DNA from: Chiloscyllium plagiosum
Taxonomy: Eukaryota
Reading direction: 5' to 3'
Length of the DNA: 64,000 bases
Assembly (NCBI RefSeq): GCF_004010195.1
Contig: NC_057753.1
Coordinates: 692,330 to 756,329, forward strand
This document shows positions 1 through 64,000 of this stretch, one piece after another; position 1 is the first letter of the stretch; each line of letters opens with the position of its first letter. Position numbers and translations under genes: made by a program. The notes under the pieces were generated by a model. The model was not told the DNA's origin. It was given only the letters and a program-made list of their open reading frames with translations, and did no database searches.

Positions 1-1500
1 TCTGGCACACCACTTGTCAACTTTAGGATTACTCCTGCACACCCATTGTCAATTTCAGCTACTCAGCTATTCTCTTGTCCTCTTCAATATTCTAACCCCT
101 TGGTCTTTCATTGTCCACAATTAACTTTGATGTCGCATTTTATTGAATGTCTTCGCAAACCAACACACAGTGCAACCACTGATTCCCCTTTATCCAGCAG
201 AAGTCTCAATTATGATTTCTCTTTCATAAAGCTATGATTTTCTTGAACTTATCCTGTTGCTATTCATTTTAAATAGCTTCGAATATTTTGCTATGACAGT
301 TTCGAAAACAGACATGTGCTATTTCTTGTTTGCTTTGTCAAAATGTTTTGATGAACTTGTTAAATGTGACATCTTGCAATCTAAAGGGCCTTTCCAGCAT
401 TGAGGATCATCTGCAACAATAAACTCAAAACGTTAGCTATTTCACTATCATTTTATGTTCGAACGCAGGGATGATGCCACGAGGGGACCGGCAGGTGTTG
501 GCCCCCCGAGCTGTACATTTTAACCCAGTCCTGTTTTTCTGTTACATGTCATTTCCATGCTTTTTTTTCCTTCCTTTCATTTATCGATTCATTACAGTTC
601 CTGGAATGTTGTTGTATTCCCTACCGTGAAACCTCATGTAAATTAAGTATTCTATTCATTTTTGTTTTGTCTCCTTGGTTTTATAGCATGATTTGCCCAC
701 ATTCATTTTCTGCATTACCGACGTTCACTTTGTCAATTACTTTGTTTTCAAAATAATTGCAGGGATTGGTATTCTCTGATTTAATCTCTGGTGAGCTTCC
801 TATCAAAACCCGATGATTCAAAAGTTAATAATTTTCATATCTTTCATTTCTGCAAATTTTACTATTCTGCCTAACTTTCTGACTTACCATCTGTTTGTCC
901 ATAATCACATCCATTTTGCTTAATGTTAATCTTAAACCACAGATAATAGTCCGAACTTGGAATTTTCCGTCATCTTTGGAATGTACCTATTTATGTGATC
1001 TGAAATGTCTCCTTACAAATCTGCCACTATATCATGGATAAATTCTCCTCTAAGATTATTTTGCAATTCCCTTCAGCCGGTTCTGCTTTCGTGCCCTCAT
1101 AATACCCTACGCTAAACAGCAGTTTTCTCTCCCTCAGTTTGAATGTGAATGCAATCACGTTAATGTTGCTAATCACTTGGGGGGGCCTTTACAATGTAAT
1201 GATGAATTAATCCTACCTCCTTGCACCGCTGAAGGAGGTTCAACATATGTCGAAAACGTGCGATTCGAATGAATTATTCAAACATTTTTTTTACGGAGCT
1301 CCATATGTAGGCTGTCTTTGCACATCTCCCTTTCACAGCTTGTTTTTTTTACAGATAATGCCTCCCATAATGATTGTCTGATAATAAAAATTATCAGACA
1401 ATCTCTCATAACGTTTACCTCTATGCCCTCCCTATCTTATAAACACACAAGGCTGACTCGAACACCACTCCCACAAATAACTTCTTGAATGCTAATTTCT
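1..1500 (-). mobile_element. Highly degenerate CR1-clade LINE relic (approximate bounds)
   Basis: Reverse-strand remnants of the RT-region DKGESVDVVYLDF-like motif at ~145-195 and typical CR1 composition. No intact ORF. Confidence 0.45.
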
Positions 1501-3048
1501 TAACTTTACTTAAAAACCCATTCCACGGACTGCTTTCCTGAAATGGTGGACACTCATCTGCCTTTCATAAAATAAGAACAGCCAGAACATTTCTGGCAGC
1601 GTTTGTGACGAGTCAGAGGCAGAGTTTGTTTCCAGTCTAATTGACTCTGTTACACCTCTTTCTGTTCTGCAAATAGCATTATGAGTGGACTTTTGCACTT
1701 GTATAGGTGTCTTAGTCTCCCGTCTTTTCTACATCATCTGTACGAATCCAATCCGTATCGTCTTGCAGGAAGGATAGTGGTGAAGGCCAAGAGCAGTTTC
1801 ATAACCTATTGGCATTGGCATGTGCTGAATATGAGTGTGAACGTCGTTCATGTGAATTCAATCGAATGTACCTGTTGGAATACTTGTTGGAAGGTATCAC
1901 AAACTGTTGTTTCCACAATGAATGATAGCGAGGACATAAACACATGCATGAGAACCTCATTTGCAGTTGGAGTCAGTTATTATGCAGGTGTATTTGGTTA
2001 CCGAGACAGTTATGGATAGTCATTGTCACAGAAAGCATTGCAGTATGTTGATATCTAATTTTGGATCAAAATTATGCGGTTTATTGACAGTGTGGTTGCT
2101 GGAGATCATGGGGCAGTGCTCATGTGTGAATGGACCAAAGAATATAGATAACTTGACATTTCGTAAGCGTCCGTGTATTTGATGATGTGGTGTATTATTT
2201 TATTATGAAACTTCACAAACGATATTTTATAGTGTTATTAATGACATGTCAGCTGAGTAATGATAGACATTGGATATTAATAAGAAGTCAGCAATGGACC
2301 AGTACCATGAACTAAGAGTGTGTTTATCTTGGGCCGTTATAATAGTATGAATGTGGCCGTGGCTGAATTTGAATAAATGGAAGAAAAATTTAATTCGAAA
2401 GTATTGTCTGACTTTGAGAAAATACGTTGATGGGTGAATAAGAGATCCAATTTAGGTTCTGGGCAGCAGAATCCTTATTAGATTTACTTCAAAGAGTTTG
2501 AAGATGGGATCCTAGCGTGGAAAATGACGGAAAATCTCGGATACCTTTGAAGAACTTGGAAGTTATGGTCGCAGGTCAGCTGAGGAATTTTCGAGAGAGG
2601 AGTTAGTTTCCATGAACAAGCAGGTCGTCTTGCTGAATTTGTATTAAGTAATCTGATGATTATAACAAGGTCACGAGTAAACCACAGCTTGTGAACAGTC
2701 TGGTCAGATGGTTGCATTGGTGGCAATAGATTTTGTTTATTTAGTTTTAAACAATTGTTTACTAGAGCAATAGAAAGTGATGTGCATCTACCGCAGGGCA
2801 AGAGTCATCGTTTGGTTGAAAGGCATTCATGATGTGATCATAGAAGATATAGGACGCATAGGATGGGGAAGGAAAGTGAACTGGATTGGTACAATTGAAA
2901 CGTGAAGTTTATTCAAGGAACAGCTAATGTGTGTCTTGATAATTATGTATCTGTAAGGCAGGGAGGAAGTTGTCGAGCGAGCCAGCCATGTTTCACAAAG
3001 TAAATTGAATCTCTTATCAAGAGGAAGAAGAAGGCTTATGTTAAGATG

Positions 3049-3227
3049 GCAGGTTTAATTTGAAGCACACTAGCTTTCGGAGCGACGCTCCTTCATCAGG
3101 TGACGCTCCTGATGAAGGAGCGTCGCTCAGAAAGCTAGTGTGCTTCCAATTAAACCTGTTGGACTATAACCTGGTTTTGTGTGATTTTTAACTTTGTACA
3201 CCCCAGTCCAACACCAGCATCTCCAAA
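3049..3227. mobile_element. Short non-autonomous palindromic element carrying inverted hammerhead motifs, inserted in the CR1 copy
   Basis: 13-bp TSD ttatgttaagatg at 3036-3048 and 3228-3240. Long inverted repeat spanning ~3050-3158. Confidence 0.85.
3068..3102 (-). ncRNA. Minimal type-I hammerhead ribozyme motif (intact)
   Basis: Minus strand reads CAC-CUGAUGA-A-GGAGC(GUC)GCUCC-GAAAG-CUA^GUG. Core boxes are intact, stem I is CAC/GUG, stem II is 5 bp, and stem III is a loopless palindrome (AGCU). Confidence 0.75.
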
Positions 3228-5569
3228 TTATGTTAAGATGAGGCGTGAAGGCTCAATTAGAGCGCTTGAGAGTTAGAAGTTAGACAGGAAAGATCTAAAG
3301 AGAGCGCGAGCAAGAGCCAGGAGGGGAAGTGAGAGATCATTGACGGATAGGATCAAGGAAAACCCTGATGCGTTCTGTCGGTACATCAGGAATAAAAAAA
3401 TGACTAGAGGAAGATTATTACCAGTTAAGAACAGGAGTGAGAAGTTGTGCGTGGAGTTCGAAGAGGTAAGAGAGGCACAAAATGAATATTTTTCATCTGA
3501 ATTCACACAGGAAAAAGACAACGTTGTCGAGGAGATTATTGAGATACAAGCTATTGGAATAGGTGGGATTGAGTTTCACAAGGTGTTAACAATTCTGGAA
3601 AGTGTGAAAATAGATAAATCCTTTGTGCTGAATGGGTTTTCCCCCAGGATTCTTTGAGAAGCTAGAGAGGAGATGGCAGAGCCTTTGACTTTGATCTTTA
3701 TGCCGTCATTGTGTACAGATGTAGTTCTGGAAGACTGGAGGATTGCAAATGTTGTTCCGTTTTTCAAGAAGTAGCGTATAGACATCTCTGGTAATTATTG
3801 ACCAGTGAGCCTTGCTTCAGTTGTGCGTAAAGTGTTGGAAAATGTTTGAAGAGCTAAGATTTTTAATCATCCAGACAGGAATAAGCTTGTTAGGGATAGT
3901 CAATACGGCTTTGTTAAGGCGGGGACGTGCTTCACAAACCTTATTGAGTTCTTTGAGAAGGTGACCAAACAGTTGGATGAGGGTAAAGCGGTTGATGTGG
4001 TGTTTATGGATTTCAGTAAAATGTTTGATAAGGTTCCCCATGGTAGGCTATTGCACACAATAGGAAAGCATGGGGTTGAGTGTGAATTAGCGGTTTGGAA
4101 AAGAAAATGGTATGCTGAAAGAAGGCATAGTTTGGTGGCTATGGGAAATGTTCATCCTGGAGTTCAGTTACTACTAGTGCATCGCACGGGTCTGTTTTTT
4201 CGCCACTGTTGTTTGTCATTTTTATAAGTGACCTGGAGGAGCGCGTAGGATGATGAGTTAGTAAATTTGCAGATGATCCTAAGGTCGGTCGAATTGTCGA
4301 TAGTGCTGAAGGAGGGTGTAGATTACATAGGAACATAGATAAGCTGCAGAGCTGGGTTGAGAGGTGTAAAATGGAGTTTGATGAGAAAAAATGTGAAGTG
4401 ATTCACCTTGGAAGGAGTAACAGGAATGAAGGTTATTGGGTTAATGGCAAGATTCTTGGTAATGTGATGAACAGAGAGATCTCGGTGTTCATGTAGATAC
4501 ATCGCTGAAAGTTGCCAATCAGGGTGATAGGATTGTTACGAAGGCATGTCATGTGTTAGCTTTTATTGCTAGAGGGATTGAGTTTCGGACCATGAGATCA
4601 TGCTTCATCTGTATAAAACTCTACTGCAGCCGCACTTTGAGTATTGTGTACAATTGTTGTCACTGCATGATAGGACGAATATGAAAGCTTTGGAAAGGCT
4701 TAAGAGGAGATTTACTCGGATGTTGCCTGGTCTAGAAGGGAGGACATACAAGGAAAGGCTGATGGACTTCAGGCTGCTTTCCTTAGAGTGAAGATGGTTT
4801 AGAGGTGACTTAATTGAAACACATAAGATAATCAGAGGCTTAGATAGGGTGGGGAGTGAGAACATTTTTTTCTCGAATGGTGATGTCTAGCACGAGGGGA
4901 CATAAGTTGAATTCAGGGGTTATAGATCTAGGAGAGATTTCAGAGGTAGTTTCTTTACTCGGATAGTAGTAAGGGAGTGGAATGCACTGCCTGCAACAGT
5001 AGTAGATTCGCCAACTTTAAGGGCATTGGATAGATATATGATCATGGAGTAGTGCAGTTTAGATGGGGTTCAGATTGGTTTCACAGATGGGCGCAACATC
5101 GAGGGCTGAAGGGCCTATATTGCGCTATAATGTTCTATGATCTCGGTAAAGAAAATGTGGTCCCTTTCCCTGACAGGAATGTCCTAAAGTTATGAGGTTA
5201 AATCAAACACTGAATGGAAAGAAACCCATTTGTGTTTACTGGGGACTCAAGTGATTCTTTGAAAAAACCGTCTAAGTAAAGGAGATATTAAGTGATGCCT
5301 TTTACGATCAAGATAGCTGTCAGGTTCGAGGTATTTCGCTCCAGGAGTGATTCTCCCAGAATCACTGTGTGTACGTTATACAACAGCTAGGTACGAATGC
5401 TAATTTTTGGAATAAACAAAAGCTTGAAGTTATGGGACTGAAGAATATGATTTCTGCTGCGTAATAGGCGTTAACTGTTCATTTCTACTCCACGATGGGA
5501 CTTTGACAACAGTGATAGAAAATCACAGTGCGAGGATGGGGAATTGATTTATGTGTGCTACCATCCTGT

Positions 5570-5890
5570 ACAACGGGTTGGCGAGAACTAGGGAAACAGT
5601 CTGAGGATTCGAGTTGGACCATTTCGGAGGCATTTAAGGAGACATTTCTTCACCCAAAGTGTGGTGAGCATGTGGAATTCATTACCACAGGAAGTAGTTG
5701 ATACCAAAATCTTGAATGTGTACAACAGACAGCGTGATATTGCACTTGGAATGAATAGAATCAAATGTTATGGGGAGAAAGCAGGACTGGGCTATTGAGT
5801 TGAAAGATCAGCAGAATCATGATGAATGCCGGAGCAGGCTCGAAAGGCCGAATGGCCTCCTCCTGTTAATAACTTCTATGTTGCTACGTT
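5570..5890 (+). mobile_element. CR1 LINE 3'-end fragment
   Basis: RHFFTQSVVSMWNSLPQEVVD-like coding remnant and tail ggctcgaaaggccgaatggcctcctcctg. Confidence 0.8.
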
Positions 5891-6689
5891 CGATACAGGA
5901 CAGTTTCTAGTTCAGTAAGGAGCAACCGTGCTCCCTCAAGTATATTAACAAGGCTTCGAGATCCCTTTTGCCTCTGGTGTGCAAACACACTTCTGTTGAC
6001 TTGTCAAAACTAAAATGACACCAAAATGAAAAGCTTGTTCAAAATTCTCTCCCGACAAATATATAAGATGAAACTGCCTCGTTATCAGGAAATTTTGGCA
6101 ATAACTCCTTAAACTTTGGAGACATGGCTAAATTTTAGAATAGGAAGATATGTTTTAATAAGTGCACAAAGAATAGAAAGAGGGGTTAAGAAATAAATAG
6201 ATTTATGGAGGAGTATTACATAACCTCGATTCTTGGAGGCTGGATGGACATTGATTCGTTTTGGGACAGTTTAAATCAGGAATTCTCCAGAGGCAAGTAC
6301 ATGTATGCACATTTCTCATATGATGTGAGCTCGAGGTAATTTTAGAGTGAGATTTGAGTGAAGCTATTAGAGCTTCAGGACAACTAAGGGAATTATGAAG
6401 TCGACGGATGGCTTAACATGGCAAAATTTAAGTCACAAAGCAGACAGGTGTTCCAGGATTGGTACTTAGATTTTGTTTAAGACACTGGTAGAAGATTAAT
6501 TGAAGCCCCAAAGGTAGAAATGGTGATTGGCCAAGAATGCATTCTCAAGATTGTGCAAATTCATGACTTAATGTTTGAACAATAAATTAGCTGAGAGTTA
6601 AAGATAGGCAGAAGTTAGATATAAAAACAGGTGGTCTTAACAAGGAAGTCCGGGCCAAACATTTAACGATTGATAACATCATGAGAAGC

Positions 6690-7590
6690 CTGTATCATTT
6701 AAAAATCAGAAGTATTTTCCCTAGGGTAGGGGAGATCAAATCTAGAAGGAATAGGTTTAAGGTGAGAGGGAAAAGATTGTAAAGACACCTGAGGATCAGA
6801 TGTTTCGTACAGATAGTGGGGTAAATGTGGAATGAACTGCCAGAGGAAGGGGTAGAAATGGAACAGTTACAACACTTTAAAGCGATTGGGAAGACTCAGT
6901 AGGAAAAACTGTTTGTAGAATATGGACCAAGTAAAGCAAATAAAGAAGGCGCTTGGTGTACTTTCCTTTGCTGATCAGTGCACTGAGTATAAGAGTTGGG
7001 AGGGCATATTGTGGCTGTACAGAACATTGGTTATGCCACTTTTGGAATACTGTATGCAAGTTTGTCTCCTTGCTTTGGGAAGAATGTTCTGAAACTTGAA
7101 AGCCTTCAGGAAAGGTTTACAAGAATGTTGTCAAGGTTGAAGAGTTTGAGCGAAGGGAGAGACTGAATAGGTTGGTGCCATTTTCCTTGGAGTGTCGGAG
7201 GCTGATGTGTGACCTTATAGAGGTTTATTGAATTATGAGGGACATTGAGAACTAAAATAGACAATGTCTTTTCCTTTGGTTGGGGTAGTTCAAAACTAGA
7301 GGGGGTCTGATTGAGCTGAGAGGGAAAAGATATGAAAGGGTCCTTAAGGACAACTTTGACTCTCTCAGGATGGTGCGTTTATGGAAAGGCTGAAAGATGA
7401 AGAGGTGGAGGCTGGTAAAAATTACAATACTTAAACTGCATCTGAATGGGTACATGAATAACAATGTTTAGAGGGATATGGGCTAATTTCTGGAAAATGA
7501 GATGAGACTAATTTAGGCAATCTGCTTGGCATGGGCAAGTTGGACTGAAGCGATATTTCCTTGTTGTACATCTCAATGACTCTATGACTC
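6690..7590 (+). mobile_element. Two adjacent CR1 LINE 3'-end fragments
   Basis: Remnants LYRTLVMPLLEYC, FSLECRRLMCDLIEVY and WNELPEE, with a tail ending atgactctatgactcta. Confidence 0.75.
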
Positions 7591-7879
7591 TAAATGGAGC
7601 AATTACAAATAGTGAAACCAGGTCAGCGTGGATGAATTCGAGCGAATGTTTTTTTTTTCTCTGTTCTTTGGACAATATTAGTCTACCCAGTTTGGAGCTC
7701 ACCTCAAGGTTAAATATGATGCCAACGTTGAGAGTAGTTTATTTTCGCAACGTGATACCATGATATAATAAAATGATAACTTTTTGTAATGTTTGACAGT
7801 AATCGATTCAACAGGGCAGCACAGAAACTTTCTAATCATCTATACACAATACAGTCAATCTTTTTTGTTGTAATTTTAG

Positions 7880-8194
7880 GAGCATACCCTTCTCGACCAG
7901 TCATCAGTCTCCTCTACTCTGAAGAACAGAGAGCAAACGGATTTCTGCAGCTGGTTTGTCTAATCAACAAATTCTATCCTGAAAACATTGCGGTGAAATG
8001 GCAGAAGAATGGAAATGCCATAGGTTCTGGCTTTACAACCACATCTCCATTGAAAACAGCGAACAACGACTTTAGCTCTACCAGTTTGCTTAAAGTGCCC
8101 CTGCAGGAATGGAGCAGCGGTTCTGTGTACAGTTGTCAAGTTTCCCATTCTGCAACCAGCAGTAACCAGAGAAAGGAAATTCATTCAACAGCCG
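7880..8194 (+). CDS. IgNAR: IgNAR constant domain C1 exon (105 codons)
   Basis: Acceptor ttttag|GA at 7878-7879 and donor G|gtaaaa at 8195. Translation (G)AYPSRPVISLLYSEEQRANGFLQLVCLINKFYPENIAVKWQKN...LLKVPLQEWSSGSVYSCQVSHSATSSNQRKEIHSTA has the C1-set C..FYP..W..YxC motifs. Confidence 0.96.
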
Positions 8195-8709
8195 GTAAAA
8201 AAAGTTGAACAATCTCACAAACTCATATTAATAATCATAATCACTTGCATAATAAATATTAGACTAGAAGGAACATTATTATGTTGTCTTATTGCTGAGG
8301 ATGAAGCATTCTTGAAATAGTTGCAGTGAGTGATATCAATGGCAATTTGTAGTCCAGAGTAATGTTACTCCAAAAGTGATTGGGAATGACCCAGGTACCT
8401 AAAACTTGTCTTCAAAAAAAATATAGTGGTGTACAACATCTGATATTATTTTCCTCTGCTCTGTGTAAGTCTTTATCTCAGTCGCAAAAGCTGATGGAAA
8501 TAAATAGAAGCCTTGTAAGAAGACAGAGGAAAAGAGACAGTGATATAGGCACTATGGCGAAAATAACAGAACGATAGAGGTTAATGTACAATCTCCTGAG
8601 ATGACGGTTTTAAACAAAGTTCCTTATTCTCGATATTAATTATCTTTATAAAACAAGGTAATTGCACGCTTTAACTAATTTACCAAGTCAATCCAAGGCA
8701 TCAAAAATA

Positions 8710-8884
8710 GTTTCGAGAGTGTGTGGTGGTGGAAAAGCACAGCAGGTCATGCAGCATCCGAGGAGCAGGAGAATCGACGTTTCGGTCAGGAGCCCTTCCT
8801 CGAATGCTGCATGACCTGCTGTCATTTTCCAACACCACACACTCTCGACTCTGATCTCCAGCATGTGCAGTCCTCACTTTCTCC
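8710..8884. mobile_element. Short palindromic hammerhead-family non-autonomous element (central deletion removes ribozyme cores)
   Basis: 11-bp TSD catcaaaaata at 8699-8709 and 8885-8895. Inverted arms. Partial minus-strand GAAGGGC...CCGAAACGUCGAUUC lacks CUGAU. Confidence 0.75.
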
Positions 8885-9274
8885 CATCAAAAATACTTTG
8901 TCAATGCCTATACTTCATCAGAAAGGAAACAACTTCAACAATGAGTAATTCTACTGCTAACACTAAGAAGGATTTAGAGTTTTCTGCTGATGTGTGGAAC
9001 CAAGCATTTGTAGAAAAGATGAATTGGGAGGATGCTGTTCAGACAAATTAAGCGGAGAGACAGAGGAGTCTGATGAAACAGAGACAGAAATTTGTTTTTG
9101 GATGGGAGACAACAAACATGCAACGATATGCTTTATTGAAACCTTCCTGATATGGATCGCCAGAAGGACAAGACAAATGTTGTTTTTTCAGACAGTACAT
9201 CCAATGACGTATCAGGGATAATGATCTCAATAATCATTGTGCTTCAATTTCAGCAACCCTCATGATGTGGTAAT

Positions 9275-9910
9275 TTTTCTCTGTCTCGCCATCTTTATCT
9301 TGCTATCTCACGCTCTTTTATTACTGCCAGACTCACTTCGTCTCTGTCTATTGGCTTGTGTCTCTCTGCTAATTCTGACTACTCTCGTTCTGTAACTTGA
9401 TATTTCTCTTCACTGACCATATGTATATATGTCTTGGTTTCTCTGTTTCTCCCCTTCTCGAAAATGTTTATTCTTTCATGCTCCTGTTTCTGCAGATTTT
9501 AATAATTCTTTGTGCATCATTGACTGTAGCTGATTATGCTTCTCTTCTTCCTTGCGCCAATTGGTATTTATGCCTCCATTTTGTCTTCTTTTCCTTGGTA
9601 CTCTCTGACCATCTTCCGCTCTTTCTGGCTGTCTTTTCTAATCTGTTATCTCTAGATCCCATTTTCTGAGCTTTATGTCTTTATATATATCCATCTGACA
9701 ATCTCAGTTTACCTATTCCTACATTTGTCTTACTGCATATCTTAATCTGCATTTGTGTGTGCATCATTTTGAACTAGTTTGAATTTTCTTCTCTGCTGAT
9801 TGTTTCTCTGTTTCTTTCTTTCCTGCTTACGAAATGGATCCACATCAATTCCTTCATTCCTCAAAATGCTTCTCTCGCTTTCCTTTTTGTTTATTACTTT
9901 CTTAATTGTA
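9275..9910 (+). repeat. Degenerate pyrimidine-rich (CT/TC) low-complexity tract in the C1-C2 intron
   Basis: About 630 nt dominated by tctct/ctttc/tgtct words on the sense strand. Confidence 0.6.
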
Positions 9911-10115
9911 TTGGCTTATACAAATTATAAAGCAAATCAACAAAAGTGAATAAAGCAATGACTCTTCAAATTCTTTCTTGCTGTATCTGTGAGAAAGACA
10001 TTCGCAATTTATCGTACAATCTCTTGGCACTAATTTTGGCATTCTTGTTACAATCCTGGTTACATTATTATTGGAACATGGAAAAGAATTTGAAACTCTG
10101 ATTTCTCACCAACAG

Positions 10116-10412
10116 AGATCGCTGTATTACTAAGGGATCCTTTGGTTGAAGAAATCTGGATCAATAAAAATGCCACTCTGGTTTGTGAAGTGCTTTCTAC
10201 AGTTTCAGCTGGGATAGTCATCTCTTGGATGGTGGATGGAAAGGTACGGAATGGAGGCGTTCAAACTGAAGCAGCTATTGAAAACCAACGTCTGACCATC
10301 AGCCGCTTGACTAGCAGCGTGGATGAGTGGCAGAGTGGGGTGGAATACACATGCTCTGTAAAACACAATCAATCATCAACCGCAGTATCAAAACGAACAA
10401 GAATGGCAAGAG
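10116..10412 (+). CDS. IgNAR: IgNAR constant domain C2 exon (99 codons)
   Basis: Acceptor ccaacag|AG and donor G|gttggt at 10413. Translation (E)IAVLLRDPLVEEIWINKNATLVCEVLSTVSAGIVISWMVDG...EWQSGVEYTCSVKHNQSSTAVSKRTRMAR. Confidence 0.96.
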
Positions 10413-10488
10413 GTTGGTAACCAGAGATATACATTTATATATGTCATTTTATCAATGACGAAATACTAAAATTGTAATTCTATTACAG

Positions 10489-10806
10489 TCAAACCAGAGA
10501 AGCCACATCTCCGCCTCCTACCTCCAACACCAAACGAGGTTCAAAACGGCACCTCTGCTACTCTCACATGTTTGATAAGAGGATTCTATCCTGACAAAAT
10601 ACGAGTTAACTGGGAGAAAGACGGAGCTTCTGTCAGCGCGAACATCACCATTTTCCCCACTGCTCTGGAACAGGACCTGACCTACAGCACACGGAGCCTT
10701 CTCGTTTTACCTGCAGTGGAATGGAAGAGCGGAGCAAAATACACCTGCACTGCCTCGCATCCATCTTCACAGTCCACTGTGAAAAGGGTCATCAGCCAGA
10801 CGAAAG
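10489..10806 (+). CDS. IgNAR: IgNAR constant domain C3 exon (106 codons)
   Basis: Acceptor tattacag|TC and donor G|gtaagg at 10807. Translation (V)KPEKPHLRLLPPTPNEVQNGTSATLTCLIRGFYPDKIRVNWEKD...EWKSGAKYTCTASHPSSQSTVKRVISQTK. Confidence 0.96.
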
Positions 10807-12357
10807 GTAAGGACAGGGTTTTAGCAACCATTCCCACGTTATCACTTTGTGGTAAATATCAACGCAACATGAAACCATAACCAAACATTCCAAGGTTCCA
10901 ACAACTTTAAAATGCACAAAACCTCTTGAAATGAAACAATTTTAAAACATTGCACACGGGTTGACAGGAGAAACAATAATATCCCACAAGCACGTTGGCT
11001 CAAGCAGTGTGAAGTCTGCTGAATCAAAGAACGGAGAGGGCCCTCTTGTGGCACATTGGCAGTTTCTGTGCACTGGACGAAAAGGCGCACGTTTACTTCC
11101 CACCTGCTCCAGAGTGGTGTCTTGATCTATCTGGACAGGTTGATGAGGAAAAGAGGTTAACTAAATATTTATATTGAGAAAAAAGAGTTTCATTGCACGA
11201 ATAAGTCTTGAAGCCTTTTTTTTGACAATATTGAATGGTGATGAGAGGGAGATTAGGTCTCCATGATTTCGTGTCTTGTTCGCTTCAGTCACTGCTTCAC
11301 CTTTGAGTCCAGCTTGAGTGGTTGCTGACAAACAACTCAAAGGTACACAGAAATGTAAATATTTCTGAAGAGTAGGACGAAAGCTCATGAATTAATTTGT
11401 ATACTTCAAAGATTATATTCTTCTGTTCTCTTCCCCCAGAACGTCGCAGGAACTGACAAATAATTTTGCATTTGATGATAATAAGTCATGTGAACTAATG
11501 AATTGGCTTTAATTCCGACTGTCTGCTTAGGTACTGGTTTGCACCCGACTGTGTTATGGGCCGGGCAAAAACCCATTCATGTCTTTAAAAAACGAGTCAC
11601 AATGCTTCAACTTTGGAACACTGATTTCTGGTACACAGGTCTGTGATCAAGGGAATGGATGAACGGGCTGTGACAAACTTCTGGTCATGCACTTGCCGAA
11701 AATTAGCGCGTAGGTTTCAGTGGAACAACTGATTTGACAAATGGATGACAGAAAGTCACATACAACAAAGGAAAAGAGCAAAGTTGCACTGAGCAAACAC
11801 TGCTCATAGATGTGGTAACAAACACTGAGCATGATAACTTCCGTTTGGTGAGCAACCATGCACTAAAATAGCAGGCATTGAGAAGCCCATGCGATAATTT
11901 CGGCCTGCTGATGATTCTTTGAAAGTTAAAGTGGAATAGACTTGTATGATTTCCATACAGTCCCTTTGTTCTATCTTTCATCTGAGGAGTCTTTCTGAAA
12001 ATAAACGTATTTGCACTCCTGCAAAGGGACAAATGCGAGTCTTACATATTTCTTGTGGAATGGGCTGTCTATATTCCATTTCTCCCGCTGATTTACAAAG
12101 ACTGATCAGTCAATGTGAGATTCCTAAAGGAAACTTGCATACCAATACCGTTTGTATATCAATATGGAAATCCATTTTCCTCTTCACAGTAATGGAAGAC
12201 ATTCACATGAAAATGTGATAGTTTTCAATTCAGAACTGCGATGCAAAGGTGTCATTTTTAAAATCATCTCAGCTATACACGCAAAATTCTGAAATTGTTT
12301 GCTTTAATGAGTCATTGTTAAAACTCTAATTTCTGTTTTTAATGCGAGGAGATGGTT

Positions 12358-12670
12358 TTAGATTATATTACTTCCAGTGTGGAAACAGGCCCTTCGGCCC
12401 AACAAGTCCACACCGACCCGCCGAAGCGTAACCCACCCATTCCCCTACATTTACCCCTTTACCTAACACTACGTGCAATTTAGCATGGCCAATTCACCTG
12501 ACCTGCACATCTTTGGACTGTGGGAGGAAACCGGAGCACCCGGAGGAAACCCACGCAGACACGGGGAGAATGTGCAAATTCCACACAGTCAGTCGCCTGA
12601 GTCGGGAATTGAACCCGGGTCTCTGGCGCTGTGAGGCAGCAGTGCTAACCACTGTGCCACCGCGCCGCCC
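12358..12670 (-). mobile_element. HE1/V-SINE (tRNA-derived head, V domain, CR1-like tail)
   Basis: Reverse complement of gggcggcgcggtggcacagtggttagc..., the V-domain gtgtggaatttgcacattctccccgtgtctgcgtgggtttcctccggg, and tail ttgggccgaagggcctgtttcc. Confidence 0.92.
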
Positions 12671-13796
12671 ACAGCCGAAATTTCATTCGGATCAGTTTTC
12701 CCACAATCCCGTTCACCGTCTATCTATTATTACTGAAAAGCTTTGAAGAAGTAATTATCACCAAGACTCATCAGGTGGACCTGATCTTGTATGTTAAATT
12801 GGGCACAATTATTTAATCAAGAATTGAAAATATACCACGACTGAGCTCAGGTTGTCAATCGAAAAATTCATGTTAACAGTCTGCTTGGTTGAATGGAGAT
12901 TTAGTGGAAGAGATTAACTCTGGATGGCTGAAGACAAGCAAGTATTTAGTCTTAAGAGCTTGGATTGTGAGACAGTAATATTAATCAACTCGGGAGTAAT
13001 TTCAGCAATATCCTCTTCACCCAAACAACCTCGCAGAGGCACTGGCATAATTGAAGATCTGCATAAGCTTTATAGTATGCATACAAAATAAAATTAGGCC
13101 ATTAGAGCTGTACAATAGACAAGGAACATGAGTCATCACAAGAGGTATTGGGACTTTCAGAAATAACTAGTAAAGGTACTGATATTTATGGTAATGATAC
13201 AAGCAGAACATTCAAGAACCTTCTTTTCATTGGTATTTTCCGTTATGCATAAATAATGTAACTACTATTGTATTCAGACCCACGATTTAGCTTGAAGACA
13301 TCTAAAAGCATGTTTTCCCCGTCTAATGCGTCCCCTTAACGTTATCTCGATTCTGATAACTGATTCTGTTAGTTTTAGCAACTCCCAGTATCAGAGTTGA
13401 GCTGCAAAAGACATGTAGTCACAAAATTTTATACTTCCTCACTTCACACTCTTCAAAAATAGTTAATTAAAAGAATGAAAAATGCATGCCCTTGATTGAG
13501 AGTGCCCTTGATTGGACTTGAATTATGCAGTAAGTATCCTTTTTTTTACAAATAAAAGGCTCTGCTGACGAATCGGGACAGCAAACTCAGTTTAAAGAAT
13601 GCAATCAATGAAATGCAAGTTGATACCAAGTAAATGTCTCCAATGGTTGGTCGGTCACAGTGCAAGTAATTTTAGCTGTTGAACAGCAGACACTGATGAT
13701 GCGTTTTTTGCTCGTCTGGTATTGGATTCTGTCGAACTACGTCCATGTGACAGCAACTATCTTCTGGCATCCGTAATTGCAATAGTTGAAAGTGTG

Positions 13797-13925
13797 GAGA
13801 AAGTGAGGTCTGCTGATGCTGGAGATCAAAGTTGAAACTTTATTGCTGGAACAGCACAGCAGGTCAGGCAGCATCCAGGGAACAGGAGATTCGACGTTTC
13901 GGGCACAGGCCCTTCTTCAGGAATG
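13797..13925 (-). mobile_element. Short non-autonomous hammerhead-bearing element, single arm
   Basis: 12-bp TSD gttgaaagtgtg at 13785-13796 and 13926-13937. Same family as the 8710, 50551 and 57990 elements. Confidence 0.85.
13889..13924 (-). ncRNA. Minimal type-I hammerhead ribozyme motif (intact)
   Basis: Minus strand reads AUUC-CUGAAGA-A-GGGC(CUGU)GCCC-GAAAC-GUC^GAAU. Perfect 4-bp stems I and II, canonical GUC triplet, loopless ACGU stem III. Confidence 0.8.
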
Positions 13926-14213
13926 GTTGAAAGTGTGCAGTATTCGAATGGAGACAATAGGTATCAATATACCCAAGGCAGAGCAATTTCCAAATTGTGC
14001 AAGAATACATCGCAAATATTACTGAAGTCATATCCATAGCAGTCAGGGCGAATGCAACCAACACGAACAGGAGAGCACAACATGTAATTCACCAAGTCGA
14101 AACTATCAACTGTGACAGATCACAGTAAGTAAAATTATTCCCCATCTCCTGAAGTACTTTGGAATTAATATCGATATTGCAGCCTGAAAACATGCATTCC
14201 TTTCTCGTTCCAG

Positions 14214-14534
14214 ATGAATGCCATCAGCCAGATATTTCTGTCAACCTACTGAAACCTGCGTTTGAAGAGATTTGGACACAAAAGACAGCGACCATCGTTT
14301 GCAAAATCGTTTACAGCCAGTTAGGAAACATCAATGTTGTCTGGCAAGTGAACGGGTCTGAGAGAACTAAAGAAGTCGTGACGGAAAATCCTGATTGGAA
14401 TGGAAGTAAGTTCACCATTGTGAGCAAACTTAAAATCGTGGCGTCAGAGTGGGACAGCGGTGCCGAATATGTTTGCTTGGTCGAAGACAGTCAATTACCA
14501 ACACCAGTAAAAGACTCTATCAAGAAGGCAACTG
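14214..14534 (+). CDS. IgNAR: IgNAR constant domain C4 exon (107 codons)
   Basis: Acceptor tttctcgttccag|AT and donor G|gtaagt at 14535. Translation (D)ECHQPDISVNLLKPAFEEIWTQKTATIVC...EWDSGAEYVCLVEDSQLPTPVKDSIKKAT. Carries the extra N-terminal Cys of the C3-C4 linker. Confidence 0.96.
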
Positions 14535-14799
14535 GTAAGTAGGAATAGTACTGCAATAACATCAAAATTGAATCGATTTCAGAAATCTGAAATGAAAAAG
14601 TAATGTTCTGTAGAAACTGAGGAGGGCTGGCAGAACCGATTGAGAGAAAAATAGGGTGAACCTTTCTAGTCGACTATGTGTCTTTCCAAAAATAATAGTT
14701 AATGTTACTATGAGATGAGCCTGATTCATAAAATTGTCAAATTAAAAAAAATCTGTCAAATCATTAATGCTTTACATTAAATGGTCAGAAGTTAGCATC

Positions 14800-15020
14800 G
14801 GCGAGGTGGATCACTGGTTTGCACTGCTCCCTCCCAGCGCCAAGACCCGCATTCAATTCCAACTTAGGCACCGTCTGTGTGGAATTTTCCCATCCTCATG
14901 TCTGCGTCGGTTTACTTCGGGTGCTCGGGTTTTTTTCCCACAGTACAAAGATGTGCAGATTGGGTGGAGGGGTCATATTCACATATGCGCAGTGTGGGTG
15001 GATGGGTCATGGGAAAAATA
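14800..15020 (+). mobile_element. Degenerate V-SINE in the C4-C5 intron
   Basis: Diverged head (ggcgaggtgg...actggtttgcactgct) and V-domain (tgtgtggaattttcccatcctcatgtctgcgtcggtttacttcgggtgctcgg). Confidence 0.7.
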
Positions 15021-15166
15021 AGGGACGTGAAATGCTGTAGCATTTACAGATATTCGCAAAGTCTTACAGATAGGAAATATTTTATCTATCACATGCATTA
15101 CTTAACAAAGAAATTGTGACACAGACATAAGATGGTCTCAGTTAAGCAATCATCCTCTCTTTTCAG

Positions 15167-15549
15167 ATGGTCAAATGGGTCCTCCTCAGGTTTATCTCCT
15201 GCATCCATCGACTGACGAGATTGACACTGAGAATTCAGCGACTCTGATGTGTCTCGCCACCAGCTTTTACCCAGCTGACATTTACATTGGCTGGATGGCC
15301 AATGACACGCTCTTGGATGCCGGGTACCGGACGCACATGGATAGTGAGAAGGGGAATGGTTCCAACTTCGTGACCAGCAGGTTGAGAGTCACAGCGGCGG
15401 AATGGAACAGTGACATCACTTACTCCTGCTTAGTGGGACACCCATCCCTCAGCCGGGAGTTAATCAGAAGTATTAATAAGTCTCGTGGTAAACCGACATC
15501 AGTTAATGTTTCAGTCGTACTAAGCGACATAGTTAAATCTTGCACGTAA
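15167..15549 (+). CDS. IgNAR: IgNAR C5 exon with contiguous secretory tailpiece (membrane form splices out at 15487; tail GKPTSVNVSVVLSDIVKSCT*)
   Basis: Acceptor ctcttttcag|AT. Translation (D)GQMGPPQVYLLHPSTDEIDTENSATLMCLATSFYPADIYIGW...YSCLVGHPSL. Internal donor G|gtaaac at 15488. Tail has an NVS sequon and a penultimate Cys. Stop TAA at 15547-15549. Confidence 0.96.
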
Positions 15550-15870
15550 CTTGCAGTGATTGACGAACTGTTTTCCGTAGATAGGTTAATGTTGTTATGG
15601 CGATAACTATTTAAGCAACCAAACCAATGTATTTTTAATTCATTGCATGCAGCGGTCGCATTTCTGATCAGTGAACATTTTTGTAAAAAGGAGAATGCCC
15701 ACTATTCTAAATTGTATCTGTTGATAAAGGGTAATTAAGGTTAGAATCGGAATTTCCAGGAAAAGCTTGTCCTGTGATTACAATCGTTCAGAAGATCGTT
15801 TGAACGTTCCACACCGCTATGGAAAGAACAGGAAACCGTGTTTAAGTCTGTATGTGGCTCCAATGATTGC

Positions 15871-15876
15871 AATAAA
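15871..15876 (+). terminator. Probable polyadenylation signal for secretory IgNAR mRNA
   Basis: First AATAAA after the secretory stop codon (~320 nt downstream), followed by T-rich sequence. Confidence 0.6.
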
Positions 15877-18800
15877 TGCAGAATGAAAGCTCTTTGACTT
15901 GCTAATTCTTTATTTACATGCATCGTACTTTCAGAAAGATGATTTAGACCTTGATTGAAGTGTTTGTGATAACCATTTTGTGAAACACCAGCACTGCAGC
16001 TTGTTTAAACGTGCAGAACTTTAGACTCGCTCGGGTTCCCTCTGACTAAGCCACAACTAACATAGCCGGTTTTGACAGCACTCTTTCGTTCTCCATTGCT
16101 AATTGGATATTGAGATGTGAAGTGAAATGACTGAAGTTGATGTGATGCCAACTTGTTTCGTTCAGCAATAAGGCATCCAAATTGCCCTCGCCTTCATTTA
16201 TCCCAGTCCTACCAAGTTTTCTACTGCAGTGATGTCCAATTCTAGTCTACAGTTTTCGTGTTGCATCCCTAAGATGATCTATGCTTGAGCCCTCATCCAG
16301 AACAGGCTACATCCAATCCCTCACGCATATCATGCAAATTCAGATTCCAATTCGGCACTGTTACCACATAAATCTCTTTCACAATCGTCTGTTTTTTCCT
16401 CTGTATATGTCCAATACATCCAAAGACGTGAACACACAATCAAAAAGTGCAGAGTCCAAAATCATAGTCCTATATTGTGGTGACTACTCAGGCTCGTCAC
16501 TCATCTGAATCAGTGATGTCTTTGGCCATTTCCTGTGGTGACAGTTGTTTATTTTTCTGACTTTACATTCCATTTAAACTGATTTTCTAAACCGATCACT
16601 GAACCCAGAAGATGACTGCATTTCTTCTGGTTTAATCTGCTTTCAACAACATCATGTCTTTCACACTGACCGTTGACAACACTCGTAGTCTGCTATATAT
16701 TTTCCACTCTCTATAGTCTTAAATTGACACAAAAATCAATTACGTGGCATATGAATTCGCAGGAGTTCCCAATCATCCATCACCACTGAACTATTCAATA
16801 ATGTCCACTCATGCTTCCCTTACAAAATTATTCCTGACGTGTCTAAATTCCTCCACATCCTCTTCCATCACCGTCTCAGTGACCCCTTCCGATTTATTTT
16901 CACTAAAATTTCCGCACCCATGCGGTTCTGGCCTCTTTTACATCCAGATTTTTATTGCCATCACTGTGTTCATTGAATGACATTCAGTCATTCAATTTCG
17001 TGATTGGCGACACTTACCTTCACTTAACCAGTCTTCCCAAATATTCCGATACGGGATGTCTAATTGCACTCGCAAAGCATTATTAATGCATCACCACAAG
17101 ACACCATGCTTAGAACCTCATCCATGTGGAAATCGGCACGCTGGCCCTGACTAAAAACATGCAAATTTAAAGTCCAGCTAGACAATGAACATATCCATTT
17201 GCTGATTATATCGTTGTTGGAATAGCATTGTGGCGTTTACAACCTGTGCACCAAACAGTCAATGTTTCAATTACCAGTTGGTCTGGCAGCCTCTGTGGAG
17301 AGAAAAAAGGAAGAGTAAACGTTTTGTGCGAGTCATCTTCTTTAGAACCAATGAGAAGTGTCAGTCGACCCGAAACGTTAACTCTGATTTCTATCCACAG
17401 ATGCTGACAGATTGCAGAGCCTTTTGATCAACGTCTGCTTTTTTTCTGATTTACAGGGTGCAGAGATTTTTTTATTTTTATCTAAAGTTTTATGCTAGCA
17501 TTTTGCACACAATAAGCTGAGACCAGTCGAGTAGTCTGGGGAATTGATTGCCAGGTGTTTGGTGCTTCTGTATTTACGATGTCTCTTCTCCAAAATGACC
17601 TACATTTTAAAATGACAGGTAAAACTCTTTAACAAACCTTTTATGGCATTTCGAATCTACAAAGCCCAAATTTCACATTGAGCATTCTGTTCTAAGTTTT
17701 TAATAACATATGTGTTCTGAATAGTTTATGGGGGAGGAGTGCTAAGGAGTGTGATTCTGAAATTTCTACATGGTCACGAAGGTGTACACCAATGTGGGGG
17801 ACCACGTTCAGGTAACCTGCATTGGTGAACAGACGTGCCTGACCCGTTGTTCATGAATGTGATGAGACTTCTTACATTCAGCAGTTGTCGCTATTTCATG
17901 ACATGAGATACTTATTCTCAGTAGATTGCATATCTGCGTGTGACACTCTGCTTTGCTCTTCAATGTGTCATCTTTCCATGCTGTCGGACGTATCTGTGCG
18001 TTTTTAGGTCTGATCAATGTGATGTGATAACTGTTCGTGTTTGATTAGTGATTGGAGAGCTGAACTTCAATTGTTTGTTCTGTGTATCCATAGACGTCTT
18101 CTGAATGAGAAAATATCTCTAATGCGGTATGTGGCATCTGTTTGTGCAGTGGCTGTTTCGTTATATAGGAGAAACACAGTGCCACATAGTGTCCCGCTAG
18201 TCCATAGTGTTGGAGGTGTCAGTAACTAGAGCAGATTCCTCAGGTCAACCTGTCTATCCATGTTTGACACTACCTGTCAATTGAAGAATGATGCTGCTAC
18301 TGAAATAGAATCTGTAAATGTATAATCTTGCTTGATTTGACGACAATACAAACTGCTAAGCTTTTGTGTGTGGTATCTCTTCATGTTAAAAAAGAATCTC
18401 GTTTATTGCGGGGTCCGCGACTTTAAATACAGGTTAGTTGATGAACTGTGGAAGTGACCATGCTATGTCAGCGATTTGAGCATAGTTTTCAATCAGGCAG
18501 AACTGCAAATAACGTTCTGGTGTTGCCTACAATCTACTTCTCAAGATCTCAATCGATATCGACAGTGCTGAAATATCTCCTTGCGATCTGAACCCATTAT
18601 TTTTCATCATCTGTTCCTCGGTAACTCGATGCGAACTCATTCAACTCATTGAAGTCCTGTTATCAATTGCACATGAATAAATTAAAAATGATTTGCTTTT
18701 GAGTTGAGATGGATGCCAGTTTCAGATGTTGCTGAGAGTACACAGTAGATCAGTTCAACCTGACAGTGCAGTGATAGGCTAAAACCCTGGATGTGAGCTT

Positions 18801-19419
18801 CTAATTCATTCTGTGAAATAGTTCATTCTGTGATAAGTACAGCACTTCATCGCTTATGATTATTTTGAATATGAAATCCCACTGCCTGAAAACATTATGA
18901 GCAATGATTTCTCCATGTTAACTATACCTGGTGTGAATTAAAGATTTCTTGATGACGGATATTATACTGGCAGTAATTAAGATTAAATTAATTTGAAGAA
19001 AACATGAAGTCAGTCTAAATGGAATATACAAACAATATTTAAGTTGTAGCAATGTTCTTACAAGTGAGTTATTATAATGACCTACATTTGTGCACTCGTT
19101 ACTCCTAAGCTGTGTCAATGATTGTAAGTACAAAATACTAGATTTCCAGCATTGTGAGTAGCACTTAATTATATGGGTCATGATGAGAATGTAAGGAGGC
19201 TCCAAGCTGATACGGACAGCTTGATGTCTGAGCAAGTAGAGAACAGATGGATTAGATTGCGGATTAAGTGCATAGTTCTACTGACTGGCATGACGACTTT
19301 CGAAGAGGAATATCTTTGGAAAGCCAGGAGAATGGGAAATGTTGGCGCTAAAAAGCATCTTGAAAACCTGATTAGAATAGTTATTGAAATCTAACAAATG
19401 CAAGAAAGTGATGGAGTGC

Positions 19420-19700
19420 TTAGAAGGATGGTGTAAAGACAATAATCTCACTCTCAAAGTCAATAAAACGAAAGAGTTGATCTTTGCCTTGTGGAAGTGA
19501 AGCTGAGGGCACGCCCTGGTCTGCATCAATAATGCTCAGGTGGAATTGGTGCAGAGCGTCAAGTTTTGGAAGTGATGATCATCAACAATCTGTCTGGTCC
19601 TCCCATGTCATCTCAATGTTCAAGAAAGCACAACAACGTCTCTACTTCCTCAGGAGTGTTAAGGAAATTTGATATGTCCACAAGGACTCTGACCAATTTT
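19420..19700 (+). mobile_element. Rex1/Babar-like LINE RT C-terminal fragment
   Basis: Encodes NNLTLKVNKTKELI and KKAQQRLYFLR, motifs typical of Rex-Babar ORF2. Frameshifted. Confidence 0.65.
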
Positions 19701-20159
19701 CAGAGGAAGAGAAACAATATTTCTCCACACGTGTAAACTCACGGAACAAATAGACAATTGTAAAACATCACAAGGAGTTATACAAATGTCAAATGGTAGA
19801 GAATACTGTGTCCTTCTGAATTGAGAAACATATACAGTAAGCTGTACTGAACAGGCCTTAAATCTTTAAACGAGAATTGACGTCATCTCTCCTATCCCCT
19901 TACGTTGCCTTTTTCATGTAATCTTTAATATAAAATTAGCAGCTGATTCCGCATTCAGTTAGCCATTTAATGCCTTTGACTTTTCTGGACAGAACAGTGT
20001 AAAATGTAATTCTTTTAGATGGAGTTTATTTAATTGTTATTGGTATCAAGACGCAAGATATTAGTTGCTGATCACCCAATGCGGTTGTCAGCCTCATAAA
20101 GCATTTTCCCCCGAACGTGAAAAGCACATTTGTATGGAACATTAATACATTTTGAAGAT

Positions 20160-21380
20160 ACATAGATTCACAGATTCATAATAGCACAGAAAAGACCCTT
20201 TACTCCATCGAATCTGCACCAACATAACTTACCATTAAATGTGTGCTAATCACAACTGCCTTCACTTGTCCCACATCCTTGAATGTTGTGATATTTGAAA
20301 TACTTATCCAATTTCTTTTTTCAAAGTTTGTAACGTTTCCAGCCTCCGTTACCTTCCCAGGTGGTGCATTGCAGATTCGCACCACACGCTGAGTGACTAA
20401 AGTATTTCTGCTAAATTCACCCTGAACCCTCTGCCCCTTCCCATAAAGTTACTCCCTATTGTTTTTGAACTGGTGCTCCCTATTAGAGACCTTGCCATAC
20501 CTTTCATAATCTTATACACATCAATCATGGCCCCTTCAGTCTTCTTCGTTTTAACGAGAACGATCCATATCTATCTAGGGTCTCCATTTAGCTCAATTTC
20601 TCTGTCCAGTTAACTGTCCAGAAGATTCCTGGTGAATCTTCTGTGTATCCCCTCTAATCCTATCACATCCTTCCTGTCGTGACGTGACCAGAACTGCACA
20701 TCATACTCCAATTCTTGCCAGACTAACATCATGTACAAGTCCAACATTACTTTCTTATAGTCCATACCACGACAGATGAAAGTAAGTGTCTCATGATACT
20801 CCTTCGTCTTATTTCTTCTTCCAAAGTGCACCATCTCGCACTTATCAGGGATAATTACCATGTGCCGCAGGTCTGCCCATTTCAACATCTTATCTATATT
20901 TTCAAATAACCTACAAGGATCTTCACTATTGACCATTCAAACAAACGCGGTGTCTTCTGCACATTTGATTCATATCACCCCGACTTTTTTTTAATCTAAA
21001 TTGCTTATGTATATAACGAACAATAAGGGTCCTCGTACTGATCCTCGTGATGCATCGTTGCACTCAAACCTTTAATTATTCAAACAGCCTTTTACCATTG
21101 CACTTTGTGTCCTATTGCTGAGGCAGTTTCTGTACGAGCACGCCAAATTTCCCTCAAGTCTACGTACATTAACCATCTCAATCAATCTCCAGTAAGGGGT
21201 CTTTCAAAAAAATTGCTACAATCCACACATAAGTTACATCAACTAAACTCTCGCTGTCCACACACTTTATTGCACTTTCAAAATAGTCTAACCAATATGA
21301 TAGGCATGACGTCTCTCTGACAAAGCCATGTTTGCTATTCTCTGCCCTCTTTTGCCTGTTCTGACAACTATGCAATCTAC
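20160..21380 (-). mobile_element. CR1 LINE 3' half, degenerate
   Basis: Minus-strand ORF remnants PDKCEMVHFGRRN, LEYDVQFWS, KHGFVRETSCLS and NAPPGKVTEAG. Confidence 0.8.
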
Positions 21381-21555
21381 TCTGTGATGACAGTCCTATG
21401 ATAGACCATTAATTCCTTTATTTGAATTCACTCAGTCTGATGACAAATGTGCTTAATATCTCACGATTGCCAGTGCCATGATATTACAGATACTTGACCT
21501 GTAATGTTTACTCAACGTGACTAATTTTGCATAAATATTCATCCATTAATTGCAG

Positions 21556-21713
21556 ATAACCCAGAAATAATGGAATACCCAGGAGACTCTGGCAGCGAAG
21601 AAAACGAACGAGAAAATGTCGATGGAGATGCCAACAGCTCCTTATCCATCATGACTTTCGTCATCCTGTTTATTCTCAGTATGCTATACAGCACATTTGT
21701 AACTGTGCTTAAG
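21556..21713 (+). CDS. IgNAR: IgNAR transmembrane exon TM1 (acidic extracellular spacer + TM helix)
   Basis: Acceptor attgcag|AT (phase 1) and donor AAG|gtaatg at 21714. Translation (D)NPEIMEYPGDSGSEENERENVDGDANSSLSIMTFVILFILSMLYSTFVTVLK contains the antigen-receptor CART motif TFxxLFxxSxxYSxxVT. Confidence 0.95.
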
Positions 21714-22291
21714 GTAATGATGCATTTTTACAGCAGAATGACATTCAGCAAATCTACTGCATTCATAGCTGAGATGCGGTTAAGAGGCACATAATAATGT
21801 ATATAAATTTCAAACAAATAACTTATCCTGTATAATGAATGATATCAAACTTGGGCGATTAACTGCCATTTTGAATAAATGTCCTCATTATGACTTTTGC
21901 GCAGAGGAATGCAAACACACATGATGAAATGTGGACTTAAAGAACAAAAATATGTCAGTAATCAAATAATGCTTAATAGTTAGTGTCGACTCATCAAAGG
22001 ACAGACAACGGTTTATAAGGAAATAGTTTGTATTTATTTGTACTAAGCTGGACAAGGTGAAATATATTGATACCTGTGGTTATAAAGGTAACTAAATAGA
22101 TGGAAAGAAGCTCACAAATAATTGTTTCAAATAATTCAAAATCTCCGTGAAGGAATGGGGAAACCATTATTTAATGATGGAGCAGTAGCAGATCACTGCG
22201 AAAAGATGGGAAAAAAAACATGGACATGAGAGGCGGCTTTGCGTGTAAACTACAAGATTCGGTGATGACTTTACAGGATAGAAGCAGAAAG

Positions 22292-22484
22292 GTTTAAAAA
22301 TCACGCCACACCAGGTTGTAGCCCAAGAGTTTTAGTTGGAAGCATTAGCTTTCGGACCGCTGCTCCTATGAAGGAGCATTGCTTTGAAAGCTCGTATTTC
22401 CAAATATACCTGGTGGACTATAAACTAATCTTGTGTGATTTTTAACTTTGTACACTCAGTCCAACACCAGCTCCTTCAAATAAT
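22292..22484. mobile_element. Short palindromic hammerhead-family element (same family as 3049-3227; cores broken by central deletion)
   Basis: 8-bp TSD gcagaaag at 22284-22291 and 22485-22492. Shares tagctttcgga...gaaagct and tttaactttgtacac...ccaacaccagc with the 3049 element. Confidence 0.75.
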
Positions 22485-22499
22485 GCAGAAAGCTTGTTT

Positions 22500-23960
22500 G
22501 TCCTGATGGTAGAGAAATACATACACAGAACACACAAGAGGAACTTCAAGACTTTGAGTCTGCACCGACCTAACTACTCTAATCCTACTTTCAGCCATTT
22601 GTGTTGAATGTGATGACACTTGAAGTGATCATCCACGTTCACAGTTAAATATTATAACGTTTCTCGCTTTTAGTACACTCCGAGGCAGTGCAATCCAGAA
22701 GCCTACCACTGCCCGAGTAAATATTGCATAAAATTCATTCTGACACGCGTTCCAAAGAACAACAAACAAAGAAAATTTACAGCCCAGGGACAGACCCTTC
22801 GACCCTGTAAGCCAGAGCCGATCCAAATTTGCTTTCTAATTCTTTATCATCTGTATCCCTCTACTCCCCACCTACTCATGCATTTGTGCAGACGCATCTT
22901 GAATGAATCTACGTTGCCTGCCTCTATCACCTCTGCTGGCAAAGTCTTCCAAACGCCCACCACCCTCTGTGTGAAGTACCTACCGCGTGTGACCCCCTTA
23001 AACTTTCCACCTCTCACCTTGAAAGTGTGACCTCTCGTTACTGAATCATTCACCCTGGGAAAAAGCTTGTCTCTATCCACCCTGTCTATACCCTTCATGA
23101 TTTCGTAAACCTCAATTAGGTCCCTCCTCAATCTCTTTTTTTCTAATGAAAATTAACCTGACCTACTCCACCTTTCTTCATAGCTAGCACCTTCCATTCC
23201 AGGCAACATCCTGGTTAACCTTCTCTGCACCCTCTCCAAAGCGCTCACATCCTTTTGCTAACTTGGCGATCAGAACTGTACACATGTTTCTAAATGCATC
23301 CGAACCAATGTCTTGTACCATTTTAACATGACTTGCCAGCTCTTGCCAGCTCTTATAATCAATACCCCGTCCAATGAAGGCAAGCATACCACATGCCCTC
23401 TTGACCACTCTACCCACCTGTGCAGCAACCTTCAGGGTACAATCGACCTGCACTCGCAGATCTCTCTGCCCAACAACCTTTCCCAAGGTTCATTGTATAT
23501 TTCGCTCTAGAATTGGTCTTGCCCAAATGCATCACCTCACAGTTTTCTGGATTGAAATCCATCTGCCACTTTTCCTCCCAACTCTCCCTTTTCCGTTTAT
23601 TTTCAAACATGTCCCTTGCTTACTGAATCCTCAACTAAAGGAAACAGCATTTTCACATCTACCCTGTTCATGCCACTTATAGTCACGTACACCTCAATCA
23701 CGTTCATAATCTGTTTTTTCTGTTGTGAAGAAAGCAATCAGGAGGTATATAGTATCTGTTCACATCGAGAGCTCTCCATTTCTGGTTAATATTCTCCAAA
23801 CTCCTTCCAGTTCAGAAATATCCTTCATATAGTTTTCTAACAGTACTGCAGACAGTAATTCAGCTGTGGTCTCACCAATATTTTGGTCAGCTTCAACATA
23901 ACCGTCCTGATCTTACATATATACAATGCATACTGATAAATGCAAGGGTCTGAAATGCCT
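22500..23960 (-). mobile_element. Nested CR1 LINE 3' fragments (younger copy ~22756-23590 within an older copy)
   Basis: Minus-strand ORFs RRDLIEVYEIMKGIDRVDRDKLFP...FTQRVVGVWKTLP and WEEKWQMDFNPENCEVMHLG. Confidence 0.85.
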
Positions 23961-25531
23961 TCTTGCAATGAAAGTGGCCCTCGACATGCTCACAAATTTG
24001 AGTAGGCGACTTCAACATCTCCAACACCCTTTATTTGAAAAAAAAAGAGGTTCATCACATCACTCTCTAATATGTTAGCACTAATTAATACTATTATCCC
24101 TCATCCTTCTGTACTTTGTGACCATCATCATCCTTATCACCATTAGATAACGATGACGGAGTTACCAGTTCAACACTTCGGTTTCATGCATCTCAAGTGT
24201 TATCTTGTTTCACTGCATTTCTCTCAGAGCTAATCTCAGCCTCCCCGAGTAATTTATCTTTAATAGTAATTCATCATGATCACTGCAACTAGCCAGCATC
24301 CATTTGATGTTTTTAGGCATGATTTCATTCCGGTGATTCTGTGCTATGCAGACTCTATGACCAATGTATCCTTCTTGATGTGTGGCCTCTGCAGCCAAAC
24401 ACAAAGTTAAGAATTCAATGTAATAATAACAGAATGTCCAACTCCTTGTGTCTCACTGCCTTAATCTATCAAACAAATACAAATGCAGATGTTCTGAAGA
24501 AAGGTTACTGCACCAACATCGTCAAACCTACTCTCTCTCTACAGATGCTGCCAGACCCGCGGAGATTTTCCATCAATTCCTATTCTTGTTTCTGATTTAC
24601 TGTATCCACAGACGTTTAGTTTTTGTTTTGATTGATGAAAATGTTTTGCCTCAGAAAAATAATGAATTCCTGCATGACAGTTGGTTGCTTAGGAAGTAGG
24701 TGAAAACCTCATTTCACAGGGCACCAGATTAAAGTAGAGGAGGTTTCATAGTTTCTTTGGACGTGTTCAAGAGCCTTATTATAATTTTTAATTTTAATCA
24801 CTTGTATTTTAAAAAAGCACACATACATAATGTGTCATCAGTTAATTCTTTCAGGTTTGCTAGAGCATGGAAAACAGATTATCCTGGAATTTCCTGGAGA
24901 CATTTTCGAAATTTGATTCTCAACAATTTGTCGTTATATGCTTCAGGGTGTGCTTTTACATTTTTCCTTTAACTGGCCTCTGAAGCATATGTTGGCACAG
25001 CATTACTGAACCAGTGATCAAGTTGTCAACTGTTTTCAGTGAGGCCATTTCAAGTTGCTGGCAGGATGACGCTGTAGAATGAAAATCAATTCAATCAGGG
25101 TAATAACAGGAACTTATAATTTGCTGATGTTTTGAAATCAAACTTGATCTGTCTTCATCAACTGAAAAACAAACCTGACATTTGCCCTCAGGGGCCATGA
25201 TCTACCTTTATTTGTACTCGTTTGATTTGCTAAATCACCAGAGAATTTGTCTCCTGTGCAACTGAACTTAATTATCTCTGAAAACATGAATCTATGCTCC
25301 ATTTGTCTTTCTTCCTAGTTTAAATTGCTCTGTGTTCTTTCCATACTTCAGGGCATGTCTAACCAGAGTTGAGGTTACCTCGGCGTGATCTTTTGTCAAT
25401 AGTTTCCAGATCATATTCCAGATGTCCCGACTTCATAACTATCGTCTGTTTTTGCCTTTTTGTGTATGCATTACAATTCTAAATGTTTTATACATTTCTT
25501 CTCGTAATTATTGCACTTCTTCTCCCTGCAG

Positions 25532-25540
25532 GTGAAGTGA
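25532..25540 (+). CDS. IgNAR: IgNAR TM2 exon coding part (VK*), giving a KVK cytoplasmic tail
   Basis: Strong acceptor ttgcacttcttctccctgcag|GTG AAG TGA, phase 0 matching the TM1 donor. KVK is the canonical IgM/IgD-type tail. Confidence 0.9.
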   Translation: MK

Positions 25541-27213
25541 CCTCCACTATTGAAAGTAATTACATCTGATTTCATTGAAAGCTTGTGAATAAAGCTCCCA
25601 TTAGATGCTGATCGCAAATCGCATTGAATCGATTTTCGCTCTCAACCGTTTTGACTGCTCCACGGCATCACTTCAACGTGTCATCCTATTTACTCTCAAC
25701 TAAGGAATGGGAATTGCTCGCACATTTTTCATCATTAATGTTTGCCATCACGCTTTCTTTTTTATGTATTGATGTTAAGGAAATTCCTTGTAACTGCTTC
25801 AGACTGAGGAAATTACACTTCCCCAATTTAATAAGGTGAAGACAAATCTTTGAAAGTTGCCAAATGTTGGTAACATTTTGAAAATTTGATGTGTATCTAA
25901 TGTAACTAGCCTGTAAGAGGTATTTTCGATATATATTTGTGACTAGTAAAGAGTAACTTTCCGAACAGACAGGCGGTCAAACATAGAACGTTTACCCAAG
26001 AGCATTAGATAGATCACAGAAGTTCAAATCATTAGTATAGAATCAAAAAATGCATCATCCAAAAATTGTGTTTGAGATGACTTGAAAACAAATCTACAAG
26101 CTTGAACGTTCTTCTCCCCACTGTTGTTCACTAATAATCTGCCAGCGCGAGATGAAGAATTCCTCTGTTTGTTTTTTTTATTTGCTAAATACTAAGGCTA
26201 TCAGTGCTGAATGTGAGTAATCGTTTCGTTTGCTTGAACTAACGAAGGCAATGTTGAAAATATCTTCAGGATATTTCAAGATACAGAGCCCAGAGAGCAC
26301 TTAATACAAATTCATGAGAGTAGCATTCAATTGTATTCCACCTTAACACAGTCCCAGGATTTCACATTCTTGTAGAAATCTAATGGGTACTGTGCACTGC
26401 CATTACTGTCAGTAACAACACATATGTGGAAAAGTGTTCCAAATATGATTCCTTTTTCAAATCATTGTTACGAATTCCATCAAAATTGTTGTTATAATAG
26501 TGGCTGAAAAGCAAATTGACGAGGGGCTATTTTCCAACATACTTTAAAACGATTCGTTATCTCTCTCTACTGTCAAAGGCAAAAGAACATCAAATCGACA
26601 CAAGATGGTCTGCATAATCATTGCTAGAATGCAAATGACAGATTTATCTGCTGTTTATCCAGCTGCAAACCTTACAAGTTGCAATGAAAACGATTAATTA
26701 TAAGAGAATAAATCTCGTTTTGAGTGGATCTGGGATTCATTCCTGAAATGACTGGGCCATTTCAAACCTTGCAACATCTTTGTCATTTGCTTGCTCAGTA
26801 TCTTATACTGTATTCCCACGTGTTTCTGAGACTTTGAATTGACTTCATTGACAAGACTGTCATGATTGTGATTTTCAAATGAAAAATGTAGTGTCTGAAA
26901 CAGTAGAAACTTGCACTTAGTTCCGCGAACTGTGGAAATGAAATGCTGTCACCAATACATGCCCCTGTTGTGTTTTCATTTCGTTACTGCTTTTATATTC
27001 TTCAATGTAGAGGTGTGAAATGTGCTTGCTATTTTGTGATCCATGTTGATATTCATTTGTTTTGCTGAAACTCTGGCCTAAAAACTAACATGTGTTTTTG
27101 AAGTTCAATGTTATTCAGTTCGTTCCAATGACTACGTCAATAATTGCCTACATTCGCTTTATAAATGGTGTTGCTTTTGCAAGTAAAATTTAAAAAATCA
27201 AGTTTTAAATAAA
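25541..27213 (+). other. Putative 3' UTR of membrane IgNAR mRNA with alternative poly(A) signals
   Basis: Stretch after the TM2 stop with no repeats that I recognise. AATAAA at 25588-25593, 26707-26712 and 27208-27213. The true end cannot be fixed from DNA alone. Confidence 0.5.
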
Positions 27214-28291
27214 CAACCGGTATTCAAAGCTCTATTCATTTACTTTCAATGTTTCCTGCCGGTAGGAAAGTCAGGTCGAATGGAAACTGTCTCCTGTAGA
27301 GTAGGCAGCATTGAAACGACCAGCTCTTAATTCCCATCTACAATTCCTCCTTGCGAGATTATTGTTTTTAATCTGTTACAATCTACATTACATAGGGGAC
27401 TGCACAAAACATGTCTGGATGGCAAGTGCTGGTTGAAACCATGCTAACGAATGACCTTGTACTTCCAGACAATAGAGCAACGTGGTTCTGAATTCATCAC
27501 ATAACAAAGAAGCGGGATAGACAGTCATTGAATTAGTGTCACGGATTTTAGCAATCAGCTACATCATAGTCTTCAGTTCTTCATTGTTCATGAAAGACAG
27601 AAATAATTATACTAATTGTATAGACTTGGAAGCTCGATATCTTCGCATTGGATATTACGGCTAGTGTTGAAATAATTATTATACAGCTTATGAATGCAAT
27701 TGGCTTTATCATTACAGGAGAAGGCAGGGATTTGACATTGTGCAGTGAATGATCCCTGATTTTCCAATGCTGAAGGTACAGGTCAATAAATTTGGTCCTT
27801 ACTGAGCTACCACTATCTTGGGCCGATATTGAACATTATTTTTACAATGTCTTTTAAACAATCTTATAAGATGTCACCCCAAAATGTTACTGCAATGAGC
27901 CGCATTGTCCATTGTCAGTGGCCTGAGACACATCGTCCATTTTCAGTGGCACATCTTGAATTAGCAAGCAAGGGCGAGAGTCCCAAGATCGCTTGGCATC
28001 ATTACGTAGCTCATTCTTAACGCGATCCCTTACTAACACATACTAATTTAAGACAGACCTCACATTAGATGCTTTCAATCTCCTAAAGTTTGCAAAAACA
28101 GCTTCATTTCATGCATTTCCTGAGTATTGCAAATGCCTCAAAAGCTCTTGTACGGAAGCATTAGGAGAGCTGAAAATGGTATTAGTCTACAAAATCAAAT
28201 TTGAGTCAATGATTTACAATAGTTATTGATATGCATTCATTCAAACGTCGTCAACGTTGTGGGAACAGTTCAAAATCGTCAACATTACACT

Positions 28292-28605
28292 GGGCGGCAC
28301 GGTGGCACAGTGGTTAGCACCGCTGCCTCACAGCGCCAGAGGCCCGTGTTCAATTCCCGCCTCAGGCGACTGACTGTGTGGAGTTTGCACGTTCTCCCCG
28401 TGTCTGCGTGGGTTTCCTCCGGGTGCTCCGGTTTCCTCCCACAGTCCAAAGATATGCAGGGTCAGGTGAATTGGCCATACCAAATTTCCCGTAGTGTTAG
28501 GTAAGGTGTAAATGTAGGGGTATGGGTGGGTTTCGCTTCGGCGGGTCGGTGTGGACTTGTTGGGCCGAAGGGCCTGTTTCCACACTGTAATCTAATCTAA
28601 AAAAA
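28292..28605 (+). mobile_element. HE1/V-SINE, full length
   Basis: tRNA-like A/B boxes, V domain, CR1-like tail and (taatc)n end. TSD attacac at 28284-28290 and 28606-28612. Confidence 0.93.
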
Positions 28606-29183
28606 ATTACACATGAAATAGCTTCACTCCCTTTCATATTATCGAAAAACATGCGCACAAGTGACATAACATTGGGATTTCGAGAAGTGATTTTAATACC
28701 TTACTGAGTCCAAGAACACTTGCAAAACAATTGAATAGTTAACATTAAATTCAATAGCCTGAAAACAACGCAAAAAGTTCAAGGAACAGTGAGGTTAAAT
28801 CTCGCATACTACGTCCCTGATTTGTGTGATGATCAGAATATGCTAATCTTTGTCTGGTTTCACCAATATGCTTCATACGAATTATACAAGACAAAAGAAA
28901 TCCTGCCAGCATGTTTTCCGTGCATAACTTCTTCCCTCACTTATCGCAGTCATACGGGCGAATTCAATTGTGTAATACAGAAGCGAAACTCAATTGAAAG
29001 TTTTCAGCTTTTTATCTCAGGAGATAACTTGAAGCCATGTCCTTTCTATAATTCGAAACTAAGCCATACTTAATGGATTTCCCGCAGAAAATTACACAGT
29101 GCAGCACGATCAGCAATCGGTGTATGCTTTGCTGTCTTGGTACACTTCTGTAAAGGAGAATGGGTTCATGTCACAGCATTTCA

Positions 29184-29214
29184 CGCCACCTAGAGAATAA
29201 TGCTAGCTATTGCA
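29184..29214 (-). promoter_or_regulatory. Candidate CTCF site with upstream (ZF9-11) motif
   Basis: Minus strand reads TGCAATAGC-N9-TCTCTAGGTGGCG, compared with consensus TGCAGTNCC-N8/9-CCACTAGGTGGCG. Motif match only. Confidence 0.5.
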
Positions 29215-30715
29215 TGTTCGAGGAAACGGAGTCAACATCTCAGATTGGACAGACAATACTTTTGTTCATTTAGATCGCAAAAAACGTGTCACACAAAAAA
29301 CGTTTAAGACCTTAATTCTATGCACCTTGACAACTTCGATAACACACATTCATCGATTTGAACTTCCCAGGAACCGCCACCTTTTGAGAGTTAATGCACA
29401 ATGTGTGCGACAATTGTTTCCAAATTTACTCTAGAATGGCCTGTGCATAATTTAAACTATTATTGGATTTTACATGTATTCTGCAAACGAACTGACAAAG
29501 CGAAGTCAAATCTGCTGCTTACAATTATTCATCAATCTAATATGTATAAGAGATCACTACAAATCCATCTAATCTTAAAAGAGCACACTCAGACTTTTTA
29601 TCACAACTTATGTATTTGAATACTATTACCCTTGTACTACATTTGGAGCATCGAGGTTCAAGACAGACCTTTTGGAGAGATCTGTACGTGGACGGCTCAT
29701 TTATTTTACTGGAAAATTATATGCATAGAATTTATGTTGATTTAATCATCGCTAAAGATATTTGCTTTAAATTGTGGAGGCGAGTTTGTTTATGGAGTTT
29801 TTGGAGAGGCCGACGCTTTGGCAACGTCTGCAGTAAGTTGCTTTTTAAATCAGAAGTTTGAAAGCTGTCTGCTGGAACATTTGAGCAGGAGCAACTTTTA
29901 CTCAATCCTTTAACTCAGTGGTTGATTTTATTTAAGATTCTAACGCTTGATTTTTTTAAAGTTCTTAATGTCTGCATGCACGATGTTAACTCTTTGGTGC
30001 AGAAAAGTCGTTTATTTTGTGTTTAAGGTGTCATTTCAAATTGCTTCTTTTTAGACTTAATAACGTTCAGCTCATACAAGAGACACAGAGATGTCAGGCT
30101 AATTGATTTGGAGAAGTGATTAAAGCGCAGGATACTGAGAGAGATGGGTGACTATCACGAAAGGTAAGAGGTCACTTCAGAAATCTTTCGTGATTGTAAC
30201 CCTCACAATCAAATTCTTAGTTATGGCCTCCACTAGGAAAATTCATGAGACAGTCAAACTTTGGACACAATGAATGTGTCTTATGTTGGGCAGTGTTTGA
30301 GAAAATTTAAAGCAATCAGTTTTAAGGGATTGTCCCGTCAAGTGCACTGACAGGTTATTCTGCGATTATAACCGTGAATTTAGGATCGAAGGACGTTTTC
30401 CTAATGTGAGGAATCAGGAAGTCTCGAAATGTTTGAAGCATATCGTTAAAGGGGAGAGTGAGAAATCGTACGTTATTGCACGTATTTGTAAGAATAACAT
30501 ATTTAAGGCTTCACAGAGTGAATGTGACAGGTTAGGCAGAAGATAAAAAAAACCCAGCACCCTTGGCTTCTATTTTGGGGCAGAAAAGACCTGCTCAAGT
30601 AGAATGGGTTTATAAGTACTGGAAAGGAATGAATATCCTTGCGGGAAGATTTGTCAATTATATTAAGGGATCCTGCAAACTACGAAAGAAAAGGGGTGAA
30701 GGAAGACAAAGTAAC

Positions 30716-32233
30716 AGACTGGCTAAAGAATTACACGCAAGACTGAAATACATAGTAGAAGAGTCACAGCACTCCATCCACTCCACTCAGGAATTCCTAA
30801 AATTCATCAAAAACACCAAAATAGAGGAAGACGAAGCAATGATCTCATTCGACGTAACAGCACTGTTCACCTCCATTAACATCGACCTGGCAAAGGAAAC
30901 ACTTACCACACTTTTAGAAGAGACAATCACACACACACCAATCACCATCAATCACATTACCAACGAAAACATCATGGAGCTAGTGGACCTGTGCCTCACC
31001 ACCCACTTCGCTTTCAACAGCATAGTCTACAAACAAACCAACGGCACACCCATGGGATCTCCGCTATCAGGATTCATAGCAGAAGCAGTAATGCAAAGAC
31101 GAGAACAAACAGCCCTGCCAACCATCAAACCAAAAATCTGGGTCTGCTACATAGATGACACATTTGTCTTCACAAAACGAAACAAGATAGAAGAGATATT
31201 TAACATCATCAACAATACCCTCACAGGCTTAAAGTTCACCAAGGAGGAAGAAACCGACAACACACTCGCATTCCTGGATGCCACAGTCGAAAGAAAGGAC
31301 AACGGAGAACTACAAACCCGTGTATACAGAAAACCGACAAACACTGACCAAATACTTAACTACACCAGCAACCATCACAACACACACAAACGAAGCTGTA
31401 TCAGAACACTATTCCAATGAGCCACCACACACTGCAGCACAGACGAACTACGCAAAACAGAGGAGAACCAGCTATACAACGTATTCAAGAAGAACGGATA
31501 CTCAAAAAATACAGTGCACAGATTCCTCAAGAACAAACCACGACAAGCAGACCAAACACAGCCAAAAACCCTAACCACTTTACCATACATCAAAGAAATT
31601 TCAGAAATGACAGCCAGACTACTAAGACCTCTCGGAATCCTATCAGCACACAAACCCACCAACACTCTCAAACAAAAACTAACAAACTTGAAAGACCCAG
31701 TACATCCCATGGACCAAACCAACGTCATCTACAAAATTCCATGCAAGGACTGCCATAAACACTACATAGGACAAACAGGCAGAACGTTAGCCACCAGGAT
31801 ACACGAACACCAGCTAGCCACAAATAGACACGATCCTCTTTCTCTCGTAGCCCTACACAATGATGAAAAATGCCACCATTTCGACTGGGACAACACATCT
31901 ATCCTGGGACAGGCTAAGCAAAGGCATGCCAGAGAATTCCTAGAGGCCTGGCACTCCAACCACAACGCCATAAACAAACACATAAATCTAGATGCCATCT
32001 ATCAACCCCTCAGAAAACGAACAGGAAATGACATCACCACAGACCTCAGGAACCCCATCCAGGAGAAAGATATAAATAGAAAGCAGGAGACAGCAGCTTC
32101 ACTTCACTTGGAGGTCGTCACTGATGATGTTACCTAGCTAGGTAATGAAACGTCTGGATATCAAACCTACAACTCAGCGAGCAAACCTACACCCTAAATC
32201 TCCACCTGAGTTACAAACCTTCACAAACCTTGC
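30716..32233 (+). mobile_element. Penelope-like retroelement (RT + GIY-YIG endonuclease), 5'-truncated, one in-frame stop
   Basis: RT motifs ISFDVTALFTSI, GTPMGSPLSG and WVCYIDDTF. GIY-YIG NVIYKIPCKDCHKHYIGQTGRTLATRIHEH. ORFs 30563-31420 and 31514-32137 are in the same frame, separated by TGA at 31418-31420. Confidence 0.93.
32118..32157 (+). ncRNA. Minimal hammerhead ribozyme motif at the Penelope 3' end
   Basis: UCA-CUGAUGA-U-GUUACCU(AGCU)AGGUAAU-GAAAC-GUC^UGG. Core boxes at 32121-32127 and 32147-32151, predicted cleavage after 32154. Confidence 0.75.
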
Positions 32234-32599
32234 AAGAAAATCTCTGAATAATTAATTTGCATTTATTTCAATGTTAGGCGTCTTACAGGTAAGGCTGGTG
32301 ATTTGAAACATTGGCTTGGGACGTCATATGACAAAATTCTGGGCAATGTATGGACAGGTCTGGCAGCTCCATGGTTTGGTTTTTAGATTTCAAAAATTGA
32401 TTGGAGTAGAGTGTTCATTGGCGATGGGACGTCTGATAAATTGGAAGCATTCAAAAATGTGATGGCGAGAGTCCAGAGTCATTATGCTCCAATTAGAGTG
32501 AAATATAACTTCGTAGGGTGAGAACACAATGGATGTAAAACATATTGAGTCATTAATAACAAAACCACATATCTAATACAAACAATCGTTGTTTCTAAT

Positions 32600-33840
32600 T
32601 AACCTCTTGAACAGTGTAAAGACTGACGGGCCATCCTCAGGTGGGAGATCAGGAAGGCAAATAGAAGATATGAGCTATCGTGAGAAAGTAAGATTAAGAG
32701 TAATCCAAAGGTATTCTGTAAGTACATAACGAACAAAAGAACAGCTCGACTGAAAGTATAGCTCATTAAACATTAACGATGTATTCCTTGTGTGGAACCT
32801 CAGGAGATGGGACAGATATGAAATGAGTGTTAGTCATCAGTTTTTCCCGTGGATGTAAACAATGTAGCCTCGAAACACAACAAAATAATATGTAACAAAA
32901 CAGAAGAGAAAATCTTGGACGTCTTCGATAATTTCAAATTAGATAAATCTCCAGGACTTAATCTATTATATCCAGGGACTTTGCGGGAAGTTAGGCAGGA
33001 AACGGCGGGGATCCTTGCAGAAATATTTGCATTGGCTATAAATACAGTTCAGTTACCGAATGACTGAAGAGTAAACAATGTTTTGCCTTTTTAAAATAAA
33101 GGATTTCAGGCGAAACCTGTGAATCATACACATACAGGTCTGACAGTTAGGTTTCAGGTGCATAATTCTTTAAGTTTGCATCACATATAGATAGGGTTGC
33201 CAAGAAGACGTTTGTCATGTTTGTCTTCATTGCTCAGACCTTTGTGTACATGAGTCGGGACATTTCATTTAGAATACTATGACGTTGGTGAGGTTTCACC
33301 TGGATAAATGTGTCCAGTTCTGATCTCCCTGCAGAAGAAATGATAGCATTATGCTGGAGATGATTCAAAAGAGATTAACCAGACGTTGCCTGGAATGCAA
33401 TGTTTGCGTTGGAAGAAGAGGCAGGATAGGCTGGGGCCTTTTTCTCCCCCAAGAGCTTGAAAGGTGCAATTAAAGAGGTGTATAAAAACATGAGGGATAT
33501 GGATAAGGTTAACAGCAGATGTATTTTCTCTTGTGTGGTGGATTTCCAGACTAGAGGGCATATTTTTAAGTTGAGAAATTAAAGGTACTAAAAAGATATG
33601 AAAAGAAACTCATTTACATGAAGACTTGTTCACGTGTGTGATGAAAATCAAGAGGAAGTAATGAATGATGTTTCTAAGGCATTTAGATACGTGTACGAAC
33701 AAGAAATGTTTGGAGGGATATGGGTCGCACACAGGTAAGTCGGCTCGTTCAGATTGGGATCATGTTTTTGTGGACTGATTGGAATGAAGGGTCTGTTTCT
33801 ATGCTGTCTGACTCTCTGACTCTACGACTCTGACTCTACT
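32600..33840 (+). mobile_element. Degenerate CR1 LINE (internally deleted)
   Basis: Remnants KLDKSPGLNLLYPGTLREVRQETAGILAEIF and KSNPKVFCKYI, with tail gaagggtctgtttctatgctg...(gactct)n. Confidence 0.75.
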
Positions 33841-36742
33841 AATAGAAATGTACTGGGAAGCTACAAACGCAATATTGCAATCTGAGCAAAAGTTTCGAAA
33901 CTTAGACTTCTCATTCTATTCTTTGTATGTCAGCCCAACTGACCCGAAAACAGCTTATCGATTGTTTGGTAGGTTTGCCGACTGGTTGTTTTTGGCTTGT
34001 ATCCAAGTTCATCTTTTGTCTCGTTTTCTCCTTCATAGTTTCTCGTCCTTTGTTTGAACAAAAGTATTCTGAATGTACTTTTCCAGATTTGAATGGGGCT
34101 CGTTCATGCATTCTGGTTTGGAACTATATCTGCCAAGTTTTCAAAAGTGCCACTTTCTTTCTCTGCACCTTGTTTGAAAGCACTGGTTTCATTTTGTAAA
34201 CTTGCTTTAACAGCCAAGAAGACCATAAGTTAGGTAATTACGCCTACACAAAAAATATCCTGTATGTAGAATCTGAACCCATCAACTATACACAGCCTAC
34301 TTACGAGTGTGAAAAATGTGCTGCTTTCTTGGAAATTCAACTTCATCCACCGATGCATTGCCATTCAAAAATAACGGGTAGCTACACTCTTGTCATATTC
34401 CTGGGTAATCACCACAGACATGGGGGTATGATATCCTCCCTTCTTTGCAGGGAACCTATCCTTGTACATTGATATATCATATCCCACGCAAGTCAAAAAT
34501 GATTCACGTTCATAGCTCAATCGATTGTGAAGAAATGTGAGCGAAATCATGACACTTTATGAAGTTCTGAAAATTTGCAAACACGAGTTGCTAAGCTTGG
34601 ACTGTATCTCAATCATCTTAAAAAAATCAAAGGTCAAAATCATTTCTCACTGTTCCACGTTTATGCAATCGCTTGAAATTTCATATTTCTCTATCTGACC
34701 TGTCCAGGGCGTAATAAAATGCGGCAGAACAATTTCTTTTTTTTCTTTTCAGCAAGACTCAAGCTTTTACTTAACACTAGCTAGTCTAACTTTTGTGTAC
34801 ACCTAAAAACGCAACACTTCGACCAATCTGAAAAATTAGCATGTCCTCCTTTTTTATGATCAGTGTATTATTTTCCCACGGGGAATGGTTATTTGTATTC
34901 CAACAATCTGACCTTTTTCCTTGAAAAACCCACCTTTCTATAGTAAGAAAGCTATTTCGTAAAACCAATTCAGAGAACACAACTCTCCGTTCCCTTCATG
35001 AGCTTCCTGTATTACTTCAAGAATAGTTTCTCAAGCATTGTCTGCCTTTTGCAAACCTAAATTGCAATTTGCACTTAAAGCTAATCTATGGTATGTTTGT
35101 TTTATTTTCTCCAATTATTGGTTTTAAGTATTTTTGCACCACTGATATTCAACGATGAGCCTGAAGTTGTGACGAATGACGTGTTTCCCTTTCAATTGTC
35201 AACCTGCCAGTTTCTTGCCTTCTAACTAATTCTGTAATTCTCCGTTCCATAATTATTTCAATTTTACACCAACGCATTTTCGCTACTACTTTCATTTCTA
35301 CAGTTTCGTTCTCAGAGGGTCCATTTCCTTTGCAGATATCTGTACAATATAAGGATTAAAGGCATGACAGTGCATCTGAAAACATATGTCATCTACGTAT
35401 CAGATCTTACGTCATCTACATAACTGGTCTTACACCATTAGAAGCTGACTGCCATTTGGATGATTTTCTTTTAAAAAAATCATTTATGTTGACCTACTTT
35501 CCATACAGATTTGCTTTGATGCAACGAGGTCATCTTGAAATAGGTCGAGATGCAGTATAAAATCCCATCTTCTTTTCCTCCTAAGTACAACAATACTACA
35601 GATTTAACAAGTGCATTTTGACCCTTTTTTATGTGAAGCAAGGTTGAGATCAGAGTTGCCATCTGTCTACTTCAAAGTCTATAAGGTTATCAACTTGTGA
35701 AACCTTAAGGTTATATTTTATAAAGCTTTGAACAATAAAAGCAGCCTGAATATTTTTCGACAAGCTTCCACAGAAACAAGACTTTCTTGTTTGAGATTTT
35801 CAGAAGAAATTCTTGCAGCGGTCTTGAAGGTGGGTTTGGAACCTTCAGTAAGTCTCATCCTGCTACTCTTTCTTTCAGACTTTTTCTTGATGTTTACCTT
35901 CCTGAAATGGAGAATTGCCTGCGAGAAATTCGATTGCTGTGTACTTGGCCGAGCCAAGATTTTGGTTTTGGGATGCTACGATATTGGTCCAGTAAACTAG
36001 TAATAGTTAATATATTTGTTGTTGTGTTAAAAACTTCAATAGGGTCAGAGTTAAGCCAATTATTTATTTTACTTTTATTTTGTTTGCAAATTAACGGTAC
36101 CGTAAAACTCAACATCTTTTAGCTGGACCAATTGAATTTTATTTAGAATGCAACGTTTGAAACATCCCTTTAAAATGAGAAAAAATCCACGTTCTGACTA
36201 TCTACTCCACATATATTTGAGAGGGTTTGGTATGGTCCATAACAAATTCGGGATCAAAATCTCAAATGCCAGATTCCATTTAGGATTACTGAAAGGTAAT
36301 AAGTTTTGAGTGTTGGTATCTTTCATTTGAGGCGTTGCTTTCGGTTGGTATAAATAGGCCTTGTGTAATAATTGCTCTTTCAGTCGATAAGTGTTTCCCA
36401 GGGGTCGAGGAGGTTCACTAGAGGTGTTTTACATAAAGTGAGCGAGGCAAACCTTTCACAATTGGCAAACGACTTGGAATTGGGTTTGGCAGTGTCTGTG
36501 GGGAAAGGGGAGATGACTATGACAAACACGCAACATTTATAATTTCCAGAGAATACGACTGGAATATTTAGAAATGGCTGCTATTCAATTGTAAGTGTCG
36601 CAACCTGAAGCAGGACCAAAGAAAATGAACGAATTGCACTGGCAAAAGAAAAAAAATAAAAGAAAATGAAATGAATCATTTCAATTGCAATTTAAAGCAA
36701 ATGAAAATTAAAGCGAAATGGAGGCCCTAACACAAGAAAGGT

Positions 36743-36746
<4 letters not shown>

Positions 36747-36773
<27 letters not shown>

Positions 36774-36792
36774 CACACAGACAGAGAGAGAG
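36747..36792 (+). repeat. (AG)n microsatellite
   Basis: About 13 perfect AG units followed by an imperfect AC/AG extension. Confidence 0.9.
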
Positions 36793-37941
36793 GGGAAATG
36801 AAGACTGAAAGAGAAGAAAGAGAGAAAGAATATTTTTAATTTCTGTTTTTCGAAGTCTAATCTCAAAATAACTTAAAATGGCGAACGTAGAGATGTGTAG
36901 GAAAACTAATGAAGTCAATGTTATTTCAGAGTTTCCTCTGTCCTCGTTGAAGTAGGCAGTACTAAGGTTTCTGGGTTTGAGTGCGTATTTTATCGGATGT
37001 TCGTACTACATTTTATGAGTGTGGTTGATACACTGACTTACTTATTGAATAACTACAGAAAACTTGAATGGATGGAGGACTTTCAAAGGCATTGACAGCT
37101 TGAAAGCTGTGTTAAAGTCCGCTCCAGTGTAAGTGAGGCTATTAAAATTTGGTATCAATTCAAATGATATGGGCATCGGTGCTGTATCCTTGCAAGATCA
37201 CATTGCAGAAAAAAAACCAATTCATTGGGAATTTTTCCAGAGAATTGAAAAGTCATAAACTGAAATATGCCAGGACTGAGAAGGGAGAGCTTCAGCTTTG
37301 TAATTTTTTTTCGAAATGTATATTGGCAATAATATTTCTGAGACAAATGTATGGTGCGGAATGAAACCCCTTTAAGTTTATGGAGACACTTAAGCACAAG
37401 AATTACAGTCTGTTTCGGTGGAACTTATCATTGCAGCCATGCATTTCGAAAAGTACACACGTGGCAGGACGAGAGAACATAATTGCTGACACATTGTTGT
37501 GACTTTGATGACTGTGGATGTATACGAGAATAAAAACTATTTAAGTAAACATTAGCACTGAATGTTTAATGATTATTGGCTTAGATTTAATGCAATGTAT
37601 GTGAAATGTGTGACCTAATAATGTAAGACTTAAGCGTTTCAGAAAATGAAGGCATCATTTTGCATTCATATTTCATTTTGTAAGGGAGGTAGGTACGCTG
37701 GCACCACGATGTTAAAGAGTGTGCTTGGTCGTGCTTTCTTTTAGATACTGACCTCTGGACACGTGACGAGCAGTCTGTGCGAGATAAACAACTTGTGAAG
37801 CTTTGAGTTTTTTTAATTGACGTTGGCACAATAGAAACAAACGACAATGGCTTGGACAAGCTCGAGCAGACCAGGATTTTTAACCTGCAGTTTTGAGTTT
37901 CAACAGCTGTTGCTGGTGTCTCAGCAGGATTGGAAGCTGCA

Positions 37942-38250
37942 GCACGGTGGCACAGTGGTTAGCACTGCTGCTTCACAGCGCCAGAGACCCGCGTTCAATT
38001 CTCGCCTCAGGCGACTGACTGTGTGGAGTTTGCACGTTCTCCCCGTGTCTGCGTGGGTTTCCTCCGGGTGCTCCGGTTTCCTCCCACAGTCCGAAAGATG
38101 TGCAGATCAGGTGGATTGGCCATTTTAAATTGCCCGTAGTGTTTGGTGAGGGGTAAATGTAGCGGTATGGGTGGGTAGCGCTTCGGTGGGTCGGTGTGGA
38201 CTTGTTGGGCCGAAGGGCCTGTTTCCACACTGTAAGTAATCTAATCTAAA
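37942..38250 (+). mobile_element. HE1/V-SINE, near full length
   Basis: Highly similar to the 28292 copy, with a (taatc)n tail. Confidence 0.92.
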
Positions 38251-38599
38251 ATTCTCTCTCAGTCGCTAGAGACGTTGAGAATGTTTTGTTTATGACACTT
38301 TCCTCTTGGGCTACTGAAGTTACATGTGAGACAATTTGTGTTCGGAATTTATATTTTGCCAGGGGAGTGTTCATGGAAAAGTCAATCAGCAATATTTACT
38401 ATATCTATCATTCTATTAATTTTTTTATTGAGCAATTATATTGCGATTCCACCTTTATTTTTTGTTGCACTTTAACGACAGTGGATGAATAAAGTGTATG
38501 TTGGATTTTAATTTGGGTAGTTCTACCAATCAAATTGTCTCTGGAATGCAACAGGCTACATTTATTTTGAAAATAAAAAAAGACGTATACTAGCCAAAC

Positions 38600-39510
38600 A
38601 TTAAACTTTACTTATCCCTTTGAACTGCACTTGCTGCATAGCCTCCTGTACTCTGGCACGTTAATTATTCAACCAGATGCATCTTAAATATTATGAGACT
38701 GCACCCAAGATTTTCTCAGGCAGCATTTTCGATATTTGCACTCCGCCTGTTTCAAAGAAAATTTTCTCAGGCCAACTTGAAGCCACTTACTCCATACCAT
38801 GCACTTTTGCCACATGCTGTTATGGACGTGAACTGTAGGGGCAATAAAATCTCACAATCTCCTCTTCTTCTGCATCTTATAATTTTGTGTACCTCAATCC
38901 CATCTACTCCAATCCCATCAGCTTCCTCTGCTGCAGTGAAAATAAACCTAGCTGTCCAGTCTTTCCTTATTATTTTCATCTCAGATAACATCCTGGCGAA
39001 TCTCGTCGACCTCCTCTCAACTCTCGTCACATCATCCATGTGGTACGGCAACCAGCACTGTACACAATATTCTCTCTGTAATCTAACCTGTTTGGTCGCT
39101 AAAGTTGCAACAAGACTTACTTTCTTCCACATTCTACGCCTTGGTTTTTGAGGACAAACATCCCATATGCCTCGTTACCACTCCACCTCTGCAGGCAACG
39201 TCAAATTTCTGTAGACTTACATACCAAGTTCCTTTTGTTCCTTAGTTTTACCTAAGGTTGTACGATTCATTATATAAGTTTTTCCATTACTGAATCTCCC
39301 TAGGTGCATCACTTCATATTATATAGAACTACATTCTATCTGCCCAATTGACCTGATGATCAATATCAGACTCTGCTCAGAGAAAAAAAAACTGCTCACT
39401 ACCAACAATACCACCAATTGTCCAGTCATTCAAAAACATGCTAGATAGTGCTTCTGCATTCCCGTTCAAGTCGTTAATGTACATATCAAACAGCAAAGGT
39501 CCCAGTATTG
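38600..39510 (-). mobile_element. Degenerate CR1 LINE 3' fragment
   Basis: Minus-strand remnant VRLQREYCVQCWLPYHMDDVTRVERRSTRFARML. Confidence 0.7.
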
Positions 39511-42206
39511 ATACAGAATCCTCATACATATTATTGTAAATAAAAAAAGCCATCGGTCACGTTCAAGGCAAGTGACTGAGCACTGCAGCTGCAGAGTAAT
39601 CCTAAACAGTACCATTCCCACCCGAAATTGCTTTTAGAGAAAAGTGAAAGGTTATCTTTTCCCATAAGCAAATCTCACTTTACATTGTTTTATCTAATTA
39701 AGTTCAGAGATGACAGTACAAACCAGTGGAGCAGATGGGTGTCAATGCAGGCCTCGACAGCCCAGAGGAAGGCACTCTTTCACTGTGCTTTTCTACATCT
39801 TCTATCAGCATTTTAGGTACAAAACATCAATTTCCAGATATTTAAATATTTGTTATATAATAATAAAGTTTGGTATTAAAGAATAAATAGGAAACATAAA
39901 ATCACCCTGCGCTGCTCCGAATATTCCTTCATGCATGTGTAATTGAACAAGTGACGAACCCCTTTGATGAAGGTTCTTGTAGATTGGCTATGCCAAATTA
40001 TGAGGTTGCAAGTTCGTTGGAGGACAATTTTCTGCTGATGATTCTGCATGCCGCTGCTTTGATGCTCCCTCTTGATTTGCTAGATCTATTCTATGTCTAT
40101 CATATTTAGCAATTGTACACAACACAAATGCAGCTATGATCACTATGGCAATGCTTTGTGCTATAATGACATGCCTGTGCACTGGTCACTCTTACCAACA
40201 CTGTCATAGCAAGGTGCAATAGCAGCAGACATATTAATGAAGATGAGGTCAAGTATCTTTTTCCTCTTATCGGTCACCCCACGACCTGTTCTATATGTTA
40301 CTACACTCCAGTTCTTCTTTCAATTCGTGCTCAACATGGGAGAGTACTGTTTGTTTGGACTGACGGGATTCCCCTGCATGTTGTTGACCTGATGTCATGA
40401 GAATTCATGAACTGTAGAGTCAATGTCGCTCCTGACTGAGTTTCCAATGCGTCACCCACTCTGCTGTCTATGCCATATAAACGGGACATTAGTAGCTTCG
40501 ACGTAGTGATGAGGGTGTTTGGGAAATTGATTCTGTGCATATGACAATGTCAGGCTCATTTCTCACTCATCTGTGTATCAGTTTCTTAAATCTAGCTCTA
40601 ATCGTCAGATACTCGGCCATGCATGTTCGACGGAGATGGATTTGCTGTTGCCGTTTCCTCTGTCTTATTTAGTGACATTTGCCTGTCTGGATTCAGCTGA
40701 GAACTTTCGACGATTTGGTGCAACTGAACATTTTGTGAGGTCATTTCAAAATGCAGTTAAAAGTCGTTCACCTTTCTCAGGGCAATCAGAGTGGAAAATA
40801 AACGCTATATTTTCCAATATATATGCTATAATACTAAAATATCGTATTTGTTTTTCCTCTTTGATTGTCCTGAGACATTTGCGTGCACATTCTTTGGTGT
40901 AATAATGGAAAACATATCGTCCTCCCTCCTAATGTTCCTTATTTCTGCTTCAAACTTATAGATCGCCAAAGTAAGTGGGAGAGAAAGACAGCTTAAAATA
41001 CTTAAAGTTTGGTATTATTCCAAAGCAAAATATTCCAAAGATTATCGATAACAATTTATGTAACTTAGTCAAAAGGGCAGAAAGAAATTCATTTAAATAA
41101 CTTAACGTTCTCTTAAAGTCAAACTATTTGTGCTGGAAACAAGCGTTTTCTTTTCACCTAAATGCAGGATCCACTTAACATAAATGTAGATAACACCTGG
41201 ATTCAAATTATTTTGTTCAATGCTGTTACACACTGTTTCACAAAGATCCAGTCTATTCAAGCGTTCCATAAATGTTAAGGACTGATGCATACCATTGAAA
41301 TAGGATGTTATTCTTGATAAAACGCTCGTATAAAATTCCATGGATGGCAATGAATATTGCGCCATGATAGATTTACATTAGTCAAGGACAGTTAACCTGA
41401 AATAATTTCACATTTCGTGACGCAGTTTAATAATATTGATTTATTCGTTGCTTATTAAATGTGATCACAGACAGTCGTTTCCTACTTCCGATTGGCCTCA
41501 CATTCTAAGTTTGTTACTATAGGTGAATCACACATCGTTTTGCAAAATCACGAAACGTTTACTTCCGGTTTGTGTTCAATACGAGTGCAGGAACGTGTGG
41601 CAGTGACGACCACCGACCAGTGACACTATCAGAAACTACAACCTGTATCAAGATACAATCTCAAAAAAGCGATTTAAACTGCTTGCTTAACTGCTTCTCT
41701 TATCTTGCATATTCAATTCTCCATCTTTCACTGTACTGTTAAGCAGAATTCCACATAAATGCAACAAACCAATGAACTGGCGAAATTGCAAAGCATAAAT
41801 CGAAATAAATTGAGAATAAATGACTGACTGCTCTTATGATTAGGCTGGATATTACAAGAGCGCTATGGTTTCTCATCCTGGCCATTATTAATTATCAACA
41901 TTTCCACGAAATGAAACACGAAAAGCGTTCCTACCACATCCTTGAACTCATCAATACGAATCTCAGAATGTCAGTCTTCCCAGAAATCTTGAATTTCTTT
42001 GCGACACAGCGTTCAGGCGTCCCATGGAACAAAAAACAACATAGACGTAAGCTACAAAATAGATAGCAGAACAGTCCAAAACAAACATTGAAGCCGGAAA
42101 TAAACATTGATTTGCTCTTTAGTTCGCATCACTATAGATTCCCTCTTCATAGTATTCTGTGGACGGAAGAAATGATCGATGCTAATGGTTGCTGTCAAAT
42201 ACATTA

Positions 42207-42640
42207 GACCATAAGACCATAAGACATAGGAGCGGAAATAAGGCCATTCGGCCCATCGAGTCCACTCCGCCATTCAATCATGACTGATGGGCATTTCAAC
42301 TACACTTACCCGCATTCTCCCCGTAGCCCTTAATTCCTTGTGACATCAAGAATTTATCAATTTCTGCCTTGAAGACATTTAGCGTCCCAGCCTCCACTGC
42401 ACTCTGTGGCAATGAATTCCACAGACCCACCACTCTCTGGCTGAAGAAATGTCTCTGCATTTCTGTTCTGAATTTAACCCCTCTAATTCTAAGGCTGTGT
42501 CCACGGGTCCTAGTCTCCTCGCCTAACGGAAACAATTTCCTAGCGTCCACCCTCTCCAAACCTTGTCGACATGGATGGGTAAGTTTTTATTAGATCTCCT
42601 CTTAATCTTCTAAACTCCAATGAATACAATCCCAATTATG
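42207..42640 (-). mobile_element. CR1 LINE 3' end, relatively young
   Basis: Minus ORF VDARKLFPLGEETRTRGHSLRIRG...FFSQRVVGLWNSLPQSAVEA, with an (agaccata)n tail. Confidence 0.88.
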
Positions 42641-42690
42641 AGATAGAATGGAAATTTTCTCTATTCTCAATAGAAAAACTTAAATAACAA

Positions 42691-42769
42691 TGGGGTGGCA
42701 TGGTGGCTCAGTGGTTAGCACTGCTGCCTCTCAGCACCGGGGTCCCAGATTTGATTCCAGCCTCGGGCG
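42691..42769 (+). mobile_element. SINE tRNA-like head truncated by the assembly gap
   Basis: tggtggctcagtggttagcactgctgcctctcagcacc...gatttgattcc A/B boxes run into the N stretch. Confidence 0.75.
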
Positions 42770-43089
42770 NNNNNNNNNNNNNNNNNNNNNNNNNNNNNNN
42801 NNNNNNNNNNNNNNNNNNNNNNNNNNNNNNNNNNNNNNNNNNNNNNNNNNNNNNNNNNNNNNNNNNNNNNNNNNNNNNNNNNNNNNNNNNNNNNNNNNNN
42901 NNNNNNNNNNNNNNNNNNNNNNNNNNNNNNNNNNNNNNNNNNNNNNNNNNNNNNNNNNNNNNNNNNNNNNNNNNNNNNNNNNNNNNNNNNNNNNNNNNNN
43001 NNNNNNNNNNNNNNNNNNNNNNNNNNNNNNNNNNNNNNNNNNNNNNNNNNNNNNNNNNNNNNNNNNNNNNNNNNNNNNNNNNNNNNNNN
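42770..43089. other. Assembly gap (320 N)
   Basis: Run of N characters. The true length is unknown. Confidence 1.
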
Positions 43090-43517
43090 GAACACCATGG
43101 GCCTCACCTTGCTCAGCAGCCTCCCGTGTGGCACCTTATCAAAGGCCTTTTAGAAGTCTAGATAGACCACATCGACTGGGTTTCCCTGGTCTAACCTACT
43201 TGTCACCTCTTCAAAGAACACCAACAGGTTTGTCAGGCACGACCTCCCCTTACTAAATCCATGTTGACTTGTTCTAATCCGACCCTGCTCTTCCAAGAAT
43301 TTAGAAACCTCATCCTTAATGATGGAGTCTAGACTTTTACCAACAACAGAGGTTAGGCTAATTGGCCTATACTTTTCCAACTTTTGCCTTGATCCTTTCT
43401 TGAACAAGGAGGTTACAACAGCGATCTTCCAATCACCCGGGGCTTTCCCTGACTCCAGTGACTTTTGAAAGATCTCAACCAACGCCTCCGCTATTTCCTC
43501 AGCCACCTCCCTCAGAA
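43090..43517 (-). mobile_element. CR1 LINE RT fragment
   Basis: Minus ORF GDWKIAVVTSLFKKG...YRPISLTSVVGK...SQHGFSKGRSCLTNLLVFFE...VDVVYLDF. Confidence 0.92.
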
Positions 43518-44399
43518 ATTAGTGATTCAAATCAGGAAATCTTCAATATAGCCTTTGCATAGAAAGATATACATTGACAAGAAAGCTACCTTTGTGCATT
43601 TCCCCTTTACAATGTCATGGACATAACATGCACTTTGATTCTGTCAGTCGCAAAAGCGGTTCAAATTCCGAAAACTAGGAATGGTCTCAAGATTATCATG
43701 GCTGCTCGGGAGTGAAACTGCCAAAACTGGATTAATGTTTCAAAGCTTGGATAAGCATTATTTGGGGTATTTACTTTCCTGGTAGGTATCGCTAACTTGA
43801 ACATAATTGAAAAAAAAATTCTAAGGCCCTTGGAAAAATATTTTTAGATGAGCCATTGACTTTCCGAGAAACACCAGGCAACAAATAACTTACATTGCCA
43901 CTTGCAAAATATCTTTAGTTGTAGTTAAAATATGAATTGTATCCTCTATGTCAATACAATGTAATCTTTAAAAACTGATATCCACCAAAGTTACAACGTG
44001 AATTAATTTATGCCAGAGTGTCAGAAGCGACATTGTTTTAAAATGGGCAGCTTTCAGGACAGAAAAAAAAGTTCTTGTGCCACCTTAGCCATTAATAAAA
44101 TGCATGTTTTGCTTTGGACCTTAAAATTTGTTCTCTATCTTCCTTACCATATAGTTTCATGAGATTTGCAGACAAGGCTCTATTTGGAGTGATTTATTTA
44201 AATGAATAGTCGCAAGCAATTAAAATGTCTGTCGTCTTGCTAAGTCTTTGCAATTCATTTTCATCGCATGCTAGGTTTTTATTTATCTTCACTTAGAATG
44301 TTTCTCATCTTCTATCTTAAAAGCAAAATTCTTTGTCTATCAACGCAGTGTTAAATTTCGTCAACATAATACGCTGGATTATAATAGATAAGGGGAGAG

Positions 44400-44890
44400 A
44401 AAAGTTTTACAAGTATGCTACCAGATTTGGAGAAATTGAGCTACAGGGAGAGGTTGCATTGGCTGGGGTGTTTTTCCCTGGAGGGTTGGAGGCTGAGCTG
44501 TATAAGATCATAAAAGAGGTTTATAAAATCATGTTTGACACGCGTCAGCAAAATACACAAGGGCTTTTCCCTCTTGTGGTGAGTCCAGAACAAGGGCATA
44601 GAATTAGCGCGTATGGGGGCAAATATTAAAATGGGACCTAATGGGTAACATCTTCACTCAGTTGGTAATGCCTGTATGGAATTAACTGCCCGTGGAAGTG
44701 GAGGAGACTGATGAAATTACAGCATTAAAAAGTATCTGGATGGATACATGAATATAAAATGCTTAGAGGGACATGTGCCAAGTGCTGGCAAAGAGGACGA
44801 GAAGGTTCGGATATCTGGTTTGCATGGACGAGTTGAAATGAAAGGTCTGTTTCCATGCTGTATGTTATTTTGTCTCTATGACTCCAAATA
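44400..44890 (+). mobile_element. Degenerate CR1 LINE 3' end
   Basis: Remnants EVYKIM and WN.LPVEVEE, with tail gaaaggtctgtttccatgctgtatg...ctctatgactc. Confidence 0.7.
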
Positions 44891-46838
44891 TGATGGAAGT
44901 TTTATTTCTTTTATCATTGAAGTGTTGTTGCCTAATCCAAAGAATACATTTAGAACATTTTTACAGCTTTGTATTTCTGTCAACGGGTTAAGCTGGTACA
45001 ATTCGAACTGAATTGTCATGCCCATGACGCCACACACAAAGAAATACATATAGATGTTAAATGCAATCAAAGAAATGGAATCCCTTCATCTAGGGAAGTT
45101 TGAAGAGCTGTCAATTGATTTATATTTGACTTCGCTCTTGGGGTGTGTGTGAGACATTGTTATGGTTAAAAAGTATGCAGAATTAATTGCCTTTGAGAAG
45201 CTACAAATGAGTTCATTATTTGAAGTTTTGAAATTTATGTCTTGTTGCTGCACATGCAACTGTTTCTGGACGGAATTTTCAAGTTATTGATTCACTGACA
45301 ATTGAGGTCTGGTGGATAGTACTCCGTAACAGTGACTTGTATGCGATCTTCCCTTTGTTCGTGTTCCCTTGCATATTAATTCCTTGTAGTTCCAGACTAC
45401 ACAGTTCATTGGATTTGAATGAAAGCGCTTAATGATTTAAATCATCTTAAAATGGAGAGCCACAGAAAAGCACTGAGTGAGTGTAGCAGAATTTCATGCA
45501 CAGCAAAATCCAATCTATAGTTCCAAGTAATGTATTACAAACTGAATATCTAACACTTGAGTGAAATCTGCAAAAGAACTGCAAGGGTTCGAAAGGAACA
45601 CCTGAGTGCATGAATCATTCTATCAACAATTTGGGATTATCATTTCCACAGATTTATCTGGCGTTGTCATTTTAACAGAAAGCCAAAAACTGCGGATTCT
45701 GCAAATCTGGAAGTCGGAGAAACTCAGTCGCTGTGTAGAAAAAGTCGACTTGTTGTTGAGAGTACAGAGATTCATACTCAGTAATCAGCTTTAGGCTAAA
45801 AAAAAAGAGCTCAGAGAAGAAGACTTCTGTGAAGGGTAAGTGATTCCCCTTACTGCCCAAAGGTCAAGGAATGGGATACAGTGATGGTTCTACAGGTTTT
45901 GTTATTGCCCCAATATGAAATTAAGAAAATTGCTGTTGAAACAAGTCTCAAAAAAATTGAAAACGTTTGTGCAATAATGTCATTTGAAAACTTTGAGAGG
46001 TACATTCTTGAAATGATCAGAAGAATTACGTATGCAAATATTACTTGGCATTATTTACTTCACATTTTAACTCGGTGTTTTAACGTAATGTCAATTTTCA
46101 GCATGGTGTCCTTTGAAAAATAATACTTTTACTTTTTATTACTCCTTCAGAACTATTGTTAATGCAGCGTTACTTTTAATGTAAAAACTGACATCAGCAA
46201 ACAAAATGAAACTTCAGTGTGTAATGTCGGCTAATTTCAGTGCAGTTTATTTTTAAAATCTACAGAACAGGAAACTGATTGAAACTAGTCCTACGTGACA
46301 GCAGTTACTTCGTTAGCTCCTCTAATAGAAAGCGAAATTTACTTCATCCAAAATCTGGAAACGTTTCAGAGAAAACGTCATTAAGTGCTACAGTTATGTA
46401 AGCACTTTCCTGTTAAAATTTAATATGTGCTCACGTTACCTAAAAAGGGAATCATAAGAACGCTGAGCAGTTTGTCTAGATCAAAGTCGATTGAGTTAGT
46501 TTGAACAAACAATAATGAAAAGTTGCGATAAATTATTCTGAAATTAATTCAAAGAAGCCAATAAACAAGAGGTTAAATGCAATGATCATATTATGGATGT
46601 GAGAATCAGATTGTTTCAATGACCTGCTTTTTACTATTCAGATGAACTTGGAAAACGGCCAAGAAATTCCCAAAGTATAATACTTTTTCTAGTTTCGAGG
46701 GCTTAATACATGGTTTCGAATAAAAACAATCAGATGTTCTGCTTTAAGTCTTTCGCTCAGAATGTTCAGAATATTTCTGTCAGGATTCATTAAAGCAAAA
46801 TAACTCGTAATCTAGCACAAAGTCAGATTGTTGTGGCG

Positions 46839-46921
46839 CCAGCAGAGTGCAGTTAGTATTCTGTGGTTAATTGATGCGTTCAGATTTGATCTGAGGTACA
46901 GCATCTTGTGCCACCTAGTGA
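46839..46921. promoter_or_regulatory. Candidate pair of CTCF motifs (+ strand 46839-46852; - strand 46908-46921)
   Basis: CCAGCAGAGTGCAG (+, one mismatch at a conserved G) and TCACTAGGTGGCAC (-, one mismatch at the first position), in sequence with no recognised repeat. Confidence 0.5.
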
Positions 46922-49371
46922 TTAATGAGCGTATGTCAAGTAATATGGGAGCCAAGGAACTGATGATAGCTGGTCAAATTATTTGTTCCGTTCCTCCATG
47001 AATTCAGATAATGTTTAAGTTGAATCTTGCATAAATTCAGCCAATTTGGCAGGATATGGTATAACGCTACCTTGCAAATATCTCGCCGACTTAGTTGTTA
47101 TCATTCTAGTAATCCATTCAATTTTGAGAGAGCTATCTCCAGGTTTTGAATAGTGTTCATTGCGAAAAAACCTCGACTCGAGAATGCCCTAGGCATAATT
47201 CAAAATCATGACATCAAGGTGACATGGTTACGCAAAAATCTATTCTCAAGTTGTTGCCATTTGGACAGGTTGGGTTAAATAGCTCCTCCCCATTCTATAA
47301 TTTACAGAAGACATTGTCTCTGGAACCTGACTGCCAAAATTTAAGTCTAATTACAAGAATTATTTTTCCTTAAAGTTTTGGATTGCACTTCCAATGACAA
47401 TGGAAGGGCAGTGACCAGAAATAATGCAACATTGGCGAAATTCTCCACAGCAAAATATCACTTGCTCTGTATATCTGTCCATTTTACTCATTGTTCTTCT
47501 CGCCTGCCATTCATCATACAGTCCCGACCGTGTGGAAGCTGAGCATTCGGCCAATGACACCCACAACCGACTGTCTGAAAGTAACCCCGCCGACCCACAC
47601 TCTAATATCCCTGCAAGCCTGCATTTCTCATGGCTAATCCATATATACTTTATTTGATTGTGAGAGGTACCAAAGATTAAAAGTGAAGAGGGGACAATGC
47701 GCAAACTCTACACAGACAATCGCCCAAGGTTGAAATCGAATGCTTGTCTTCAGTGCTCTTCGGCAGGAGTGTCATCCTCTGAGCCGCCATTGAAGTGGCA
47801 CTTAATAACCGAGAAACAAAATGGCCTTTGTACCTTTGCACCTCTACTAAATCTGTGGTCGTTTTTTATCTATGATCTCAATCTGTCTCTCTTTCTTTAT
47901 CTCGCTGAATGCTGCACAAAACGTTGTGCCTCGGAACTGGTTCACACATTTCTTAATTCCAGCAACATTAGTACAGGACAATATTCATTATCTCAGGGCC
48001 GGGCAGGTGAGATCATCACAGATCTTTTCAGAAAGAATGACCCATTCTGCTTGAAAATCTCACTATTTCCAATCACAAAGTCATCAAAAGTATCTGCCTC
48101 AGTCAGTAAGTCCGAATTATTCCGCATTTCGTAGCTTCAGGCCCACTCACAAACTGTGTCCCTATCGCTCTCCGACAATCTACTCGTTTCTATCTTTCTT
48201 TGCAATTCGCCTCTTCATTATTCTTCAGATTCATAACCACAGAAAACGTTTGATCAAAAGGCTCGAGACAAGTGAATTAAGTTCAACATGACGATTATGC
48301 AACTTCTTCCGACTCGCTGACAGAGCACAATTTACGTATATACATGCACAAAAGAGTTGAAATATCATGGTACCGCCTTGCTCATATAACCTCAGACAAG
48401 TGTCAATGATTTTTCAGTGATGAAACATGTAGAAAACGTTAAAGGATTTAGCAATCTGATTTTTTTTCTCGCATATAGAAATATTTCTCACAACTCCGCC
48501 GTGTAAGCTATCCCCAGCCAGTACACAATCGTCATATAACTAATGACTGCAAGTTAACTTTTTTTTGTACTTGCATCCGTTTCCTGACCAGTTAAACAGC
48601 CAAGTCACGAGGGAGTTGCATATGCAGAAACTGCGCTTGCCTTCATTGTTTCTGTAACTTTATATAAAAAGCAACAGATCACGCCTCAAGGCAGCCTGTC
48701 CGGCTCCTTTTGAATACATCAGATGTTTTTCGCTCTCTGACGTTGAGGAACAGTTTCTACGTCTCAAATGAAAATAAGAAGTTTGATTTTTGTCTGTAAG
48801 TGCTGGCCCTGATCAGAAAGTGTGCGCTCCAGATAGAATGTGATAAAAAAATCGAAATACGCTCCACAAATGCATGTAATTCTGGACGTTGATTTTGAAC
48901 ATGTGCACATTTTACATAACGGTGCGATATATTAACTGATACAGAAATAAACTGAGACCAGAAGGGCATCCGGGAGCAAATTGAAGATAGAAAATGCAAG
49001 ATCTAGCAAAAGAAATATTTGACATGCAATTAGATCTTACTTTGGAATAGTTGCATGTTGGCGCTTGAAATTAATCATTCAAAATCTCTGCCTCCAAGAT
49101 GGTCTATAAAGAAGAATCACTGGAAAACTTTGCATTTATTTTCCTTTCTCTAAACTACCTGTACAGCACTTTGCTTACTGGGAAGGCAGGGCTAATGTAT
49201 GAAGGAAGATTAGAATGATTCGGTTTATATCCACGGTTTAGAAAAATGAAGAATGAATGAAGCCAAGCATTGAATATTTTAAGGAACGAGTTCAATATTA
49301 TTCTGACAGACAAAGGGGTAAGAGAGTTTGGACAAAAGCTGGAACAGGCAGATTGTTTTTAAAATTGCGAC

Positions 49372-49682
49372 AGTGTGGAAACAGGCCATTCAGTTCTGCA
49401 AGTCTATGTCGACTTTCCGAACAGAACCCCACCCACACCCACACGCAACCCTTTCCTTGTGAGGTTACATGTCCCAGGATTAATGCACCTCACCTACGCA
49501 CCCTTGAAATTTATGAGCAATTTAGCCAGTACAATCCAGCTAAACTCTACCTCTTTCAACTGTGGGAGGAAATTGGAGCACGCGGTGGAAACCCACACAG
49601 ACATGAGGAGAAGGTGTAATCTCAACACCGACAGAACCCGAATGCAGAATTGAAACCAGGTCCCTGGTTTTGTGAGGCAGGA
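49372..49682 (-). mobile_element. Degenerate HE1/V-SINE
   Basis: cagtgtggaaacaggccattc...tgtgggaggaaattggagcacgcggtggaaacccacacagac...gtgaggcag aligns by eye to the young copies. Confidence 0.75.
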
Positions 49683-49769
49683 GATAGATGACGACCAATG
49701 ATCATATTAAATAGTAGACAAGATAGGAAAGGCCCAAAAACCAACCATTTTGCTCCTATTTTCTATTTT

Positions 49770-51770
49770 TATCTATTCATTTGTTGACTATAGGTGTCGC
49801 TGGCTGATCAGTACTTTTCCCATCCCTTTTGCCCTTCAGAGGTCGTTGATGAGCTCTCGTCTTGAACCACTGCAGTTAATTTGCACGAAGTTCACACACA
49901 ATCCATTAGGGAGGGAATTCCAGCACTTTGAACAAACGAGAGTGAAGGAACGGATATATATTTCCAAGTCAGGACAATGAATGTCTGGGAAGGAAATTTG
50001 AACGTAGTGGTGTTCCGATATCCTTAAATTTACAGATCGAAATTTTTTTGGGTATGGAGAGTGATGTCTGAAGATGTGTGGCGAATTCCCACAGTGCATC
50101 TTGTTAATAGTATACACTCCTGCTACTGAGCATCGGCAGTAAAGTGAGTGGATGCTTCCGAATACGCTGCCAATCAATTTGGCTGCTTTGTTTCCGTTGG
50201 AGTCATGTTTCTTGAGTGTTTTGGGGGCTGCACTCATCAAGGCAAGTGGGGGGGGGGGGGGGGGGTATTCCAAGATACTCCTGACCTGCAGCTTTAGATT
50301 CTGGGTGGGCTTTGAGGAGTCAGGAAGTGAGCTACTTGCCGCAGTATTTTTAGCCTTTGACCTGTTCTTGTGGCATTTATGTTCCTATGCTGAATCCAGT
50401 TGAGTTTCTGGTCAATGTCAACCCCCACGATGTTGATGATGGTAGACACAGTGACAGTAACACCATTGAATGTCAATTGGTGGTGATTAGATTGCCTCTT
50501 ATTGGTGCTTTTCATAGCGTGGCATTTATTTGACACGAGTTTTATTTCCTAGGTAAAAACAATGACTGCAGATGCTGGAAATAACAGTCGTGGATTAGTG
50601 GCGCTGGAAAAGCACAGCAGTTCAGGCAGCATCCGAGGAGCGGGAAAATCGACTTTTCTGGCAAATGCCCTTCATCAGGAATACACCCAGAGTGCCTGAA
50701 GGCCACCCTCCTCTCATTTATCTCTCCACCCTTCACGCACTCTGCCTGTATTCCTGATGAAAGGCTTTTGCCCAAATCGTCAATTTTCCTGCTTGAACTG
50801 CTGTGCTTTTCCAGCGCCACTAATCCATGAATGTTATTTCCTCCTTGTTAGCCCAGTATTTGTTTCAGATCTTGTTGCATTTCAAGGTAGAATGCTTCAG
50901 TACGTGAGGAGTCACGGATGAAGCAAACCATTTTGCAATCATCCCGAATATTCCCACTTCAGACCTTATGATGGAATGAAGGTTATTGATGAAGTGGCTG
51001 AAGATGATTGGGCCAAGGACAGTAGCCTGATGAAATCCTGCAGAAATGCCTTCGACCTGAGATTACTGAACTTCCATAGCCACGAGCATCCCCTGATGTT
51101 CCAGGTATGCCTTCAACCAGTTGGGCTTTGCCCCGATAGCAATTGATTCAATTTTTGCTCGGACTCATTGATGACAAACTTAGTGGGATGCTGCCTCGAT
51201 GTCAAGGACTGTTACCTTCTCCTCACCTTTGGAATTAAGATCTTTTGTCCATATTTGAATCAAAGCTGGAATGAGATCCGGAGCTGGGTGGCCCTAGCGG
51301 GTACCAAACTGAGCATGACTGAACAGGTTTTTGCTGAGCATGTGCTATTGTAGCATTGTTGGTGGCACCTTCCATTGCTACACTGATGATCGAGAGGAGA
51401 CTGATGGGACTGATTTGTGCAGCTTATTGTGTACAGGACATACCTGGGCAATGTGCGACCATTGTTGGGTAGACCCCAGTGTTGTACATGTGCTGGAACA
51501 GCTATGCTACGGAAGGAGTAAGTTGTGGAGCACTAGTCTTCACTACGATTTCCGGAATGTTGTCAGGGCCTATAGCATTTGCAGTATCGAGTGTCACCTA
51601 TCGCTTCTTGATATCACGTGGAGTGAATCGAATTGTCTGAAAATTGTATCTGCAATGCTGGGAACATTGGAGTACGCAAAGATGGATCATCCACACAGTA
51701 CTCCTAGCTAAAGATGTTGCAAAAGCATAAGCCTCATCTTTTGCTCTAATGTGCGAAGCGTTTCTATCGA
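49770..51770 (-). mobile_element. Degenerate non-LTR retroelement (CR1/L2-superfamily-like), approximate bounds
   Basis: Minus-strand remnants NIVGVDIDQKLNWIQH...RTGQRLKILR and VYTINKMHC..SP, and SKCWNSLPN. Interrupted by a G18 run (50248-50265) and the 50551 element. Confidence 0.6.
50551..50841. mobile_element. Palindromic hammerhead-family element with two inverted, mutated ribozyme motifs
   Basis: Inverted arms. Minus motif CUGAUGAAGGGC..GCCAGAAAAGUC (50647-50682) and plus motif CUGAUGAAAGGC..GCCCAAAUCGUC (50750-50785). Flanking direct repeat ttatttcct. Confidence 0.75.
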
Positions 51771-54700
51771 AATAATTATTAGCTCATCAAAGGAAATGAG
51801 CACTTACATGTTGTAAAAAAATGTCAGCACCAGGTTCACAAATGAATGACATTGAAAGCCCACCATATTGACCAGGAAAATAGGTTTAATCACTTAACTT
51901 AATGGGACTCAATGAAACATCCCGTATCATTTCCATTGAATTTAAAGGACAGTTAAATGATGAAACCGTAAAGTGGGCTGACTTTGATTCTGTCAAATCG
52001 CCCCGAGAGGTATTCTGCCCTCAAATAATTTTCCTCTATTCCATAGGCAGAGAATTCTAACCAACAATTTCTCGGAGAATTTTATTATAGTTGTGAAAAA
52101 ACGACAGCTCAAAGTGTATGAAAATGCTGCATGAAATTTATCTGTTCATTAATGCACGACATTATGCCTCAATTAGCCAAACGTTTGAAATTGGAATCAG
52201 TGTTCAACCGCTATAAGACTACAGCAGAACGAGGGGCAACCTTCCATTCATTCGACGCAGAATTGTGCATAAAGAATGAGATACAGCATGGGTTATGACC
52301 TTAAGTGCTTCTCAAGGTTGCGTGAATCTGTGGGGTTCTCCTGTATTTATATGTGGCAACAATGAGAGAGGGGAATCAGATTTACATTGTGCAATGGCTA
52401 CTGAGAAAGCAGCGTCATTGAGCTGTCACAGTGCATTATAAAGAAAGGTCGGCATTGAGTTTAATTTAGTTTTGAAACAGGGTTGCGAGAGAAGGCAGAC
52501 CATTTGAGTTAATTTAGCCAAGATATTGGACCAAGGGCCGTCGAGTGAGCGATGTAGTTCGCAGTCATTTTTACAGCCTATGGAGAGTTGGAGAATTGTA
52601 AAACTACTTCGGGATTGTTGCAATGTATGACGGGTGATTAGGCAGTACAGTTATTTGCAGAGGCATATGGGGTAAAGTAGAGGAAGTTGAGCTCTGGTGT
52701 TATTGTTCAGGACTGAAGAAGAACAGGGAAATGCCACAGGTTTAATTATCATCATCTTGCATCACAAGGTGAGAAATGGCAATGTTTGCTTATTATTCTA
52801 CAAAGTTAAGCCCTACCTAGGACTGCTCGGATTCTGAAAAGTCCATAGACAAACAGAGAAAGTCCTTGACAGCATTGGGGCTTTGAACTGAAGTGCCAAA
52901 CAGCACAGGAAATAAGTACTGACTCATCATCATCAGGAAAAAATCTCACCATTGCCTCTTCACGTTCAATGTTATTAACAGTTCTCAAATCTGTGTTATC
53001 CATATCTTAGTGTTTAGTATTTAGCCAAAACTGACTGCATCAATCACATAAATACCATTGCTGCCAGAACACACCCGAAAGTTACAATTTCGCATTGCAT
53101 AATTGAACTCCTGACTTCACAATGTTTTCGCTATAACTACACATCAGTACTCCCATATGTGATGAAACCTTTCCATTGACTCAGATGAGTGCAGCTTCAT
53201 CAGCATGATAGAAGCTGACACCAGCCAAACAAAGCATGTCCATTTGATTGGCAGCTCATCAATCACCTTCAACGAGCACGACAGTCGCACACAATTCCAA
53301 AAGTGTGTAATATGCACTAAATTCACATCCAAAGATTTTTGATGACATTAATTTCCGAACTGCGATACTGAAACAGCGACAATCGCAAGGGACGCCAATG
53401 CATATTCACTTTGCCAACTGCAAATGCTCTTCTAAGCCATACACAATACTGACACAGATTTCGACCAACATTCCTTTCATAGTTGATATTTGCAAATCCT
53501 GGTATCGTTTCCAACAATGCCTGTCAGTATCTTCACAGGGAATGATGAAATTTAAAAAAGTACCCACCCGCCACCCCCACATGGTAATTTAGGAATGGTA
53601 ATACTCAAATATATAGTGTCCTGGTCAGCGATACCGCCATCCGATGATGATTACAAAGTGTTATGATGAGAGATTTATGCAGGGTTATGGAGAAAAGGGG
53701 AAGCTTTCCATCATTTTCAGATTAATACAAGGTGAACAGATGCGCAGAATTTCTTTTGGAAAAGAAAGTGGTGCATGGTTAAAGACTGAGATTCTGGAAA
53801 TAATGTGAGTTATAATCTGATGAAGGAGAATGGCAATTAATTTGATTTCTGTTAATACAAGTCTGCGCAGAGAGAGCAATGAAGAGTGATTAGTTTCAAA
53901 CTGTTAGAGGGTTAATAGGTGGACAGAGTCCAAATAAAATGTATAGAGATTATTTCTATAGCAAACTAAGTTTGCTACGCTTTTGTTTGGTACATGGCGA
54001 CCAAAAGGCATCTTGCCTCAGTCACTTTCATATTTTTCTCTGAGTCATGTGTAACCATGGACACTGTTCACCACAGTAATCAGTGGCATGCAGCGTTCCT
54101 ACACAGGCTCGCTGGCTTGCTGAAAACTGTCAGTGTCAAAAAGGAAGTCATTCATCATTGTCTTCAATTCTTGACATTTAACGGAGAAAACGAACTCTGC
54201 ATATTTGGGTCGATCTAAGCTTAACAACAGATTGTTGCAACGTTTGTGTGGAATATTCATTCCTATCAAGCCGACCATCTGCGATATGTTTAAATGTGTT
54301 GTCCTAAATTTTGTCTTTTCCTTTAGTAATTCATTCTGTCATGGTTACTTAGCCTTGTTCGAGATCTAAACTGGGGAAATTTGATGTACATTAGCTGCGT
54401 CGGAAACCACTTCTGGGCCCTTGATATCCCTGCTTTACAATATGTTACGCATTATCACGTAAACTATTATTTATAAAGAATGGAATGTATCAACTAAACT
54501 GCTCGGCATGTTTGGACACGTCTTTAGGGCAGTTGAGACCTGATCCTAAAACGTCAGTACCATGCCTCAGACAATATTACAGCGACGAAGCATTCACTGA
54601 GCGTTGTGTCATTGGAGTCTTCTCAAATAGTTCGAATCAGTTTCCAGCCAGTGCATCGAAATAACTTGTTTTTTTTCTTTCTTATAAGTAACTATGGTTG

Positions 54701-56563
54701 TTTCTCATTAACATGTGATTATTTAATTTCGAATCTTCAAGTGAGCATAACATTGGTAATGCTGAGAATATTTTTATGCTTCTATGATTAGAGAAAACAT
54801 AACACACCTGCACACATGGAGACACCTGCCTGGAGCGGGAACTCCAAGGAGATATATCATTTCTCATCATCTGTCTCTCTTTCATTGACTGTCCGACATC
54901 CCAGAAGCAGATCATTCAGTGTTTAAATATGTTTTTATCGTTTCCAAACTCAGTTTCAAATGAATTTGATCAATGCACAAGACCACTTGGAAGGATTCAG
55001 GTTAACATGACGTGGCACGGAACAAAACATTTGAAGAGCAGGTCGATTTACATCTGATACCTATACTGCAATTGAAATTGATACTGCTCTTTCTACACGT
55101 TATCCTATGTAATTCGACTGATCTGAATACGCTTTGACTTGATATCACTCAAGTCGACATAATTTGTCTTGAAGTCTCCATCTGCTATTAGCAGTGGTGA
55201 GCGGAGAGGCAATTGGAAAAGCATACCATCCTTTGACCACAATATGTTTACTGATTTAATTGCTCACTTTGTTAGCTTTCAAGTTACACTATGTTTGCTT
55301 GTGAAATGCAAAGAACATTTGAAATATCCTATAAACGTTTACTTGAGACATTTTCAGCGCTCCAGCATGTCACTTCTTCAGGGTGTATATACATTGGAAT
55401 ACAAAATCAAGTTATGCAAGTTGCGAGCATCACAGATTCAATGGTGAAGATGTGCCACAGTCTGATGAATTGGCATTTCACCATCTCCTGTAGTACACCA
55501 AACAGGATTTCAACAAGACACCCAATACCTGAAAAATAATTGTGTCTGAATATTCCAAACAAACATTTAACATCATTAGTATTTTGATTCCATTTCCATC
55601 TACTTTTACAGCCTTCTTTGCTCAACATTCAGATTCACAACTTCAGATGATGAACATTGTCATTAATTTCGAAGCTTATTTTTCCTCAGAGTGTTCTTAA
55701 TTCTTTCAGAGTGACTGACTTCATTTGAACCGTTTACTGCCCATTTTCATTCACTGTGGAACAATGTTATGTCTCGTTTGTGCAATAACCCCAACAACTC
55801 TTTTTTTTTGTCTCATTGTGCAATATGATCTTCTGTCACCCTAGTCTCGAAACCTTTCCTCGAGCTTCCGTTTTGTTTATGTCATTTTCATTGTTCGGCA
55901 CTTTGCAGACTCCAAGACTCAATACTGGATTCTATAGTCATGACTCGTTTTGTCCCTTCACACCTCAATGAACACCCATTAAACATCCCTATTTCTCTTT
56001 CAACATCATTAACAAATGGTTTGTTTTTGTACCAGGCCTCGTCATTACCTGTTGTCTTCGCATCTTCTCTACTTCTTTCAGAAACATTAAATAAAAAAGC
56101 CTTTCTATACCGGTGAGTTTTGAAGAACAGTCACACTCAACTTGAAACATTAACTTTGTTTCTTTCTTCACAGGTGCTGCCAGATATGCTGAGTTTAATC
56201 CAAAAACTGCAACAGTTATTTCATAACGCTTCTTTGTCAGTCTACTCATCTTTCCAATACACTGCACGACCGATGGTAAATTTGGGGGAATTTCCTCATC
56301 TGGCATTCTTAAGTCCCAATGACAAACGCATTGTACCAGCCTGGATCAATCGATGCAAGGATTCACATGGTTGATGGGAAATGGTGAATCTTCTCTGCCA
56401 TACCATTGTAGCGACACACATTGACAGTATCAGGAAGCATCCCAGTGCACATTGAGGTATTGCAGTATTGAAACATTTTACACAGAGTGAATTCAAATGC
56501 TCAACGACAGTCAGTTGAACAAAAGACCCTCTTTTATTTCAGTTTGTTTTTCGAAATAAACAG

Positions 56564-56811
56564 GCGACTGACTGTGTGGAGTTTGCACTTTCTCCCCGTG
56601 TCTGCGTGGGTTTCCTCCGGGTGCTCCGGTTTCCTCCCACAGTCCAAAAGACGGGCAGGTCAGGTGAATTGGCCATGCTAAATTGCCCGTAGTGTTAGGT
56701 AAGGGGTAAATGTAGGGGTATGGGTGGGTTACGCTTCGGCGGATCGGTGTGGACTTGTTGGGCCGAAGGGCTTGTTTCCACACTGTAATATAATCTAATC
56801 AAATGTAATCT
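56564..56811 (+). mobile_element. HE1/V-SINE, 5'-truncated
   Basis: V domain and tail present. TSD aataaacag at 56555-56563 and 56812-56820. Confidence 0.9.
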
Positions 56812-57989
56812 AATAAACAGTTATTTCGATTACATGCCAACAAATGCCTAAAATAACATAATATCAGGAAGCGACAAAAACAAAACCGACATTGTGTGCA
56901 AATTTGCATCAGTTTGCAGATTATTTTGTGGACATGGAGAATAATACAAATCCTCAGCAGACCATGAAAGTCTGGGTGTGATTGCCTGTATAAATATAAC
57001 TGCCTATATTCTCTGAATGCGCAAATACTTGTGGGGGTATTGAGTGCAACATTCCTGAGCAAAACTTGCTGAAGACACGGACATGTTGAGATTTTTTGAC
57101 AAGGTTTGCAGCTCCGCTTGTGGAGCAGGTTGTTGTTTTGCTCGTTGTGCTAATGGTTTTGCTTTCAAAAGTTTCATTGCCATGCTCGGTAGAATTATCA
57201 GTGAGCCTCCAGTGAAGTATTGCTATTCTGTGATCTTGCTCCTGACGTGCCTTGGTTTGTTGTGGTGGGTGGCATCATGTTCGGTTCGACTTCTGAGAGG
57301 TTCATAAATGGGTTCTAAATCTGTATGTTTCTTATCGGAGTTCTGTTTTCACATCCAGGGATATCGTAATTACCATGTGTGTTTGTTTGACATGACAAAG
57401 CATGGATGAATTTTTCAAGTAGAAATGGATAGACAGACATGCAGGCAGGTAGGCAGACAGAGGATGCGACTTTTTTTCCTGTGACAGGTTATAAACAAAA
57501 GGTTCAACAGCTATTTGGTTTGTACTACTGACTAGTTTTAAACATTGGAACCTCAGCTGGGAACATCCCAAAGTGCAGGAAATAATATGGATTGAAAAGC
57601 CTCAATGGGCAGGACGTTCATCCTCTTGAAGAGTTTTGAGTGCCGCATGGAATCTATTTTTGGAAGTTAGAATTCTCGCTCAGAACATATAGAAAATGAT
57701 GAACAAATGATTGAACAATAACATGCTGATGGACAAAATAAATATTATAGAATTGCAAAAAGTGCTTTGAAAGCATCTGCTTTGAAGTTCATGCAGAAAT
57801 GTGGAAAATAGTCAGCGATGGCCGGGTTATGGAAATACTAAGTTTCCGATTTGCACATTGATACGTTTGAACGAAAGTAAGTGTGCAGAGATCGACGGAG
57901 AAGTCAGAAATCAGGTTACAGAGATATTGTTATTCATAGCTGACTTTTGTACGATGGGATGAGTCGATAGATAATAGATAGATAGATCG

Positions 57990-58195
57990 AGGCAGAAGTG
58001 GCTACTGCAGATGCTGGAAATTAGAGTAAAGATTAGAGTCGTGCGTGAAAAGCAAAGCAGGTCAGGCAGCATCAGAGGAGCAGGTAAATCGACGTTCCTT
58101 CCTGATGTAGGGCCTTTGCCCGTAACGTCGATTTTCCTGCTCCTCGAATGCTGCCTGACCTATTGTGCTTTTCCAGCACTTCTCTAACCTCGATT
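57990..58195. mobile_element. Palindromic hammerhead-family element, core mutated
   Basis: Plus-strand CUGAUGU-AGGGC(CUUU)GCCC-GUAAC-GUC has two core substitutions. Inverted arms gcaggtcaggcagcatc/atgctgcctgacct. Confidence 0.7.
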
Positions 58196-59619
58196 TACTG
58201 TTTCAAATATACTGAAGACTGAAGTATACAATGACTATGCAACAACACACATAAATTTTCAGGTTTTTGAAAGTGAATGACAATTTCAGAAATTGAATCG
58301 ATTATTCAATGTTGGATGCTGTAAACTAATTCTGGCAATGTTTGGAAGCATACGTAGACGACAGAGAAACCGAATGATGAAATAGCATCAATCATAAGGG
58401 AGAGGTTAAGATCATAAGACCAAAAGAAATAGTGGTTGAAGTAAGGCCATTCGGCTCATCGAGTCCACTCCGCCATTCAGTTATGGATGATGTGCATTTC
58501 AACGCCAATTACCTGCACTCTCCCCATATCCCTTAATTCATTACGAGATTAAGAATTTATCAATCTCTAGGTAGCAGAGATTAAGGAGGGAGGGCGGGCA
58601 AAGTATGAATGAAAGTATAGGACATACGAATCAGGAGTTAAAAGCAAGGATAGGAATTTAGAAAAAAACATACATCGTTAAGAAAAGAATGAACACATTA
58701 AAATATCTTCCCGATATAGCACGATTGAGAGAAAGCAGTTATATCCATGACACACGACTTTCCAATCGTCTCCCCCCAACCCCAACAAGAATGACCCACC
58801 CTGACCTTCAAACCCGGAAAAGGTACTTTGAAAAACGACTTATCTGTATCTACTTCATTCTCTTTGAAGATGAGACCGACATTTATGTACTCTCCAAAAG
58901 TATTTGCAAGAATATGGTGATAACTAACATTCTTAAACTGCGTAAATCCATGCTTGCTGATGTATTCATAATGTAATTTGCATGGGTGTTCTATTGTTAT
59001 GGAACAGAGTGTCCAAGCATCTACCTGGGAGAAGAAGTACTGAAATGCACTAGATAATGTGACAGCATTTTAAAAAGGAGGCTGACAGGTCAATAATACA
59101 GATATATTCGTCGAAGAATTGCAATTGAGTTACGTTGTTAGAATACAGTTGCCACTATGACAAAAGGGTAGCGAGAATAGAAATTAATGCTTCGCCATAT
59201 ATAGATTCCTTACTGGAAAAGCAACATCTGAAGTGCAAGAATGACTCTGACAATTTCCATCTCCAACACGCTGAAGAACAAAATATTTAGAACATTAATT
59301 AATTTATTCACGTCTCCCTGTTTTCAGGATTTATGTCCCACTTCATGAAAGCCATCTTGGATATTGATATTGTAACAATATCTCCAATTTATTTCCAATG
59401 CAGGGCAATATTTCGCGCTGTCTGTCTCAGCGAGAGGATTGATGTGTTTGTGACAAAACTAAGAATGATCCCAACCGATGTTCTAACAGTGCAGGGTCAG
59501 TTTCTTTCAGAATTTATCTTTCAGTTTTCCCACATATCTCAGAGTGAGCACTTTAATGTTTCGCTAAAGAATCAAAGGTACGTTTGAGAGGGGGAATGCA
59601 GAAATTATCGATTTAAAGA

Positions 59620-60140
59620 GGAATAGAGTGGTACAGCACGAAAAAGATCCTACGATCTCACTCCTCCATGCCGATCAGACATCCTAACTCAATCTAGCCT
59701 TATTTGCCAGCAGTTGTCCCATATCCGTCTAAAAACTTTCTATTTGGATACCCCATCCAGTTGTCTTTTAAATGCTGCAATTGGATCTGTTTCCACCACT
59801 TCCTCTGGCAGTTCCATTCCAAACACACATGCTCTTTGTGAAAAAAGTGCTGCTTCGGTCCCTTTCAAATTTTTCCCCGCTCATCCTAAACCTAGTCGCG
59901 ACAGTTGTGGACTCTCCTACTCCAAGGAAAACACTGTTTGTGTTTGCCGTATCCATGTCCCTCATGATTTTATAAGCCTCTACATGGTCACCACCACCCT
60001 CACCCCCAGCATCCAACGCTTCAGGGAAAACAGTCTCAGCCTATTCACCCTCTCCCTACAGCTCTTCAAACCTGACAGCATCATCGTAAATCTTTTCTGA
60101 AACTTTTCAAATTTCACAACTTTTTTCCTATAGGAGGGAG
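59620..60140 (-). mobile_element. CR1 LINE 3' fragment
   Basis: Minus ORF GDHVEAYKIMRDMD...FFTKSMCVWN. Confidence 0.75.
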
Positions 60141-63100
60141 GCCCCAAAAACATACAGGCCCTGGCAGGAAATAAATCGTTCTAGAAATGGAACACTTGAC
60201 AATTCTATTGACAGAGGCTTTGAAATCTTGGACAGAACTGAAAGCATCCTCCTGCCTTCTTTCCTTACTGTTGTGGATCGTCTTGGTATGACTATGAACT
60301 CAATTGTACTGTGGCATATGATAAAAATGTCGAAATGCCGCCATCAATTGCTGCCTCCTTCTTGTTTTAAGTATCGCTATCATTTTGGGTATTCAGGCTT
60401 CGATACAGTACTTTATTTGATTTATCCCGCAATGGGAGATGTGGAACCGCTCTTCAATGCTATACTCTCTGAGGTTTCATTGATATTTTGTTAACTCAAC
60501 AGTTATGATCTGTATTGCCATTGACCAATATATCGCAGTTGTCCATCCAGTAAGGATTTGATTCTGTAGAAAGCATTGATACGATATCATCCTGTCTAAG
60601 ATAATGATTTTGGCAGTATTCACTGTAAATTTGGTTGCATTTTGCTGAATTGAAAGCAGACATAGTTATGGACAATTCATTCAATTATAATCGATTAGTG
60701 TTTCAACAATAAGAACTCTTGAAGTTGTTTTGTGAAATTATATTTTTCGCTATCCCTATCCTGATCCTGTTGATTTGGAGCACGCAGTCATAATTCGTAG
60801 CATTGTGCAAACAACAAATGGAAGTGGATATCACAACTAGAACAGATCATTGCCAATGGTGTTACACGTTACTGGAACACTGTGGCTTTCAGCATTCAAT
60901 TAGGCACGATATATTAAATTGCAGAGAAGCTTTCGTGGGCTAACAATTCCGACATAGCGAATACTTTTTTTAAATTGAAGCATTTACGTTAAGTAATATT
61001 TGTCCTCACATAATACATGCATGAACGCCTGACACTGCTTGCTCTGGTGTACCTTAATCAATTGACTGGTAGATCCATTTGTAGCTCCAACCAGCTGATC
61101 CATTTAGTTTGTATTTGCTCTCTGTTTTATCTGCCCAGTGAAACGCAGACGACATTGCAAACAGGTGAAAACAGTTGCCTGGTTTTAGTGAAGTAAAAGT
61201 AATTCACTCGTTTCGTTGGAAGGTTTGCCTGGAGCCTTGGATATTAAGGAGCATGGAGATATATTAGTAAATGTTGCACCTTCTGCGATTGCAGAGGATG
61301 ATGCCATGTGCATTGTAGGATATGTTAGTTGGAAGATGATTGGATCAGAATGTCCAAGAGTGAAAGTTTTATACAAAGAAGTGGGTGGGAATATGTGAGC
61401 ACTGGTAGCATCCAGTTGGAGGTAATGGATATGATGAATTCTAATTATTCCAAAGAAGATGCCAGTGTGTGGAATGTGAGGACGAGTGGAATGTTATTGG
61501 TGCTGTGGGAGGGATGAAGAGGTGCGAAGAATCAGCTATTAACACCTGATCTCTATCAGTAGTTGTCCCTTAGCTACAACTATTATCATTTCCTTTGCCC
61601 TTTGTTTATGTCACCTTGGAGCTCTAACTTCATGCACACAATAACCTTTCATTTAGCTTCTATTTTGTTCTGAATGCGCATTACCATTTTTGCATAAATG
61701 CCATCATGTTTCCACCTTATATTCGAAACATTAAATTATTTTCTACCACAGTTACAGCACACCTATTGAACTTGTGCCACACTTTCTGTTTCTTTAGATG
61801 AACATGGTTTTTCTCTGTTCTTATGGCCAATTCAATGACAATTCTGGCGCTGTCCTTTTCGTTTCATATATTTGAATCCCAAATTGCTTGTCAATGTAAT
61901 TCGTCACACATTCTGGGTTATCCAGAAAATGCTCTGAAATTGCAGAATAACGTCTGATCTCACAACAGTATTTCGAGTTTCACAAACACTGTCTGGTAGG
62001 ATACATCTCCTTGCTTCATCATAAACAGCTGGAGCGACATCTGAACGTATGAGGAATTGCATTGTGAAATAATTTAGGATCAACTAGGTTCGCAGTCTGC
62101 TACACACGAGCGTGCTGCAAACCTGAATAATAACAGACAGAAGGCAATTTTTTTGCAGACAGAAAGGTCATCTGATGAACTGAGTGCGTTTTAATTCGAC
62201 AAAAGTGACAGTCGTTTGCTCGTTCATTGTTGAGGGCAATGGTCTCAATGATCAGTGTCAACTGGTCTGGATTGAAAATTAGCAAAGCCTTGTCTTTAAT
62301 TGTCAATCGGTATCAAAGTGTGTCTTCACTGCATCCGCCAACCAAAACGTGCCAAAAAATCAGTATTCTCCCTTCAATCATTACAAGTGTTGGCTTTTCC
62401 CTTCAACTTGAATCGCGAAATTTCCTGATGTCCTCCAATAACATTTATCTGTGTTTCTTCAGATGTCTGATTCTGTCATGTCATATTATTATTTTGAGGT
62501 TAGTGAAACATTTGAAGATTGGCACTTCTTTTCTTCATTCAGTTCCATTCCCTACTGCATTCAGCGTTATATTTTCTGCATTACTTTCTTTTTCTATTTT
62601 ACTTTGCCACTCTTTTTGCCATCTGGTGATTGCCAGATTTGTTGCCATCCCTTTCCCAGTTCTTTTGTTGAGCTGAAAAAATATCCTCTTTGAAGGACTT
62701 CCATATTGTACATACTGTTTTGCCTCCAAATGATTCATTCCAATTCTCTCGGGTAAGACTTGTTTTCAATTCACTCATGCTAGCACTGTTGTATTAGGTA
62801 TCTTAGGGCTCCAGCTTTTAGTGTAAATTCTTTAAGGCACTTTATCACCAGATGATATTATGATGAGGTTTCCTAAATTGTCGTCTACTTCAGCATGTTC
62901 CACAAAATTCCATAGACATAAATTCAACATGACTTCCTGCATGATTCAACTGAAAAACCTTTAATTAAGAAAATGTGGAACAGGAAATAGGGGCAGTGGT
63001 GGATCATTCAACCCCTCAAACATTTTCCACTATTAAGTAATACCAGATCCCTGATCTGGTATTTCAACACCGACTTTTTGCATTATCTACATATTTCTTT

Positions 63101-63229
63101 GTTCTCATAGAACCCAAAATATGTTGACTTCTGTTTTGAATGTATTCAGTGACAGAGTATCAGAGTTATCCCGTGAGAGGAAGTCCAATGTTCTCAAGCA
63201 ATTGAGTGAAGGCGTGTCATAGTTTCATC

Positions 63230-64000
63230 TAAATTAAAGTCATAGTGTTGCACGTCAGGAAACAAACACTTCAGCCCAAATCTATTCCATGCAGATATGG
63301 TAAATTGATCTAGATTAAGTTTTCAACACTTGGACCATATTCTTCTTCACCCTTATTACTCATGAAACAATCGAGTCCCTTTTTAAATGTGGTAATTGTA
63401 CCAGCCTCCACAACTTCCCCTGGCAGCTAATTTCATATTTACACCACCCTCTGGATGAAAAAGGTTGGGCCTAACGTACCTATTAAATCTTTCCCCTCTA
63501 AGCTTTAACCAATTTTGGCCTCCTCTACCCGACGAAAAAAGACCTTGTCTATTTAACATAGACATGCACATCCTGATTTTAGAAGCATCGATAAGGTCAC
63601 CCATATGGTGTCGACGTCCGAGGGAAACCAATCCTACACTATTCACCCTCTCCCTGGAGCTCTAAACTTTCAATCCCAGCAACATCCGTGTCAATGTTTG
63701 CTACATTCTTTTATGGTTAACAGTTTTTTTCCAAAAGCAGGGAGACAAGCATTGAACTCATTTTCCGAAAGTGTCAAAACCAATGTCCTGTACAGCTGTA
63801 TCATGACATCCCAAAGCCATAAATCAATGCACTGACCAATAAAGGCAAGCCAAACAAATGCATTCTTCACTACCCTGTCAACCTGTAACTTAACCTACTA
63901 GCAAGTATGAAACTGAACTCCTAGATCTCCCGAGGACTTCACCATTATATACAAACGTCCAGCCCTGATTTGCCTTTCCAAAATGTATGAAGTTACATTT
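63230..64000 (-). mobile_element. CR1 LINE 3' fragment running off the window end
   Basis: Minus ORF LVSLGRRHHMGDLIDASKI...KLRGERFNR and further RT C-terminal remnants. Confidence 0.75.

Follow-up and report, generated by a model that had tools for sequence, protein, structure and literature searches.

How short non-coding elements with hammerhead ribozyme motifs came to be scattered through an IgNAR locus of Chiloscyllium plagiosum is the question raised by the window considered here (the whole analysed stretch of 64,000 nucleotides, within which all positions are counted). A first-pass annotation took at least six such elements for non-autonomous, retrozyme-like parasites mobilised by a Penelope-like element (PLE) of the same window. 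The six are there: non-coding, dispersed, 129-283 bp long and divisible into two sequence families, A (3049 and 22292) and B (8710, 13797, 50551 and 57990). A related family, C, had been overlooked; it contributes one inverted pair and two single arms. The immunoglobulin host is an IgNAR gene, and two of the elements (8710 and 13797) are intronic.

7882-15546, plus strand: five Ig C1-set constant-domain exons; the best solved relative of the first is 'Novel antigen receptor' (4q97)
3036-3048: left target-site duplication (TSD, 13 bp) of the family-A element at 3049; right copy 3228-3240
3049-3227: family-A head-to-head element, with a short arm at 3049-3102 (minus) and a long arm at 3108-3227 (plus)
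8710-8884: family-B head-to-head element, lying in the intron that follows the first IgNAR constant exon; 33-bp one-sided tail
13797-13925, minus strand: family-B single-arm element of 129 bp within an IgNAR intron
17272-17474: decayed family-C head-to-head element; no significant TSD, the hammerhead of each arm degenerate
22292-22484: family-A head-to-head element; 37-bp one-sided tail, each arm breaking off within the hammerhead core
24485-24625, plus strand: family-C single arm with a degenerate hammerhead
50551-50833: family-B head-to-head element; 34-bp one-sided tail, both hammerheads mutated
56115-56222, plus strand: decayed family-C single arm
about 57990-58200: family-B head-to-head element; 34-bp one-sided tail

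The short elements are real insertions, by their TSDs and by an empty site. Exact direct repeats flank five of the six, one more than the four originally claimed: 13 bp at 3049, 11 bp at 8710 (8699-8709 and 8885-8895), 12 bp at 13797 (13785-13796 and 13926-13937), 8 bp at 22292 (22284-22291 and 22485-22492) and 9 bp at 50551 (50542-50550 and 50834-50842). The element at 57990 has no flanking direct repeat of 6 bp or more. With an identical search geometry, 1483 random sites gave repeats of at least 8 bp in 3.4% of cases, at least 9 bp in 1.0% and at least 11 bp in 0.13%. The AT content of the TSDs is 50-82%. At 13797 a contig from another organism (organism C) skips 141 bp, which is the 129-bp element plus one 12-bp TSD.

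Head-to-head inverted pairs make up five of the six named elements, and 17272 is another; inverted pairs supply the six longest short-range inverted repeats among those listed for the window. One arm carries a tail that the other does not: 37, 33, 34 and 34 bp in four of the five pairs, and 68 bp at 3049, where the arms are otherwise identical at 49 of 51 positions and it is the 3' end of the long arm that runs on. The side of the overhang and the position of the centre vary between elements, the inner junctions are different in each of the five inverted window elements, and the hammerhead motif occupies the arms' inner (5') end or lies close to it. Opposite-strand joints from about 13875 to 13910-13923 recur in three organisms.

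This anatomy is that of published PLE insertions, as the first-pass annotation had proposed for the inverted arms. Endonuclease-bearing PLEs leave a 30-40 bp tail on one inverted pseudo-LTR (pLTR), TSDs of 8-10 bp, head-to-head copies and 5' microhomology (PMC8557442; PMC3846280; PMC2377424). The window units share with them head-to-head arms, a tail on one arm, a variable TSD near 8-13 bp, junction microhomology and a pLTR that holds the first ORF codons, the last being seen in both Poseidon ends described below (Arkhipova 2013, PMC3846280; Craig 2021, PMC8557442; Frangieh 2024, PMC11167929). They differ in lacking an ORF and in being cut to 129-283 bp, and also in the extreme abundance of family B.

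The hammerheads themselves are of a kind known from PLEs. A strict minimal-hammerhead descriptor finds three matches in the window, against a mean of 0.003 in 1000 Markov-simulated windows:

3068-3102, minus strand: intact minimal type-I hammerhead in the left arm of 3049; C3 at 3099, predicted cut after 3071
13889-13924, minus strand: intact minimal type-I hammerhead in 13797; C3 at 13920, predicted cut after 13893
32118-32157, plus strand: intact minimal hammerhead at a Penelope end; C3 at 32121, predicted cut after 32154

The motif at 3099 has a stem I of 3 bp, an extra base after A9, a stem II of 5 bp and a palindromic stem III (AGCU); that at 13920 has 4 bp in both stem I and stem II, with ACGU as stem III; and that at 32121 also has ACGU, with the ORF stop falling in stem II. 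All three contain an unpaired base between positions 9 and 10.1 (the descriptor permitted either state) and a palindromic stem III without loop III, and the 10.1-11.1 pair is G-C in two and G-U at 32121. Minimal hammerheads of metazoan PLEs were described in 2014 as having an extra base after A9 and a palindromic stem III and as occurring in opposite-strand pairs (Cervera & De la Pena 2014, PMC4209133). The window motifs agree with its consensus in being type I, without loop III, palindromic at 15.2-16.2, with one base between 9 and 10.1 and a short stem I; several families occur per genome with compensatory changes, and motifs are mostly single or in opposite-strand pairs 100-700 bp apart, both arrangements being ascribed to truncated PLEs. 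Among fish PLEs, that paper places such motifs in Xena, Poseidon and Neptune. As far as searched, its main text and supplement make no mention of sharks, and the 32121 motif differs in closing stem II with G-U rather than G-C.

Most of the motifs in the short elements are decayed. The elements had been described as motif-bearing and usually paired, and the pairing stands, whereas of the 11 arms that the six named elements comprise just two (3049 left and 13797) hold an intact motif, and no element has it twice. The remaining nine arms are truncated inside the core or mutated: at 8710, for example, the left arm is cut off inside the core and the right arm has no motif, and at 57990 the right arm has two core changes while the left begins in stem III. 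Window-wide, 14 of 17 scored arms are truncated, mutated or without a motif. Within family B, a 4-bp stem I is peculiar to copies of the 13797 type: the base at 13890 is replaced so as to give a U-U mismatch in all four other family-B window arms that hold the stem I 3' strand, and by contig depth the mismatch base makes up about 66% in organism A, 93% in organism B and 31% in organism C.

The three sets of stems quoted in support of selection on RNA structure are all present in the sequence, and as a qualitative argument for the parent elements the reasoning is sound; it was already published in 2014, and the alignment statistics here do not establish it. In an alignment of families B and C (11 rows), two-sided changes occur at 4 of 10 pairs and 74% of cells are paired, against 20-41% when the strands are slid, and the covariation score was equalled or beaten by 36 of 500 shuffles. 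Families A and B and the Penelope end are unalignable, so there is no covariation statistic across them. In free-energy folding the hammerhead is the minimum only for the 13920 motif, and in cofolding of two copies a stem-III dimer is the minimum for none of the three motifs, a result of low information with stems so short. Rfam returned 11 matches up to E 5, none of them a hammerhead family; the minimal form lies outside its models here, so this null is no evidence either way. The top matches were miRNA models on the fold-backs, all below gathering score.

Two Penelope elements lie in the window, the second overlooked in the first pass:

30704-32233, plus strand: 5'-truncated Penelope/Poseidon-type element; RT 30704-31417, in-frame stop at 31418
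57095-57384, minus strand: older Penelope/Poseidon 3' remnant; last GIY-YIG codons and pLTR end with a degenerate hammerhead

The RT/GIY-YIG element that had been placed at 30716-32233 is real and does end in an intact minimal hammerhead. Its thumb/GIY-YIG part runs to the stop at 32135 and is followed by the pLTR end to 32233; RVT_1 is matched at E 4e-11 and GIY-YIG at only E 0.0026, below Pfam's cut-off. Shark homologues are 64-76% identical, and three of the six among the matches listed end in the peptide pattern that the hammerhead core encodes. In both window elements the motif sits in the pLTR at the end of the RT/GIY-YIG ORF. A 7-bp repeat around the element at 30716 was rejected as a TSD, being within chance (13%).

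As a partner for the short elements, this copy did not hold up. It is 5'-truncated and has an in-frame stop, and the similarity of its end to the short families does not rise above shuffled controls: scores of its last 60 bases against families A, B and C were reached by 330, 35 and 197 of 500 shuffles, and those of the whole unit by 181, 117 and 180. The positive control, B against C over the whole unit, was reached by 0 of 500. The Penelope at 30704-32233 is thus not a supported partner; it is a dead copy of a fourth family that shares the layout, not the parent of A, B or C.

Taken together, the short elements are probably 5'-truncated 3' ends of PLEs (pLTR pieces) from at least three families, likely written by a Penelope RT/GIY-YIG protein from RNA that was likely uncut. 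In vitro, an anole PLE cleaves and extends both strands, has two RT start sites that bound the tail and takes AT-rich targets, and its insertion is unaffected by hammerhead mutants (PMC11167929). By analogy, the PLE protein would nick the two strands of an AT-rich target at points a few bases from each other, and each nicked 3' end would prime reverse transcription at either of two start sites, separated by about 35 nt, near the RNA's 3' end. Both cDNAs would stop early, mostly in or just before the hammerhead, and would be joined head to head, often over a few matching bases; at 13797 one cDNA would have been joined straight to the other target strand. The hammerhead would be inherited from the parent element and kept by selection on active parents, while genomic copies would decay neutrally, and a read-through transcript of an inverted pair would lock the motif in a long hairpin. 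The two-strand priming model derives from one lizard element in vitro. Against an origin from PLE ends stand the single 68-bp tail (3049) and the one element without a TSD (57990). PLE tail ends have already been described in other animals, so the case is an ordinary one, and the shark elements are likely further instances of that kind of sequence.

The loose ends of family B behind 13925 agree in their first letters in organism A (199 contigs), organism B (193) and RNA of organism A (249 reads, agreement 0.66), so many family-B copies continue upstream of the hammerhead. In the window, the two arms of 50551 likewise reach 24 and 51 bases beyond the core on its upstream side. This points to a putative longer family-B parent, and the status of 'non-autonomous' is not established for elements of which many run on into shared upstream sequence. 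Upstream of A, B and C no RT/EN ORF came to light within the window, and an HMM search of the window found only the two Poseidon pieces (the PLE profile was built from 19 of 21 homologues, two chimeric ones being left out). Family-B patterns had 0 matches in viral contigs and 0 in metagenome contigs, and the C-terminal half of the Penelope gave 360 candidates and 0 confirmed loci in metagenome contigs. A 101-residue frame through 50551 has 0 relatives among 1.84 billion proteins, hence no read-through link to a parent ORF. The window contains no tRNA genes.

The most serious competitor, possible though unlikely, is that A, B and C propagate themselves as solo pLTRs, with a short RNA made from an internal promoter just upstream of the hammerhead and copied, uncleaved, by PLE protein in trans. 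Counting from the first base of the core, seven of 11 arms begin between -5 and +8. Behind 13924 lies a second, heterogeneous set of loose ends (116 contigs, agreement 0.32) that resembles copies stopping exactly there; these stops and arm starts fit a short template from the hammerhead as well as they fit random truncation. (Loose ends at 13843/13844 were considered as tail-less ends and rejected: their consensus continues family-like, and they mark subfamily divergence.) Summed contig depth on the 129-bp unit is about 10^5 times that of the flank, which is not a copy number. There is precedent too: the D. virilis Penelope pLTR holds an internal promoter (PMC2377424), pLTRs alone mobilise other sequence in trans (PMC3846280) and non-autonomous PLE derivatives are known (PMC8557442; bioRxiv 2026.07.22.740005). 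On the other side are the shared upstream sequence of many copies and the inner junctions, different in all five inverted elements. Among 2761 aligned RNA reads, 97% continue into unlike sequence, on both strands, with no pile-up of starts or ends, in a poly-A single-cell library that is weak for this question; no reads fall on the IgNAR exon, so read strand is not calibrated.

A further reading is doubtful: that shark solo pLTRs have become SINE-like replicons copied uncut by a dimeric PLE protein, the hammerhead being a pairing and packaging signal rather than a cutter. A short RNA would begin at the 5' edge of the hammerhead, two uncut RNAs would be held together through the palindromic stem III, and the dimeric protein would copy from both nicked target strands to give head-to-head, one-tailed units. 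If so, the role of the PLE hammerhead would be directly testable on some 10^5 natural junctions in each genome.

It is very improbable that the elements are retrozyme-like parasites that free themselves by hammerhead self-cleavage (as dimers), with or without circularisation, and are mobilised by the Penelope family of 30704-32233. They do share with animal non-LTR retrozymes a short, non-coding, hammerhead-bearing make-up, a proposed PLE-pLTR origin, dispersed monomers and occurrence in one chondrichthyan (Cervera & De la Pena 2020, PMC7229834; Li, Clavereau & Pollet 2026, bioRxiv 10.64898/2026.07.22.740005), where the 2026 preprint reports tandem retrozymes; intact motifs exist, and family B has at least a few head-to-tail joints in organisms A and C (more than 22,000 contigs per genome). 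However, retrozymes are defined by tandem units each with a complete motif, mostly canonical hammerheads, and by unit-length circular RNA (same sources), whereas the copies in this window stand alone or head to head (0 of 6 elements tandem), are minimal in type and have ends that ignore the cut site. The end positions already contradict release by cleavage. Read by hand, 0 of 11 arms begin at the predicted cut (the nearest starts are 6 bases before and about 10 after it) and 10 of 11 include bases 5' of it. Where motifs are paired they occupy opposite strands, and on folding they are enclosed in hairpins of -56 to -155 kcal/mol; the family ends do not align with the Penelope end.

That the inverted arms are terminal inverted repeats of DNA-transposon MITEs is hardly tenable: five of the six elements are near-palindromic and flanked by direct repeats, but TSD length is not fixed (8, 9, 11, 12 and 13 bp), one arm always overhangs by 33-68 bp with side and centre differing, and 13797, without an inverted repeat, still has a TSD and an empty site. 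It is just as hard to credit that hammerheads in IgNAR introns, at 8710 and 13797, regulate IgNAR transcripts, since the motif in 13797 runs antisense to IgNAR, neither strand of 8710 offers a complete core and organism C lacks the 13797 insertion at the matching site.

For annotation, the point is that shark PLE end pieces resemble MITEs, miRNA hairpins and new ribozyme elements, and should be masked as Penelope-derived. For the biology of PLEs, family B is a data set: its very many natural junctions allow statistical tests of models of two-strand priming, microhomology joining and start-site choice, and these junctions bear on the role of the PLE hammerhead and on the origin of inverted pLTRs.

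The six short non-coding insertions proposed in the first-pass annotation (starting at 3049, 8710, 13797, 22292, 50551 and 57990) were all confirmed at those starts, and BLAST and nhmmer grouped them into two families, A and B. The same searches added three elements of a B-related family, C, and a second Penelope remnant. Other dispersed sequences share the window: a 310-bp repeat, four copies of which are 92-94% identical to one another, and decayed LINE fragments, two of which hold RVT_1 matches (3850-4224 and 43153-43518). The 310-bp repeat is presumably the shark tRNA-derived HE1 SINE, and we take the LINE fragments to be of CR1/HER1 type.

3049, 22292: family A elements
8710, 13797, 50551, 57990: family B elements
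17272, 24485, 56115: family C elements
30704-32233 (+): 5′-truncated Penelope element with RT and GIY-YIG endonuclease
57095-57384: second Penelope remnant
12358-12671 (-), 28291-28600, 37939-38249, 56561-56798: 310-bp repeat
14799-14958, 42693-42769, 49370-49680: weaker copies of the 310-bp repeat
3277-4758, 20610-20936, 22847-23489, 38767-39174, 43150-43518: decayed LINE fragments
42770-43089: assembly gap (320 N) separating a SINE head from a LINE fragment

Exact repeats flank five of the six named elements (13, 11, 12, 8 and 9 bp); at 1483 random sites the same search returned repeats of at least 8 bp in 3.4%, at least 9 bp in 1.0% and at least 11 bp in 0.13%. For 13797 there is also an empty site. 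Among contigs from three coded organisms with public runs (organisms A, B and C, distinct from the families), one from organism C, whose shorter side spans 255 letters, leaves out 141 bp, made up of the 129-bp element and a single 12-bp repeat. This element is thus a true insertion with target duplication. The host locus had been labelled IgNAR, and that label stands, because the first of five Ig C1-set exons (~7880-15550, plus strand) is best matched by the solved structure of a "Novel antigen receptor" chain (4q97, E 5e-47). Over the intron and exon at 13928-14338, several contigs from all three organisms match at lower identity (49-74 other letters) and are likely paralogous IgNAR loci; one of these, from organism C, also is without the 13797 element.

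The hammerhead motifs are real: a strict minimal type-I descriptor found three in the window (at 3099 and 13920 on the minus strand, at 32121 on the plus strand), and the same three with one core mismatch allowed, against 3 matches per 1000 simulated windows. They are intact, however, in only two of the 11 arms of the named elements, the others being mutated or cut within the core when inspected by hand. Families A and B and the Penelope end show one fold but cannot be aligned outside the core, so they are three examples of that fold rather than a covariation test. Families B and C can be aligned (0/500 shuffles reach the score). Across 11 rows, 74% of cells are paired against 20-41% with slid partners. 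Two-sided changes occur in four of ten pairs, including two stem I pairs, and 36 of 500 shuffles reach the covariation score; this is suggestive only. Counting against so tidy a picture, the allele most frequent in family B of organisms A and B has, at position 13890, a base that leaves stem I with a U-U mismatch. Four features were listed for minimal hammerheads of Penelope-like elements (PLEs) by Cervera and De la Pena (2014, PMC4209133): families rich in compensatory changes, an extra base after A9, a G10.1-C11.1 pair and a palindromic stem III. That account likewise describes opposite-strand pairs and single motifs from truncated PLEs. Its searched supplement files contain no shark terms, and a literature search found no paper presenting these shark families as ribozymes; a review that it brought up uses the word shark for the shape of the motif. 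Upstream of the family-B hammerhead (50703-50753, 50679-50702) the sequence is rich in pyrimidines, and the left arm of 50551 has an AG 17 bases before the core, an arrangement that looks splice-acceptor-like; in the D. virilis Penelope, the end of an intron falls at hammerhead helix I (PMC4209133). Small hairpins at 1370-1405 and 40780-40870 scored under the gathering threshold of miRNA models, and BLAST showed no relation to the studied families.

Compared with a 705-residue relative, the Penelope at 30704-32233 is missing 262 residues at the N-terminus, and its frame is interrupted by an in-frame stop at 31418. No additional cysteine motif was visible by eye between the RT and the endonuclease, and under the rule in PMC8557442 its absence suggests the Penelope/Poseidon clade. 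At 32121-32137 the ORF runs into the hammerhead and stops within stem II, so that its final codons also form part of the ribozyme core; of the six shark homologues printed, three share the peptide pattern of this ORF end (P0003 and P0004 end in it, P0001 reads through it). At 32145-32233 (+) and 57177-57085 (-) a start codon overlaps the GAAA box and the frame stays open to the element end. The two peptides (29-31 residues) are identical at 13 of 29 positions, and second codon positions are best kept (22/29). Such a frame would be expected at both Poseidon ends if the pseudo-LTR (pLTR) carried the opening codons of a following tandem copy, and it is likely the ORF N-terminus of a tandem copy. 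Two public shark gene models (P0007, P0021), annotated as a MAP3K7 isoform and an EYA3-like isoform, contain pieces of the Penelope ORF, probably as exonised or mis-annotated repeats. The first-pass annotation had named this Penelope as a candidate partner of the short elements. That is not supported: its end resembles families A, B and C no better than shuffles do. The element shows the same layout and is neither parent nor supported partner. Neptune-type PLEs of elasmobranch genomes may have 3′ ends like those of A and B.

Family B was viewed at genome scale by comparing one 841-bp stretch with contigs of the three organisms. Almost all of the aligned contigs (22,770 in organism A, 22,587 in B and 9,074 in C) fall on the 129-bp unit. 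Its summed depth, 2.3-13.9 million versus ~20 on the left flank in organism A, is not a copy number and is read simply as very many family-B copies. Their tail end, 13796, is a sharp edge into unrelated flanks (406 and 432 contigs and 497 reads, among those listed). Behind 13925 the loose ends open with the same letters (199, 193 and 249 in the three runs listing them; agreement 0.38, 0.38 and 0.66), and behind 13924 they agree poorly (among those listed, 116 contigs, 0.32, and 209 reads, 0.40). Many copies thus run on past the unit's 5′ end into a longer parent, and others apparently stop at the edge of the hammerhead. Opposite-strand joints from ~13875 to 13910-13923 were listed in all three organisms (1-2 contigs apiece), along with a few head-to-tail joints. 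In RNA from organism A, 2761 of 12.96 million records aligned, in both directions, 97% running into unlike sequence; there was no pile-up of starts or ends in this poly-A single-cell library, which is blind to small cut or circular RNA.

How did the short elements arise? Five of the six named elements are head-to-head arm pairs with 3′ ends outward, and one arm of each overhangs the other (by 37, 33, 34, 34 and 68 bp). An adjacent inverted 5′-truncated copy and a one-sided 30-40 bp tail are standard in PLEs (Craig et al., PMC8557442); Arkhipova et al. (PMC3846280) describe a 31-bp tail, 8-10 bp target-site duplications (TSDs), head-to-head arrangement and 5′ microhomology, and a repeat of 34-37 bp is known from D. 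virilis (PMC2377424). The earlier reading of the inverted arms as Penelope-type integration is thus borne out, with a 33-37 bp tail in four of five pairs. By eye, eight target bases match the template at the short-arm end of 50551 and four at that of 22292, and nine right-hand TSD bases of 13797 match the family-B upstream continuation. The arms of 22292-22484 are just 52/74 identical (3049, 49/51; 8710, 48/52; 50551, 91/104), which means either that this insertion is far older or that a single event drew on two different templates. At the inner junction of 3049 (3100-3108) a few bases form a reversed copy of part of stem II/loop II, which suggests a template jump at the joint.

The arm starts bear on the template. 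Relative to the first core base they lie at about -51, -24, -5, -3, -2, -1, +4, +6, +8, +23 and +40. A predicted cut product would begin at +29 or +30. None of the 11 arms begins at either position, and ten of them retain sequence 5′ of the cut, which makes it likely that the hammerhead had not cut the templates. The short elements are probably truncated pLTR-end insertions of several PLE families: both nicked target strands would prime cDNA synthesis on uncut RNA, and the arms from the two strands would be joined head to head. An alternative in which short RNAs begin at the hammerhead and are propagated independently differs solely in template source; it is appreciably less likely. A cleavage-based retrozyme cycle with the in-window Penelope as partner is very improbable. 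Retrozymes are described as units in tandem, whose hammerheads are mostly canonical and which give circular RNA (PMC7229834), and a 2026 preprint (10.64898/2026.07.22.740005) already makes the case for animal retrozymes as non-autonomous derivatives of PLEs and finds them in one chondrichthyan; it reports cleavage in one of nine frog dimers, and dimer cleavage of PLE hammerheads is cited in a review (PMC6765202). The arm ends ignore the predicted cut, and the view of these elements as retrozyme-like parasites is not upheld. The motifs of an inverted pair sit on opposite strands, making a dimer in cis impossible, and whole inverted elements are predicted to fold into long hairpins (-56 to -155 kcal/mol) with the motif buried. 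Element ends likewise contradict MITEs and host co-option, each scarcely credible. As for insertion from uncut RNA, nicking and extension of both strands at AT-rich sites have been shown for the PLE protein of the anole (Frangieh et al., PMC11167929); two start sites bound the tail, and RNA with a dead hammerhead inserted equally well. The anatomy seen in this shark locus fits that two-strand priming scheme.
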